Assembly: GCA_016234955.1 (NCBI GenBank)
Contig: JACRNN010000204.1
Coordinates: forward strand, 1 to 39,350
Direction: 5' to 3'
DNA from: Deltaproteobacteria bacterium
Lineage (GTDB): Bacteria > Desulfobacterota > GWC2-55-46
DNA length: 39,350 nucleotides
In this document: piece after piece, positions 1 to 39,350 of the stretch
How positions within the stretch are numbered: the first letter of the stretch is position 1
Layout: each line of letters starts with the position of its first letter
The notes under the pieces: model-generated
Databases searched by the model: none
What the model was told of the DNA's origin: nothing
What the model saw: only the letters and a program-made list of their open reading frames with translations
Made by a program: the position numbers and the translations under genes

Positions 1-1
1 C

Positions 2-1747
2 TACAGCCACGCCTCGAACATAAACCGCTACTCCAACCTCATACTCTCCAGATGCCTGCACAGGAGCGAGAAAAAACCGTTATTATGGTACGGGAAAACG
101 TCGCGCGTAGACCACAACTACTCGATAACGCGCAACGTCCTTACGCTGCGCGACGCCGAGGCCTGCAAGAAAGACCCCTCCGCCGTAATCAAGGCGTTTG
201 AATACTCCCAGGCATTCGACGTGGAGATAGACCAGGCCGCAAAGGACCTGATAATAGGGTTCCTCGACGAATCCGACGGCGGCTTCAGGGAATCAAGGGA
301 CGTATCCGACTCATTCCTCAAGATACTCAAGGGCAGGAACGTATACAGGACGCTTCTTGAGATGCACAGGCTCAAGTTCCTCGACAGATACATACCCGAG
401 TTCGAGGAGATAAGCTGCAAGGTCCAGCACGACCTCTATCACATATACACGGTGGACGCGCATACGCTCTTCGCCATAAGGGAGATTGAAAGGCTCAAGG
501 GCGAATACAAGTCCGAGTTCGCGCTCCTTTCAACCATTTACGAAGAGACCCCGAACCCTGAGATACTGATGCTCGCCGTACTCTTCCACGATATCGGAAA
601 GGCCCACGGCAAGGGGCACGCCGAAAAGGGCGCGGCAATGGTCCCCGAGATATGCCGGAGGCTGCACCTCTCCGAAGACGACACCGCCCTCATAAAATTC
701 CTCGTGGAGAACCACCTCATCCTGGCCAACACCGCCCAGTACAGGGACCTCCACGACGAGAAGCTCGTGATCGAGTTCGCCAGAAAGGTCGGCGACATGG
801 AAAGGCTCAACCTGCTTTACCTCCTTACGTTCGCGGACGTGAGGGCGGTGGGCCCGGACGTATGGAGCCAGTGGAAGGGGGCGCTTTTTCAGGAGATCTA
901 CTTCAAGGTGCTGACGGTCCTTGAAAGGGGCACCTTCGAGGTCGTGGAGGCGGGGGCGAAGATCGAGGAGATAAGGCATAGGGTGACGGACCTGCTGGCC
1001 CGGAGCGGAGTAACGGAGGCCGACGTGGACGAGTACTTCGGGCTGCTGCCGCAGAGGTACTTCCTTTCAAACAGCCCGGACTCCATCGCCGGGCACATAG
1101 ACCTCCTTAAAAGGTTCGTCAACGTCCAGTACCTGATGACCGTCAGGCAGGATACCTCCAGAGAGTATACCGAGCTAATCATCTGCACGTACGACGTCCA
1201 CGGGCTCTTCTCCATGATAGCGGGTGTCATGGCCGCCAACGCGGTAAACATACTCGGGGCGCAGATAAACACGCTCAAGAACGGCATAGCGCTCGACATA
1301 CTGCAGGTGAACACGCCCCTCGGGGAGCTCATCACGGACGAAGGGAAGCTCAAGAAGATAGAAAAGGACCTATCGGACGTAATCACCGGCAGGGTCAGGG
1401 TGGCCAATCTCGTCGGCAGGAGAAAACCGTCGATCCTCGACAGGAAGGCCAAGCCCAAGGTAAGGACGACCGTTCAGATAGACAACGACGTCTCGGACGC
1501 CTACACCGTTATAGACATCCATACCCAGAATAGAATCGGGCTCCTCTACGACATTACGTCCACCCTTTCAAGGCTCGGACTCTACATCTACATAGCCAAG
1601 ATATCCACGAAAGGGGAGAGCGCCGCGGACATATTCTACGTAAAGGACATCTTCGGCCAGAAGATATACTATAAGGAGCGGCTCAGGGAGATAGTCGATA
1701 CGCTCTACAACCTCCTGACGGAGAAGGAGCCCGCGGCAAATGGCTGA
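2..1747 (+). CDS. glnD: [Protein-PII] uridylyltransferase/uridylyl-removing enzyme, 5'-truncated by the window
   Basis: Frame is open from base 2 (YSHASNINRY...). Contains QHDLYHIYTVDAH, the HD motif LFHDIGK, LLYLLTFADVRAVGP..W..WK and two C-terminal ACT domains (DVHGLFSMIAG; NRIGLLYDIT...DIFYV). Confidence 0.93.
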   Translation, partial: YSHASNINRYSNLILSRCLHRSEKKPLLWYGKTSRVDHNYSITRNVLTLRDAEACKKDPSAVIKAFEYSQAFDVEIDQAAKDLIIGFLDESDGGFRESRDVSDSFLKILKGRNVYRTLLEMHRLKFLDRYIPEFEEISCKVQHDLYHIYTVDAHTLFAIREIERLKGEYKSEFALLSTIYEETPNPEILMLAVLFHDIGKAHGKGHAEKGAAMVPEICRRLHLSEDDTALIKFLVENHLILANTAQYRDLHDEKLVIEFARKVGDMERLNLLYLLTFADVRAVGPDVWSQWKGALFQEIYFKVLTVLERGTFEVVEAGAKIEEIRHRVTDLLARSGVTEADVDEYFGLLPQRYFLSNSPDSIAGHIDLLKRFVNVQYLMTVRQDTSREYTELIICTYDVHGLFSMIAGVMAANAVNILGAQINTLKNGIALDILQVNTPLGELITDEGKLKKIEKDLSDVITGRVRVANLVGRRKPSILDRKAKPKVRTTVQIDNDVSDAYTVIDIHTQNRIGLLYDITSTLSRLGLYIYIAKISTKGESAADIFYVKDIFGQKIYYKERLREIVDTLYNLLTEKEPAANG

Positions 1748-2654
1748 GACCGGGCTTGAAGATACCTGGGAGCGGCTCGTTGCCGAGTTCCTCGACTACA
1801 TAGTGGTGGAAAAGGGGCTCTCGGACAACACGCGCCTGTCCTACAGCCGGGACCTCATGCGTTTCGCCGCCTTCATGAGGGGCAGGGGTCCGTCCCTCAT
1901 GGACGCCAACGCCGATGACATATCCGCGTTTTTAGGGGAACTCAAGAAAGACGGCCAGTCGGCGCGCTCGTATACAAGGTCGCTCATAGCGATAAGGGGT
2001 TTTTACAGGTACCAGCAGAGAATGGGGAGGCTCAAGGCGTCCCCCTGCGCGTTTGTGGATATACCGAGGTTCACTAAAAGGCTGCCTGAGTTCCTCACGT
2101 TTGACGAGATAGACCGGCTCCTCGGGGCCCCCGGTGAGGACACCGCGCTCGGGCTGAGGGATAAGGCTATGCTTGAGACGCTCTATGCCACGGGGCTCCG
2201 GGTCTCGGAGCTGGTGAGGCTCAGGCTCAATGACCTGAACCTCCAGGGGGGGTATCTGACGGCCTTTGGCAAGGGGTCCAGGGAGCGGCTCGTCCCGATA
2301 GGGGAGTCCGCCATGTACTGGCTCGGACGCTATATGGCGGAATCAAGGCCCTCGCTCCTCAAAGGCAGGATGAGCAACCACCTCTTTGTAACCGCGCGCG
2401 GGACGATGATGACGAGGCAGAACTTCTGGCTCCTGATTAAGAAGGCCGCGCTTGTCGCAGGTATAGAGAGAATGAAGATGAAGCCCCACATCATGCGCCA
2501 CTCCTTTGCCACGCACCTGCTTGAGAGGGGGGCTGACCTCAGGATGGTCCAGGCCATGCTCGGACACGCCGACATCTCATCCACCCAGATATACACCCAC
2601 GTCACGAACGAGAGGCTCAAAGCCCTCCACAGGAAGGGACACCCGAGGGGGTAG
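1740..2654 (+). CDS. xerD: Site-specific tyrosine recombinase XerD
   Basis: 304 aa; EKGLSDNT..SY..DL, RDKAMLETLYATGLRVSEL, GKGSRERLVP, MTRQNFW, PHIMRHSFATHLLE.GADLR.VQ.MLGHADISSTQIYTHV. Overlaps the glnD stop. Confidence 0.93.
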   Translation: MAETGLEDTWERLVAEFLDYIVVEKGLSDNTRLSYSRDLMRFAAFMRGRGPSLMDANADDISAFLGELKKDGQSARSYTRSLIAIRGFYRYQQRMGRLKASPCAFVDIPRFTKRLPEFLTFDEIDRLLGAPGEDTALGLRDKAMLETLYATGLRVSELVRLRLNDLNLQGGYLTAFGKGSRERLVPIGESAMYWLGRYMAESRPSLLKGRMSNHLFVTARGTMMTRQNFWLLIKKAALVAGIERMKMKPHIMRHSFATHLLERGADLRMVQAMLGHADISSTQIYTHVTNERLKALHRKGHPRG

Positions 2655-2737
2655 TAGGCTTCGGGGGGCGCGGGGGGCGGCAGTCAGCGCGCTACATGCT
2701 GTTTTGTCAGGGTTTTGGTCATGGTCTGAACAGGGTC

Positions 2738-2854
2738 TTGAAGCTCCCCGCGGCTTTTCCGCGGGGAATCTTCGATATGTAAGGAAACAATTTCTATTCG
2801 CTCGCTTGATCCCGCAGCTTGGGGCTGGGGAATGCGCTCGCTATGCATACTCAA
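2738..2854. mobile_element. Palindromic non-autonomous element (MITE/REP-like), long copy
   Basis: Runs TTGAAGC...ATACTCAA with a perfect 9-bp hairpin TCCCCGCGG-CTTTT-CCGCGGGGA (2745-2767) and a degenerate second hairpin (~2811-2830). Both ends share 19-bp identical blocks with 4768-4821. Confidence 0.65.
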
Positions 2855-2875
2855 TTGATACCAGCGGGAGGTATT

Positions 2876-2903
2876 ACTTGACATAATATCCATTATGCGA
2901 CAT
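2876..2903 (-). other. dif-like XerC/XerD recombination site
   Basis: Minus strand reads ATGTCGCATAA-TGGATA-TTATGTCAAGT: 11-6-11 architecture, 21/28 identical to E. coli dif GGTGCGCATAATGTATATTATGTTAAAT. Intergenic, at the point where gene orientation converges. Confidence 0.85.
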
Positions 2904-2957
2904 TAAACTTATCCACGAGCCTGCAAGCCCACGTTAAACAGGCCTTCCGGCCTTAGC

Positions 2958-3773
2958 TCAAAGCGTGTCGAAGTAGTGTTTTGCCTCCAACAGGAATATG
3001 TTCTGCGATATTGAGCGCTCCTTGAAGTTCATATACTGCCCGTATGTGGCGCGAAACTCCGTGTTCGGTGACTTGACGTCAAAAGGCCTCCATGCCAGCC
3101 CTCCCTCAAGATGGCTGTTCGTGTTTATGAACTTTATCTCCCCGAAGGCATAGAGCTTTTTGGGATCCTTCAGGATATCGTAGTTGAGGTTCACATCGAA
3201 CAGAATGCCCGGCTTGAACGGTTCGCCGTCCGGCTCCACAAGCTCCTTACTGAAAAAATACCCGGCGGAGGCGTAGCCCCAGAGCCGTTCCCTGTCGAAG
3301 TAATACCTGACGTCGGCCGCGCTCCCGTCCTTGAATCCGGACGGTTTATCAGGGCTTGTGCCCCTGTTCAGATTCGCCAGCGAAATGAGCCATATCCTGA
3401 ACTCGATGTTTTTGTCCTTGAGCGGCCTCATCGCCGCGCCGATTACCAGGTCGTACTCTCTTTTCGTAAAATCGAAACTCCCCTGGTTCAGATTCGTCGT
3501 CACTCCCGGGGTCGGCTTCTCCGTAAAAAAGTCATTGTTGATAAAGGCATAGTACTCCCTGGTGCCTATGTTCAGATTTATCTCCAGACGCATAAGCGGG
3601 TCGTAAACCAGGCCGTTCGGGGCCACGATGTGGCTGTCGAACGGATAAAAGCCTATGCCCGCGTCGCCCCAGGCCCCGGCATAGCATGTGACCGGTAAAA
3701 ACAGCAGAACAACGAAAAATATGATGTAGCCCGTAGAAAACCTTCCAGCCCAAAGCTGATGTTTCGTCGCCAT
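2958..3773 (-). CDS. Hypothetical exported protein, probable outer-membrane beta-barrel
   Basis: 271 aa; hydrophobic signal-like segment IIFFVVLLFLPVTCYAG, alternating aromatic/hydrophobic strands, near-terminal LEAKHYF. Confidence 0.55.
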   Translation of the reverse strand: MATKHQLWAGRFSTGYIIFFVVLLFLPVTCYAGAWGDAGIGFYPFDSHIVAPNGLVYDPLMRLEINLNIGTREYYAFINNDFFTEKPTPGVTTNLNQGSFDFTKREYDLVIGAAMRPLKDKNIEFRIWLISLANLNRGTSPDKPSGFKDGSAADVRYYFDRERLWGYASAGYFFSKELVEPDGEPFKPGILFDVNLNYDILKDPKKLYAFGEIKFINTNSHLEGGLAWRPFDVKSPNTEFRATYGQYMNFKERSISQNIFLLEAKHYFDTL

Positions 3774-3861
3774 ATTCCCGTACCGGTCTTCCTCCTTGAT
3801 TTGGATGCAGAAATACCCGCCGCCTCTCCCGTCGTGTTTCGATATGCATGCAGGGGCCGGT

Positions 3862-4095
3862 TCAGTCTATTATCACGTTCGTCAGGGTCCTCTTGACGTA
3901 GCTCAGGGACTGTATCTTGCTGATGACCACGTCGCCTAAGACCTTGAAGTTCGAGGCGGCCACATGGGCTATTATGTCGTATGGGCCTGTGACCACGCGC
4001 CCGCCCTTGACCCCGCCTATCTTCAGGAGCTTACTCATGACTTCTCTGGACTTCCCATGCTCGCATTCGATAAAGACATAAGCCTCTACAGCCAT
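3862..4095 (-). CDS. Stand-alone Lrp/AsnC ligand-binding (RAM) domain protein
   Basis: 77 aa; AYVFIE..G, VVTGPYDIIAHV, IQSL..V.RT.T; no HTH; GGAGGGG RBS. Confidence 0.85.
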   Translation of the reverse strand: MAVEAYVFIECEHGKSREVMSKLLKIGGVKGGRVVTGPYDIIAHVAASNFKVLGDVVISKIQSLSYVKRTLTNVIID

Positions 4096-4167
4096 AGCCC
4101 CCTCCGTTAATGTTTGATATTTATTATGATGTTTTCCCGATAAACATTTGAAAACAATCTTTGAATA

Positions 4168-4680
4168 TCAGACATGAAAGATGTTGCGATGGCAGTCCAC
4201 ACAGGTCGCCTTGCCTGATTTCATGCTTGCATGGGCGGCCCTGCCGAACTCCGTTGAAGGTTTTGGCGCCTTGTGGCAGGTCCTGCATGACGCGCTGTCC
4301 CAGGACCTGATAGACTCCCTCGCCCTCGCGGCGAACTCCTCCCTGTGCGCGTCAAAGGCCTCTTTCGTGCCGAGGTCATATCTGAACTCGCTGATAATGT
4401 CCCTTACCCCCTCAACGATATGGGTCTTGACCTTTTGAGGGAACCAGGGCGGGAAATGGCAGTCCCTGCATTCAGGGTTTATACCGAGCGTCCCGTAGTG
4501 CCTCGACCTCTTGAGGGCTTCATACGGGTAGCTCATGGAGTGGCAGGATAGGCAAAACCCGGTGGAACTGAAGTACCTCTCGGCTGAAAACACCGCGTAA
4601 GCCGCGGCGAACACGATAACGGCTGTAACAACAATAATCCTTCCTTTCCCTTTATGCATCATTCCGGGCATCTCTACCAT
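4168..4680 (-). CDS. NapC/NirT-family membrane-anchored tetraheme cytochrome c
   Basis: N-terminal TM helix, then four heme motifs CLSCH(SM), CRDCH, CRTCH, CVDCH with NapC-like spacing. Start may be a few codons downstream. Confidence 0.88.
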   Translation of the reverse strand: MVEMPGMMHKGKGRIIVVTAVIVFAAAYAVFSAERYFSSTGFCLSCHSMSYPYEALKRSRHYGTLGINPECRDCHFPPWFPQKVKTHIVEGVRDIISEFRYDLGTKEAFDAHREEFAARARESIRSWDSASCRTCHKAPKPSTEFGRAAHASMKSGKATCVDCHRNIFHV

Positions 4681-4767
4681 GTTTTTATATCGACCCGCGT
4701 ATTTAGCTTACCAGATTTTCCCCGGTTTACAAGGGTCTCTCTTGATTATCTACGCCCTGCGGTAAGT

Positions 4768-4821
4768 TTGAAGCTCCCCGCGGCTTGGGCTTAGGAGAAT
4801 GCGCTCGCTATGCATGTTCAA
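4768..4821. mobile_element. Short, internally deleted copy of the TTGAA...TTCAA element
   Basis: TTGAAGCTCCCCGCGGCTT and GAATGCGCTCGCTATGCAT are identical to the ends of 2738-2854; 5-bp terminal inverted repeat TTGAA/TTCAA. Confidence 0.65.
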
Positions 4822-4856
4822 AAGAAAAGGGGCCACGAAAAAACTCGCAACCCCTT
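4821..4856 (-). terminator. Probable intrinsic terminator after tRNA-Arg
   Basis: Minus strand: 12-bp stem AAGGGGTTGCGA / TCGTGGCCCCTT (with G-U pairs) around a short T-rich loop, followed by TTCTTT. Confidence 0.65.
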
Positions 4857-4864
4857 GATTTTCT

Positions 4865-4941
4865 TGGCGCCCCCGAGACGATTCGAACGTCCGGCACACG
4901 GATTAGGAATCCGTTGCTCTATCCTACTGAGCTACGGGGGC
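4865..4941 (-). tRNA. tRNA-Arg(CCT)
   Basis: GCCCCCGTAGCTCAGTAGGATAGAGCAACGGATTCCTAATCCGTGTGCCGGACGTTCGAATCGTCTCGGGGGCGCCA: 7-bp acceptor stem, anticodon arm ACGGA-TTCCTAA-TCCGT, T-loop TTCGAAT, encoded CCA. Confidence 0.97.
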
Positions 4942-4961
4942 GTGGAATTTTTAAGAGTAAT

Positions 4962-4990
4962 AATTTATCAAAAACGTTGTCCGCTGTCAA
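4962..4990 (-). promoter_or_regulatory. Sigma70-type promoter for tRNA-Arg
   Basis: Minus strand TTGACA-N17-TAAATT, about 20 nt upstream of the tRNA 5' end. Confidence 0.7.
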
Positions 4991-5058
4991 TCTCTTAATA
5001 ACACGCCCCGAAGCAAACCGCGGGGTAAATGAGGGCGTCTTTGTCGGGCCCGGCCTCT

Positions 5059-6282
5059 TCAGATGATTATCCCGCCCGCCACCGGATACCCGGCGTGTTC
5101 GAGTACGAACCTGCCCGTCTCCGGGATATCCGAGAAGCTGTCCACCGCCACCGGCCTGTCAAGCCTTATCTCCACCTCGGCGACCTCGGCCGGCTTTATC
5201 GTGGACGCGTCGTTTTCGACAATCTCCACCGAGGCCGGGTCGAACCTCCTGTATATCTTCTCGATCCTGCCCTTTACCTCCTGCGTGGCGCACTTGAACG
5301 TGAGAGGGACCCCGAGCTTGTAGTCCTTGTCCACCATCCAGAAGATGTTCGCGCGCACCGAGTCCGTTATAGTCGAAGTCACCGCATCGACGATTATATC
5401 GCCCCTTTTAAGGCCGTCACCCTCTACGCGTATCCCTATGCACTCCGTGGCCTGGGCCTCGGTCAGCCCGTCTTCGAGGAACTTCCTTATCTCAAGCACT
5501 CTCGCGGCAGCCTTGCCTGGCAGGATGAAGACGTCCTGCCCTTTCCTCAGGACGCCTGCCTCCACGCGCCCCACGGCTATCTCGCCGCCGTCCAGGTCGT
5601 ACATGTCCTGCACCGGGAACCTGAGCCCCTTTTCCTCCACCTTCAACGCCCTGAAACTGTCGAGGGCCTGCAGCACCGTAGGGCCCTGATACCAGGAGAG
5701 GTTTTCCGTCTTTTTCGCGACGTTCTCGCCCTTGATGGCCGAGATGGGTATGACGTAAGCGGGGGATATGTTCAGGCGGCCGAGGACCGAGGATATCTCA
5801 TTCTCTATGGACCTGAAGGCCTCCTCGGAGTATCCGGCGAGGTCCATCTTGTTTACGAGCACGGCGACCTGCCTGACGCCGAGGAGCCCGAGTATGTAGC
5901 AGTGCCTCAATGTCTGCTCCCGGATGCCCTGGCTGATGTCCACAAGGAGGATCGCCGCCTCGGCCTGGGAGACTCCGCTTATCATGTTCTTCAGGAACTC
6001 CTTGTGCCCCGGCGCGTCGATAATCACGTACCTCCTCTTTTCGGTTGAGAAGAAGGTATGGGCTATGTCTATGGTTATGCCCCTCTTCCTCTCCTCCTCG
6101 AGGTTGTCCATCATGAACGCGAACTCGACGTCCTTGCCTTGAAGCGTTGACGCCTTTTTTATCTCATCGAGCTTCTCCGGCGGCAGCGACCCTGTGTCAT
6201 AAAAGAGCCTGCCCACGAGCGTGGATTTGCCGTGGTCGACGTGGCCGACTATGACTATATGAAGGGACTTCTCTTCCATCAT
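5059..6282 (-). CDS. cysN: Sulfate adenylyltransferase GTPase subunit, without APS kinase domain
   Basis: [27 protein letters not shown] motifs and EF-Tu-like domains II/III; ends GRFVL...VAGGII; adjacent to cysD. Confidence 0.88.
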
Positions 6283-6360
6283 TCAATCCTCCTCACTCCT
6301 CGACGCCTTGCATCCGAATCTTTTTGAGCAGCCTGAACAACTTGAGTTTCTCGGCAACCC

Positions 6361-7164
6361 CTACATGTACCCGAGCGACCGGAGCTTCTGCATCGTATAT
6401 GCGTCCTCCTTGTCCTGCGCCCTGCCGGCGCGCTCGGAGGTCTTTGTGGTCTTGAGCTCCTCTATTATCTCGTCCACGCTTGAGGCCTGAGACTCGACCG
6501 GGCCGCAGCAGGGCGCGCAACCTATCGACCTGTACCTCTTGCCTTCCTTGCTGAAGTAGAGCTCGGTCACCGGGATATTCTCCCTTTTTATGTACTCCCA
6601 TATGTCGAGCTCGGTCATGTGGAGTATGGGGTGGATTCTGAAGTGGTTGTCCTCTTCGGTGGTGGATTTGAACTGGTCCCATAGCTCGGCCGGCTGGTCC
6701 TCGTAGTTCCATTTGAAGTCCACGTCCCTCGGGGAAAACACCCTCTCCTTCGCCCTTATCCCGTGCTCGTCCCTCCTGATGCCGAGCAGGAGCGCCTTGA
6801 AGCCGCGCCTGGCTATGGTCTGCTTGAGGGCGTTCGTCTTGAGCTCGTTGCAGCAGTCGAGCTTTGCCCCCTTTGAAGGCCCCATGCCGGCGGCCACCTG
6901 GCCCTCGTTGCGCCCGATTATCAGGTCGAGGCCCCACTTCTTCGCGTACTCGTCCCTGAACCTGTACATCTCCGGGAATTTGTAGGTCGTGTCTATATGG
7001 ATGACGGGGAAGGGTATGCGTCCGAAGAACGCCTTCCTGCAGAGCCAGAGGAGCGTCGTCGAGTCCTTGCCCACGGACCAGAGCATGGCGATGTCCCTGA
7101 ACCTGCTGTACGCCTCGCGTATGATGAATATGCTCCTGTTCTCAAGTTCGGTCAGATGGTCCAT
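6361..7164 (-). CDS. cysD: Sulfate adenylyltransferase catalytic subunit
   Basis: LENRSIFIIREA, PP-loop WSVGKDS, HIDTTYKFPE, GIRRDE..RAKER.FSPR, RIHPIL, YRSIGC.PC, SERAGRAQDKE. Confidence 0.93.
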   Translation of the reverse strand: MDHLTELENRSIFIIREAYSRFRDIAMLWSVGKDSTTLLWLCRKAFFGRIPFPVIHIDTTYKFPEMYRFRDEYAKKWGLDLIIGRNEGQVAAGMGPSKGAKLDCCNELKTNALKQTIARRGFKALLLGIRRDEHGIRAKERVFSPRDVDFKWNYEDQPAELWDQFKSTTEEDNHFRIHPILHMTELDIWEYIKRENIPVTELYFSKEGKRYRSIGCAPCCGPVESQASSVDEIIEELKTTKTSERAGRAQDKEDAYTMQKLRSLGYM

Positions 7165-7203
7165 CCAGGTTACCCTCTCCTTTAATCGAATATCATAGTT
7201 TAA

Positions 7204-8565
7204 TCAATTACCCTTGAAATTATCAAGTATTAAATCCGTGAGACGCTCTATATGAAGCCTTTGGGAAGGGTTTACCCCGGCCGGGAGTATGCAGTGCGCG
7301 TCGTGTCTCGTGTGCATGCCCATGAAGTGGGTTCTGCCGAAGACCTCGTTCTTCTTAAGGTTCCCCTTGAGGTCATACCCGTCGTTGCCGACGCAGACCA
7401 GGTCGGGGCCCCGGAGGGCCGCGGGGCCGCTGTATAATTCGCGGTTCTCATAGACCCTTTTTATCACCTTGCTTCCGTCGGTATCGGTCATAGCCTCGAG
7501 CGCGGACCTTATCTCCGCCGCGGTTCTCTCTACATCTTGCTCCTTGACGCTCCCAAAGGGGTATCTCTTCTCCGCGTTGATATATATGCGCGCCGGGTCC
7601 ATGGCAAACGCCCTTGATCCGTCCTCCACCTGCTCGTAGTACTCCCTGCCGGAGTTCAGGGTCAAAAAATTATTTTCCCTCAGCCAGGCGTTGACGTAGA
7701 CCTCTTTTTTTATCGGCGTGAATCCGTGGTCCGACATGGTCATGAAAAACCCCTTGCCGTTGGTCTTTGACATGAAGCGCTCAAAGAGCCTCCCTATGGC
7801 CGAGTCCATCTCCCTGTAGAACGACACGAACCTCTCATGGTACCTGTGGGACGCGTCCCTCGCGGCGTCGAAGAAGAAGTGGTGTATCCTGTCGGTCTCG
7901 GTGATGACGCCTATGAAGAGCCCCCAGTCCGGCTCGTCAAGGTAATGCTCGAAGGCCTCCACGCGCTTCTTTAGAGCTAAAAAGGCGTCGTCGAAGAACT
8001 CATCGGGCTTATCCGCCGCCTTTGCCGCGTCTATGTCCGGCATGTACCCTATGGAACTCAGGTAATCGTAGGCGGCCTCCGGGTACGTCCCCTTCCTGAA
8101 GTCCGGGCAGACGAACCCGGCGGTCAGCACCCCGTTCATGGGCCTTGCCGGAAAGGTCTGCGGGACGTTAAGGACGATAGACCTTACGCCCCTGTTGATG
8201 CTACCCCCGCGCCTCTCAAATAGGGTCGAGGTCTTTGCCCCCGCCGTGCCGCCGAGCATCTCCCAGACCGTTGGGGCCAGGACGTTGTCGAAGCTCGGGA
8301 AGCTCATCCTGTAACTCCCCTCTTTCAGCTCCATGAAGCCGTATATGCCGTGCTCTCCGGGGTTTACCCCCGTCATGAAAGATGCCCATGACGTGGACGA
8401 TACGTCTGGGATAGAGGCGTCCATCTGGTTGAGCGTAAAGCCGCTCGACAGTATGGAGCCTATGTTAGGCAATATGCCCGCCTCCGCGTACTCCTTCATG
8501 AGGGTGTAGGGCGCACCGTCTATGCCTATTACGAATGCCTTTTGTTCATCCATATCAGATGCCAT
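7204..8565 (-). CDS. Alkaline-phosphatase superfamily (nucleotide pyrophosphatase/phosphodiesterase-like) protein, cytoplasmic
   Basis: VIGIDGAP, nucleophile region SIPDVSSTSWASFMTGVNPGEHGIYGF, TDRIHH, MSDHGF, GMH; no signal peptide. Confidence 0.85.
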   Translation of the reverse strand: MASDMDEQKAFVIGIDGAPYTLMKEYAEAGILPNIGSILSSGFTLNQMDASIPDVSSTSWASFMTGVNPGEHGIYGFMELKEGSYRMSFPSFDNVLAPTVWEMLGGTAGAKTSTLFERRGGSINRGVRSIVLNVPQTFPARPMNGVLTAGFVCPDFRKGTYPEAAYDYLSSIGYMPDIDAAKAADKPDEFFDDAFLALKKRVEAFEHYLDEPDWGLFIGVITETDRIHHFFFDAARDASHRYHERFVSFYREMDSAIGRLFERFMSKTNGKGFFMTMSDHGFTPIKKEVYVNAWLRENNFLTLNSGREYYEQVEDGSRAFAMDPARIYINAEKRYPFGSVKEQDVERTAAEIRSALEAMTDTDGSKVIKRVYENRELYSGPAALRGPDLVCVGNDGYDLKGNLKKNEVFGRTHFMGMHTRHDAHCILPAGVNPSQRLHIERLTDLILDNFKGN

Positions 8566-8577
8566 CGTTTCCTTTGA

Positions 8578-10692
8578 TCACCCTTCCTTTTCGATTTTGC
8601 AGAGTAGCCCGCGTAGCTGGTACGAGCCGAACGCCGGGTCATACGGGGGGCCGTTGTCAGTCAGCACGTTGGCGTTCGACTCGAACGCGCCGTATAGAGG
8701 GCCGTCCCTCTCCGGGAACCACCATCCGTGCTCGACGCTCGCCACGCCGGGGTGGATTTCCTCGGTCACAAGGGCCTTCATCCTGATAGCGCCCCTGCGC
8801 GTGGAAACCCTCACCCACTCGCCGTTTGATACCCCGCTCCTCCGTGCCGCGTCCGGGTGGAGTTCCACCTGCGGGTCTGGCCGGAGCCTCCTCAGTGAAT
8901 CCACCTGCCTGTGCTCGCTGTGGAAGAACTCCGGCCTGCGGCTGCCGGTGATGAGTATGAGCGGAAATTCCTCCGCGATATCCGGCGCTGAGACCGGGCC
9001 CTCAGGGGGCTCCTTGAACGTCGGCAGGGGGCCGTAGCCCATCCTCTGCAGCGTCTTTGAATATAGCTCGACCTTCCTTGAAGGGGTTCTGAACCCTTGC
9101 TTCTCATACCTCCTGTACTCATGCGGAGGGAAGATGAAGGTCTTTTTCTTCAAATCATCGAAGTTTACGCCGAGCGGCTCGAGCTGGTGGTTTATCACGT
9201 CCTCGATGGTATCCCAGGCGCCGGGCAGCCCGAGCCTCTTTGACAGCTCGTTCATTATCCACTCGTCCTGCATGGACTCGTGGTGGACGGTTATCCTCTG
9301 CTGCGCCATCACCATGTTCTCAACGACGAGCGGGTACCCGATGGCCTGATCGACCTCTGTCCAGAAGGCCGCGGGCAGGACGTAGTCCGCGTGCGCGGCG
9401 GTCGGGGTCATGAAAAGGTCCGTTACCGCGAGGAGGTCGAGCTTCTTGATGCCCTCGTAGACCTCTTTCGAGTTTGCCACGGACGTTAGCGCGTTGTTGC
9501 CGAATATCAGCAAAGCCCTCACGCGGTAGGGGTCGCCCTCCCTCATGGCCCTGAAGAGCGCGGGGATGTGGGCGGACGGCATGAAGGCCCTCCAGCCCCC
9601 GAGGAGCTTGAACTCATCGGCCCCGAGCCGCTTCTTTAGCGCCCCCTCCGGGAGCTTGTCCTTCAAGGTCGGGTAGCTCCTTATGATGTTCATCCCGAGG
9701 ATGTCCCCGCCGGGAACGTCGAGGTTGCCGGTTATGGCGCGAAGTATGGCGAGCGCCCTCACGGTCTGGAGCGAGTTTGGGTTCTGCTCTATGCCGAGAC
9801 CCCATTCGAGTATGGCGGGCTTATTAAGCGCATAAGTCCTGGCCGCCGTTATTATCGCTGAAGCGGGGACGGTGGTGACGGACCCTGCCCACTCGGGGGT
9901 GAATGGCGCGACGTGGTTTTTAAGCTCCTCGAACCCGGTTGTCCATCTCTCGACGAACTCCCTGTCGTATATCCCCTCGGCGATTATCACGTTTATCATC
10001 GCGAGGGCGAGGGCGGCGTCCGTGCCGGGCCTGACCGGGAGCCACTGGGCGCACCTTCGGGCCGTCTCGCTCCTCCTCGGGTCTACGGAGATCGCCGCGC
10101 ACCCGGTGTCGAGCGCGCGCTTGACCGAAGGCGCTATCTCGCCGTCAGGCCCTGAGACTAACGGGTTGTGGCCCCAGAAAAGGATGCACCGGGGAGAGAC
10201 CTCGCCGTAATAATCGCCGACCACGAAGCCGCCGTAGGTCAGGTTGCTTACGGTTATCCTCGGGATGAAGCACTGCGCAAGGCCCGGTTCGTACCAGTTG
10301 GGGGTGCCGAGCGCGTTAGCGAACCTCACCACGTGCATGTAGTGGTGGCGTCCCGTGCCCTGCCCGATGGCGATGGATTCCGGCCCTGATTCCCCTCTTA
10401 TCCCGTCTATCCTGCCCGCTATCTCGTTCAGCGCGTCGTCCCACGAAAGCCTCTGCCACTGGCCGTCTCCCCTGCCCTTCTTCCTCTTCATCGGGTATTT
10501 GAGGCGGTCCGGGTGGTTTGCTATATCCGGGGACTTCACCCCCTTGACGCACATCCAGCCCCTGTTCATGGGGGAGTCCGGGTCGCCCTTCACGCTTACT
10601 ACGCGCCCGTCCTTTACGTGGACGAATACGCCGCACCCTCCGTGGCAGACCCTGCACACGCTCCTGAATGTCTTTTCGTTGCCGTCGTTCAT
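8578..10692 (-). CDS. Mo/W-bisPGD oxidoreductase, acetylene-hydratase-like branch
   Basis: 704 aa; N-terminal 4Fe-4S motif CRVCHGGC...CVKG, DRLKYPMKR, LFWGHNP, PGTDAALALA, ADYVLPAA, C-terminal molybdopterin-binding domain FFHSEHRQ...VELHP; no Tat signal. Confidence 0.88.
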   Translation of the reverse strand: MNDGNEKTFRSVCRVCHGGCGVFVHVKDGRVVSVKGDPDSPMNRGWMCVKGVKSPDIANHPDRLKYPMKRKKGRGDGQWQRLSWDDALNEIAGRIDGIRGESGPESIAIGQGTGRHHYMHVVRFANALGTPNWYEPGLAQCFIPRITVSNLTYGGFVVGDYYGEVSPRCILFWGHNPLVSGPDGEIAPSVKRALDTGCAAISVDPRRSETARRCAQWLPVRPGTDAALALAMINVIIAEGIYDREFVERWTTGFEELKNHVAPFTPEWAGSVTTVPASAIITAARTYALNKPAILEWGLGIEQNPNSLQTVRALAILRAITGNLDVPGGDILGMNIIRSYPTLKDKLPEGALKKRLGADEFKLLGGWRAFMPSAHIPALFRAMREGDPYRVRALLIFGNNALTSVANSKEVYEGIKKLDLLAVTDLFMTPTAAHADYVLPAAFWTEVDQAIGYPLVVENMVMAQQRITVHHESMQDEWIMNELSKRLGLPGAWDTIEDVINHQLEPLGVNFDDLKKKTFIFPPHEYRRYEKQGFRTPSRKVELYSKTLQRMGYGPLPTFKEPPEGPVSAPDIAEEFPLILITGSRRPEFFHSEHRQVDSLRRLRPDPQVELHPDAARRSGVSNGEWVRVSTRRGAIRMKALVTEEIHPGVASVEHGWWFPERDGPLYGAFESNANVLTDNGPPYDPAFGSYQLRGLLCKIEKEG

Positions 10693-10710
10693 ATTCTCTG
10701 TTTATATATT

Positions 10711-10789
10711 CTTGTGGTGGCAGGAGTTTCCTCCTGCCACCCTATTTAACAAACCACAAGTCGCCGTCAGGAGGAAACTCATGACGGCG
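10711..10789. repeat. REP-like inverted hairpin doublet
   Basis: GGTGGCAGGAG-TTTC-CTCCTGCCACC (10716-10741, perfect 11 bp) and CGCCGTCAGGAG-GAAA-CTCATGACGGCG (10762-10789, 11/12). Shared core CA(G/T)GAGTTTCCTCCTG in opposite orientations. Confidence 0.7.
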
Positions 10790-10803
10790 CTGAAAATTAC
10801 TAT

Positions 10804-11778
10804 TTATTTACGCCCCCCGCGCGCCACACCCCAGAGCGCCCCGAGCCCGATTGACACGGCTCTCAGAAAAAGCAGCGCCGGAGAGACAACGGCCACTGCC
10901 GGGTCCTTGCGTAAGGCCGTTAGAAAAAAAGGCGTTGACAGGGCGAGAAAAAAGCCCCCCGCCAAAACGAATAGGAGCAACCCGTATGCGGGGAAGAGCA
11001 GGCCCACAGGCAGGCACGCCCCAATCATCATGGCGGCTAATATCTGGAACTTGAGCGTCTGGGGGGTGTATGTGTCCTTGAGCATCTTGTCCGGGAACCT
11101 CTTGTACACGACCATCCTCCAGTACCCCCTCCAGAACTTGAGCCTCGCGTACCTCTTGATCGAGTCCGGGTGGTTGAGGTGGCATACCACGGCCCGCGGG
11201 TTGAAGACCATCCTGTGCCCTGAGCTTGAGAGCCTGTAGGACAGCTCCGTATCCTCGTTGTTGGGCGCCGGAAAGCCCGTGTCAAAGCCGCCCGCCACGT
11301 CAAAGACCTCTTTCCTGAAGGCGGCCGAATAGGTATCGACCATGTCGATGGAGGGGGCCGCCTTCAGCATCTCGAACCTCTCCTCGAACTCGATCTGCGA
11401 GAACCGCGCCACTATGCCTGGCTGTAGAGTCCTGTACGCGCCCTTGACCGCCGAGACCGACGGGTCGGCAAAAGGCCTTGCCATCTCCTTTATCCAGTCG
11501 CTCTCCGGGACGCAGTCCGAGTCGGTAAAGAGGATTATCCCGCCCCTTGCCTCCCTCGCCCCCGCGTTCCTCGCGGCGGCCGGACCGAGGTTTCTCTGCC
11601 GGATGCACTTGACGGAGTAGCCCTTGACGATCAGCGGCGTGGAATCCGTGGATCCGTCGTCCACAACGATGACCTCGTAGCGTCCCTTCCCTACGGTCTG
11701 GTCCCGGAGCGAGCCGAGGCACTTATCTATCGTCCTTGCGGCGTTGTACGCCGGAACTATGACGGAAAACTCTATCAT
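10804..11778 (-). CDS. GT2 family glycosyltransferase with C-terminal TM helices
   Basis: SVIVPAYNA, VVDDGSTD, GPAAARNAG, FTDSDC, NEDTELSYRL; hydrophobic C-terminus. Confidence 0.92.
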   Translation of the reverse strand: MIEFSVIVPAYNAARTIDKCLGSLRDQTVGKGRYEVIVVDDGSTDSTPLIVKGYSVKCIRQRNLGPAAARNAGAREARGGIILFTDSDCVPESDWIKEMARPFADPSVSAVKGAYRTLQPGIVARFSQIEFEERFEMLKAAPSIDMVDTYSAAFRKEVFDVAGGFDTGFPAPNNEDTELSYRLSSSGHRMVFNPRAVVCHLNHPDSIKRYARLKFWRGYWRMVVYKRFPDKMLKDTYTPQTLKFQILAAMMIGACLPVGLLFPAYGLLLFVLAGGFFLALSTPFFLTALRKDPAVAVVSPALLFLRAVSIGLGALWGVARGGRK

Positions 11779-11782
11779 CCGC

Positions 11783-13243
11783 TCACGTGCTCTGGAGCCT
11801 TGAGCCGCGTATCAGGTATTTGGCGAAGGTCCGGAGGGACTTAAGCGTCCTTCTTATCTCCCTCGGGTGCGCTATCATCTGGGATAATTTATAGAGGATA
11901 TAGCCCGGCCTCAGATAGAACTCCCTCCTCGCGTCGTCGCAGAACCTGACAAGCTCCTCGGCGCTCAACTCCTCTGTCCTTATGACGGTATTGTGGAGCC
12001 CCTCCTGGGTTATCCATTCGGAGAAGTCCGAGCTCCTTATGAGGCCCCTCTGCCTGTACCAGTCGTACGCCTCGGTGCCGGGGTAAACCATCACCGGGTA
12101 GAACTGGACGGTATCGGGGTTGAGGCCCTTTGCGAGGTCGAGGGTCTGCTTGAGCGTCTGCCTCGTCTCGCCGGGGAGCCCGGCCATGAAGCATCCGTGT
12201 ATGAGCATACCGGCCCTCCTGGCGTTGTCCATGAACCCCTTCATCTCCGCGACCTTCGTCTTCTTCTTCATGTTGTCGAGTATCGTCTGGCTACCGCTCT
12301 CAAAGCCGACGCAAAGGGAGCGGCACCCGGCCTCTCTCATCAGGCGCATGGTGTCGTAATCTATCCCTATCCTCGAATTCGCCGTCCAGGATATCTTTAT
12401 CCCCTTCTTGATTATCAGCTCGGACAGGGCCCTGCACCTCTTCTTGTCCACCGTAAGGGTGTCGTCCTCGAAAAAGACCGCCTTTGCCTGTGGGAAGTTC
12501 TCGACGATGTACTCCATCTCCTCCACCACGTTCTCAACGGACCTCAACCTGTAGCCCCTGCCCATGAGCGTCTGAGGGTAGACGCAGAATGTGCACGGGA
12601 ACGGGCACCCCCTGCTCGTCGTTATCGTCACCATCGGGAATAGCGCGTTCGGGTTGAAGTAGTTCTCTATGCGCAAGAACTTCCTGTAGACCTTGCTCAC
12701 GAACGGCAGTGTGTCGAGGTCGTCGAGGAACGGCCTTTTGGGGGTATTGACGAGGGAGCCGTCCTTGAGGTAGCTTATGCCGGGCACGATTCTAAAGTCC
12801 CCTTTTTTCTCAAGCGCTCCGGCTACCTCCACCACGGTCTGCTCGTACTCGTAGCGCGCAACGGCGTCGATCCTCTTGTCGAGCTTGAGCGTCTCTGCCG
12901 GGAGCGCCGAGACGTGTGTGCCAACGAGGAGCACGAACGCCGACGGGCGCTCGTCCTTGAGGCGGCCTCCCACAGCGACGTCGTTATTGATAGACGGCGT
13001 GGAGGTGTCCATCACTATGAGGCCGGGGTTGAAGACTCTCGCCCTCTTAACGACGTCCTCTACGGTCAATCCGTCGGCCGGCGCGTCTATGAAGTCGACC
13101 TCGAAGCCCTTGTCCATGGCCGCGCCCGCGGCGTAGGCGAGCCACATCGGGAAGTAGAGCGTCCCGCTCTTTGTGACGGCCGGGCTCCTCTGCGGCCGGG
13201 AGAACTTCTTCAGAAACGGCGGGTTCAAAAACAGTATCTTCAT
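11783..13243 (-). CDS. Cobalamin-binding radical SAM enzyme, HpnJ-like
   Basis: MKILFLNPP..., YFPMWLAYAA, DTSTPS, RGCPFPCTFC, FFEDDT, VGFESG, GCFMAGLPGET, YPGTE. Confidence 0.88.
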   Translation of the reverse strand: MKILFLNPPFLKKFSRPQRSPAVTKSGTLYFPMWLAYAAGAAMDKGFEVDFIDAPADGLTVEDVVKRARVFNPGLIVMDTSTPSINNDVAVGGRLKDERPSAFVLLVGTHVSALPAETLKLDKRIDAVARYEYEQTVVEVAGALEKKGDFRIVPGISYLKDGSLVNTPKRPFLDDLDTLPFVSKVYRKFLRIENYFNPNALFPMVTITTSRGCPFPCTFCVYPQTLMGRGYRLRSVENVVEEMEYIVENFPQAKAVFFEDDTLTVDKKRCRALSELIIKKGIKISWTANSRIGIDYDTMRLMREAGCRSLCVGFESGSQTILDNMKKKTKVAEMKGFMDNARRAGMLIHGCFMAGLPGETRQTLKQTLDLAKGLNPDTVQFYPVMVYPGTEAYDWYRQRGLIRSSDFSEWITQEGLHNTVIRTEELSAEELVRFCDDARREFYLRPGYILYKLSQMIAHPREIRRTLKSLRTFAKYLIRGSRLQST

Positions 13244-14484
13244 CAGACCACTTCCCTCGTTATTTTATCGTACTGCCTGATCTGCTCCGCCATGAAGCCG
13301 AGCTCACCCTTGAATTCTATGGCCTTGGTCGGGCACGCAAGGAAGCAGTACTGGCATCCTATGCACCCGTTGTCCCTGTCCTCGATCGTCTGCGGGAGCT
13401 TGAGCTCCACGGGGCAGTAGTCCGCGCACCTGGTGCACCCCTTCTCGCAGAGCTCTCTCTTCCACTTGAACCCCTCGAACCTCATCTCGTCCTTTATGAA
13501 GTTGTCCTGCCGGAGCCCCGTTAAAAAGAGCATCTTCCCGAACGCCTCCGTGGAGCAGAGGTAGTTGAAGGCCGCGGTGTTCCGCACGGCGAGGAAGTAC
13601 TTCTGGCGCCTGGGGCTGTGGATGAAGGAGGCGAAGGCGTTGGCTATCGGCTCCTTGAACTTCTTCTTGACGCCTTCGAGGTCGAGCGCGTCGGCGAACT
13701 CGCGGTGGCGAGCGGTCAGCAGGCCATGGTCTTCGGCGGCCTTGAGGGTGCGCACCTTCCTGTAATCGAAGTCCGCGATCCTCGCGCAGACGAGGTCTAT
13801 GAGATATGGGTCGACCCCGAATATGACGACCCCGGTGCGAAGCGGAGTGCCCCTCGTAGGCCCGAGCCCCTCCATGGCGATAAGGCCGTCGACGATGTGG
13901 AGGTGCGGCTTAATCCTCTTATTTATGTTAAGTATGTTCCTGGCGAGGGACCCGTGGGTCTTTTTCTTGTTCTCCTGGCCTACAAGGCACCCCATCATGT
14001 TCTTGAGGCAGACCGTCATGCCGGCCTCGAAGTGGGTCTTGAGCTTCGGCATGTTTATGAAAAAATCGGCCTCCACGCACTCCTTCGCCACCGAGGCCTT
14101 GACGCCGTCCTCGAAATCGACGCTTACGGTCTCGGAGTAGTTGAGGTCGGCTATCTTGACACCGTAATGCCTGGCGAGCCTGTCGTAGGAGAGCCTTGAG
14201 ATGACGCTTATGCCGTTCCTGTAAAAGCCGCTGTTGGTGCCCTCGGCCACCGTGATGTCGGAATAGCCGTAGCCCTTGAGCGCCTTTATGACCGCGGCCA
14301 CGAGCCTCAAATCCGTGGTGTTGCCTGTGAGCGCGTTCATGTTGCTGTTCATGTTCGGCTTTATGAGTATCCGCGCCGACCTCGATGCGGGCAGTATGTC
14401 GCGGTACCTTTCGAGCGTATCCGCAACTGCCTTTACTATGTCCTTGATCGAGTATGCCTTTACTATATCAAGCCTTGGACCCAT
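13243..14484 (-). CDS. DUF362 protein fused to a C-terminal 2x[4Fe-4S] ferredoxin domain
   Basis: ILIKPN, AEG, INMPKLKTH, LKNMMG, IVDGLIAMEG.GP; C-terminal CEKGCTRCADYCP and CIGCQYCFLACP. Start moved to ATG 14484 (RBS GGAGAAGGA). Confidence 0.83.
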   Translation of the reverse strand: MGPRLDIVKAYSIKDIVKAVADTLERYRDILPASRSARILIKPNMNSNMNALTGNTTDLRLVAAVIKALKGYGYSDITVAEGTNSGFYRNGISVISRLSYDRLARHYGVKIADLNYSETVSVDFEDGVKASVAKECVEADFFINMPKLKTHFEAGMTVCLKNMMGCLVGQENKKKTHGSLARNILNINKRIKPHLHIVDGLIAMEGLGPTRGTPLRTGVVIFGVDPYLIDLVCARIADFDYRKVRTLKAAEDHGLLTARHREFADALDLEGVKKKFKEPIANAFASFIHSPRRQKYFLAVRNTAAFNYLCSTEAFGKMLFLTGLRQDNFIKDEMRFEGFKWKRELCEKGCTRCADYCPVELKLPQTIEDRDNGCIGCQYCFLACPTKAIEFKGELGFMAEQIRQYDKITREVV

Positions 14485-15643
14485 TGTTCCTTCTCCCGGT
14501 CGCCTCAAGCAGGTCCGCTACCGCGTCAAATACGTCGTCTACGCCGATACTCTCCATGCACTCATTGTAAGGGGTGTGCCTGCAGACGTCCTCGTCGCAG
14601 GAGTGTCTGCACGGGAAGTCCTTTTCAACGACCCTGTGCGCGTTGCCGCAGGGCCCGGTCTCGTTGCTCTTGGACGGGCCGAATATGGCTACGGTCGGGG
14701 TCTTCCGAGCCGAGGCCAGATGGAGCGGCGCGCTGTCGTTCGTTACGAATACGTCCAGCCTGCCGATTACGGCGGCGCTCGTCCTGATGTCGGTCTTCCC
14801 GGCGAGGCTTACCCCCTTGCGGGACATCCCGCCCAATATCTCCTCTATTAGAGAGGCCTCCTGCGCGGAACCGGTGAAATAGACCCGCGCCCCTAATTCC
14901 CTCACAAGACGGTCTGCGAGGAGCGCGAACTTTTCCGTTCCCCAGCACTTGAGTCCCTTCCTCCCGCCGGGGTGTATGCCGGCGGCAAGTGGTGTGCTTA
15001 TGCCGCCGATACCGAGCGCCTCAATCGCCTTTTTCACTTCACTGCCAGAGGCCGTAAGCCCCCAGTCCAGCTTATCGACGGGAGCGCCTAAAAACCTTAC
15101 TATGTCGAGGTGGTACTCCACCTTGTGCTTGACCTCCTTGAACGGCACCACATGGGTAAGGAGAAACCCTCCGCCTCCCACGTTGTAGCCGACCCTGTAC
15201 CTCGACCTGCTCGGATAGGCGATGAAGAGGATGTCCCTTATATCCCCCCTGGCCTCTATGACGAGGTCGTACCTCTTTTTCCTGAGCGCCTTGAGGAAGC
15301 CGAGGTATTCCCTCAATCCTCCGCCCGGATAGAACCAGAAGGCGTCGTACGCGATCACCGAGTCGACGCAGGGGTTGTCCTTTAAGAGGTCCTTTGCACC
15401 GGTTGAGGTCAGGAAGGTAATCCTGCCTTCGGGGAATAGCTCCCGCAGGGGCCTCAATATTGGCAGGGTCATGACGACGTCGCCGATATAGGCGGTGCGC
15501 ACGACGAGTATCTCGCGTACGCCCTTTGCTTCTATCCTTCCATTGCCTTTAAGGATATTGAGCGGGGACCAGAGAATGCGGCCTATGGCGTCCGCGACCC
15601 TTGTGGCGATCCTCTTCTTCCTGTTGATTATCTTGTAGAACAC
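14468..15643 (-). CDS. GT9 (heptosyltransferase-like) glycosyltransferase
   Basis: ILVVRTAYIGDVVMTLP, YDLVIEARGD, IHPGG..KCW, FVTNDSAPLHLASA, AIFGPS. Confidence 0.9.
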   Translation of the reverse strand: MFYKIINRKKRIATRVADAIGRILWSPLNILKGNGRIEAKGVREILVVRTAYIGDVVMTLPILRPLRELFPEGRITFLTSTGAKDLLKDNPCVDSVIAYDAFWFYPGGGLREYLGFLKALRKKRYDLVIEARGDIRDILFIAYPSRSRYRVGYNVGGGGFLLTHVVPFKEVKHKVEYHLDIVRFLGAPVDKLDWGLTASGSEVKKAIEALGIGGISTPLAAGIHPGGRKGLKCWGTEKFALLADRLVRELGARVYFTGSAQEASLIEEILGGMSRKGVSLAGKTDIRTSAAVIGRLDVFVTNDSAPLHLASARKTPTVAIFGPSKSNETGPCGNAHRVVEKDFPCRHSCDEDVCRHTPYNECMESIGVDDVFDAVADLLEATGRRNNGSKA

Positions 15644-15748
15644 GGCCTTTTACGCTCGTCTCCCCTGTTGCAGGACCGCAACCCGCCCCTGGGGCTTTGG
15701 CACATCATACGAATATAATATGACATCCTGCGCGGTTTTGCCATATTT

Positions 15749-16636
15749 TTAGAGTTTTTTGCCATATTCACAGGCCTTTTCCGCCACCTCGATGAAGTAC
15801 TTTATCATCTGCCCCTTGTGGTTGAGCCCCTCCGGCACCCAGAGGTACCTCTCAGGCGAGGTAGCGTCCATCACAATATTTTCAGGGTTGTCGTTGCACC
15901 GCGTCCAGGGGGACTTGCCGGAGGCGGCGTTATTTATAAGCTCGATAGCATGCCCCTTGTAGCCGCCCTGGACATGGTCCGCGGCCGCCTGGTACCTGAA
16001 GTAATGGCAAGGCAGGCCCTTTATGAATGTGACGGCCTCCCTTTCGTCCCAGAAGTCATCCCTTGAGGACGGGAACTCCTTTAACGGCCTGTGCGTGTCG
16101 TTCTTCGTGGTGTTGAACCTGTTCGAGGGCCCCTCCCAGTCAAATACGTACTTTACCTGTTTCATCGGATAGCGGGAGAGCGCCCCGGTTGTGATGATGA
16201 TGCCTATGGAAAAAGAGAGTATGCCTATGCAACTGGAGTCCGCCTCCGGCAGCCCTGAGAGGTAATCCACCACGGTCGCGAGCTCCCTCTGATGGATCGG
16301 GCCCCAGTAGTCCTCCTTCCCTCCTGACCTGCCCCTGCCCGATGGATCGTAATGGAGGACAATAAAACCGAATGAAGCGAGGTCCTCGGCCCTCAGGGCC
16401 CCGCCCTTTGCCCCGCCTTTGTCGTAGTCCGTCCCTGGGCTGTTGGCGCCGGGGACGAAGACGACGGACGGATATCTGCCCTTAACCACAGGGGCATGGA
16501 CGTGGGCGTAGAGCCTGTACCCGGCGGGCGAGTCTATCCACGCCTCTCTGTATGACGTGTCTAACGGGCTTCTGCCAAGGAAGACGGAGAGGTCGGGGCC
16601 GCTGCTGCGCCCGAAGAATCTTGAAAATATGGACAT
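15749..16636 (-). CDS. Alpha/beta hydrolase (CocE/S15-like)
   Basis: YPSVVFVPG, VLHYDPSGRGRSGG, nucleophile elbow IGILSFSIG, DH near the C-terminus. Confidence 0.75.
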   Translation of the reverse strand: MSIFSRFFGRSSGPDLSVFLGRSPLDTSYREAWIDSPAGYRLYAHVHAPVVKGRYPSVVFVPGANSPGTDYDKGGAKGGALRAEDLASFGFIVLHYDPSGRGRSGGKEDYWGPIHQRELATVVDYLSGLPEADSSCIGILSFSIGIIITTGALSRYPMKQVKYVFDWEGPSNRFNTTKNDTHRPLKEFPSSRDDFWDEREAVTFIKGLPCHYFRYQAAADHVQGGYKGHAIELINNAASGKSPWTRCNDNPENIVMDATSPERYLWVPEGLNHKGQMIKYFIEVAEKACEYGKKL

Positions 16637-16646
16637 ATCTTTATTT

Positions 16647-16836
16647 AGGGTGCCTCCAAAAATCAGATATTTTTCCGAGGTCGAGGCGGGGTGAATGAAA
16701 CCACCCCGGGCTTAAAGCCCCATGAGGTTTCAGAACGCTGAAATAAAAAAGCGGAGCATATATGCTAATATGTGTCCATTTTTATTTTCGCCCCAACAAA
16801 GAGATCGGGAAAAAGAGCAATTTTTAGAGGCACCCT
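16647..16836. mobile_element. 190-bp MITE-like element
   Basis: Terminal inverted repeats AGGGTGCCTCCAAAAAT (16647-16663) and ATTTTTAGAGGCACCCT (16820-16836), 16/17 match, extending imperfectly to ~36 bp. Internal palindrome AGCATATATGCT; no transposase. Confidence 0.75.
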
Positions 16837-17759
16837 TCTTCCACTATGAGCATCCCCGGCGAATACCTGTCGAGAAAATGCATGTAGCCCGGGTGCATGG
16901 ATACGTAGCGCTCCAGCCTTGCAACGAATTGGCGCGTGGAATCCGCGGCCTTTTCCTCACCCTCAAGCTTGGAGGTTATAGGCCGTTCTATTATTATTTT
17001 ATACGGTTTTTTCCCGCCAGGCACGATAAAAAGAGGGATGAGCGCCGAGCCGTTCTTCTGCGCCAGCAGCGCCGGCCCGACGGGGAACATGACCCGGTTT
17101 CCGAGGAACTCAAAGGCCTTGTGCCTGCCCACGCGCGTCCCGGTGCCGCTGCCGTCGCCGGTTATCATTATGACGCCGTTGTCGTTGAGCCATTTGAACG
17201 CGTTCCTCAAAAACGAATCCGCCTTGATTATCTCGGCCGGCATCATCGACTCGTACCTGAGCCTCAGCCTGAAGGCGACGTTCCTGCCTGTCCAGCTCAA
17301 ACCCTCGTCCGATGGCAGCCCTATCTGCTTCATCCTGTAGCCCAGACGCGCGAGCGCCACAAGCGGCAGGTGTACCGGGCCGAAGTGGCCGTGGACAAGG
17401 ACGACCCCCCTGCCCTCCTTGAGCGCGTTGTCGAGGTTTTCGAGCCCCTCTATATCCACGAGCCTCTTGACGCGCCTTGCGTCGAGCCTGGGGAATATGA
17501 ATATGAGGAGGCGGTCGATGTAGTGGTTCCTGAAGTATTCCCTCGCGGCTTTGCCCCGGTCGGTGGAGACCCCGCGCATGCGCGCGAGATTTTTGCCGAG
17601 GAGTTCCTTCTTGCCGCCGGAAAACGCGTAGTGGAGGTCGCCTAAGAGCCTCATTATGGCGATCCCCAGGGAGACCGGCGACGCTAATATTATCCACCGG
17701 AGCGGGAACCATACGATGAGCCTCAGTATGTCCCGCCGTATGGACTCCCTCACCTCCAT
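16824..17759 (-). CDS. LpxL/PatA-like lysophospholipid acyltransferase family protein
   Basis: IEGLENLDNALKEGRGVVLVHGHFG, ITGDG, FEFLG..VMFPVGPALLA, LERYV..HP. Confidence 0.85.
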   Translation of the reverse strand: MEVRESIRRDILRLIVWFPLRWIILASPVSLGIAIMRLLGDLHYAFSGGKKELLGKNLARMRGVSTDRGKAAREYFRNHYIDRLLIFIFPRLDARRVKRLVDIEGLENLDNALKEGRGVVLVHGHFGPVHLPLVALARLGYRMKQIGLPSDEGLSWTGRNVAFRLRLRYESMMPAEIIKADSFLRNAFKWLNDNGVIMITGDGSGTGTRVGRHKAFEFLGNRVMFPVGPALLAQKNGSALIPLFIVPGGKKPYKIIIERPITSKLEGEEKAADSTRQFVARLERYVSMHPGYMHFLDRYSPGMLIVEEGCL

Positions 17760-17810
17760 GTTCCATCCACCCTGTGTCCGGTTTTGGCCGAGCCCTTATC
17801 CCGCATGGCG

Positions 17811-19472
17811 CTAATACGCATAAAATTGCAGAAGGTACTCATCGAGGTCGTTGACTTTCTCGGTTTCGGAAGCGGAAAGGTTACTGATCTCGTCCTTATC
17901 CGCCGTCAGATTGTAAAGTTCATTGCCGATAGCGCCCTTGATGAGCTTGTAGCCGTCCCTGACTACCGATACCGACCTGGCGCCCTGCGCGGCGAGGTCA
18001 ACCCTGTAGGAGATGACGGGCCTTTCCGCAAAATCCACATTGCCGTCGTTGATGACTGGCAGGAGGCTCTTGCCATCGATATCCGGGGCGTCTATGCCGG
18101 CATAGTCGAGCGCGGTGGGGAGGATATCGATGGTCCTTACGTCATTGGTAACGGTCTTTGTCGAGGTCTGACCCGGAAATTTAATCAACAGAGGCACGTG
18201 CAGCAGTGAATTGTAGAGGTTGTTGCCGTGCGTGAAATAGGTGTCATGCTCGACCATGTTCTCCCCGTGGTCTGACGTGATTATGATGATGGAATCGTCG
18301 TACATGTTCCTGTTCTTGAGGGTGGAGATTAGCCTGCCTATCTGCTCGTCGGCGTAACGTATCTCCGAATCATAGGCGGCTACATAGAGCCTGGAGTCCA
18401 TGTAGTACTGGCCGTTGCTTGGCGGGCCTATCCTGGCCTGGATGTCGCTTGGCAGCGCGTCATAGGTTATGGCGCCGTCGGAGCCTAATGTGACAAGGGA
18501 CTGGTTTGAAGACACGTACAAGGGGTCCATGACAAAGTTGGATAGGAAGCCGTTATTGGTCTTGTAGGGCCAGTGGGGGCTTATAAGGCCGATAAAAAGG
18601 AAGAATTTTCTTCTCGCGAGGGAGAGGTTATTCAGATAGTTTATGGTGTAGTTTACGGCGGCGCTGTCATTGAACCCGATGTTGTCGTCGGTAAAATCGG
18701 CTTTTTCGTCAAACCCGTTGTGAAGGTTGATCACGAAGGAATTGGTCTGTACCGAAACGGTATGGTAGCCGTTGTCCTGCAACAGCCCCGGCAGCATCTT
18801 CTCGGTCGCCACGCCTGCGTTTGCCGCGACGTTATAATCATGGTTGTACGCCAGCTTGCCGAGAAGCATGGAAGCGAACGACGGCAGGGTCCACGGCGCG
18901 GCGCTGTAGGCGTTCTCGAATACCACGGAAGACCCCGCAAGGACGCTTATGTTGGGGGCGGTATCCCTTGAGTATCCGTAGAGAGGGAGATGGTCGGCCC
19001 TGAGCGTATCCACGACTATCATGATGATATTCGGGCTACTGACGTCGGGCGCTACGAACGCGAGGTTTATGACGGCGCTCGCCGCGGCAGAGACGTTTGA
19101 AGATGAATCTTTGAACCATAAGTACAACTGCTTATCACCGTAATTTCCGCTCACTTCATAGGATACCGTCCCGTTATAGCCCGATGACGGCGTGACATCG
19201 ACCCACCCGGCCGCGTCAGGCGCCGGGGCGGTCGGGGATTCCGAAATATAATAAGCGTTGACGGCCGCGTTGTCCGTGGCGCCTATGTTCAAAGAGACGG
19301 TCTTTGAAGATGTGTAGGCTTGCCCGTTATTTATGGATAACGACACGTTCTGAGGGGGCACGGCGTCCCCGGAAGATGTGCCCCCGCCGCAGCCGTTGAC
19401 AGCAAACGCCGCCGTCAATGTCAGAAACGTTAGGAAGAGCCTTGCGGGAGAACGCTTAAGAGTGGATGCCAT
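17811..19472 (-). CDS. Sulfatase-like (AlkP superfamily) lipoprotein with N-terminal Ig-like domain
   Basis: Lipobox AVNG-C; PNIIMIVVDTLRADHL..YGY.RDTAP, PWTLPS, PH.PY, YDSEI.YAD, TSDHGE, HG..LY...LHVPL. Start moved to ATG 19472 because the upstream ATG lies in a heptamer repeat. Confidence 0.82.
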   Translation of the reverse strand: MASTLKRSPARLFLTFLTLTAAFAVNGCGGGTSSGDAVPPQNVSLSINNGQAYTSSKTVSLNIGATDNAAVNAYYISESPTAPAPDAAGWVDVTPSSGYNGTVSYEVSGNYGDKQLYLWFKDSSSNVSAAASAVINLAFVAPDVSSPNIIMIVVDTLRADHLPLYGYSRDTAPNISVLAGSSVVFENAYSAAPWTLPSFASMLLGKLAYNHDYNVAANAGVATEKMLPGLLQDNGYHTVSVQTNSFVINLHNGFDEKADFTDDNIGFNDSAAVNYTINYLNNLSLARRKFFLFIGLISPHWPYKTNNGFLSNFVMDPLYVSSNQSLVTLGSDGAITYDALPSDIQARIGPPSNGQYYMDSRLYVAAYDSEIRYADEQIGRLISTLKNRNMYDDSIIIITSDHGENMVEHDTYFTHGNNLYNSLLHVPLLIKFPGQTSTKTVTNDVRTIDILPTALDYAGIDAPDIDGKSLLPVINDGNVDFAERPVISYRVDLAAQGARSVSVVRDGYKLIKGAIGNELYNLTADKDEISNLSASETEKVNDLDEYLLQFYAY

Positions 19473-19536
19473 GAGTTGCCCTGCCCTGTCTGGATGCGGA
19501 GATATGAAGCCTACGGGGATTTCAGAATCCACTGGA

Positions 19537-19623
19537 CTGTTATCAGTCATCGGCTATCTGTTACCGGTTATCTGTTCTCGGTAAAAACACGTCTTTATCC
19601 TTCACCGATAACTGATAACCGAG
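19537..19623. repeat. Degenerate heptamer tandem repeat with inverted arm
   Basis: CTGTTAT CAGTCAT CGGCTAT CTGTTAC CGGTTAT CTGTTCT CGGT (19537-19582), then inverted ACCGATA ACTGATA ACCG (19604-19621); 16/18-bp stem. Confidence 0.7.
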
Positions 19624-19670
19624 TATGAGAAGATTAATAAACCCGTGGCGGCTTAAGAACGCCAAAAAAC

Positions 19671-20945
19671 CTACTTGCCCTTGAGTCTCATCGCCAGGTT
19701 CATGAACCTCTCGATATAGGCGGTCCCTGGGTTCGTGTAATACCTCGGGTAGAGGAGGTCGTCGCCCTTTTCCACCATCCCCTCCTTCAAAGCTATCTCG
19801 TAGAGCTTCGTGTGCGGCTCTATCCTCATCGAGTTGAACTCGAAGTGGACTCTCCTGCCCATCCCGGCCCGCGCCTTGAGGCAGAACCCGGCCATGGAGA
19901 GGAAGGAGGAGAGCGTCTGGCCCGGTGGGTTCTTGAAGAAGTTATAGCAGACCTCGAACCCTCCGGTCTCCTTCAATACGGCGTAGGCCTTCTCTATGTC
20001 GTCCCTGGTGATGTTTTTTCCAAGGGCCTTCAAGACCGCGTCGGAAAAGCCGTCGGGCGAGAGTATCACCTTCCGGCAGCCCGCCTCCCCGCACAGCTCG
20101 ACGAACTCCCTTGTAAGTCCGCTCTCGCTGAACCAGGCCGACCACCGGGGCTTTATGCCGCGCCTGAGTATCTCCCGGCAAATCGCCTCAGCGTGCTTCA
20201 AGGGTATGTTGAAGACGGAATCGACGAACGTAAAGCTGTCGATGCCGTACTTGGCGCCGAGCGTCTCTATCTCGTCCACTATCTTCTCCGGCGCGCGGAA
20301 CCTGTATCTCCTGCCGTTCAAAAACCCGTATATGCAGTAAACGCACTTGAGCGCGCACCCGCGTTTTGTCTCGATGCCCACGGCCTCCGGGACGTCTTTA
20401 TAGGCGGCCACGGGGTTCAAGTCCCTGTCGGGCGGCGGTAGCCTTTTGAGGTCAGCCGGCTCCGAAGGTCCGGTGAACCTGACCTTACCGTCCTTCCTGT
20501 AGTAGACCCCTTTCACCTTTTCAGGCGCGCCGAGGTTGTCGAGCAGGTCCGCTATTATAAATTCGCCTTCGAGATAGACACCGTAGTCTATCCTCGGCTC
20601 GTCCTCCATTATCACGCCCGCGAACATGGAGAACCCGGACCCCCCGGCGATGATCTTCGCGTCCGTGACGCTCCGTATCTCGCCCAGCATCTTCTTGAAG
20701 AACTCGTAGTAGAATACCACCCGCCTCTTGTTCGTGGAGTCGATGTTCCTGAGCGACACGCCCACGGCGTCGGGGCGAAAGTCCCTTATGACGCGCTTTA
20801 GCTCCTCGAACGGGTTTTCATGGACGTTCGGGTCGAACCCCCGCGCCTCGTGTTTGCCGAGGCCGGGGCGGATGCACGCGAGCCCGAGAGGGAATACCGG
20901 CGGCTCGCCCCCGCCCAGATAGGACTGTACCAGCAGTATCTTCAT
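19671..20945 (-). CDS. Cobalamin-binding radical SAM enzyme (GxSxRNID subtype)
   Basis: PVFPLGLA, VGVSLRNID, GGSGFS, ETKRGCALKCVYC, FVDSVFN.P. Confidence 0.88.
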   Translation of the reverse strand: MKILLVQSYLGGGEPPVFPLGLACIRPGLGKHEARGFDPNVHENPFEELKRVIRDFRPDAVGVSLRNIDSTNKRRVVFYYEFFKKMLGEIRSVTDAKIIAGGSGFSMFAGVIMEDEPRIDYGVYLEGEFIIADLLDNLGAPEKVKGVYYRKDGKVRFTGPSEPADLKRLPPPDRDLNPVAAYKDVPEAVGIETKRGCALKCVYCIYGFLNGRRYRFRAPEKIVDEIETLGAKYGIDSFTFVDSVFNIPLKHAEAICREILRRGIKPRWSAWFSESGLTREFVELCGEAGCRKVILSPDGFSDAVLKALGKNITRDDIEKAYAVLKETGGFEVCYNFFKNPPGQTLSSFLSMAGFCLKARAGMGRRVHFEFNSMRIEPHTKLYEIALKEGMVEKGDDLLYPRYYTNPGTAYIERFMNLAMRLKGK

Positions 20946-22447
20946 GCGGGGGATCTGCCGGAGAGCCTCTTGGCGAGCCTGAAGGAGGTCTGGAGGCCCG
21001 CGTAAAGGGACTTGAAAAACGGCCTGAGCGGAGCGCTATTCAGGACGTCCACGACAGGGGACGACACAAGGAGCTTCAGGAGCGGGCTTGGGAACCTGCC
21101 GTTCCTCGATAGCGTTATGAGGAGATTGAGGTAGTTCTGGCTCCGCATCGTGTAGCTCTTCTCGTATATCTCCTTCTTCTCGTCCCTCACCAATCCGTCC
21201 CTCTTCGCCTGCTCGTAGAGCTTGGTGCCGGGGTAAAGGACGAGGGAGAACGGCTGGAGGTGGAAGGGCTTAGGTATCTCGGCGATGAGCCTCAGGCTCT
21301 CTATCCTGTCCTCGTCGGTCTCGTAAGGCACGTCGAGGATGAAGTCGTAGCTCGGTGGGACCATCCTGTCCTTGTACCGGTTTATGATGCGGAAGGCCTT
21401 CATGAGCCTCTCGTTGTCCATCTGCCTGCGGTTGAAGAGCTCCTGTATCCTCCTGCTCCCGCTCTCCACCCCCATCTGCAGGTATATGAGCCCGGCGTCC
21501 ACGAGCATGTCCATCTTCTCCTCGGTGACGGTCATGGGGGACGCCAGACAGCTGAACGGGAGCCCGATCTTCTCCTTGTAGGCAACGCAGAACTCCTCGA
21601 TGCTCTTCTTGTTGCGGGCGAAAAAGGCGTCGTCCGAGATCCATATGAAGCCGACGTACGGCAGGTTCTTCTTCACCCATAGTATCTCGTCCATCACGTG
21701 GGCCGTGGACCTCCAGCGCAGGTAGTTCTCGTTGTTGTAGAGGCCCTTCAATGTGTCGTTTATGCAGTAGGTGCACTTGTGCGGGCACCCGCGGCCGGTC
21801 ATCGTCTGGTACCCGGTCTTGTTCAGGTATCCGGAGACCGTGCCGGCCTCCATGCGGCCCTTAAGGAGCGCGAAGGTCAGGGGCTCAAGCCTGCCCTCAT
21901 GCATTATGTGGTGGTCTTCGCAACTGTAGTCCGGCCTCGGGTATATGTCGAGGTCGTGCGGGAGGCTCCGCGTCGGATTCCTTACCACCCTTGCGCCAGA
22001 CTTCATCCAGAGGTTCTTCACGTCATGGTAGGGCCTTTTCTCCTCCATCCTCTGCGCGAGCTCCAGCATGGCCTCCTCGCCGTCCCCCACGCACACGATG
22101 TCGGCATGGTCGAGGGACTCCTCGGGCCTGATGGTCGGGTGGACGCCGCCCCAGACTACAGGCGCCTTTATCCCGCCCGATTTGAGCTTTTCCGTAATCT
22201 GCACCGCGCCATCGTAAAAATTGGTCATGAGGGTAATTCCAATGATGTCGGAGGCCCGGACGAGCGAAATCAGCGAATCGAGCGCCGAGTCCGCGTACCT
22301 CTTGACGCCGTAGACGAGGTTGTCCCCGTAAGGGTCGGGTATGAATATCAGCTGCGTCGTGTGCCCGTTGGCCTTGAGATAGGCGGAGATCGTGCGTATA
22401 CCGAACGCGGTCACGTCCGGGTATGGGGATATAAGCGTTATCTTCAT
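20942..22447 (-). CDS. Cobalamin-binding radical SAM enzyme (paralogue 1)
   Basis: Start at ATG 22447 (ATGA overlap); WGGVHPT, VGDGEE, RGCPHKCTYC, SDDAF, MGVESGS, YPGTKL. Confidence 0.9.
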   Translation of the reverse strand: MKITLISPYPDVTAFGIRTISAYLKANGHTTQLIFIPDPYGDNLVYGVKRYADSALDSLISLVRASDIIGITLMTNFYDGAVQITEKLKSGGIKAPVVWGGVHPTIRPEESLDHADIVCVGDGEEAMLELAQRMEEKRPYHDVKNLWMKSGARVVRNPTRSLPHDLDIYPRPDYSCEDHHIMHEGRLEPLTFALLKGRMEAGTVSGYLNKTGYQTMTGRGCPHKCTYCINDTLKGLYNNENYLRWRSTAHVMDEILWVKKNLPYVGFIWISDDAFFARNKKSIEEFCVAYKEKIGLPFSCLASPMTVTEEKMDMLVDAGLIYLQMGVESGSRRIQELFNRRQMDNERLMKAFRIINRYKDRMVPPSYDFILDVPYETDEDRIESLRLIAEIPKPFHLQPFSLVLYPGTKLYEQAKRDGLVRDEKKEIYEKSYTMRSQNYLNLLITLSRNGRFPSPLLKLLVSSPVVDVLNSAPLRPFFKSLYAGLQTSFRLAKRLSGRSPA

Positions 22448-24045
22448 CTCTTTCTGCCGTCCACTATCGGGTCGCTCATCCTCATCTTGTTCAGGAACAG
22501 CCTTATCCTCTCCCAGTCGTGGCTCCAGATGACCTTTATGCCCTTGAATATGAACCTGATGAATTCGCCGACCCTGCAACCGATGTTGTAGAGGAAGGAG
22601 AGGTTCATCTTTGAGAGGAAGTTCACAACCGGCTCCCTTGCGAGAATATTGAGGATAGTCCTCGGAAAATGCTGGAACGTAAGGAGGTATATGAGAAAAT
22701 TAGGGTATGAGCGGTTGGGCGACACGTAGAACGGCTTCCTGTATATGTCGGAGGCGTCGTCCTTGATAAGCCCCTCTTTCTTGGCCTTGTGGTAGAGAAA
22801 CGTCTGCGGGAAAAATACCAGGCTCGATATGCAAAGCCCGTAGGGCTTGGGCAGTTGCATCAGAAGCCTCACCGTGTCCATCGTATCCTCATCCGTCTCC
22901 CAGGGGTTATCCAGGATGATGTGGTAGTCCGGCGGGAATATCCTCGGCACGTACCTGGAGATGGTCCTGGCGGCCTCCACTATCTTCTCGTTCGACTCGG
23001 TCCTGTTGTACAACTGTTTGATGCGCGAGCTTCCGGTCTGCACGCCCATCTCGACATAGACCATGCCGGCGTTCACGAGGTGCTCCATCTTCCTCTCGGA
23101 GATGGTGGTCGGGCTCGCCTGGGTATAAAAGGGCAGCCCTATCCGCTCCTTATAGAGCCTGGAGAACTCCTCTATCTCATGCACCGGTCTGGCGAAAAAC
23201 GTATCGTCGAAGAATTGAACGGCCCCGATGAACGGGAACCTCCTCTTGATGTCCTCGAGCTCTGTTATGAAGTTCTCCACGCTCCTGGCGCGGAAGTACT
23301 TCAACCCGACCTTCTCGTACATCTCCTTCTGATTGCTTATATTGCAATAGGAGCACTTGTGCGGGCATCCGCGGTCCGTCATGGTCCTGTAGGCTATCCG
23401 GAGCTTGCCGTCCGGGTGCGGGAGCCTCGGGAGCACATTCCGGAAGGCCTCCGCATCGAGCGGGACGATCCTGTTGGTCTTCAGGTCGAGGAGGTAGTGG
23501 TCCTTGAGGCTGAAGTCGAAGAACGGCAGCTTGTCGAGCTCGATGAACGAATCCCTCAGCCTGTTTCTTATGATACCGCCGTCCTTCTTGAACCACATCC
23601 CCTTGACGTCTGAAAAATCCCCGTTCCTCTCCTTCCGTTGCGCAAGCTCCAGGAGCGACTCCTCGCCCTCGCCTATGCAGACGGCGTCGGCGTATTTGAG
23701 GGCCTGCTCCGGGCTCGTGGTCGGGTGTATCCCGCCCCAGACGACGATGGAAGAGAGGCTCTTCTTCAGGGCCTCCGTAACCTGGATGGCCCTGTCGAAA
23801 TAGTTGGACATGAAGGAGACGCCGACTATGTCGGAGCCCTTGCAGAGCTCCACTATACGCTCAAGGACGGAGGCGTCATAGGCGTAGACGAAGTCCGCGC
23901 CCTTTTTAAGCTTGCCGATGCTTCCCGGAAGGAATATCAGACGGGTATCGAAGCCGTTGCTCCTCAGATACGCGGAGAGGCTCCTTACGCCGAAGGCGCT
24001 TATATCCGGCGGCGTCGGCGTTATTATGGTTATTTTAGTCTTCAT
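22444..24045 (-). CDS. Cobalamin-binding radical SAM enzyme (paralogue 2)
   Basis: Start at ATG 24045; WGGIHPT, IGEGEE, RGCPHKCSYC, FDDTF, MGVQTGS. Confidence 0.9.
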   Translation of the reverse strand: MKTKITIITPTPPDISAFGVRSLSAYLRSNGFDTRLIFLPGSIGKLKKGADFVYAYDASVLERIVELCKGSDIVGVSFMSNYFDRAIQVTEALKKSLSSIVVWGGIHPTTSPEQALKYADAVCIGEGEESLLELAQRKERNGDFSDVKGMWFKKDGGIIRNRLRDSFIELDKLPFFDFSLKDHYLLDLKTNRIVPLDAEAFRNVLPRLPHPDGKLRIAYRTMTDRGCPHKCSYCNISNQKEMYEKVGLKYFRARSVENFITELEDIKRRFPFIGAVQFFDDTFFARPVHEIEEFSRLYKERIGLPFYTQASPTTISERKMEHLVNAGMVYVEMGVQTGSSRIKQLYNRTESNEKIVEAARTISRYVPRIFPPDYHIILDNPWETDEDTMDTVRLLMQLPKPYGLCISSLVFFPQTFLYHKAKKEGLIKDDASDIYRKPFYVSPNRSYPNFLIYLLTFQHFPRTILNILAREPVVNFLSKMNLSFLYNIGCRVGEFIRFIFKGIKVIWSHDWERIRLFLNKMRMSDPIVDGRKR

Positions 24046-25024
24046 CTCTTTTGCTCTCTCCCGCGTTGCGATGCCGAGACTTGAAAAACGGCGCGTCCCC
24101 GTGCTCTTCCATGAACCTCCTGAACGCGAGGAAGCCGAGGTAGTGGCCCGGGTGCCTGCGGACGTACTCCTCAAGCCTTTTGACGAAGGCCGCGGTCCGC
24201 CTCTCCACGAAGCCCTCCCCGGTTTCATCCCCCATCGGCGGCTCGATGACGAGCCTGTGCCTGCCGCCCCCCTCCCTCACTATGAAGGCGGGCAGGACCG
24301 CGCAGCGCGTTCGTTCGGCTATCTCCATGGCGCCTGTGGAGAAGAACGCCATCCCGCCTAAAAACTCCGCCGCGACCCTTGTCTTGCCTCCACCTCCGTC
24401 CATGGCGATGCCGAGGACCTCGTTCCTTCTAAGGCACAGAAAGACCTCTTTCATGGCGCCGAATACGTTTATGTGCGTAACCGGCAGAGACTGCTCGTGC
24501 CTCCACCTTATCTCGAGCCCGCGCTTCCACATGGCGCCTTTTTCCCCGGGGAGTTTCTCCTCCCATACAGTGGGGGGCGCGCTTACCTGGCTCATCTTGA
24601 ACCCCCTGTAGCCTATGGCGGGCATGATCATCTGGTTCGAGCCGAAGTGGGCGAAGACGAGCATGGCCCCCTTGCCGCGCCCGAGGGCCGCGTCGAGATT
24701 CTCAAGCCCTTCGCACTCGACGAAATCGGCGATATTCCCGCTGTTGAGCGCCGGATATACCAGGACCTCGAGGTCCTTGACCGCGTTGACTGCAAAGGCG
24801 TCGCGCACGGCGTGCCGCATCTTTTCCCCGTCGCGGCCCATGAACCTTGAGTACTCCTCTTCCAGCGCTCTCCTCCTGTTGCGCGCCATAAGGCGGAGGG
24901 CCGAGCCCAGGAGGCCCGCCAGAAAATATATGTATCGCGCCGGCATCTTCCGGACAAAAACCCTGAACGGATACCAGTATACCCACAGGAGCGCGTTTTT
25001 CACGGCACTGCCTATCAATCCCAT
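24035..25024 (-). CDS. LpxL/PatA-like lysophospholipid acyltransferase family protein
   Basis: CEGLENLDAALGRGKGAMLVFAHFG, IAMDG, AEFLG..AFFSTGA, LEEYVRRHP.HY. Confidence 0.87.
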   Translation of the reverse strand: MGLIGSAVKNALLWVYWYPFRVFVRKMPARYIYFLAGLLGSALRLMARNRRRALEEEYSRFMGRDGEKMRHAVRDAFAVNAVKDLEVLVYPALNSGNIADFVECEGLENLDAALGRGKGAMLVFAHFGSNQMIMPAIGYRGFKMSQVSAPPTVWEEKLPGEKGAMWKRGLEIRWRHEQSLPVTHINVFGAMKEVFLCLRRNEVLGIAMDGGGGKTRVAAEFLGGMAFFSTGAMEIAERTRCAVLPAFIVREGGGRHRLVIEPPMGDETGEGFVERRTAAFVKRLEEYVRRHPGHYLGFLAFRRFMEEHGDAPFFKSRHRNAGESKRDED

Positions 25025-25035
25025 AGCGGACCCCG

Positions 25036-26646
25036 CTACTCCATGTAACCGAGGTTCTTGAGCTTTTCCGCTATATCTTTTTCCTGCTCCTCCGACAGTT
25101 TTTTAGCCTCGGTCTCATCCGTGGCCGCGTCGTCGGTGTAACGTACCGGTTTACGGGCAAGGTATTCCGGCTCCAGCGCCTGTTCCAGCGCCGCTCCGTC
25201 CATATACGCCGGGACGGCCATATCCATAAGATGGAGTATGGTGGGCGTAACGTCTATTATCCTCGGGTTGTCCAGGACAACGCCCTTTCTTACCGCCGGG
25301 CCTTTGAGCAGGAAGATGCCGTGCCTCTCATGCCTGCCGGACCATCTGTGCGACAGGAAGAGAGAGTCCTCGAAGGCCTTCCTGAAAAAAAGGAACTCGT
25401 TCGGGGCGATTATCTGGTACCCGGGAGAGCAGATGAGAGTCAGGTCCGGCGCCTTATGGGCGTGCTCCCCGGAGTATATATCTTCCCTCCTGTAGACCTC
25501 TGCAATAACCCTTTTCCCGGCCCCATCCCTTATCTCGCATAGCTCTCCGATGAGCCTGCTTGTAACGTCCAGGTACTGCGCGGGCGAAAGGTCGGGGTTT
25601 ATATAGATCGCCCCGGCAACGCCTTCGGAAAAGGCGGTCGTCTTTTCAAAATCGATAAGCGAGTAAAAGACGTTGATGGACTCATCCCCGCCTGGCTTTG
25701 TCCTGCCCCATCCGGCGTTGGGAAGCACCTGCCTGAGGGACCTGGCCAGGCCGCGCATTATCCTGGAACCATTTTTCGCCCTCAACGCCGAGGCCATATC
25801 CTGCTTCAACGTGAGATAGCCCTTTTTAAGGAGCCAGTTATTGAGAAAGAACGCCGCATTCAGCGGACCGGAGCCGTGGTCCGACACCATCATCACGTTC
25901 GTATCCGGCCCGGCCTTCTCAATGATCCTGCCGAGCGCGGCGTCGAGCCTTATGTACACCTCCGCGACAGCGCCGCCGTATCTGGAGTGCTCGGGGTGCC
26001 GGGGGTCGAGGTACTTCCAGAAGAAGTGCTGGACGCGGTCCGTGGCCATGAAGACGGCGAAAAAGAAGTCCCACGCCTTGCGCTCAATCAGATACAGGCA
26101 GACCTTCTCCCTGTAATCCATCATCTCTACTATGCGCTTCAGGTATGCTCCGGGGTCGCTCTCCTGCCTGCACTCAATCATGTATTTGCCGAAGAGGCCC
26201 TCTATCTCGGCCTTGAGCCCCGGCGGGGTGATGAAGTCGTCCGCGCCGTCAGGCGTGAACATCCCTGAGATGCTAAACCCGTCGAACTCATCCGGCGGAT
26301 AGGTCAACGGGACGTTCATCACGCCCGACTTCCTGCCCTTGTCGCTCAGGATGGACCAGACCGGCCTTACCGCGCGCATGGTCGCGTTGGAGAAGACGAT
26401 CCTCTTCTGCTCGGGCCTGTAGACCATGGCATCGTAGATGGCGTGCTTGCCGGGGTTGACCCCGGTGGATATGGAGGTCCAGGCTACCGGCGTCAGCGGT
26501 GGTATCGTGGATTCAAGCCTGCCCCAGGCGCCATCCCGCATCAGACTTGCCACGTTGGGCATCAATCCCCTGTCCACAAGGGGCTTGATGATGTCGAAGG
26601 TGGCCCCGTCCCAGCCCACCACTATGGTCCTTGTCCTCTCCATCAT
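25036..26646 (-). CDS. Alkaline-phosphatase superfamily (nucleotide pyrophosphatase/phosphodiesterase-like) protein, cytoplasmic
   Basis: VVGWDGATF, STIPPLTPVAWTSISTGVNPGKH, TDRVQHFFW, VSDHGSG, SGRH...G, DVTPTIL, MDG, tail KLKNLGYME. Confidence 0.88.
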   Translation of the reverse strand: MMERTRTIVVGWDGATFDIIKPLVDRGLMPNVASLMRDGAWGRLESTIPPLTPVAWTSISTGVNPGKHAIYDAMVYRPEQKRIVFSNATMRAVRPVWSILSDKGRKSGVMNVPLTYPPDEFDGFSISGMFTPDGADDFITPPGLKAEIEGLFGKYMIECRQESDPGAYLKRIVEMMDYREKVCLYLIERKAWDFFFAVFMATDRVQHFFWKYLDPRHPEHSRYGGAVAEVYIRLDAALGRIIEKAGPDTNVMMVSDHGSGPLNAAFFLNNWLLKKGYLTLKQDMASALRAKNGSRIMRGLARSLRQVLPNAGWGRTKPGGDESINVFYSLIDFEKTTAFSEGVAGAIYINPDLSPAQYLDVTSRLIGELCEIRDGAGKRVIAEVYRREDIYSGEHAHKAPDLTLICSPGYQIIAPNEFLFFRKAFEDSLFLSHRWSGRHERHGIFLLKGPAVRKGVVLDNPRIIDVTPTILHLMDMAVPAYMDGAALEQALEPEYLARKPVRYTDDAATDETEAKKLSEEQEKDIAEKLKNLGYME

Positions 26647-28073
26647 GCCTTATTCCTGTTGAAACCTTTTATAGCGCCTTTGAAAAAAGAGAAGGCGTCC
26701 GGCGGCAGCGCGTCGGTCAGCGACAGCACGCCGAAGTACGCTATGGACCCGAAGCCCACCGCGGCCGGGATGGAGTACCGCTTGAGCCAGATCGTGCCGG
26801 CGGCCCCCGTCGCGCCGGCTAACAGCGTCTTTGACAAAATCTTGTCGAGAACGAGCGGAAGCCCGTTCCTGACGACGAAATAGATGGAAAATAAGAACAG
26901 GAGGCAGTACGAAAAAAGGGCGATGTACGCGGCCGCCATGTAACCGTAATCCGGTATCAGGAACAGGGCGGCCAGAAAGTTAATCGCCAGGGCCGTCCCG
27001 CCGTAATAGACGCTGTACTTCTGCTTGTTCATCACTATCAGCATGGTGTTGAGCAGTATGTCCATGGAAAGCGGGACCGCCGCCCACGCAACCACCATGA
27101 ACGTGGCGGCTGACTCCGAATACTTGCTGCCGAAAACGACGTCTATTATCTCCCCCGCGAACAGGCAGAGGAATATCGAAAGGAAGACGCTCAGTATGAA
27201 TATGTACCTGAAGGTCTTATCATAGACCGCCGCCACCCTGGCCGGGTCGCTTTTCATGAGCCTTGAGAGCACGGGCAGGAGGGCCGCGACCAGGGCGAAC
27301 GGCAACACCTGTATCTGCATCACCATGTTGTGCGGTATCTGGAACAACGCCACTTCCTTCGCGCTCCCCAGCCATTTCAACATCAAGACGTCGATCCTGA
27401 AAAGATTTTGATAGAAAAATATGCCGAGCCCTATGACCGAGGAGTGCTTGAGCAGGGCCCAGAACACCTTTCCGTCTATCGTAAAGGACGGGCGCACGAA
27501 CCTGTATGACACGATGACGGCCGCCACGGACAACTGGACGGCGTTGGCGGCGGCCGTCGCTATCAGGAGCCATAAAAGGCCCATGTCAAGGTATATGACC
27601 ACGGCCACGCCGGCGGACATGACGACGCAGGATACGATCGTTATCAAAGGCTCGTAGAGCATCTTCTCGAACGCCTGAAAGACGATCCTGAAGAGCATGC
27701 CGAAGGTAAGGAAGGTCTCGGAGAATATCGCCACGACGATGCCGGCCGCCATCAGCTTTGAGGGCCTCAGGAACGCCAGGAATATCAGCATCGCGGCAAA
27801 GGCAATGGAGGCAAGCGCCCCCCTGAGCACCAGGGCCGAGCCGAGATAGACGTGCGCATTGGCCCTGTCCATGGCTATATCGCGGATAGTGACCTGCTGA
27901 ATGCCGAAGTACGACAAGGCCATCACGGACGATACCAGCGCTACGATGTAGGCGTAGTCCCCGTACAGTTCGACGGAGAGATACCTCGCCGCCGCGATGA
28001 TGATGAAAGAGGAAGCGGCGATCTGAATCCCCCTTGCCATCAGTATGAATATCGAGTTCTTTATTACGCTCAT
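26643..28073 (-). CDS. wzx: Wzx-type polysaccharide flippase
   Basis: 476 aa polytopic MOP-family pattern: KNS, ARYL..E.YG.Y, RID..ML, LLP.LSR, VFGSKY..SA. Confidence 0.88.
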   Translation of the reverse strand: MSVIKNSIFILMARGIQIAASSFIIIAAARYLSVELYGDYAYIVALVSSVMALSYFGIQQVTIRDIAMDRANAHVYLGSALVLRGALASIAFAAMLIFLAFLRPSKLMAAGIVVAIFSETFLTFGMLFRIVFQAFEKMLYEPLITIVSCVVMSAGVAVVIYLDMGLLWLLIATAAANAVQLSVAAVIVSYRFVRPSFTIDGKVFWALLKHSSVIGLGIFFYQNLFRIDVLMLKWLGSAKEVALFQIPHNMVMQIQVLPFALVAALLPVLSRLMKSDPARVAAVYDKTFRYIFILSVFLSIFLCLFAGEIIDVVFGSKYSESAATFMVVAWAAVPLSMDILLNTMLIVMNKQKYSVYYGGTALAINFLAALFLIPDYGYMAAAYIALFSYCLLFLFSIYFVVRNGLPLVLDKILSKTLLAGATGAAGTIWLKRYSIPAAVGFGSIAYFGVLSLTDALPPDAFSFFKGAIKGFNRNKA

Positions 28074-28148
28074 GGCACAACGCTCAAGGTGATATGTTTA
28101 TTGCCGACGAAGTTGTATTGCGTCGGCATGGTGTTTTTCAGCGCCCTG

Positions 28149-30326
28149 CTATTTATTGCAATCCTCCGGGCATACGCCCCTCTGCTGTTCTATGGGCTGG
28201 CATATCCCGTCGCCGCACCTGCCCTTCTGCCCGCCCATATTTCTGTTCCCTCCCGTCGGCCTGTCCCCTCCCCTTCCGTTCCCTTCCATTCCACGGCCTT
28301 CATGGCCGTTCGGCAGGTTTGCAGGCGCCTCCCCCGCGTTCAGGTCGAAGACCTCCACCACGGCGGCCTCGAAATAAGCGGCGCAGAACCTCCTATTCCT
28401 GAAGTCGAATGAGAAAGACGACTGGATGGATATCACCGGAGACAATGGCCATTGCCTCTTCAGCACCATATCCTCATATTCGTATACATGTTCACTCATC
28501 ATCGACGGCCCCGGCCTCGCGGCGCCTGAGAGGTATACCCTGTTCTTAGAATTGTCGAAGGCGACGACCCTGTCGCCGTAGGGGAATGTCGCCCTCTGCG
28601 CAAGGGTCTCGGCGTCAAGCACCCTGTCGCCGAGGTACAGGACGCCCTTCTCGGGGTTCGACGTCATTATATGCTCCGCCTTCGTTACGCTCACGAAGGC
28701 GGTCTTCACAAGCCTGTAGCTTCCGGCGTCGTATGCGTGGAGCGTCTGTTGCTCCGGCATGTAGACGTAGAGCCTCCCCATTTTCTCATTGAACGCGAGG
28801 ACTATCTTGCCGGGGGACGGGTTGGCGTTCGTCCTTTCGATATCGAAGTTCTCTATCTGTATGGTCCTTATCAGCCTCTGGCCTTTCGCGTCCACAACCG
28901 CGAGCGTCCCGAGCTCCGGGAACGCGGCGTAAAGGACCTGCCCCTTCCTGTCCATTATCATGGCAGAGAGGTTGTCGGTCCTCGGTTTTTTCGCGAGCCC
29001 CAAGGGTATGTGGGATACCACCCTGTTGGAGATGGTATCTATCACGTCTATCCTGCCGGCGTAATGGCTCAGCACATATAACATGCCCCCGTCATAGACC
29101 ATGTCCGTGGGCCAGAGCCCTATGCCCTGAGTCCCCATGCCGGCGTTCTCGTTGGGGATGGTGGTGATGGCCCTGGCGCGCATGTCATAAAAAGAGATGA
29201 GGTTGCCGCCGAGCCTGTCCCTCGTGTAAAAGCCGGTAGAGTCCGCGTTCAACGCTATCTCGTCGACGGATATGCCCACGCGTATGTCCTTGATCTTCCT
29301 GTTGCCGCCATTGAGGTCGAACACGCTTATTGTCCCGTCTCCGGTATTGGAGGAGTAGAGCTTGCCGGTCTGAGGGTCTATGTCGAAATAGAGCCCGTCG
29401 GGGCCGTGCTTTATGCGGCTGACGACGTTGCCGGAGGCGTCCTTGATGTTGATGACCCCATAGGCGGCGTTCTCGTCCTGCAGGTACCCGACCTTGAACG
29501 GATAACCCGAGTCCAAAAAGCTCAAGCCCCTGTAGGTCTGGGGCGTGCCCTTCCTGGGCATGGGGAGATAAGACGGGAGGGTTGGAGCCTCTGTCGCCAT
29601 TTTCCGCACTATGTCGACCTTGAAGGTCTTCTTGCTGCCGAAGTCAAAGAGATAGAGGTCGTGCGTCCTCGGGTCGAGGAACATGAACCCGCCGGGCATC
29701 CCGATGTCGAACGTATCGACAAGCTCGTCGCTGTCGAGGTCTACGACCCCGATGGAGGTAGACTTGGTTCCGCTGATGTAGAGGCGGCGTTTCGCGGCGT
29801 CGACCACCGGGTTGCCGAGCTTCAGGATATTGCCGTAGGGGGTCCTGGTGATGAGGTCTTTTATGTTTATCCTTTCAAGCGATTGCACTGTGGGCGCGGC
29901 TGAGGCGGCCCTCCCTGGCTGAGGGCCGGGGTGCGCTCCGGCAGCGCCTGAGTGGTTGACGTCTTCGAGCTTGAGGACGGCGTCGTGTACGAGACGGGCC
30001 GCCTCCGCCGCGCCGCCGGAACCGAGCAGCGACTCGATGCGCCGCGCCTCCTCCCTCGAGAGGACTCTATCCACCGGCATACCGCTGTGGAGCATGGACG
30101 ATATGACCCCTCCCAACTGCCTGTACCTCTCCTGAACGTTCCCGGCATTGGCCGGGGACTGGCGCTCCGCGGCAATGAGCTCCCGCGTCGCCGCCGACGG
30201 GTCGCCCTGATTTGGCTGCCTCTGCCCGTCCTCGGCCAGTACGTCGCCCGGCAAGAGGTGTTGGACCACAGGCAGAAGGAAAAGGAAGACCGACGCCATA
30301 CTCAGGAAAAATAATTTTTTGCACAT
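28149..30326 (-). CDS. Secreted YncE-like beta-propeller protein with Cys-rich C-terminal tail
   Basis: Signal peptide; repeated propeller blades (KLYSSNTGDGTISVFD, LYVLSHYAGRIDVIDT, LYAAFPELGTLAVVD); Gly-rich linker, then CGDGIC...CPEDC. Confidence 0.72.
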   Translation of the reverse strand: MCKKLFFLSMASVFLFLLPVVQHLLPGDVLAEDGQRQPNQGDPSAATRELIAAERQSPANAGNVQERYRQLGGVISSMLHSGMPVDRVLSREEARRIESLLGSGGAAEAARLVHDAVLKLEDVNHSGAAGAHPGPQPGRAASAAPTVQSLERINIKDLITRTPYGNILKLGNPVVDAAKRRLYISGTKSTSIGVVDLDSDELVDTFDIGMPGGFMFLDPRTHDLYLFDFGSKKTFKVDIVRKMATEAPTLPSYLPMPRKGTPQTYRGLSFLDSGYPFKVGYLQDENAAYGVINIKDASGNVVSRIKHGPDGLYFDIDPQTGKLYSSNTGDGTISVFDLNGGNRKIKDIRVGISVDEIALNADSTGFYTRDRLGGNLISFYDMRARAITTIPNENAGMGTQGIGLWPTDMVYDGGMLYVLSHYAGRIDVIDTISNRVVSHIPLGLAKKPRTDNLSAMIMDRKGQVLYAAFPELGTLAVVDAKGQRLIRTIQIENFDIERTNANPSPGKIVLAFNEKMGRLYVYMPEQQTLHAYDAGSYRLVKTAFVSVTKAEHIMTSNPEKGVLYLGDRVLDAETLAQRATFPYGDRVVAFDNSKNRVYLSGAARPGPSMMSEHVYEYEDMVLKRQWPLSPVISIQSSFSFDFRNRRFCAAYFEAAVVEVFDLNAGEAPANLPNGHEGRGMEGNGRGGDRPTGGNRNMGGQKGRCGDGICQPIEQQRGVCPEDCNK

Positions 30327-30478
30327 TTTAACACCCCTCGGATGGGTTGCAGGTTTACGGCAGCCGCACGTTTCAAAAAAGCTTCGGCGATAAACGGCTC
30401 AGCCGCGTTTGAAAAAGCATTAAAAGCTCACGACCATAGGGTTTTCCGCTCGCCCGGACGCGGGCCGACGGGGATAGG

Positions 30479-31999
30479 CTACCCTCCCTGATCTGATACT
30501 TCAGCGCTTATAGCCCTATTATCAGCGGCCTTTTCCCTGTCCTTGACGATATTCACCACCGCCATGGCGAACCCAAGCGGGAACCAGAAGTACTTCGAGC
30601 CGTACGAGGTAAGGTCATAGTCGACAAGGCCGTGCACGCCGCTCTCGGTAATCAGGGCCGCCACCGAGGCGAGCAGCATGTAATAACAATAGTCCCTTTT
30701 CGCGTTCCTCAGGTGGAAGTAGGTGTTTTTCACTATCAAATATAAAAGGATTATCAGAAGCAAGACGCCAAATACCCCCATATCGTAGAAAAAGGCGAAC
30801 GACACGCTGTTGACCTCCGGGGACGTGACCGTATTGCCGCCGCTCGAATAATATACGAACCCCCCGTTCCCCAGGCCCACGAGGAGCTTATATGGGTGCT
30901 TGACCATCTCATGCAAGCCGTTCTTCCACCATATCTCCCTCATCTCCATGCCGCTGAGGCCCTGCCCCTGCGACGTATCGGCCTCCGTTCCTGTGAATGT
31001 TTTATCCGAGAACAGGAGCTTGCCCTTGTAGCCGAACCCGACAAGCATCCTGTCGATGAGGCCGGGCTTGACCACAAGCACCGTGAATACAAACAACACG
31101 AAGAAGATGAAAGAATACTTGATGAACCTGTTCCTGAAACCGGGGTTTATGAAGATAAAAAACAGGTAGGCGCTGGTAAGCCCGATTATCACCCCCCTGG
31201 AAGTGGTCAGTATTATGCCGAAGAGCATGTACATTATGAGGATGAAGTAGATGGCCTTTACCTTCCACCTCTTCTCGTGCGCCATCGAACCGAGCGCCAT
31301 GAATACCGCCATGGATACGTAGCCCGCGACATGGTCGACTCCGCCCAGGCCCGCGGGCCTGTCGACCTGCTCCTGGAACGCCATCTTAAGACCGCTCCCC
31401 TTGGTGAGATATATGGTCTTCTCAACGTCTATCCATTGGGAAAGGATTATGGCGGTCGCCACGGCCACGCCCGCGAATATCCAGATATAGGACGTCCTCC
31501 TGAGCGTGGCCTCGTCCACGACCGTATTCAGGACAAGATAAAAAAGGGCGATGTTCAGGAACGTAATTACGGAAAGCCAGGCGGCTATCTTCAAGTGGGG
31601 CGCCCATATCATGGAGACGGTATCGAAGACGACGATGATCCAGAGGACGCTCGTTACCGGGGACTCCCTGAGGGGCTTTTTTTTGGCGACGCTCAACACT
31701 ACAACGCCGAGTATGCCCGCTAAAAGAGGCAGATAATACGGATATATCCTTATCTCATAGTACGGCGGGTACGAGATGAAGTACTGCACCATCTCCTCCA
31801 CCAGTACCAGCAATACGAGATAAAATGCGTATACAGGCTTGAACAGCCCCACGGCGAATATGCCGGCCGTTGCCAGCGATACGGCGAACACGTACCACGG
31901 CGCGGCAAGATAAACCATGCCCAGGACGACCCCGGCGGTCAGGAATATGGCCGGCAGATGAACCCCGTTCTTGGATATCGAAACCCGCATATCTTTCAT
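30479..31999 (-). CDS. Wzy polymerase / O-antigen ligase family membrane protein
   Basis: About 12 TM helices; LTTSRG, R..WW..G..M...P..LVGLG.GGF loop. Start at 31999 (ATGA overlap). Confidence 0.82.
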   Translation of the reverse strand: MKDMRVSISKNGVHLPAIFLTAGVVLGMVYLAAPWYVFAVSLATAGIFAVGLFKPVYAFYLVLLVLVEEMVQYFISYPPYYEIRIYPYYLPLLAGILGVVVLSVAKKKPLRESPVTSVLWIIVVFDTVSMIWAPHLKIAAWLSVITFLNIALFYLVLNTVVDEATLRRTSYIWIFAGVAVATAIILSQWIDVEKTIYLTKGSGLKMAFQEQVDRPAGLGGVDHVAGYVSMAVFMALGSMAHEKRWKVKAIYFILIMYMLFGIILTTSRGVIIGLTSAYLFFIFINPGFRNRFIKYSFIFFVLFVFTVLVVKPGLIDRMLVGFGYKGKLLFSDKTFTGTEADTSQGQGLSGMEMREIWWKNGLHEMVKHPYKLLVGLGNGGFVYYSSGGNTVTSPEVNSVSFAFFYDMGVFGVLLLIILLYLIVKNTYFHLRNAKRDYCYYMLLASVAALITESGVHGLVDYDLTSYGSKYFWFPLGFAMAVVNIVKDREKAADNRAISAEVSDQGG

Positions 32000-32733
32000 T
32001 TGGCTGGAAAAAGGCAAATCGATACCGGGCAGCTTACTAACTTTGAAGGGTTAGAGAACGACAACTCCACCGCCGTTTGACGCCCGGCCAGCTTCTCGAT
32101 GCAATGAAAAGCCTCCGGCAGGCGGTCCTTTATGCTTCCGGCCCTGTGGGTGTCGCTCGCCAGTATATGCGCAAGGTTGTTTTTAACCAGCGCCTTCACC
32201 GCGCCCTTGACCTTCCTGCCGTACTCGCCGAGCAGGCTGCCGGCGTTTATCTGCACAAGCACTCCCCTGTCCACGAACTCCTTGACGGCCGTATAATCCC
32301 TTATGACCTCGTCGCACCTCTCCGGATGGCACCAGATAGGGGTTATGCCCGAAGTCATCAGCTTGAAAAAGACGTCATGGGCGTACATGGGTATGTCATA
32401 TGGAGGGAACTCTATCAACGCGTACTTCCCCATGCCGTTTATCGTGAGCCTCCTGTCGGAGAGCACCGCCGGCAGGTCGTGGCTGAACCAAAGCTCAGCC
32501 CCGAGGGCTATGGCTATGCCGATATTCCTGGCGGCCACAGCCTCCTGAAGCTCCTTGAAGAGGCAGGCCACTCTATCGAGGTCCATGCCGCTATACGGGA
32601 AGTGCGGGGTCAGGACCACCCCCCTGACCCCGGCCTCAGCCGCCTCTTTCATTATTACGAGGGACTCGCCCAGGTCCCCGGCGCCGTCGTCCACGCCGGG
32701 AAGGATGTGGGTATGTATGTCGAAAAATTCCAT
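31996..32733 (-). CDS. CpsB/CapC PHP-family tyrosine phosphatase
   Basis: DIHTHILPGVDDGA, LTPH, GAE, HPER, QINAGS, LASDTH. Confidence 0.93.
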   Translation of the reverse strand: MEFFDIHTHILPGVDDGAGDLGESLVIMKEAAEAGVRGVVLTPHFPYSGMDLDRVACLFKELQEAVAARNIGIAIALGAELWFSHDLPAVLSDRRLTINGMGKYALIEFPPYDIPMYAHDVFFKLMTSGITPIWCHPERCDEVIRDYTAVKEFVDRGVLVQINAGSLLGEYGRKVKGAVKALVKNNLAHILASDTHRAGSIKDRLPEAFHCIEKLAGRQTAVELSFSNPSKLVSCPVSICLFPAK

Positions 32734-32758
32734 AGTAGGCCCCGATCGGATGTCCCGT

Positions 32759-34954
32759 CTACTTGTACTGCTGATAATAATAGTAGTAGGAATGCCTGCT
32801 GGTGGAGACCTTGTTCAGAGCGGCGCCTATAACGTTTATCCCCGCCTTGGTAAACAGTTCCATGATATCGGCGATATGCTTTTTCTTGGCCTTGCCGCTC
32901 TCTATCACCAGGATGACCCCGTCTGCGGCCCTGCCTAATATCACGGCGTCGCTGGCCGCCAGGATCGGCGGGGAATCGATGATCACAAGGTCGTATGCCT
33001 CTTCCATGTCCTTTATCAGCTGGTGCATCTTCTTTGACTCGACGAGCCTGGCGGGGTCCGGCGGGATAGGCCCCGTGGGGATTATGCTCAACCCCTCCAC
33101 GCCGCTGTCCAGACGGACGGCGTTTTCATCCGCCTCACCCACGATGAAGCTGGTAAGCCCGATCGTCCTGGGCACGTTGAAATATACGGTGATCCCCGGC
33201 CTTCTCAGGTCGCCGTCTATCAGAAGCACCTTCTTGCCTTCGGTGGCCGCCTGTATGGCGAGGTTCGAGGCGAAGAAGCTCTTGCCCTCGTCCTGCACAG
33301 AGCTTGTCACAACGATGCTCTTTGGCGGTTTGTCGGTGGTGGCGAACCTTATGCTGTTACGTATGGTCCTCAAGGACTCCCTGATGGGCGACCTCGGGTC
33401 CGCCTCGTTGATGAGCTTAGGCTCCTTTTTCTTCAACATGAAGACGCTTCCGAGGTAGGTAAGGTGCTTTACGGCCTTGACGTCATCGGAGGTGCAGACG
33501 GAATCGTCGAGGTATTCTATCAGGAGGGCCGCGCCCATCCCGAAAGGCGCGCCGAGGACTATCGCTATGATCGTATTGAGAAAGAGGTCCGGGTGCCTGT
33601 GCTTGGAGTCGTTCCTGTCGTGGACTATCGCCGGCTCCACGATGTATATGCTTGAGACCGCCATGGATTCGGCCATGCCCATCTGGTAGCGGTACTTCAG
33701 CATGGAGTTGTATATGTCCTGCGTGACGTTCACCGAGAGTTGGAGCTGGGCGTAATCCGCCGACTTCCTCGGCAGGGTCATCAACTCGCGCTCATACTTC
33801 TTTATGATTACCGGCAGGGCCTGGTTCTGGCTCTCAAGCGAGGCCATGTCCACGTAATATCCGGCGAGTTTTACCGAGACGTCCTGGTAGACCGGGTCTA
33901 TGCCCACGGTCTCGCTGCCGAATATCTTCTTGAGCTCCTTGTCGAGCAGGTCCTTTGACTCGTTGATCTTGTTCCGTATGTCTATAACGGCGGGGTGCTC
34001 GCCGGTGTATTTCGTCCGCGACTCGGCAAGGCTCAGGTAAAGGTCCCTCAGCGTGACCTTGAGGTTCAGGACCATCTCGTTGTCCTTCATCTGTTCGGAG
34101 GTCTTCTGGTACTTGGGGATGGCGCTCAACTGGGACTCGGCCCTGGATATCGACGCCCTGTCCTTGAAGATGGCGACGTTGTTGTCGGAGACCTGCTTCC
34201 TGTAGTCCGATATCCTCTGCAGGAGGTTCGTCGTCTCGGTATCGAGGTTTACGGTCTGCTCCTTCTCCTTGTAGTCCTTGAGCTCCTTTAGCGCGTTCTG
34301 GTATTCAGCCCTGGTCCTCTCTATGTTGGCCTCTATGAATTTGGAGACGCCCTTGTAGTCCTCCCTTACCCTCTTCAATTCGTCTCTGATAAAGGCATCG
34401 GCCATCTTGTTCGCCAGGGCGGCCGCCTGGACATTGTCCGGTGAAACCGCCTCTATTTCAATAAGGTCCGTCGATTCGTTCTGTTCGAAGTCGACGTGCG
34501 GCCTCGGTAATATCATGGCGAGGACGGAGGAGTCGAGCAGGTCGTCGGCCGTCATGACCTCTTCGGTCGACTCCACGTTGACGCCGAGGAGGCGCAGAAA
34601 AGGCCTCAAGAGGGGGATCGCCTTCATTATCCGCGCCCTTGTCCTCTCCCTCGTGACCTTGAGCTCGGATACGACCCTCTCGGCCACGGGCCTCACTCCG
34701 GCGAGGGCAAGGTAATCGGCCCTGTCGGTGTCGGTTAAGGCGGTGGTGGAGGAAGTCCCTGAGCTCTGCAACCCTATGCTTGAGAGGATGGAAGAAGAGG
34801 CCGCGGACCTGCGCAACAGCACCTGCGCGGTCGCGTCATACCACGGCGTTATTAAAAGCGAGCCGGTGACTATCGTGAGGAAGACGGCAAAAAACAGGAT
34901 TATAGCCGTCCACCTCCTCCTCCAGAGGATTTCGAGAATATGTCTAAGTTCCAT
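32759..34954 (-). CDS. wzc: Wzc polysaccharide co-polymerase / tyrosine autokinase
   Basis: Two TMs with a coiled-coil periplasmic region; Walker A SSVQDEGKS, LLIDGDLRRP, IIDSPP; C-terminal Tyr cluster SYYYYYQQY. Confidence 0.94.
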   Translation of the reverse strand: MELRHILEILWRRRWTAIILFFAVFLTIVTGSLLITPWYDATAQVLLRRSAASSSILSSIGLQSSGTSSTTALTDTDRADYLALAGVRPVAERVVSELKVTRERTRARIMKAIPLLRPFLRLLGVNVESTEEVMTADDLLDSSVLAMILPRPHVDFEQNESTDLIEIEAVSPDNVQAAALANKMADAFIRDELKRVREDYKGVSKFIEANIERTRAEYQNALKELKDYKEKEQTVNLDTETTNLLQRISDYRKQVSDNNVAIFKDRASISRAESQLSAIPKYQKTSEQMKDNEMVLNLKVTLRDLYLSLAESRTKYTGEHPAVIDIRNKINESKDLLDKELKKIFGSETVGIDPVYQDVSVKLAGYYVDMASLESQNQALPVIIKKYERELMTLPRKSADYAQLQLSVNVTQDIYNSMLKYRYQMGMAESMAVSSIYIVEPAIVHDRNDSKHRHPDLFLNTIIAIVLGAPFGMGAALLIEYLDDSVCTSDDVKAVKHLTYLGSVFMLKKKEPKLINEADPRSPIRESLRTIRNSIRFATTDKPPKSIVVTSSVQDEGKSFFASNLAIQAATEGKKVLLIDGDLRRPGITVYFNVPRTIGLTSFIVGEADENAVRLDSGVEGLSIIPTGPIPPDPARLVESKKMHQLIKDMEEAYDLVIIDSPPILAASDAVILGRAADGVILVIESGKAKKKHIADIMELFTKAGINVIGAALNKVSTSRHSYYYYYQQYK

Positions 34955-34984
34955 TTGATTCCCCTACGCGCAAAGTTTTGAAGT

Positions 34985-35755
34985 CTATTTGGCCGGGATG
35001 GAAAGCGGCGTCGTGGCGCCGTCCTTGCCCGTAAGGACGTTCTGGACCTGCGGCCACAGCACTATCCCGCTCTCCAGGTTCACTACAGGCGAAAGTATCT
35101 TGCCCAGGTGCGAGAAGTACCAGCTGACGTCCGCTATCGTCACCGACGGCACGTAGACGATGTCCCCGCCGCGTATAGGACTGTTTTCAGCCTTCGCATT
35201 GCCGGCGAGCAGGCTTGAGATGTTGACGGATTTAACCTCGGCCTTCTCTCCCGCGCGCCTTATCAAAAGCACGTTCTCGAGCTTCGCGTCCAGGGTGGCC
35301 CCGCCCGCCTTGGCGATGGCCTCCATCATGGTCACGCTGGAATCCACCGTGAACACGCCGGGGCTGTTTACCTGGCCGAGCACCATCACCTTTTGGCTCT
35401 GGACGGTTGATACGTTGATGGTTATCTGCGGGTCCTTGAGGTACTTCGAGAGCCTCGCGGTCATATCGTCCCTGAGCTTGAAGATGGACATGCCGCCGGC
35501 CTGCACGTCCCCTATCAGCGGGAACATTATCTTGCCGCCCGTGTCTATCTTGAGCGTCCTATGCAGGTCGTCGTTCCTGTATATCGTTATATCGACCGTA
35601 TCGCCGGGGCCGAGGATGAACTCGGAAATCCTTACCTCCTCTATCGGCGGCTTCTCCTCCTTCTCATCGACCTTGACCGGCGCGGAGGCGCACCCGGCGA
35701 GAACGACCATTATAAATACCAGGCCGATATGGATTGTCCCTTTTAGATATTTCAT
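34985..35755 (-). CDS. wza: Wza-like polysaccharide export lipoprotein
   Basis: Start at ATG 35755, lipobox LAG-C; ILGPGD, GKIMFPLIG, YLKDPQITI, VLGQVNSPG, SLBB domain, GDIVYVP. Confidence 0.9.
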   Translation of the reverse strand: MKYLKGTIHIGLVFIMVVLAGCASAPVKVDEKEEKPPIEEVRISEFILGPGDTVDITIYRNDDLHRTLKIDTGGKIMFPLIGDVQAGGMSIFKLRDDMTARLSKYLKDPQITINVSTVQSQKVMVLGQVNSPGVFTVDSSVTMMEAIAKAGGATLDAKLENVLLIRRAGEKAEVKSVNISSLLAGNAKAENSPIRGGDIVYVPSVTIADVSWYFSHLGKILSPVVNLESGIVLWPQVQNVLTGKDGATTPLSIPAK

Positions 35756-35787
35756 ATGTACGCACCCTTTCATGCCGCAACGCGCTT

Positions 35788-36948
35788 TCACAGCTTCACC
35801 ATTACCTTGCATTCGTTCCTGTTTACGGAGGCCTTGAGCGCCTCTATCGCGCCGTCGAAGGGGAACCTCCTGGAGATCATGGGAGAGGGGTCGAGCCTCC
35901 CGCGGGAAATGAGGCTTATGATGTTCGGGAATATGCCGTACCCCGCGTGCCCCCTTGCCCCCACTATCCTGTTCGCGCCTGATACAAGCCGGTCCAGATG
36001 CATGGGTGTGCTTGCGGCCGCCCGTCCGAGATATATGATCCTGCCCTGGCTGGCCATCGACCTCTCCATCTCCGGTATCGTGAGAGGGGCGGCCCCGGCG
36101 GCCTCGACCTGCACCCCGGCCCCCTCTCCCCGTGTAAGCTCCATGACCTTATCCGACGGGCTCTGTCCGCCCAGCCCCCTTGAATTGAAGGCGTAATCGG
36201 CGCCCATGCGCCTTGCGGCCTCCACCCTGCCGTCATAGACGTCGAAGGCTATTATAAGGGACGCGCCGCAGACCCTTGCAAGGGCTATGGCCCCGAGCCC
36301 TATGGGGCCGGCGCCGTGCACCACGACGGTCGCGCCGGGGAGGAACCCCCCCCCGGCCACGAAGATCCCGTTATACGCGCACCCTATCGGCTCGATAAGC
36401 GCGCCGATGTCGAAGATATCCTCCTCGGGGTACGCCTCCCTCAACCCGTCTATCTTCCAGCAGTACCTCTCGTTGACGGCTACGTACTCGGCGATGGCCC
36501 CGTTAACGCTCAGGCCCAGGAGCTCCACGTTCTCGCACTGGTTCGGCGCCCCGCCCCTGCATGAGCGGCAAAGGCCGCACCACATTACGCTCTCCACGGC
36601 CACAAGGTCGCCCTTTTTAAGGTTCGCGGCCTTTCCGCCGGTCTCCTCCACCACCCCGGAGAACTCGTGGCCGAGTATGCACGGGAACCTGGCCAGACCC
36701 GAAAAGAGTATATACCCGTCTCCGTCCGTCTCGTACAGATGGGTGTCGGAGCCGCAGACCCCGCATGATTTGACGCGGATGAGCACCTCGGTGTCCTCGG
36801 GCGCCGGCGCCGGGGTCTCTCTTATCTCGAAGACCGGGTCCTTCCAGACCTTGCTCCCGACCAACGCCCTCCTGCTCGCGCTCTCCCGCGCGCTCAAGGG
36901 GTAGCCCTCCCTCGGCTTCCACTGCGCGTCGACGAAAAGCGCCTTCAT
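35788..36948 (-). CDS. Zn-dependent dehydrogenase, scyllo-inosose 3-dehydrogenase (IolM)-like
   Basis: CGVCGSD, GHEFSG, CGLCRSC...NQC, GAGPIG. The segments W.PR...GSKVW.P, TD..GYIL..GL..FP and GARGHAGYGIFP match Thermotoga IolM as I recall it. Start at 36948 (ATGA overlap). Confidence 0.8.
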   Translation of the reverse strand: MKALFVDAQWKPREGYPLSARESASRRALVGSKVWKDPVFEIRETPAPAPEDTEVLIRVKSCGVCGSDTHLYETDGDGYILFSGLARFPCILGHEFSGVVEETGGKAANLKKGDLVAVESVMWCGLCRSCRGGAPNQCENVELLGLSVNGAIAEYVAVNERYCWKIDGLREAYPEEDIFDIGALIEPIGCAYNGIFVAGGGFLPGATVVVHGAGPIGLGAIALARVCGASLIIAFDVYDGRVEAARRMGADYAFNSRGLGGQSPSDKVMELTRGEGAGVQVEAAGAAPLTIPEMERSMASQGRIIYLGRAAASTPMHLDRLVSGANRIVGARGHAGYGIFPNIISLISRGRLDPSPMISRRFPFDGAIEALKASVNRNECKVMVKL

Positions 36949-38456
36949 GCGCACTCCATCTCAAGCGCCTTTTTGTTTATCTTGCCGCTCCCGGTCTTAG
37001 GAAGCTCGTTCCTGAACTCTATTATCCTCGGGACCTTGTAGTGCGGGAGCCGGGCCCTGCAGAACTTGAGTATATCTTTTTCCGTGACGGCCCTGAAACC
37101 CTTCAAGGCTATTATCGCCTTGGGCACCTCGCCCCTCAGGTAATCCTTCGCCGCTATCACGGAGACCTCCTTGACGTCGGGGTGCTCAAGGAGCGCCGCC
37201 TCTATTTCAGCGGGGTAGACCTTGAGCCCGGCCACCTTCATCATTCCGGTCCTTCTCTCGACGAAGTAGAAGTTCCCGTCCTTGTCCTTCCTGCCGAGGT
37301 CGCCGCTCCGGTACCAGCCGTCCCTGAAAGGGTCCTTGTCCGCGGTGACTTCCTCGTAGTACGAGCCTACGACGCCGGGGCCCCTGAAAATCATCTCCCC
37401 GACCTCTCCCGGCGGCAGCTCCCGCCCGTTCTCATCGACTATCCGCACTTCATAGGAGCGGCACGGCCTTCCGATGGAGCCTGGGATTATCTTCTCCCCG
37501 AAGCGGTTGGCTATCGCTATGCCGGTAGTCTCGGTGCTCCCCCACACCGGTATGATATCCGCGCCGAGCTTCTTCCTGAAGGCCCGGATGAGTTCCTGGC
37601 GCGTGTACATGCCGCCGCTCTCCGGTATCCTCAGGGAGCTCAGGTCATAGGTCCTGTATTCGAGGAGCTCAAGGAGGTTCTCGTACATCGGGGCAAGCCC
37701 CATGACGCACGTCACCCCGTGCCTTGAGACGGCCTCGGCGAGCGATTTAGGCGATATCCTGTCGACAAGCACCATCGTCCCGCAAAGGTATAGCGCCCTG
37801 GCGAATATCTCGTGAGGGTGCGCGAACGGCGCGAACATGCAGAGATGGACGTCGGAGGCGGTGAGCGCGAGCGCGTCCACGGAGGCGAGCGTGTTCCAGT
37901 ATATGTTGGCGTGCGTAGTTACCGCGCCCTTTGATTCCCCGGTCGAGCCGGAGGTGTAGTTCAGGTATACGGGGTCGTCCGCCTTTATGTCAAGGGATGG
38001 GGCGGCGGGCGCGCCGGTGAAGGGCAGGTCGTTGAGCGAGAGCCGCCCCTCGACCTCTGCGTCCGAGACTATGACCTTGACATCGAGGCCCGGGCAGAGC
38101 GAGACGGCCTGGTCGGCCAACGGCAGGAAGGAGCTGTGCACCAGGAAGGCGCGCGGGGTTATGGCCATGAGTATCGCGGATATCTTCTCGGCGTTGAGCT
38201 CGAAGTTGACCGGGGCGGCCAGCGCCGCGGCCTTGGCCGCCGCCAGAAAGCCCATTACAAGCTCGGGGACCCTCGGCATCATCATGGCGACCCTGTCGCC
38301 CCTCCCGACGCCGAGGCCGATCAGCCCTCCGGCAAGCCCGTTTACCCGCCGGTCGAGGGCCGAGTACGATATCCTCTCGTCGTAATATAATATCGCGTCC
38401 TTCTCAGGCTCAGAGAGGGCGTTTTTCTCGATCATCTCAACAAGCGTCATTTCCAT
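36945..38456 (-). CDS. AMP-forming acyl-CoA ligase (class I adenylate-forming enzyme)
   Basis: YTSGSTGESKG, WGSTET, YRSGDLG, KVAGLKVYPAEIE, GEVPKA, LPKTGSGKI. Confidence 0.92.
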   Translation of the reverse strand: MEMTLVEMIEKNALSEPEKDAILYYDERISYSALDRRVNGLAGGLIGLGVGRGDRVAMMMPRVPELVMGFLAAAKAAALAAPVNFELNAEKISAILMAITPRAFLVHSSFLPLADQAVSLCPGLDVKVIVSDAEVEGRLSLNDLPFTGAPAAPSLDIKADDPVYLNYTSGSTGESKGAVTTHANIYWNTLASVDALALTASDVHLCMFAPFAHPHEIFARALYLCGTMVLVDRISPKSLAEAVSRHGVTCVMGLAPMYENLLELLEYRTYDLSSLRIPESGGMYTRQELIRAFRKKLGADIIPVWGSTETTGIAIANRFGEKIIPGSIGRPCRSYEVRIVDENGRELPPGEVGEMIFRGPGVVGSYYEEVTADKDPFRDGWYRSGDLGRKDKDGNFYFVERRTGMMKVAGLKVYPAEIEAALLEHPDVKEVSVIAAKDYLRGEVPKAIIALKGFRAVTEKDILKFCRARLPHYKVPRIIEFRNELPKTGSGKINKKALEMECA

Positions 38457-38533
38457 CGCGTCATCCAGGGTGTATTGAGCCGCCTGACGGTCATCCGAAA
38501 AGGCCCGTCGACAAGCATAGCGAGCTGAGAATT

Positions 38534-39349
38534 TTAATAGGCGCCGGCTTTTTGAAAGACGACCTTTACCGTCTTGAACAGGATTTTGAGGTCGAGCCAG
38601 AGCGACTGGTTCTTCACGTAATCGACGTCATAGCGTATCCAGTCGTGGAACGAGGCCTCGCTCCTGCCCTGTACCTGCCAGAGGCCGGTTACGCCGGGCT
38701 TCACCTTGAGCCTGATCGACCTCCAGCTCGGGCTGAACTTCATCTCGTCCATTACAAGGGGCCTGGGTCCCACGAGGCTCATCTCGCCGCGCAGGACGTT
38801 TATGAGCTGCGGCAGCTCATCAAGGCTGGTCTTTCTGAGCTTCTCCCCGATGCGCGTCACCCGCGGGTCGTTGAAGAGCTTGAACATCGGGCCGTCGACG
38901 TTTTTTTCGGCGACGAGTTTTTGCTGGAGAGAGGGGGCGTCCTTGACCATGGTCCTGAATTTGTACATCACGAAGTCCCTGCCGTCCTTCCCGCACCGTT
39001 TCTGGCTGAAGACGCACGGCCCCTCGGAATCGCGCTTTATCATGGCGCAGATAAGAAGCATCACGGGCGAAAGGAGCGCGAGGAGGACGGCGGAGGCCAA
39101 TATGTCCATAAGCCTCTTGGTAAAGAGGAAGGCCTTGTGTTTTAAACTCCCGAAGTTGAGCTTGAGGGACTCGGTAACTCCCCTGAGCTGGTACCTCGAC
39201 GGCACGAGATTCAAGTCCCCGAGCCTCAAGTCCTCCACCACTATCTTGTTCTCGAATTCATCCTCCGAGCACACCCTCACCCCCCTGCCGGCGATGCAGT
39301 ACTTGAGTGAGGAATCCTCCTCCATCTCGCACCCGTCAAGCAGGATGCT
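38534..39349 (-). CDS. Priming phosphoglycosyl (sugar) transferase, 5'-truncated, probably with an N-terminal fused domain
   Basis: KRLMDI, FSQKRCGKDG, YKFRTM, DPRVTRIG..LRKTSLDELPQL.NVL.GEMSLVGPRP, KPGVTGLWQV. Frame is open to the window edge. Confidence 0.93.
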   Translation of the reverse strand, partial: SILLDGCEMEEDSSLKYCIAGRGVRVCSEDEFENKIVVEDLRLGDLNLVPSRYQLRGVTESLKLNFGSLKHKAFLFTKRLMDILASAVLLALLSPVMLLICAMIKRDSEGPCVFSQKRCGKDGRDFVMYKFRTMVKDAPSLQQKLVAEKNVDGPMFKLFNDPRVTRIGEKLRKTSLDELPQLINVLRGEMSLVGPRPLVMDEMKFSPSWRSIRLKVKPGVTGLWQVQGRSEASFHDWIRYDVDYVKNQSLWLDLKILFKTVKVVFQKAGAY

Positions 39350-39350
39350 C

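Follow-up and report, generated by a model that had tools for sequence, protein, structure and literature searches.

The 28-bp sequence at positions 2876-2903 is very probably the dif site of the chromosome and the core of a canonical XerC/XerD system, the location of xerD directly beside it being an inherited synteny that probably has no function of its own. Positions are those of the window, i.e. the whole stretch of 39,350 nucleotides that was analysed, which corresponds to one entire contig of a MAG of 2.08 Mb (299 contigs, 79% complete, 5.6% contamination). Judged from its sequence, the site is a canonical dif of known type, and its sole unusual trait is its immediate proximity to xerD across an uncultured order.

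The dif site and its conservation

On the minus strand, positions 2876-2903 read ATGTCGCATAA-TGGATA-TTATGTCAAGT (28 bp), the plus strand being ACTTGACATAATATCCATTATGCGACAT. The reverse complement of the plus strand is the sequence that had been quoted at these positions in a preliminary description of this DNA, and the identity of 21/28 bases to E. coli dif given there was recovered, with 7 differences from the E. coli K12 sequence of PMC2731167 (Table 1). These identities are distributed as 9/11 in the predicted XerD-binding arm (2876-2886, minus strand, TTATGTCAAGT), 5/6 in the central region where strand exchange takes place (2887-2892, minus strand, TGGATA) and 7/11 in the predicted XerC-binding arm (2893-2903, minus strand, ATGTCGCATAA). 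The XerD arm is proximal to xerD and nearly invariant in the class, and GTCGCATAA in the XerC arm is conserved across the order. Most of the order has TGGATA as central region, replaced in some families by TGTATA, TATATA or GATATA. The arms form perfect inverted repeats at their inner ends (CATAA and TTATG), which gives the site a partial dyad symmetry around its 6-bp centre, while the outer positions differ between the two arms and are conserved within each, as expected for two different binders.

The site is intergenic, located between xerD (ending at 2654) and orf271 (ending at 2958), and its G+C content is 9/28, compared with 0.574 for the genome. The gap between the stop codon of xerD and dif was measured at about 222 bp, in line with the approximately 220 bp given previously.

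When up to 3 mismatches to the 28-mer were allowed, the window gave a single match and 100 shuffles gave none. A search of the genome for other copies, suggested in the preliminary description, gave no other sequence within 8 mismatches in the 299 contigs of the MAG (79% complete); within 9 mismatches, the sole extra matches were two sequences with 9 mismatches each, on contigs C46 and C143. Among 41 related genomes, 33 carried the 28-mer with at most 3 mismatches (30 of them in exactly one copy), and a reversed control pattern matched none. Of the 96 genomes of the class, 79 matched a slightly degenerate pattern, mostly in a single copy, and 17 gave no match to it. On these comparisons, the 28-mer is considered as the single conserved dif of the lineage.

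Position of the replication terminus

Since the MAG is too fragmented for a whole-genome skew analysis, relatives were used to locate the terminus. In the closed genome G007 (a single contig of 2,751,635 bp), dnaA is located at 26.6 kb and the only dif at 1,377,179, so that the two are separated by 49% of the chromosome. GC skew computed on 20-kb samples of this genome was positive from 0.14 to 1.14 Mb (9/9 samples) and negative from 1.40 to 1.98 Mb (5/5 samples). The cumulative skew, computed on 400 contiguous kb, forms a plateau of 180 kb (approximately 1.20-1.387 Mb) followed by a steady fall; dif corresponds to the right shoulder of this plateau (value 1517), and the global maximum (1556) is found at 1,250,857, i.e. 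126 kb to the left. In G061 the cumulative skew peaks 1.8 kb from dif. The skew of G004 changes sign at dif, with a mean of +0.021 on the left versus -0.036 on the right, and the cumulative maximum is 32 kb away. The site is thus at or near the turn of the GC skew in three relatives, and opposite dnaA in the closed genome. The reading of this site as the chromosomal terminus, one of the two proposed in the preliminary description, is supported by these relatives. In the window itself, the skew to the left of dif, where only 2.9 kb are available, is close to zero or weakly positive, and that to the right is negative. The genes of the window converge on dif.

The orientation of GGGNAGGG, which we take to be the motif that orients FtsK in E. 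coli (KOPS), was also considered. In 799,916 bases around dif from three relatives (G/C ratio of 1.06), this motif was found 192 times pointing toward dif and 43 times pointing away from it. GGGCAGGG alone, which is among the most skewed octamers, gave 105 occurrences toward dif versus 22 away in the same three relatives. In the window, 12 occurrences of GGGNAGGG point toward dif and 2 away. Part of this bias may be due to gene orientation and to the G-richness of the leading strand.

Linkage between xerD and dif

For the counts of linkage, dif places and XerD places were cross-matched by hand, and two genomes with a partial xerD were settled separately. In the order to which the window belongs (families f1-f8, 66 dif-bearing genomes), dif is located 11-316 bp 3' of xerD in 50 genomes, and in all 50 the XerD arm faces xerD. 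Eight other genomes have 0.6-3 kb between xerD and dif, and one (G008) has a xerD-dif distance of 51 kb with an inverted orientation; the last 7 genomes were not classed for linkage, because of contig breaks by the site or because no xerD was found. Where the gap between xerD and dif reaches 1.8-3 kb (L091 in G009, L092 in G021 and L094 in G037), the intervening genes are not the same from one genus to another: G009 has a gene for a 524-aa protein there, and G037 has two ORFs (270 and 381 aa).

Outside this order, xerD was on the same contig as dif in none of the 13 dif-bearing genomes from other orders of the class, and no xerD was found within 3 kb on either side of dif in five outgroup genomes. 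In the other classes of the phylum, a dif-like site was present within 1.5 kb in 0/30 XerD loci, using a scan that could miss sites having more than 9 mismatches and departing from the core regular expression. The preliminary description had called a xerD-dif linkage unusual and had proposed to examine the synteny of the region in relatives: the counts (50/66 in the order, 0/13 in its sister orders, 0/30 in the rest of the phylum) agree with this view. Among the matches listed by a phrase search of the literature, none reported xerD next to dif in a system with two recombinases; such a report may exist.

Two further matches came from individual loci. In L175, the regular expression matched within the coding sequence of xerD, and this match was considered spurious. 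Among six distant XerD loci (L107-L112), a dif-like site was found only in L109, which comes from a MAG labelled Myxococcota and encodes a XerD with 47% identity; the site is at 3556-3583 of this locus, 180 bp after xerD, and no glnD is present upstream. This locus may be an independent case of xerD-dif linkage.

The gene upstream of xerD in the window is glnD, encoding the PII uridylyltransferase (2-1747, plus strand; TIGR01693, E-value 2e-134; HD and ACT domains), the 5' end of which is cut by the start of the contig. In the dif loci of 47 relatives, glnD adjoins xerD in 35 cases, xerD is within 1.5 kb of dif in 40 cases and an AsnC-type gene is within the same distance in 24 cases. The corresponding gene of the window (3862-4095, minus strand) encodes a 77-aa protein with an AsnC/Lrp ligand domain (PF01037) and represents the conserved gene next to dif on the side of the other replichore. 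The glnD-xerD pair was also found, without dif, in the outgroup families f9 and f10, which implies that the gene pair is older than the linkage and that the terminus came to lie behind the pair in the ancestor of the order. The linkage would thus have arisen once, by movement of the terminus behind an older glnD-xerD pair.

The adjacency of xerD and dif is therefore an inherited synteny of the order, in which glnD-xerD on one side and the asnC-like gene on the other side both point to dif. Its persistence is probably due to the stability of the local neighbourhood as a whole and not to a function of its own; as both flanks of dif are fairly stable, plain inherited synteny is favoured over a special function.

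It is unlikely, if conceivable, that the linkage is instead kept by selection, xerD and dif forming a functional unit within a two-recombinase system. Reasons for such a selection might be a local supply of XerD, a dosage or timing of xerD that depends on the terminus, or a guard against separation of gene and site by rearrangements of the terminus, and we regard these as doubtful. The extent of the adjacency (50 of 66 dif-bearing genomes, over 8 families) would fit such a unit, as would the higher frequency of xerD than of the asnC-like gene near dif (40/47 versus only 24/47 loci), the fact that the inserts which interrupt the pair differ from genus to genus, and the independent case in the Myxococcota-labelled MAG. 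However, dif is located at the 3' end of xerD and not at its promoter, and the asnC-like side is also kept in half of the genomes, so that the stability of the neighbourhood explains much of the pattern. Moreover, the sister orders and all of the 30 XerD loci sampled in the phylum manage without linkage, and several genera of the order itself tolerate 0.6-51 kb between xerD and dif. In its most developed form, this explanation would consider xerD-dif as a selected two-part unit, intermediate between the scattered XerCD systems and the XerS or XerH modules, with XerD made at the terminus and timed by it, and with the flanks of the unit acting as recurrent landing pads (for the orf271 segment described below, for the IMEX, or Xer-exploiting mobile element, of G005 and for the cargo of other genera). 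Such a unit seems improbable to us, and inherited synteny is retained as the explanation of the adjacency.

Recombinases and FtsK

The xerD gene (1740-2654 including the stop codon, plus strand) encodes a tyrosine recombinase of 304 aa that reaches 360 bits on the equivalog model TIGR02225 (cut-off of 329.6). The same protein scores 290 bits on the XerC model, below the cut-off of 335, and 90.9 bits on the XerS model NF003462, the cut-off of which is 267. Comparison with the structure of E. coli XerD (1A0P) gave a full-length alignment with 279.7 bits, in which the R, K, HxxR, H and Y motif residues are identical. Transcription of xerD runs toward dif, and xerD is the last gene of its replichore. 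An FtsK gamma domain (PF09397, 88.4 bits) was found in a 720-aa frame on contig C200 of the MAG.

No xerC was found in the 79%-complete MAG, in which the other PF00589 matches are phage-type or broken integrases. A second full-length Xer-like gene is nevertheless present in most of the relatives listed. In the congener G001 and in G007, the only two genomes for which it was scored on both models, its product obtained 297-308 bits on the XerC model TIGR02224 versus 263-275 bits on the XerD model. Over the relatives, scores of the second Xer genes range from 297 to 336 bits, against a strict XerC cut-off of 335.15 that only 1 of 41 genomes passes. The conserved recombinase motifs are present in the second Xer protein of G001. 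In both G001 and G007 the gene is found in the order lepA-xerC-hslV-hslU. In the MAG, contig C277 (1,830 bp) contains the final part of lepA at 97% identity and extends 368 bp past this gene before it ends, and xerC, hslV and hslU are all missing from the assembly. Because C277 breaks where lepA-xerC-hslVU continues in G001, and because hslV and hslU are missing as well, the absence of xerC is considered as an assembly gap; relatives and the contig break beside lepA together indicate that xerC is presumably present in this organism. Looking for xerC in the genome, as had been proposed, thus gave a mixed outcome, i.e. none in the MAG itself and a XerC-like gene in relatives, located between lepA and hslVU in G001 and G007.

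The preliminary description had raised the possibility of a XerD-only system. In such a system, comparable to XerS/difSL or XerH/difH, XerD would occupy both arms and resolve dimers alone, and the adjacency would reflect a self-contained module. The gene does adjoin the site as in the XerS and XerH systems (PMC2731167, PMC5357621, as far as the available text of these papers goes), and the lack of a xerC in the MAG points in the same direction. This candidate was nonetheless rejected, and its probability appears very small: a second full-length Xer gene is found in most relatives including G001 and G007, in which it matches the XerC model best; C277 ends 368 bp past lepA, precisely where xerC-hslVU follows in G001, so that the xerC segment falls in a gap of the assembly; the outer positions are not the same in the two arms, each of which is conserved; the central region has the canonical 6 bp; and the recombinase passes the XerD equivalog while obtaining 90.9 bits, against a cut-off of 267, on the XerS model.

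The canonical XerC/XerD reading implies, by homology, the following steps. XerC would bind the ATGTCGCATAA arm and XerD the TTATGTCAAGT arm. FtsK, steered by polar motifs of the GGGNAGGG type, would pair the two dif sites of a chromosome dimer at the septum, and its gamma domain would activate XerD for a first strand exchange across TGGATA. XerC would then resolve the junction, giving two monomers.

The system closely resembles XerC/XerD-dif-FtsK of E. coli (and CodV/RipX-dif of B. subtilis), with the same 11+6+11 organisation of the site and a single copy at the terminus. A XerD equivalog, an FtsK gamma domain, a XerC-like paralog (in relatives) and GGGNAGGG-type motifs pointing to the site are all shared with E. 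coli. Unlike in E. coli and B. subtilis, most of the order has xerD at 11-316 bp from dif. The two recombinase genes of the classical systems are scattered over the chromosome, and linkage is described only for XerS and XerH in the available text of PMC2731167; the contrast drawn in the preliminary description, with XerC/XerD genes away from dif and XerS/XerH genes adjacent to it, is consistent with that text. XerS/difSL (streptococci, lactococci) and XerH/difH (Helicobacter, Campylobacter) share with the present system a recombinase gene beside the terminal site (PMC2731167 and PMC5357621, in the portions available). The xerS gene adjoins its site, difSL being a 31-bp sequence with an 11-bp centre according to the accessible part of PMC5357621, and difH is given as a 40-mer similar to difSL in Table 2 of PMC2731167. 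The present system differs from both by its canonical 6-bp centre and by the XerC-like second recombinase of relatives. Sites predicted in Desulfovibrio vulgaris, Geobacter sulfurreducens and Syntrophus aciditrophicus (PMC2731167, Table 1) have arms very similar to those described here, for example ATGTCCCATAATGTAAATTATGTTAACT in D. vulgaris. In the parts of PMC2731167 at hand, no xer linkage is reported for delta-proteobacteria, the distances to xer genes being tabulated for epsilon-proteobacteria only.

Regions flanking dif

A weak terminator-like hairpin followed by a T-run is present after xerD (2685-2701, plus strand), which is a hint only as such sites are no commoner in the sequence than in shuffles. 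Further into the xerD-dif spacer, positions 2738-2854 are one copy of a structured dispersed repeat of approximately 117 bp, recognised by sequence matches across the MAG. At least 100 bp of this repeat were found in 110 copies on 87 contigs of the MAG, with a median identity of 80%. Its predicted minimum free energy is about -44 kcal/mol, and a half copy is present at 4777-4821. This repeat looks REP-like or MITE-like and probably contributes to the fragmentation of the assembly. The spacing between xerD and dif is 11-130 bp in most relatives and would be about 100 bp in the window without the repeat, the insertion of which thus accounts for the long spacer. No known RNA was found in the spacer by a scan of the whole window with Rfam gathering thresholds, the sole match being a tRNA gene at 4868-4941 (minus strand), approximately 2 kb from dif and beside the variable NapC/NirT segment. 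A different family of repeats (approximately 100-155 bp), first found at 1186-1341 of contig C55 of G001, is represented at 16741-16842 of the window and by about 35 matches in the MAG.

On the other side of dif, a lineage-specific segment of 954 bp (2908-3861, minus strand) carries orf271 (2958-3773) and is absent from the congener G001. Homology between the window and G001 ends 4 bp past the XerC arm; G001 has 149 other bases at this place, after which the AsnC-type gene is found in both. The product of orf271 matched no Pfam, NCBIfam or PHROG family, and has a hydrophobic stretch at its N-terminus. Of 40 other relatives, a single one had a homologue, at a different place of its genome. Two more segments of the region are absent from G001, namely 4150-4851, which contains a NapC/NirT cytochrome gene (4168-4680), and 5183-6992 (1.8 kb), which contains a gene for a CysN-like GTPase and part of a PAPS-reductase/CysD-like gene.

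Logan contigs of four runs were compared with positions 1-9000 of the window. Contigs from the same runs display both forms of the region, the congener form being revealed by joints 2907->3862 and 5182->6993; repeat-driven joints were also found. No element joined through dif was found over positions 1-9000 in these contigs, which cannot reveal rare variants. As the orf271 segment is lineage-specific and lies beside the XerC arm, some recombination at or near dif has happened.

Contigs end at most 96 bp past the XerC arm of dif in 6 of the 47 relatives (L011, L012, L025, L126, L145 and L148), and in 3 other relatives a contig end is found within 190 bp on the xerD side of the site. These contig ends suggest that assembly graphs branch at dif, and that the sampled populations display structural variation there.

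A prophage at dif in a related genome

In the relative G005, the order is xerD, 1.9 kb, a second site (dif'), a block of 10 kb, a perfect dif, and then, as in the window, the AsnC-type and NapC/NirT genes. The XerD arm and the centre of dif' are intact and its XerC arm is degenerate, and dif' and the perfect dif are in direct orientation. The element corresponds to positions 4212-14326 of locus L090 (G005:C17:18000-34000). The block carries genes for a packaging ATPase, an SLT transglycosylase, an HTH repressor and a protein in which the PM2-type coat domain PF25513 was recognised, and no integrase was found in it. From this gene content and these boundaries, the element is identified as a putative dif-type tailless (double-jelly-roll) IMEX prophage of an uncultured groundwater lineage, and the same dif thus appears to be used by an integrase-less prophage in a relative. 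Double-jelly-roll (PM2-like) prophages of the dif type and other IMEXs are described in Vibrio (PMC12715192, in its available portion). Like these PM2-like prophages, the 10-kb element of G005 is bounded by a degenerate dif' on one side and by a perfect, regenerated dif on the other; unlike the Vibrio IMEXs of that text, it belongs to an uncultured groundwater host and is known from sequence alone, and it is found in a relative and not in the window.

That the 28-mer itself might be an attL or attR scar of such an IMEX, with the true dif elsewhere, recalls the att-site alternative of the preliminary description, and is highly improbable: the 954-bp orf271 segment that begins 4 bp past the XerC arm and that the congener lacks, the IMEX integrated at the same dif in G005 and the contigs of 6/47 relatives that stop at most 96 bp from the XerC arm would be compatible with a scar, but no second dif-like site was found with up to 11 mismatches in positions 1-8000 of the window or with up to 8 mismatches elsewhere in the MAG, the site occupies the same place in the same orientation after xerD, as the only dif, in 50 genomes of the order, and orf271 matches no family of phages or mobile elements. 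With no second dif-like site, the orf271 segment is not a recognisable IMEX.

Significance for the lineage

The 28-mer, taken as the dif of the chromosome, marks the replication terminus and the site of dimer resolution for an uncultured class of groundwater bacteria (recorded as Deltaproteobacteria or Thermodesulfobacteriota). The linkage of a recombinase gene to its site is, taken alone, no sign of a single-recombinase Xer system; if the linkage proved to be selected, it would bear on the origin of modules of the XerS and XerH type. The site also emerges as a place of assembly breaks in these organisms and as an entry point for accessory DNA, a tailless prophage among it. The glnD-xerD-dif arrangement provides a simple anchor for orienting and closing the fragmented MAGs of this class.

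Follow-up and report, generated by a model that had tools for sequence, protein, structure and literature searches.

The question raised by this locus is whether an oxygen-sensitive set of tailoring enzymes and an ordinary polysaccharide export machinery belong to one gene cluster, and what such a cluster might make. The window, a stretch of 39,350 nucleotides, is an entire contig whose right end is an assembly break. Between positions 5059 and 39350, it carries 25 non-nested ORFs of at least 90 aa, back to back on the minus strand, as are all genes located below. The first-pass annotation had claimed 26 genes, but no 26th was found, and the intergenic gaps are too short (187 bp at most). The six overlaps that it reported are all present when scored using homology-supported start codons. 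Five are 4-nt stop/start overlaps of the ATGA type: rSAM_C/rSAM_B (20942), rSAM_D/rSAM_C (22444, start ATG 22447), Wzx/AlkP2 (26643), CpsB/Wzy (31996, start ATG 31999) and ACL/IolM (36945, start ATG 36948). The exception, at 13243, is a 1-nt overlap of the DUF362 stop codon with the start codon of the HpnJ-like gene. Three more (GT9/DUF362, AT2/rSAM_D and IolM/Wza) bring the total to nine across the 25 co-directional genes, and a terminator scan of the minus strand gave no excess of terminator-like sites over shuffled sequence. Recovering the sequence beyond position 39350 had been proposed as a check: the continuation lies on contig C237, which shares the last 91 bases of the window exactly and in frame, and in each of four runs contigs extend past this end.

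Pfam and NCBIfam profiles bear out the gene families named from the sequence, in the export core as among the tailoring enzymes. Pfam recovers the three sugar transferases (Bac_transf, GT2 and GT9), two Phosphodiest proteins and one with a sulfatase fold, two Lip_A_acyltrans proteins and one AMP-binding ligase. The export genes are the sole Wza/Wzc/Wzx/Wzy set found in this genome, with housekeeping LPS genes elsewhere. They encode a Wza-type short OPX lipoprotein of 275 aa (34985..35812; PF02563 and SLBB, candidate lipobox ..LAGC), the PCP-2a tyrosine autokinase Wzc (32759..34954; TIGR01007 181.4 bits, cut-off 108; C-terminal YYYYY cluster), a CpsB/CapC PHP-type phosphotyrosine phosphatase (31996..32733; PF19567 182.3 bits) and a Wzx flippase (26643..28073; PF01943 65.2 bits, 13 hydrophobic segments). 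A polytopic Wzy_C-family membrane protein (30479..31999; PF04932 34.0 bits, cut-off 31.7; 11 hydrophobic segments) is the candidate polymerase, a role as ligase being a possible alternative. Between Wzx and this protein lies an accessory, secreted YVTN beta-propeller protein (28149..30326; weak NCBIfam beta-propeller matches, N-terminal signal-like segment) with homologues in 3 of 52 related loci. The window breaks off within the priming enzyme: it holds the C-terminal phosphoglycosyl transferase (PGT) domain (38534..39350; PF02397 232.7 bits, TIGR03025 292.7 bits), and the N-terminal part, a sugar-1-P nucleotidyltransferase with LbH, is on C237 (L004 91-1029). In genome G019 both form a single fused ORF of 587 aa (296.7 against a cut-off of 295.55; N-terminus Arch_glmU-like), and the fusion is contiguous in G009 and G021 too.

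Absence of co-occurrence in other genomes had been named as the result that would speak against a common locus. We found that the tailoring genes do accompany Wzx, Wzy, Wza and Wzc elsewhere, in shuffled order, in MAGs labelled Thermodesulfobacteriota, Nitrospirota, Planctomycetota and Nitrospinaceae and in the cultured Marichromatium gracile DSM 203. G009 and G021 keep almost the whole order of the window, including the nucleotidyltransferase::PGT fusion and cysDN. Other arrangements are PGT-ACL-Mo-Wza-Wzc...AlkP2-AT-AT2-rSAMs-AT1-GT9-DUF362-HpnJl-GT2 (G003; HpnJl is the HpnJ-like gene and Mo the Mo/W enzyme), PGT-ACL-Mo-HpnJl-GT2-x-DUF362-Wza-Wza-Wzc...Wzx...AT2-rSAM_D-C-B (G004) and, on one contig of M. 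gracile, HpnJl-GT2-Mo-PGT-ACL-IolM...AlkP2-AT2-rSAM_D-C-B-GT9-AT1. Since the same gene set recurs, differently ordered, in distant lineages, the comparison supports the view that tailoring genes and export core form one conserved neighbourhood. A census of 52 rSAM_C loci, taken with ±10 kb around them and in many cases lying on short contigs, points the same way, with rSAM_B in 42, an LpxL-like acyltransferase in 40, GT9 in 21, DUF362 in 14 and the HpnJ-like gene in 11. When loci of at least 15 kb are considered, 23 of 32 carry at least one gene for Wzx, Wzy, Wza, Wzc or the PGT and 9 have no export gene within 10 kb; further genes in rSAM_C loci are also glycan genes (Wzy_C, Wzx, carbamoyltransferase, AlgX-like).

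The genes also share a patchy phyletic pattern. Among 41 relatives, rSAM_C (7), Mo (9), DUF362 (10) and IolM (8) are all confined to the same ten genomes. In a sample of 401 genomes of the phylum, Mo occurs in 14, rSAM_C in 7 and both in 6 (Fisher p = 3.7e-9, relatives being non-independent samples). Every genome reached through rSAM_C loci has a Mo orthologue (10/10, 59-93% identity), and all five reached through Mo loci have the HpnJ-like gene.

The idea of one indivisible system is not supported by this comparison: the locus is a mosaic whose modules can be separated. Modules B and D are present along with the export genes in G009 and G021, which lack an rSAM_C orthologue; Mo and the HpnJ-like gene are present in Ca. 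Kuenenia hertensis, Ca. Electronema and a Nitrospira MAG, none of which has an rSAM_C match at E<=1e-100. The three markers are separated by hundreds of kb in Ca. Electrothrix laxa, and M. gracile is without DUF362. The modules are HpnJ-like/GT2/Mo with or without DUF362 (B), three radical SAMs with acyltransferases, AlkP2 and GT9 (C), and ACL-IolM (D).

Module B contains a DUF362 domain fused to a 2x[4Fe-4S] ferredoxin domain (13243..14484; PF04015 158.1 bits plus Fer4; 13 sequences in alignment A2) and a B12-binding, HpnJ-like radical SAM protein (11783..13243; CPFPCTFC motif). The latter scores 423.5 bits with TIGR03471, below the cut-off of 577.6, the next family being BchE (191.6); it is closely related to HpnJ, the ring-contraction enzyme of hopanoids, but has no hopanoid context. 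Its neighbour is a membrane-anchored GT2 glycosyltransferase (10804..11778; PF00535 119.5 bits, C-terminal hydrophobic segments 242-316), which the HpnI model does not match at E<=1e-5 and whose PDB matches include the membrane GT2 6yv7. The cytoplasmic Mo/W-bisPGD enzyme (8578..10692; PF04879, PF00384 and PF01568) has acetylene hydratase as best solved relative (PDB 2e7z, E 6.5e-116, 391 bits, full length). C13-R-x-C16-H17-G-G-C20, K50 and C141-F142 are invariant in 9/9 orthologues, and an invariant His replaces the catalytic Asp of acetylene hydratase.

Module C holds three of the four B12-binding radical SAM proteins of the locus, each of the four with a CxxxCxxC motif; AprD4 and TsrM are among their PDB matches. 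rSAM_C (20942..22447; PF04055 and PF02310) is the module marker, with orthologues of at least 48% identity in 48 of 52 related loci, and shares 43% identity with rSAM_D (22444..24045; PF04055 and PF02310, CPHKCSYC motif). rSAM_B (19671..20945) comes after rSAM_C in the gene orders compared, with homologues in 42 of the 52 loci; its nearest families are the methylase-type BzaD/TIGR04072 (TIGR04385 294.6 bits and TIGR04072 239.8 bits, each below cut-off) and its top PDB match is TsrM. AlkP2 (25036..26646; PF01663 147.7 bits), a cytoplasmic alkaline-phosphatase-superfamily enzyme in which no signal peptide was found, belongs to the core of the module (17/52 loci). Two LpxL/PatA-family acyltransferases are present: AT2 (24035..25024; PF03279 77.1 bits, every NCBIfam equivalog below cut-off) and AT1 (16824..17759; PF03279 67.5 bits; 29/52 loci), whose only PDB matches are PatA PIM acyltransferases. 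The GT9 glycosyltransferase (14468..15643; PF01075 108.9 bits, heptosyltransferase models below their cut-offs) occurs in 21/52 loci, and six further GT9 paralogues lie on C73. A putative alpha/beta hydrolase (15749..16636; weak, sub-threshold Peptidase_S15 match, E 2.7e-4) has orthologues in 12/52 loci. A sulfatase-fold lipoprotein (17811..19550; PF00884 153.6 bits, lipobox ..VNGC) is accessory (3/52 loci). Its reading as a sulfatase is not supported: no sulfatase motif was found, Thr replaces the formylglycine Cys/Ser, with TLPSF instead of C/S-x-P-x-R, and the protein is a lipoprotein.

Module D pairs the acyl-CoA (AMP-forming) ligase ACL (36945..38456; PF00501 261.6 bits; best NCBIfam match long-chain-fatty-acid-CoA ligase, 373 bits, below cut-off) with an IolM-family Zn-dependent dehydrogenase (35788..36948; NF041097 521.9 bits, cut-off 450). 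The pair recurs in G009, G016, G019, G021, G028, G036, L046, L050, L069 and M. gracile.

CysDN had been counted as an integral part of the tailoring set. The trio of AlkP1 (7204..8565; cytoplasmic, PF01663 138.7 bits), encoded first, CysD, the sulfate adenylyltransferase small subunit (6361..7164; NF003587 354.7 bits, cut-off 195), and a CysN-like GTPase subunit without APS-kinase domain (5059..6282; TIGR02034 318 bits, just below the cut-off of 336.1) is autonomous instead, being present in 7 relatives without the remaining locus. AlkP1 occurs in 16 of 41 relatives and adjoins cysD in all 13 that have cysD. The trio is a sulfate-activation add-on. The APS kinase is located elsewhere (C95:6036-6503), and no sulfotransferase (PF00685, PF13469) was found in this 79%-complete genome. 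In a near-identical sister MAG, cysN is lost, cysD is only a remnant and DUF362 is interrupted by stops.

Taken together, the window probably carries one of a family of Wzx/Wzy-dependent surface-glycan loci that is conserved and horizontally mobile among anaerobes, with a modular decoration scheme. By family membership, a short repeat unit, no longer than about three sugars, would be assembled on polyprenyl phosphate: the nucleotidyltransferase::PGT fusion would start it, and GT9 and the membrane GT2 would extend it. Wzx would flip it, the Wzy_C protein polymerise it, and Wzc and the short OPX protein, with the CpsB phosphatase, export the polymer. Decoration in the cytoplasm would precede flipping, through three modules whose gene linkage is observed. 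In module B, GT2 could add a hexose or hexosamine that the HpnJ-like enzyme would rearrange into a carbocyclic (cyclitol) residue by an HpnJ/Cds-type radical ring contraction, with the ferredoxin domain of the DUF362 protein as possible electron source; the W/Mo enzyme may act on that residue independently of oxygen, by hydration, hydroxylation or a redox step. In module C, the PatA-like transferases would carry out acyl-CoA-dependent O-acylation and the three B12-radical SAMs methylate or rearrange unactivated carbons. In module D, ACL and the IolM-family dehydrogenase might activate a carboxylic acid and oxidise or reduce a polyol or cyclitol. The trio, appended at the 3' end, may add sulfate. 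A cyclitol substituent is plausible but unproven; two independent homologies suggest it, the HpnJ-like radical SAM and the IolM dehydrogenase above cut-off. An acyl substituent is likewise plausible but unproven, the candidates being ACL and two acyltransferases with the acyl-CoA-dependent PatA as only solved relatives.

The first-pass interpretation is thus supported for the single neighbourhood and for the oxygen-sensitive cofactor set (the clusters of the four radical SAM proteins, the [4Fe-4S]-bearing Mo/W-bisPGD enzyme and the 2x[4Fe-4S] domain), and is not supported for CysDN as an integral part or for indivisibility; its acyl and cyclitol chemistry is read from homology. No publication describing this gene combination was found. 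The gene cluster is real, spans about 35 kb, is common to many oxygen-avoiding bacteria and joins an unusual, oxygen-sensitive enzyme set to ordinary polysaccharide export.

Between 5059 and 39350 the minus strand carries one co-directional run of genes, as the first-pass annotation had described, although it holds 25 non-nested ORFs and not the 26 counted then. The six stop/start overlaps that had been read as tying the run together (13243, 20942, 22444, 26643, 31996 and 36945) are all of the ATGA type when start codons backed by homologue alignments are used, and three additional ones join the genes of the glycosyltransferase GT9 and the DUF362 protein, of the acyltransferase AT2 and the B12-binding radical SAM protein rSAM_D, and of the IolM-family dehydrogenase and Wza. 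Intergenic gaps reach at most 187 bp, too small for a further gene, and five of them measure 105-187 bp. Minus-strand terminator-like sites in the locus are weak, and a terminator scan found no excess of them over shuffled sequence. Between GT2 and the Mo/W-bisPGD enzyme gene, a gap of 111 bp (10693-10803) contains an 11-bp inverted repeat that is perfect, has a GAAA loop and lacks a T-tail; it is possibly an RNA-processing or attenuation element.

The 3' border of the locus is a tRNA-Arg(CCT) gene on the minus strand (4865-4941), directly 3' of cysN, with its own near-consensus promoter-like site (TTGACA-17-TAAATT, 4990-4962, minus strand) and a strong hairpin terminator with a 13-bp stem (4856-4827, minus strand). 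The same tRNA lies 3' of a cysD remnant in a same-genus MAG (L013 17852-17928), and may be an insertion/deletion hot spot for this end of the locus. Beyond it, the left flank encodes an HD/ACT-domain protein (2-1747, plus strand), a XerC/D-type tyrosine recombinase (1740-2654, plus strand), a 271-aa ORF with no family given (2958-3773, minus strand), a small ORF that looks Lrp/AsnC-like by eye (within 3774-4167) and a NapC/NirT tetrahaem cytochrome (4168-4680, minus strand). The other end, at 39350, is an assembly break. Recovery of the sequence past it, proposed with the first-pass annotation, succeeded: C237, another contig of the same MAG, shares the final 91 bases exactly and in frame, and its first ORF encodes a sugar-1-phosphate nucleotidyltransferase that also carries a hexapeptide domain. 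In three relatives (G009, G019 and G021) this nucleotidyltransferase part and the priming phosphoglycosyl transferase (PGT) form a single contiguous frame, an ORF of 587 aa in G019; the priming enzyme is therefore a nucleotidyltransferase::PGT fusion, and the locus begins on C237.

Some observations on the surroundings deserve mention in their own right. Over 36500-39350, public contigs from four runs of a single study, which extend past the end of the window, are short and fragmented and differ at many single bases. This indicates that several strains co-exist, a mixture that probably explains the break at 39350. The window makes up one complete contig (C174) of the MAG, which comprises 2.08 Mb in 299 contigs and is estimated to be 79% complete; the GC content of the locus (58.1%) is treated here as equal to that of the genome (57.4%). 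Upstream of the fused priming gene, C237 (L004) encodes a BBP2/OmpL-type beta-barrel porin (1889-3109, minus strand; PF07642, 240.9 bits), after which an AcrB/HlyD/OEP efflux set and a TetR regulator are encoded (3955-10322, minus strand). Composite OPX/beta-barrel translocons exist, and by analogy the porin could partner the short OPX protein of the locus; since no such gene was found next to the locus in G009, G019 or G021, we do not claim it as a part. The same-genus MAG (G001, L013) shows 82-96% protein identity across the locus; its DUF362 gene is split by stops or a frameshift (10226-11430), its cysD is down to about a quarter of its length (17415-17681) and cysN is absent, which reflects either decay of accessory parts or errors in MAG assembly.

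Pfam and NCBIfam searches upheld the family calls made earlier for all the named genes, beginning with the export core. The PGT matches PF02397 at 232.7 bits, and its full-length orthologue in G019 reaches 296.7 with TIGR03025 (cut-off 295.55), in keeping with an initiating polyprenyl-phosphate phosphoglycosyl transferase. Wzx is a clear match to PF01943 (65.2 bits). Wzc, with 181.4 bits to TIGR01007 (cut-off 108) and a C-terminal YYYYY cluster, is a PCP-2a tyrosine autokinase, and the OPX lipoprotein, at 275 aa, is short (PF02563, 72.2 bits; 84 bits to the EpsY model). Together with a Wzy_C protein and a phosphotyrosine phosphatase, this is the equipment shared by Wzx/Wzy capsule and EPS pathways, which we compared through the group 1 capsule and colanic acid of E. 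coli and the EPS of Myxococcus xanthus with its short OPX EpsY. The locus differs from these in having just three glycosyltransferase-type genes against about 16 tailoring genes, in the fusion of its PGT to a nucleotidyltransferase and in a phosphatase of the PHP (CpsB) type. Full-text searches found no counterpart of its four B12-radical SAMs, W/Mo enzyme and DUF362 protein in the described pathways that they covered.

For the Wzy_C protein the score is marginal (34.0 bits against 31.7), and its sequence fits a polymerase or a ligase alike. The Wzy_C domain is common to polymerases, ligases and O-oligosaccharyltransferases. The product could thus be an O-antigen/LPS core or a protein O-glycan instead of a capsule or EPS, with the Wzy_C protein as a WaaL-type ligase or PglL-type oligosaccharyltransferase, and it fits this idea that GT9 and LpxL-family genes are usual in LPS assembly. 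We find it rather improbable, given that capsule/EPS export is typified by a Wzc with a tyrosine cluster, a CpsB phosphatase and an OPX protein, and that this genome has a separate LPS-core-like cluster, for which contig C73 carries six further GT9 paralogues and C118 an LpxL-like gene. No second Wza/Wzc/Wzx/Wzy set was found elsewhere in the 79% complete genome.

The proposal of a tailored glycan system had been staked on the tailoring genes accompanying wza, wzc and wzx in other genomes, and they do so: the sets recur and their phyletic patterns match. Seven of eight loci in the rSAM_C scan are true relatives, and in all seven rSAM_C-rSAM_B is followed by an LpxL-like acyltransferase. A profile scan gave 172 confirmed matches, and 52 of the best 80, which were analysed, belong to the locus group (L005, L006, L008, L009 and L029-L076, about 49 genomes). 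Counting within 10 kb on either side, with many of these loci on short contigs, rSAM_B accompanies rSAM_C in 42 of the 52, the LpxL-like acyltransferase in 40, GT9 in 21, AlkP2 (a PF01663 enzyme) in 17, DUF362 in 14 and the HpnJ-like radical SAM protein (HpnJl) in 11. At least one of Wzx, Wzy, Wza, Wzc and PGT is encoded in 29 of the 52, and in 23 of the 32 that are at least 15 kb long; recurrent genes that our window lacks are also glycan-related (Wzy_C, Wzx, a carbamoyltransferase with SxtJ, GT2, an AlgX-like protein and a SPASM radical SAM). The remaining 28 of the best 80 (L077-L104) belong to an rSAM_C/D paralogue family at 36-43% identity, in MAGs labelled Myxococcota, Alphaproteobacteria, 'Enterobacterales' and others, and their flanks contain no locus genes save two weak matches to the sulfatase-fold lipoprotein.

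Gene order varies considerably among carriers. G003 has PGT-ACL-Mo-Wza-Wzc, then AlkP2-AT-AT2-rSAMs-AT1-GT9-DUF362-HpnJl-GT2, where ACL is the acyl-CoA ligase, AT1 the second acyltransferase and Mo the Mo/W enzyme; G004 has PGT-ACL-Mo-HpnJl-GT2, one other gene, DUF362-Wza-Wza-Wzc, then Wzx and further on AT2-rSAM_D-C-B. G009 and G021 keep nearly the order of the window, including the fused PGT and cysDN, without rSAM_C, and G019 has the locus in two pieces on one contig. In Marichromatium gracile DSM 203 the order, on a single contig, is HpnJl-GT2-Mo-PGT-ACL-IolM, followed at a distance by AlkP2-AT2-rSAM_D-C-B-GT9-AT1. Among 41 relatives, rSAM_C is found in 7, Mo in 9, DUF362 in 10 and IolM in 8, all inside the same ten genomes. 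A sample of 401 genomes of the phylum, searched for rSAM_C and Mo, has the former in 7 and the latter in 14, both together in 6 (Fisher p = 3.7e-9, a value computed on related genomes that are not independent). A Mo orthologue (59-93% identity) is present in all ten genomes reached through rSAM_C loci, and an HpnJ-like one in all five reached through Mo loci.

These patterns bear on the alternative that independent operons came to lie side by side on one strand by chance. The five gaps of 105-187 bp could harbour internal promoters, and the AlkP1-cysDN trio at the 3' end is demonstrably autonomous. Yet the gene set recurs, reordered, in M. gracile and in MAGs whose labels span four phyla or more, and its members have a common pattern of presence and absence both in the 41 relatives and in the 401-genome sample. 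Chance is therefore a very improbable explanation, and one already contradicted for the export core and for three modules: DUF362/HpnJl/GT2/Mo (module B), AlkP2/AT2/rSAM_D-C-B/AT1/hydrolase/GT9 (module C) and ACL/IolM (module D). We consider it likely that the locus is one functionally linked glycan-tailoring system.

The system is nonetheless modular in its distribution. Its most persistent adjacency is the GT2-Mo pair, which in Ca. Kuenenia hertensis (L115 4400-12127) comes after genes for a UDP-sugar pyrophosphorylase of eukaryotic type (PF01704) and for a Memo-like protein (PF01875), with no HpnJl nearby, a minimal context that may help to define the substrate of the Mo enzyme. The Mo gene neighbours PGT in cable bacteria and Wza in magnetotactic Nitrospirota, while the Mo, HpnJ-like and rSAM_C genes of Ca. 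Electrothrix laxa are hundreds of kb from one another. At E<=1e-100, rSAM_C is missing in three of five Mo-bearing genomes, and DUF362 is missing in M. gracile. By the labels in submitters' titles, carriers include Thermodesulfobacteriota/'Deltaproteobacteria', Nitrospirota, Planctomycetota (Brocadiaceae among them), Nitrospinaceae, Smithellaceae, Desulfarculales and Desulfovibrionaceae; one is the cultured gammaproteobacterium M. gracile DSM 203. In the order of our own genome the locus has a scattered distribution (7-10 of 41 genomes), and across labelled phyla Mo, HpnJ-like and rSAM_C keep 70-79% identity. In a quick tree of Mo, the locus-linked clade, within which phyla are interleaved, stands clearly apart (support 100) from one that lacks this context and comes from MAGs labelled Pseudomonadota and Actinomycetota. 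These cross-phylum identities and the tree are compatible with horizontal spread of the locus.

What the tailoring set might do is considered first for module B. HpnJl (11783-13243) has a B12-binding N-terminal domain and a radical SAM domain (PF02310 and PF04055) with its CxxxCxxC motif as CPFPCTFC at residue 213. Its score to HpnJ (TIGR03471), 423.5 bits, is far ahead of other NCBIfam matches (BchE comes next, at 191.6), without reaching the cut-off of 577.6; its best 120 homologues are all at least 67% identical, bear generic names, and none is called HpnJ. For HpnJ and the archaeal calditol synthase Cds, the proposed reaction is contraction of a hexose ring to a cyclopentitol on a lipid-linked sugar (PMC13459092). 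Cds and the HpnI-HpnK-HpnJ pathway to bacteriohopanetetrol cyclitol ether are among the nearest known systems, the GT2 gene of the locus directly adjoining HpnJl; unlike that pathway, there is no HpnK deacetylase and the GT2 is not HpnI-like at E<=1e-5. The locus departs from both HpnJ and Cds in its new partners, the DUF362-ferredoxin and the W/Mo enzyme, in its polysaccharide-export setting and in having no hopanoid context.

It could still be asked whether HpnJl and GT2 are simply the ordinary hopanoid side-chain pathway next to an EPS operon. The lead of HpnJ among the matches would agree with this, as would the gene order, hpnI likewise adjoining hpnJ (PMC13459092). However, a squalene-hopene cyclase was found neither in the 79% complete genome studied here nor in four of five other cassette carriers, three of these four being 96-100% complete (G036 is a cyclase-positive carrier); the failure to reach the HpnJ cut-off and the names of the homologues point the same way. 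The hopanoid reading is hardly tenable, and we reject it as contradicted by the failure to find a cyclase in those genomes. We infer from the family resemblance that HpnJl may instead act by ring contraction of a glycosidically bound hexosamine.

The Mo/W enzyme might act on the same residue as HpnJl. Its PF04879 [4Fe-4S] domain begins at residue 6, leaving no space for a Tat signal, so that the enzyme is cytoplasmic; Pfam and NCBIfam searches found no partner-subunit genes for it in the locus. Its nearest solved relative is acetylene hydratase (2e7z; 391 bits, full length), ahead of thiosulfate reductase (288) and FdhF (240). Like the Pelobacter acetylenicus enzyme, it is a single-subunit cytoplasmic protein with a bis-MGD fold and an N-terminal [4Fe-4S] cluster, and in alignment it keeps the Cys that ligates the metal (here Cys141), a Lys close to the cluster and two of the Trp residues. 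It differs where acetylene hydratase has its catalytic Asp, beside the second cluster Cys: here there is His17 (CHGGC) in nine of nine orthologues, and the flanking Ile residues are replaced by Gly and Phe. The motif C-R-x-C-H-G-G-C, K50 and C141-F142 are invariant in the same nine. The gene context is biosynthetic in contrast to the catabolic one of acetylene hydratase. All of the best 120 database clusters are at least 66% identical and have generic names only; the gene neighbourhoods of a sister clade at 50-55% identity (L146-L183), found in Thermoleophilia and in Alpha-, Beta- and Gammaproteobacteria by the labels of the MAGs, lack glycan genes, show no conservation and offer no hint of function. 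The DUF362 protein has a tail with two [4Fe-4S] clusters, and the stop codon of its gene overlaps the start codon of HpnJl. An ESM Atlas search with it returned DUF362+Fer4 clusters only. DUF362 and the LarA N-domain share Pfam clan CL0471 (PMC11770544), and LarC is present in our genome.

AT1 and AT2 score at best 37-46 bits to lipid-A equivalogs with cut-offs of at least 248, which places them at the level of the Pfam family and not among LpxL/LpxM; the only solved relatives of AT1 are acyl-CoA-dependent PatA enzymes. They have the PF03279 fold and N-terminal hydrophobic segment of PatA (phosphatidylinositol mannoside acyltransferase) and LpxL-LpxM, and unlike these they are encoded next to radical SAM proteins inside a Wzx/Wzy locus, in a genome that has its LpxL-like gene elsewhere. 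The IolM-family dehydrogenase is a firm match to the scyllo-inosose 3-dehydrogenase model (NF041097, 521.9 bits against 450) outside any inositol-catabolic context, Pfam and NCBIfam finding no iol genes in the window; its neighbours are Wza and ACL, the latter ATGA-coupled. AlkP1 and AlkP2 are both cytoplasmic PF01663 proteins. The lipoprotein at 17811-19550 lacks the C/S-x-P-x-R maturation motif and has, by reading of the sequence rather than alignment, TLPSF at the expected place; with Thr for Cys/Ser, we reject it as a true formylglycine sulfatase.

Modules B and C might also make a separate membrane glycolipid, a cyclitol-ether or acylated one that perhaps anchors the polymer, the repeat unit being left undecorated and the export genes lying adjacent through joint use of the products. 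HpnJ and Cds, which alone among enzymes for such a reaction have been studied, take lipid-linked sugars as substrates (PMC13459092), the PatA relative of AT1 acylates a glycolipid, and some genomes have modules B and C apart from export genes. The GT2 carries membrane segments in its C-terminal part and weakly matches the ceramide-glucosyltransferase family (PF13506, 36.4 bits); its solved-structure matches include the minimal membrane GT2 6yv7. Against this, the window has no ACP, KAS, glycerol or polyprenyl lipid-synthesis genes by Pfam and NCBIfam, overlaps join export to tailoring genes (Wzx/AlkP2 at 26643, and IolM/Wza), and in G003 the Mo gene is flanked by ACL and Wza. We regard the glycolipid as unlikely.

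One claim that was not upheld concerns sulfur activation. CysDN had been counted as an integral tailoring step; AlkP1-CysD-CysN is instead an autonomous unit, also present in relatives that lack the locus, and it occurs without Mo or rSAM_C in seven genomes. CysD passes its cut-off (354.7 against 195), whereas CysN falls just below (318 against 336.1), and scores higher to the EF-1-alpha model, below that cut-off too. Among the 41 relatives CysD is found in 14 and AlkP1 in 16, and AlkP1 adjoins cysD in 13 of 13 relatives holding cysD. Two of four off-locus trios examined (L194 and L196, among L194-L197) have a CE4 polysaccharide deacetylase just upstream. A dedicated CysD/CysN pair closing a glycan locus recalls glycan sulfation supplied by NodPQ/CysDN; unlike in those systems, CysN has no kinase domain, the constant partner is a cytoplasmic PF01663 enzyme and the trio is also found off-locus. 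The genome has an APS kinase gene, and no sulfotransferase (PF00685 or PF13469) was found in it at 79% completeness. The constant PF01663-CysDN pairing, and a genome in which no classical sulfotransferase turned up, suggest that APS is used in a way yet to be described.

Taking the tailored-polysaccharide reading further, the pathway could run as follows. The fused PGT would start a short polyprenyl-linked unit, to be extended by GT9 and GT2. HpnJl would then carry out a radical rearrangement (ring contraction) of the sugar added by GT2, with electrons delivered by the translationally coupled DUF362-ferredoxin, and the W/Mo enzyme would hydrate, hydroxylate, oxidise or reduce that residue without using oxygen. 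ACL would form acyl-CoA for consumption by the two PatA-like transferases, the three tandem B12-radical SAMs would methylate or rearrange unactivated carbons, and the cytoplasmic PF01663 enzymes would transfer or remove phospho groups, AlkP1 possibly sulfo or adenylyl groups. Flipping, polymerisation and export would come last. Specific cyclitol chemistry is a tentative element of this scheme, which we would put forward with considerable doubt. The same holds for its full version, speculative as it is, in which HpnJl, GT2 and the His-variant W/Mo enzyme, with the DUF362-ferredoxin as electron partner, turn the repeat-unit sugar carbocyclic before the three B12-radical SAMs C-methylate or rearrange the residue or its acyl groups. 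Surface polysaccharides of a new class would result, non-hydrolysable and tailored independently of oxygen, which a purple sulfur bacterium would have in common with magnetotactic Nitrospirota, sulfate reducers and anammox and cable bacteria.

The export machinery is already known in kind, and it is the tailoring set that is new. Full-text literature, a search that most subscription journals lie outside of, yielded no description of such a locus; it brought up only papers on ordinary EPS, none of which mentions a B12-binding radical SAM. The presence of the locus in M. gracile DSM 203, which is cultured and non-pathogenic, makes the hypothesis directly testable. If true, it would mean that many environmentally important anaerobes, including relatives of anammox, cable, magnetotactic and sulfate-reducing bacteria, make an undescribed surface polymer by chemistry unreported for glycans. 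Large orphan families would gain their first functional contexts: the tightly conserved acetylene-hydratase-like W/Mo clade and the HpnJ sister family, and also DUF362-ferredoxins and cytoplasmic PF01663 enzymes. Should the carbocyclic reading hold as well, this would be the first biosynthetic role of an acetylene-hydratase-type enzyme and the first HpnJ/Cds chemistry outside lipids.

What the first reader, a model, noticed from the sequence alone, without database searches (positions are those of the whole stretch)
8578..10692. Stand-alone acetylene-hydratase-like Mo/W enzyme inside a glycan biosynthesis operon
Seen: cytoplasmic single subunit, no adjacent beta/gamma respiratory subunits, cluster motif CxxC-H-xxC, probable Cys metal ligand in GLAQCF, 12 bp from the next gene. 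Known: acetylene hydratase has catalytic Asp13 directly after the second Cys (His here), and gut catechol dehydroxylases are relatives of this branch. Inference: not an acetylene hydratase, but possibly a biosynthetic dehydroxylase or hydratase acting on a sugar, cyclitol or acyl precursor, which would be a new role for the DMSO-reductase family.
Basis: partly seen in the sequence, partly recalled or inferred. Interest (0 to 1): 0.75.

Follow-up and report, generated by a model that had tools for sequence, protein, structure and literature searches.

The report
Molybdenum enzyme inside envelope-glycan gene clusters
A cytoplasmic molybdenum/tungsten enzyme related to acetylene hydratase is a conserved part of cell-envelope sugar-polymer gene clusters in many anaerobic bacteria, and in some of them it is fused to an acid-activating module, so it probably edits a building block of that polymer.

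Summary
ORF 8578-10692 (-) encodes a 704-aa, signal-less bis-pyranopterin (DMSO-reductase family) enzyme. It has a C13xxC16-H17-xxC20...C48 [4Fe-4S] motif and Cys141 as the likely metal ligand. Its closest solved relative is acetylene hydratase (AH): E 6.5e-116, TM 0.92.

It is not an AH. Asp13 is His in 24 of 24 relatives, Trp179 and Trp472 are replaced, and the family is a separate clade.

It belongs to a tight family (59-93% identity) found in at least six phylum-level groups. In 61 of 79 loci a gene of the same glycan supercluster lies within three genes: GT2, HpnJ-like B12 radical-SAM, DUF362-ferredoxin, Wza, phosphoglycosyl transferase, acyl-AMP ligase, IolM-type dehydrogenase or sulfate-activation genes. 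No respiratory beta/gamma subunits were seen.

Four family members are fused as Mo enzyme-adenylation-carrier-condensation.

Best reading: a ferredoxin-fed tailoring oxidoreductase, most likely a dehydroxylase or hydroxylase, acting on a carboxylic-acid or cyclitol-like building block of an envelope glycan. The chemistry is inferred, not shown.

Biosynthetic relatives have a precedent in the CC-1065/yatakemycin clusters. I found no paper describing a role in glycan synthesis or a fusion to an NRPS-like module.

The parts
8578..10692 (-). 704-aa cytoplasmic Mo/W bis-pyranopterin enzyme (P0001), the finding itself
   Evidence: ORF. Three Pfam domains above cut-off. Closest PDB entry is AH 2e7z. 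AF2 model pLDDT 95.4.
10633..10656 (-). Codons for C13-R-V-C16-H17-G-G-C20, the N-terminal [4Fe-4S] motif, with His in place of AH Asp13 (the fourth Cys, C48, is at 10549-10551)
   Evidence: CxxCHGGC is present in 79 of 80 family ORFs from the loci.
10270..10272 (-). Codon of Cys141, the probable Mo/W ligand (GLAQCFIPR)
   Evidence: Aligns with the AH ligand Cys. Kept in 24 of 24 family and 7 of 7 AH-clade sequences. At least 90% conserved in 136 sequences of the wider radiation.
10709..10802 (-). About 94 nt with two strong hairpins, inserted between the GT2 and the Mo gene. Not part of the enzyme and absent from the closest locus.
   Evidence: RNA fold z = -7.18. Absent from L001, where the two genes abut. 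No Rfam family matched.
10804..11778 (-). GT2 glycosyltransferase with C-terminal TM-like segments, the most frequent upstream partner of the Mo gene
   Evidence: Pfam. TM-like segments at 242-311. Immediate upstream neighbour in 27 of 75 loci. The gap is -31..+13 nt in 21 of 27 loci.
11783..13243 (-). HpnJ-like B12-binding radical-SAM enzyme
   Evidence: TIGR03471 scores 423.5 bits, below the cut-off of 577.6. Within 3 genes of the Mo gene in 24 of 79 loci.
13243..14508 (-). DUF362 protein with a C-terminal 2x[4Fe-4S] ferredoxin domain, a candidate electron carrier
   Evidence: Pfam. Within 3 genes in 15 of 79 loci and present in 22 of 79. Binding to the Mo enzyme was not tested.
14468..15643 (-). 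GT9 (heptosyltransferase-family) glycosyltransferase
   Evidence: Pfam. Present in 16 of 79 loci.
7204..8565 (-). Cytoplasmic alkaline-phosphatase-superfamily (type I phosphodiesterase) protein, 12 nt downstream of the Mo gene
   Evidence: Pfam. Immediate downstream neighbour in 10 of 71 loci. No PDB relative found.
5059..7164 (-). CysD (6361-7164) and CysN (5059-6282), sulfate adenylyltransferase. These are the last genes of the cluster before tRNA-Arg.
   Evidence: CysD: NF003587 scores 354.7 bits against a cut-off of 195. CysN: TIGR02034 scores 318 bits, just below its cut-off of 336.1. CysD lies within 3 genes of the Mo gene in 8 of 79 loci.
36945..38456 (-). Acyl-AMP/CoA ligase. It is the free-standing counterpart of the adenylation domain that is fused to the Mo enzyme in P0390-P0393.
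   Evidence: Pfam. 32% identical over its full length to the A domain of P0390, E 2e-75. Within 3 genes of the Mo gene in 10 of 79 loci.
35788..36954 (-). Zn-dependent dehydrogenase, an IolM (scyllo-inosose 3-dehydrogenase) equivalog
   Evidence: NF041097 scores 521.9 bits against a cut-off of 450. Relatives lie next to the Mo gene in other loci.
26643..39325 (-). Assembly and export genes of the same cluster: phosphoglycosyl transferase (38534-39325, cut by the window end), Wza (34985-35812), Wzc (32759-34954), CpsB phosphatase, Wzy-like protein and Wzx flippase (26643-28073)
   Evidence: Pfam and NCBIfam. Wza lies within 3 genes of the Mo gene in 18 of 79 loci and the phosphoglycosyl transferase in 14 of 79.

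Best explanation
What it is (shown). It is a complete, cytoplasmic, single-polypeptide Mo or W bis-pyranopterin enzyme with one [4Fe-4S] cluster (Cys13/16/20/48) and Cys141 as metal ligand. It belongs to a tight, previously unnamed clade of the AH-like radiation. The clade signatures are CxxCHGGC, GQGTGRHH and A[QN]CFIPR.

Where it works (shown by conserved gene order). It is a standing component of a Wzx/Wzy-type envelope-glycan supercluster found in several phyla of anaerobes.

What it does (inferred). It tailors a building block of that glycan. The favoured substrate is a carboxylic acid that the neighbouring or fused adenylation enzyme then activates and a condensation or acyltransferase step attaches to a sugar. 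The acid could be a polyhydroxylated carbocyclic acid (inosose- or shikimate-type) or a hydroxy acid. The alternative substrate is the glycosyl or cyclitol intermediate made by the translationally coupled GT2 and the HpnJ-like radical-SAM enzyme.

How (inferred by analogy with relatives). Two electrons enter from a ferredoxin, possibly the DUF362-2x[4Fe-4S] protein, pass through the N-terminal cluster and the pterin, and reach the metal. The metal cleaves a C-OH bond (reductive dehydroxylation) or, run the other way, installs a water-derived hydroxyl. His17 serves as second-sphere acid/base where AH has Asp13. A remodelled polar pocket (Gly18, Arg115-His116-His117, Arg145) would bind an anionic, polyhydroxylated substrate.

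My odds. Real bisPGD enzyme: 0.97. Dedicated role in this glycan pathway: 0.8. Substrate is the activated acid or its precursor: about 0.5. Redox C-O chemistry: about 0.4.
For: Fold and cofactor residues:
- Domains, alignment and model support a bisPGD enzyme.
- The family is 59-93% identical across 80 species-level loci.

Gene order, with n = 79 loci in which a Mo ORF was called:
- Within 3 genes of the Mo gene: GT2 in 35, HpnJ-like in 24, Wza in 18, DUF362-Fd in 15, phosphoglycosyl transferase in 14, AlkP in 12, AMP-ligase in 10, IolM-like in 7.
- At least one cluster-type gene lies within 3 genes in 61 of 79 loci. Pfam adds L014, L047 and L075 and a sugar nucleotidyltransferase in L018.
- GT2 and the Mo gene abut or overlap in 21 of 27 loci.
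- Several different arrangements occur, all inside glycan clusters: HpnJ-GT2-Mo, AMP-IolM-Mo-Wza, Wza-Mo-EF-hand and Mo-PGT. They are spread over the family tree and over at least 6 phylum labels.

Rosetta-stone fusion:
- Four 90%-clusters (P0390-P0393) are 58-61% identical over 100% of the query. Their order is Mo-A-T-C and the family motifs are intact.
- They nest inside the family (100* support).
- In L075 the order is Mo, then AMP-ligase, then an ACP-KS module.

Carbocycle hints:
- An IolM equivalog lies in the window cluster and in L045, L056 and L064.
- In L080, DAHP synthase, DHQ synthase and type II dehydroquinase lie directly upstream of the Mo gene.
- An HpnJ-like enzyme is present.

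Redox reading:
- Paralogues of the radiation are fused to a ferredoxin/[FeFe]-hydrogenase-like domain, a GltD-like NAD(P)H module and a Fer4_11 domain.
- One paralogue is fused to an aromatic amino-acid lyase.
- The nearest characterised relatives of AH are catechol dehydroxylases, including soluble TAT-less ones that sit next to a small 4Fe-4S protein, and a dehydroxylase in the CC-1065 cluster (PMC7028382).
Against: - No activity, metal content or substrate has been measured.
- I could not place the family relative to the catechol dehydroxylases, because no sequences of them were available to me.
- Fifteen or so of the 79 loci show no glycan gene within three genes. These include several anammox loci, Marichromatium L067, and L025, L028, L043, L055, L061, L062 and L063.
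- The high identity between phyla suggests horizontal spread of whole cassettes, so shared gene order is not fully independent evidence.
- The fusion and the AMP-ligase adjacency are confined to one 13-row clade. The larger clade is instead coupled to GT2, which leaves the substrate ambiguous.
- DAHPS/DHQS/DHQase next to the Mo gene is seen in a single locus. DAHPS is present in 4 of 79 loci.
- The A domain of the fusion is only 32% identical to the window's ligase.
- The closest structure, AH, is a non-redox enzyme.
- Sulfate-activation and sulfotransferase genes are also recurrent neighbours.
Confidence: 0.4

Rival explanations
1. Sulfur-oxyanion enzyme of the sulfation branch. It interconverts an inorganic or ester sulfur species (sulfite/sulfate, thiosulfate, polysulfide or a sulfate ester) to feed or edit sulfation of the glycan. 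It would work with the adjacent AlkP-family protein and CysDN.
For: - AlkP453 is the immediate downstream neighbour in 10 of 71 loci, usually followed by CysD-CysN.
- An APS kinase lies next to the Mo gene in L005, and a sulfotransferase in L044.
- Four to five sulfotransferase genes lie upstream of HpnJ-GT2-Mo in L027 and L039.
- Polysulfide reductase PsrA is the second-best structural relative.
- The family-specific pocket residues are Arg/His-rich, as expected for an anion.
Against: - Sulfate-activation genes lie within 3 genes in only 8-12 of 79 loci, against 35 for GT2.
- The closest locus, L001, has lost the cysDN core but keeps the Mo gene intact.
- The Mo-A-T-C fusion points to an organic acid.
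- There is no Tat signal and no PsrB/PsrC partners.
Confidence: 0.15
2. Same pathway, but a different substrate. The enzyme acts on the lipid- or nucleotide-linked sugar or cyclitol made by the GT2 and the HpnJ-like radical-SAM enzyme, for example by deoxygenating it, and not on the acid handled by the AMP-ligase.
For: - GT2 is the commonest neighbour and is translationally coupled to the Mo gene.
- HpnJ-GT2-Mo is the dominant arrangement in the larger clade.
- By name, HpnJ is the hopanoid-associated radical-SAM enzyme. From recall, it forms a cyclitol ether from a glucosamine unit.
Against: - The fusion partner in four family members is an A-T-C module, not a glycosyltransferase.
- In the basal clade the enzyme occurs with AMP-ligase and IolM-like genes and without GT2 or HpnJ-like genes nearby.
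Confidence: 0.2
3. Non-redox hydratase or dehydratase working like acetylene hydratase. It would add or remove water at an unsaturated bond of a precursor, and the Fe-S cluster would only keep the metal reduced.
For: - AH is by far the closest solved structure.
- The enzyme has no obligatory redox partner gene in many loci.
Against: - Asp13, which is specific for the AH subfamily and essential for its activity (PMC12096430), is His in 24 of 24 family sequences.
- Trp179 and Trp472 are replaced.
- The family lies outside the CxxCD clade.
- Paralogues are fused to electron-transfer modules.
Confidence: 0.12
4. Electron-input module. It oxidises a small donor and reduces the DUF362-ferredoxin, which then supplies the four B12 radical-SAM enzymes of the cluster.
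For: - The best partial NCBIfam match is formate dehydrogenase alpha, at 340.9 bits.
- The window cluster holds four B12 radical-SAM genes and a ferredoxin-domain protein.
Against: - The score is far below the cut-off of 666.
- The residue after the ligand Cys is Phe, where FdhF has His (alignment).
- Many loci with the Mo gene show no radical-SAM gene nearby, for example the Wza-Mo-EF-hand and Mo-PGT-Mla arrangements.
- This reading does not explain the A-T-C fusion.
Confidence: 0.08
5. Hitchhiker. It is a housekeeping reductase with no part in glycan synthesis, and its position reflects inheritance of a mobile cassette.
For: - Identity between phyla is high, so cassettes probably moved horizontally.
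- About 15 of 79 loci show unrelated neighbours.
Against: - The gene keeps glycan neighbours through at least four different arrangements.
- It overlaps the GT2 stop codon in many loci.
- It is covalently fused to an A-T-C module in four clusters.
Confidence: 0.05

Closest known systems
Acetylene hydratase (Pelobacter acetylenicus, PDB 2e7z)
   Same: - Same fold and size (TMq 0.92, rmsd 2.8 A, 33% identity).
- Cytoplasmic monomer.
- N-terminal [4Fe-4S] on four Cys.
- Cys ligand at the same position.
- Trp293 equivalent kept.
   Different: - Asp13 is His, Ile14 is Gly, Ile142 is Phe, Trp179 is Pro/Ala/Ser and Trp472 is Val.
- It forms a separate clade.
- All 150 representatives (50%-identity clusters) listed score 404 bits or more against the query, above AH's 391.2 bits.
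- Its gene context is biosynthetic, whereas AH (from recall) serves growth on acetylene.
Catechol dehydroxylases of gut Actinobacteria (Dadh/Hcdh; the soluble Dodh/Cldh type) and the putative dehydroxylase of the CC-1065/yatakemycin clusters
   Same: - Described as the branch closest to AH.
- The Gordonibacter type lacks a TAT signal, is small and sits next to a small 4Fe-4S protein.
- The Streptomyces homologue acts in biosynthesis.
(All from PMC7028382, passages read.)
   Different: - Kinship with this family was not tested, because I had no sequences of them.
- Their substrates are catechols of diet, host or an alkaloid-type antibiotic.
- None is reported in a glycan cluster or fused to an A-T-C module.
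Polysulfide/thiosulfate reductase catalytic subunit (PsrA, PDB 2vpw; PhsA)
   Same: Second-best sequence and structure match (E 1.1e-84, TM 0.85). Cys-ligated metal and an FS0 cluster.
   Different: PsrA is Tat-exported and works with PsrB/PsrC (from recall). Here there is no signal peptide and no partner genes. The PhsA model scores 299 bits against a cut-off of 694.
HpnI/HpnJ step of hopanoid side-chain biosynthesis
   Same: The conserved neighbours are a membrane-anchored GT2 and a B12 radical-SAM enzyme whose best model is HpnJ (E 1.1e-126).
   Different: Both score below the equivalog cut-offs (HpnJ 423.5 against 577.6; HpnI E 2.6e-5). No other hopanoid genes are in the window. No Mo enzyme is part of the known hopanoid pathway (from recall).

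Membership tests
DMSO-reductase (bis-pyranopterin guanine dinucleotide) superfamily | Three-domain architecture: Fe4S4 domain, molybdopterin domain and dinucleotide-binding domain | tested here: met
   PF04879 58.1 bits, PF00384 138.9 bits and PF01568 84 bits, all above their cut-offs. Foldseek TM is 0.74-0.92 to many family structures.
DMSO-reductase (bis-pyranopterin guanine dinucleotide) superfamily | Protein ligand to Mo/W and four Cys for the proximal [4Fe-4S] | tested here: met
   C13, C16, C20, C48 and C141 are invariant in 24 of 24 family sequences and at least 90% conserved in 136 sequences of the radiation.
DMSO-reductase (bis-pyranopterin guanine dinucleotide) superfamily | Bound Mo or W bis-pterin cofactor | not testable with these tools
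   Needs metal and cofactor analysis of the purified protein.
Acetylene hydratase subfamily | Asp directly after the second cluster Cys (Asp13). It is AH-specific, and the D13A variant is inactive (PMC12096430). | tested here: not met
   His17 in 24 of 24 family sequences, against Asp in 7 of 7 AH-clade sequences. CxxCHGGC is present in 79 of 80 family ORFs.
Acetylene hydratase subfamily | Second-shell residues Trp179, Trp293 and Trp472 (PMC7970554) | tested here: not met
   Trp179 is Pro in 17, Ala in 6 and Ser in 1. Trp472 is Val in 23 and Ala in 1. Only Trp293 is kept, in 24 of 24.
Acetylene hydratase subfamily | Falls inside the AH (CxxCD) clade | tested here: not met
   The family clade and the AH clade each have 100 support and lie apart, both in FastTree (148 rows) and in IQ-TREE quick (51 rows).
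Catechol dehydroxylases (Dadh/Cldh type) | Clade membership with Dadh, Hcdh, Cadh, Dodh and Cldh | not tested
The supplements of PMC7028382 were not opened.
Catechol dehydroxylases (Dadh/Cldh type) | [quoted passage not shown] | tested here: inconclusive
   The Eggerthella-type features are absent. The Gordonibacter-type pattern is loosely matched: there is no TAT signal, and a ferredoxin-domain protein lies two genes away in the window and in 22 of 79 loci.
Polysulfide/thiosulfate reductase (PsrA/PhsA) | Curated family score, Tat export and PsrB/PsrC partner genes | tested here: not met
   NF012032 scores 299.1 bits against a cut-off of 694. No RR motif. No partner genes.
Formate dehydrogenase alpha (FdhF type) | Curated family score and a Sec/Cys-His pair at the metal | tested here: not met
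   TIGR01591 scores 340.9 bits against a cut-off of 666.25. The query has C141-F142 where FdhF has C-H (alignment).
Any NCBIfam-curated protein family | Score at or above a curated cut-off | tested here: not met
   27 families matched and the 25 shown are all below their cut-offs. No curated model covers this clade.

The most novel reading that the evidence does not exclude
A molybdenum/tungsten bis-pterin enzyme is an integral tailoring step of bacterial cell-envelope glycan biosynthesis in anaerobes. It performs oxygen-independent removal or insertion of a hydroxyl on a carbocyclic (inosose- or shikimate-derived) or hydroxy acid. That acid is then adenylated, carried on a phosphopantetheine arm and condensed onto a sulfated polysaccharide or glycolipid. 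To my knowledge this would be the first Mo/W enzyme assigned to glycan biosynthesis and the first bisPGD domain found fused to an NRPS-like A-T-C module.
Probability: 0.3. Interest if true: 0.85.

Novelty: new variant of a known kind. Interest (0 to 1): 0.7.

Why it matters
Mo/W bis-pterin enzymes are known from respiration, assimilation, catabolism and, by genetics, one antibiotic pathway. They are not known from the synthesis of cell-envelope polymers.

If this family edits a glycan building block, three things follow:
- It shows how strict anaerobes (anammox bacteria, cable bacteria, magnetotactic Nitrospirota, syntrophs) carry out hydroxyl editing that aerobes do with oxygenases.
- It flags a widespread, unstudied, probably sulfated and acylated envelope polymer.
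- It makes envelope chemistry dependent on molybdenum or tungsten supply.

The natural Mo-A-T-C fusion offers a direct experimental handle. The specificity of the adenylation domain should name the substrate.

Tried and rejected
Regulatory RNA:
- A Moco riboswitch or other RNA upstream of the gene was looked for and not found. Rfam shows only a tRNA at gathering score and nothing meaningful in 10600-10900.
- The two hairpins there are an insertion that is absent from L001.

Respiratory partner:
- NapC/NirT (4168-4680) is rejected as a partner. It lies beyond tRNA-Arg and a terminator-like hairpin. It has no counterpart in 80 loci and is absent from L001.

Structure models:
- The first AF2 model, built on 24 close relatives, was poor (pLDDT 62.5) and was not used.
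- The model built on 136 sequences was used instead.

Neighbouring proteins:
- The PDB and Atlas look-ups added nothing beyond Pfam. These covered DUF362-Fd and AlkP453.

Complex prediction:
- The job was never accepted because the queue was full, so no verdict exists.

- PMC3067604 is not held.

Literature:
- Searches linking this family, or any molybdopterin enzyme, to glycan clusters, HpnJ, DUF362, Kuenenia or cable bacteria found nothing relevant.
- A search for IolM with inosose found nothing.
- All of these are limited to the open-access library.

Repeats:
- The repeat scan of the window gave only paralogy between the radical-SAM genes and one 28-nt direct repeat.


Full report
**1. The observation**

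ORF 8578..10692 on the minus strand encodes 704 aa from an ATG. Pfam finds the three domains of a bis-pyranopterin oxidoreductase above their cut-offs: Fe4S4 at 6-59, Molybdopterin at 63-485 and the dinucleotide-binding domain at 578-687.

The N-terminus reads MNDGNEKTFRSV-C13-RV-C16-H17-GG-C20, so there is no room for a Tat signal. None of 78 readable relatives has a twin-arginine motif before the cluster motif. No TM-like segment was found.

The stop codon lies 12 nt before the ATG of the next gene. The flanking genes are a GT2 glycosyltransferase and an alkaline-phosphatase-superfamily protein, not Fe-S or membrane-anchor subunits.

**2. Relation to acetylene hydratase (AH)**

- The best solved relative by sequence is AH (2e7z_A, E 6.5e-116, 391 bits). 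Next come polysulfide reductase PsrA (1.1e-84) and FdhF (3e-70).
- An AlphaFold model built on 136 diverse relatives has mean pLDDT 95.4. It superposes on AH with TMq 0.92 and rmsd 2.8 A. PsrA follows at TM 0.85.
- According to a 2025 review (PMC12096430, passages read), AH binds W through Cys141 and holds its cluster on Cys9/12/16/46. It depends on Asp13, a residue specific for the AH subfamily whose Ala variant is inactive. A DFT paper (PMC7970554, passages read) lists Trp179, Trp293, Trp472, Ile113, Ile142 and Phe611 around the site.
- I aligned 24 family members with 7 AH-clade sequences. The AH-clade sequences are recognised by CxxCD, and one of them, P0275, scores 696 bits to 2e7z.
  - All cluster Cys and the ligand Cys are kept.
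  - Asp13 is His in 24 of 24, and Ile14 is Gly in 24 of 24.
  - Ile142 is Phe.
  - Trp179 is Pro, Ala or Ser, and Trp472 is Val.
  - Only Trp293 is kept.
- The loop that carries Ile113 in AH reads G-T-G-R115-H116-H117 here (alignment). H116, H117 and H120 are invariant in the family and rare outside it.
- The defining catalytic features of AH are therefore not met.

**3. Place in the superfamily**

- A search of 1.84 billion representatives gave 3007 proteins at E <= 1e-30. The 150 best score 404-716 bits, above the 391 bits of AH itself.
- Among those 150, the residue after the second Cys is His in 34 and Asp in 4.
- In a FastTree of 148 rows and an IQ-TREE quick tree of 51 rows, the family is a tight clade with support 100 and a stem of about 0.3. 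Its sisters are two uncharacterised representatives, P0122 and P0123. The CxxCD clade is a separate, fully supported group elsewhere in the tree.
- No NCBIfam model reaches its cut-off. The best are Fdh-alpha (340.9 against 666) and PhsA (299 against 694).
- Paralogues of the radiation are fused to electron-transfer or aromatic-acid modules:
  - ferredoxin plus an [FeFe]-hydrogenase-like domain (P0126);
  - GltD-like NAD(P)H modules (P0181, P0204);
  - Fer4_11 (P0152) and BtrH_N (P0198);
  - an aromatic amino-acid lyase (P0397).

**4. The family and its neighbours**

- The 120 best database hits are 66-90% identical and come from Deltaproteobacteria, Nitrospirota, Planctomycetota (including Kuenenia) and others.
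- A scan of one genome per species returned 205 confirmed relatives. The best 80 loci (59-93% identity) were kept.
- I called ORFs, clustered them and drew gene orders. A Mo ORF was called in 79 loci.
- At least one gene of the window's own cluster types lies within three genes in 61 of the 79.
- Within three genes I count: GT2 35, HpnJ-like radical-SAM 24, Wza 18, DUF362-ferredoxin 15, phosphoglycosyl transferase 14, AlkP453 12, AMP-ligase 10, EF-hand protein 10, CysD 8, IolM-like dehydrogenase 7.
- Of the 18 loci without such a gene:
  - L014 has three glycosyltransferases, L047 a GT9-HAD protein and L075 an AMP-ligase and a radical-SAM gene.
  - L018 has a sugar nucleotidyltransferase.
  - The rest have unrelated neighbours. 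These are several anammox loci, L025, L028, L043, L055, L061, L062, L063 and Marichromatium L067.
- The GT2 gene abuts or overlaps the Mo gene (-31 to +13 nt) in 21 of 27 loci where it is the upstream neighbour.
- No NrfD-type or Fer4_11 subunit turned up in any Pfam scan of neighbours.
- The recurring arrangements are spread over the family tree and over at least six phylum labels:
  - GT9 > DUF362-Fd > HpnJ-like > GT2 > Mo > AlkP > CysD > CysN;
  - PGT > AMP-ligase > IolM-like > Mo > Wza > Wzc;
  - Wza > Mo > EF-hand;
  - Mo > PGT.
- In the window all of these genes lie in one cluster of about 34 kb. It runs from the phosphoglycosyl transferase (39325) to CysN (5059) and ends at tRNA-Arg.

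**5. The fusion**

- A search restricted to longer proteins found four clusters (P0390-P0393, 1778-1781 aa) that are 58-61% identical to the query over its whole length.
- Their domain order is Mo enzyme (1 to about 700), AMP-binding (732-1209), PP-binding (1243-1309, found by Pfam in 3 of 4) and Condensation (1331-1776).
- They keep CRxCHGGC and GQGTGRHH in 4 of 4, and ANCFIPR in 3 of 4 by my pattern.
- They have a YGL[ST]S carrier motif and an HHIxxDA condensation motif.
- They nest inside the family, within the 13-row clade whose free-standing members lie next to AMP-ligase and IolM-like genes (support 100).
- Their adenylation domain is 32% identical to the window's AMP-ligase over its full length (E 2e-75).
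- In L075 the Mo gene is followed by an AMP-ligase and, three genes on, an ACP-ketosynthase module.
- This is the strongest single clue that the enzyme handles, makes or modifies a carboxylic acid that is then activated and transferred.

**6. Clues to the kind of acid or acceptor**

- The Zn-dehydrogenase next to the AMP-ligase in the window passes the NCBIfam equivalog cut-off for IolM, scyllo-inosose 3-dehydrogenase (521.9 against 450). Those of L045, L056 and L064 pass as well. Seven others have IolM as best hit but score below the cut-off.
- In L080 a DAHP synthase, a 3-dehydroquinate synthase and a type II dehydroquinase lie between the IolM-like gene and the Mo gene. DAHP synthase occurs in four loci.
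- The radical-SAM partner is HpnJ-like. That HpnJ builds a cyclitol from a sugar is recalled, not looked up.
- Together these point, weakly, to a polyhydroxylated carbocycle.
- The AMP-ligase itself is closest to fatty-acid ligase models without reaching a cut-off, and LpxL-like acyltransferases are common in the loci (17 of 79). A hydroxy fatty acid is therefore an open alternative.

**7. Sulfation**

- CysD/CysN without an APS kinase follow the Mo gene and AlkP453 in the window, together with three cytoplasmic alkaline-phosphatase-superfamily proteins.
- Elsewhere there are an APS kinase (L005), a sulfotransferase (L044) and four to five sulfotransferase genes (L027, L039) beside the module.
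- This supports a sulfated product and keeps a sulfur-oxyanion role alive as a rival.
- However, sulfate-activation genes are much rarer neighbours than GT2. The closest locus, L001, has lost the cysDN core while keeping the Mo gene.

**8. Mechanism**

Shown:
- the cofactor-binding residues, the fold and the cytoplasmic location;
- the conserved glycan context;
- the fusion.

Inferred:
- electrons from a ferredoxin pass through the N-terminal cluster to the metal;
- the metal breaks or makes a C-OH bond on the building block;
- His17 acts as acid/base;
- the Arg/His-rich, Gly-widened pocket binds an anionic polyol.

Basis for the inference: the nearest characterised relatives of AH are catechol dehydroxylases. 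They include soluble, TAT-less enzymes next to a small 4Fe-4S protein, and a homologue needed for CC-1065 biosynthesis (PMC7028382, passages read). Paralogues of the radiation are also wired to redox modules.

I could not test kinship with the dehydroxylases, because none of their sequences was available.

**9. Novelty**

- None of eight full-text searches turned up a paper that describes such a link. They combined molybdopterin or acetylene hydratase with polysaccharide, glycosyltransferase, radical SAM, HpnJ, DUF362, Kuenenia, cable bacteria or sulfotransferase.
- These searches cover only the open-access library. Supplements were not opened.
- No curated family model covers the clade.
- A biosynthetic role for the branch has a precedent in the CC-1065 cluster. 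The glycan context and the A-T-C fusion do not have one, as far as I could see.
- I rate it a new variant of a known kind.

**10. Limits**

- Gene order was read from my own simple ORF calls.
- The loci are one per species but are probably related by cassette transfer.
- The contexts of the fused proteins and of the sister clades were not seen.
- The complex prediction never entered the queue.

Noticed in passing
window 10709-10802: The 111-nt gap between the GT2 and the Mo gene holds an insertion of about 94 nt that folds into two strong hairpins (z = -7.18). Their inner sequences are reverse complements of each other. The element is absent from the closest locus L001, where the two genes abut. 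No T-run follows it and it matches no Rfam family. It may be a small palindromic mobile or REP-like element.
   Followed up: partly
P0390-P0393 (not in the window): Family members are fused as Mo enzyme-adenylation-carrier-condensation (about 1780 aa). I know of no described bisPGD domain in an NRPS-like protein. Their genomic context was not seen.
   Followed up: partly
window 35788-36954 (-): A Zn-dehydrogenase passes the NCBIfam equivalog cut-off for IolM (scyllo-inosose 3-dehydrogenase, named for a catabolic enzyme). It sits between an acyl-AMP ligase and Wza in a biosynthetic cluster.
   Followed up: partly
window 5059-8565, 17811-19550 and 25036-26646 (-): CysD/CysN occur without an APS kinase, together with three signal-less alkaline-phosphatase/sulfatase-superfamily proteins. 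This could mean sulfation directly from APS by an AlkP-type transferase. In L001 the cysDN core (window 5183-6992) is deleted.
   Followed up: partly
window 2827-2854 and 4794-4821; 1740-2654 (+); 4865-4941 (-): A 28-nt direct repeat (89% identical) brackets an unknown 271-aa protein and a NapC/NirT tetrahaem cytochrome. It lies next to a XerC-type integrase and tRNA-Arg(CCT). The stretches 2908-3861 and 4150-4851 are missing from L001. It looks like a small variable island.
   Followed up: partly
window 11783-13243, 19671-20945, 20942-22579 and 22444-24228 (-): One cluster holds four B12-binding radical-SAM genes. The last two are paralogues (repeats D1 and D2). Their called ORFs overlap by 136 nt, so the TTG start of 20942-22579 is probably called too far upstream.
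   Followed up: no
L030:12297-12857 and nine other loci: An EF-hand calcium-binding protein of about 186 aa lies directly beside the Mo gene in 10 of 79 loci, mostly in magnetotactic Nitrospirota (Wza > Mo > EF-hand).
   Followed up: no
window 28149-30326 (-): A 725-aa protein has an N-terminal hydrophobic segment and only weak beta-propeller repeat matches. It has no Pfam family and no counterpart in the 80 loci.
   Followed up: no
P0126, P0181, P0204, P0198, P0397 (not in the window): Paralogues of the same radiation are fused to an [FeFe]-hydrogenase-like domain, GltD-like NAD(P)H modules, a BtrH_N domain or an aromatic amino-acid lyase. This is a large, mostly uncharacterised set of cytoplasmic Mo/W enzymes.
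   Followed up: partly
L039:about 10001-12561: The Mo gene of this locus is split into two ORFs, and the second lacks the Fe-S motif. It may be a frameshift or an assembly error.
   Followed up: no
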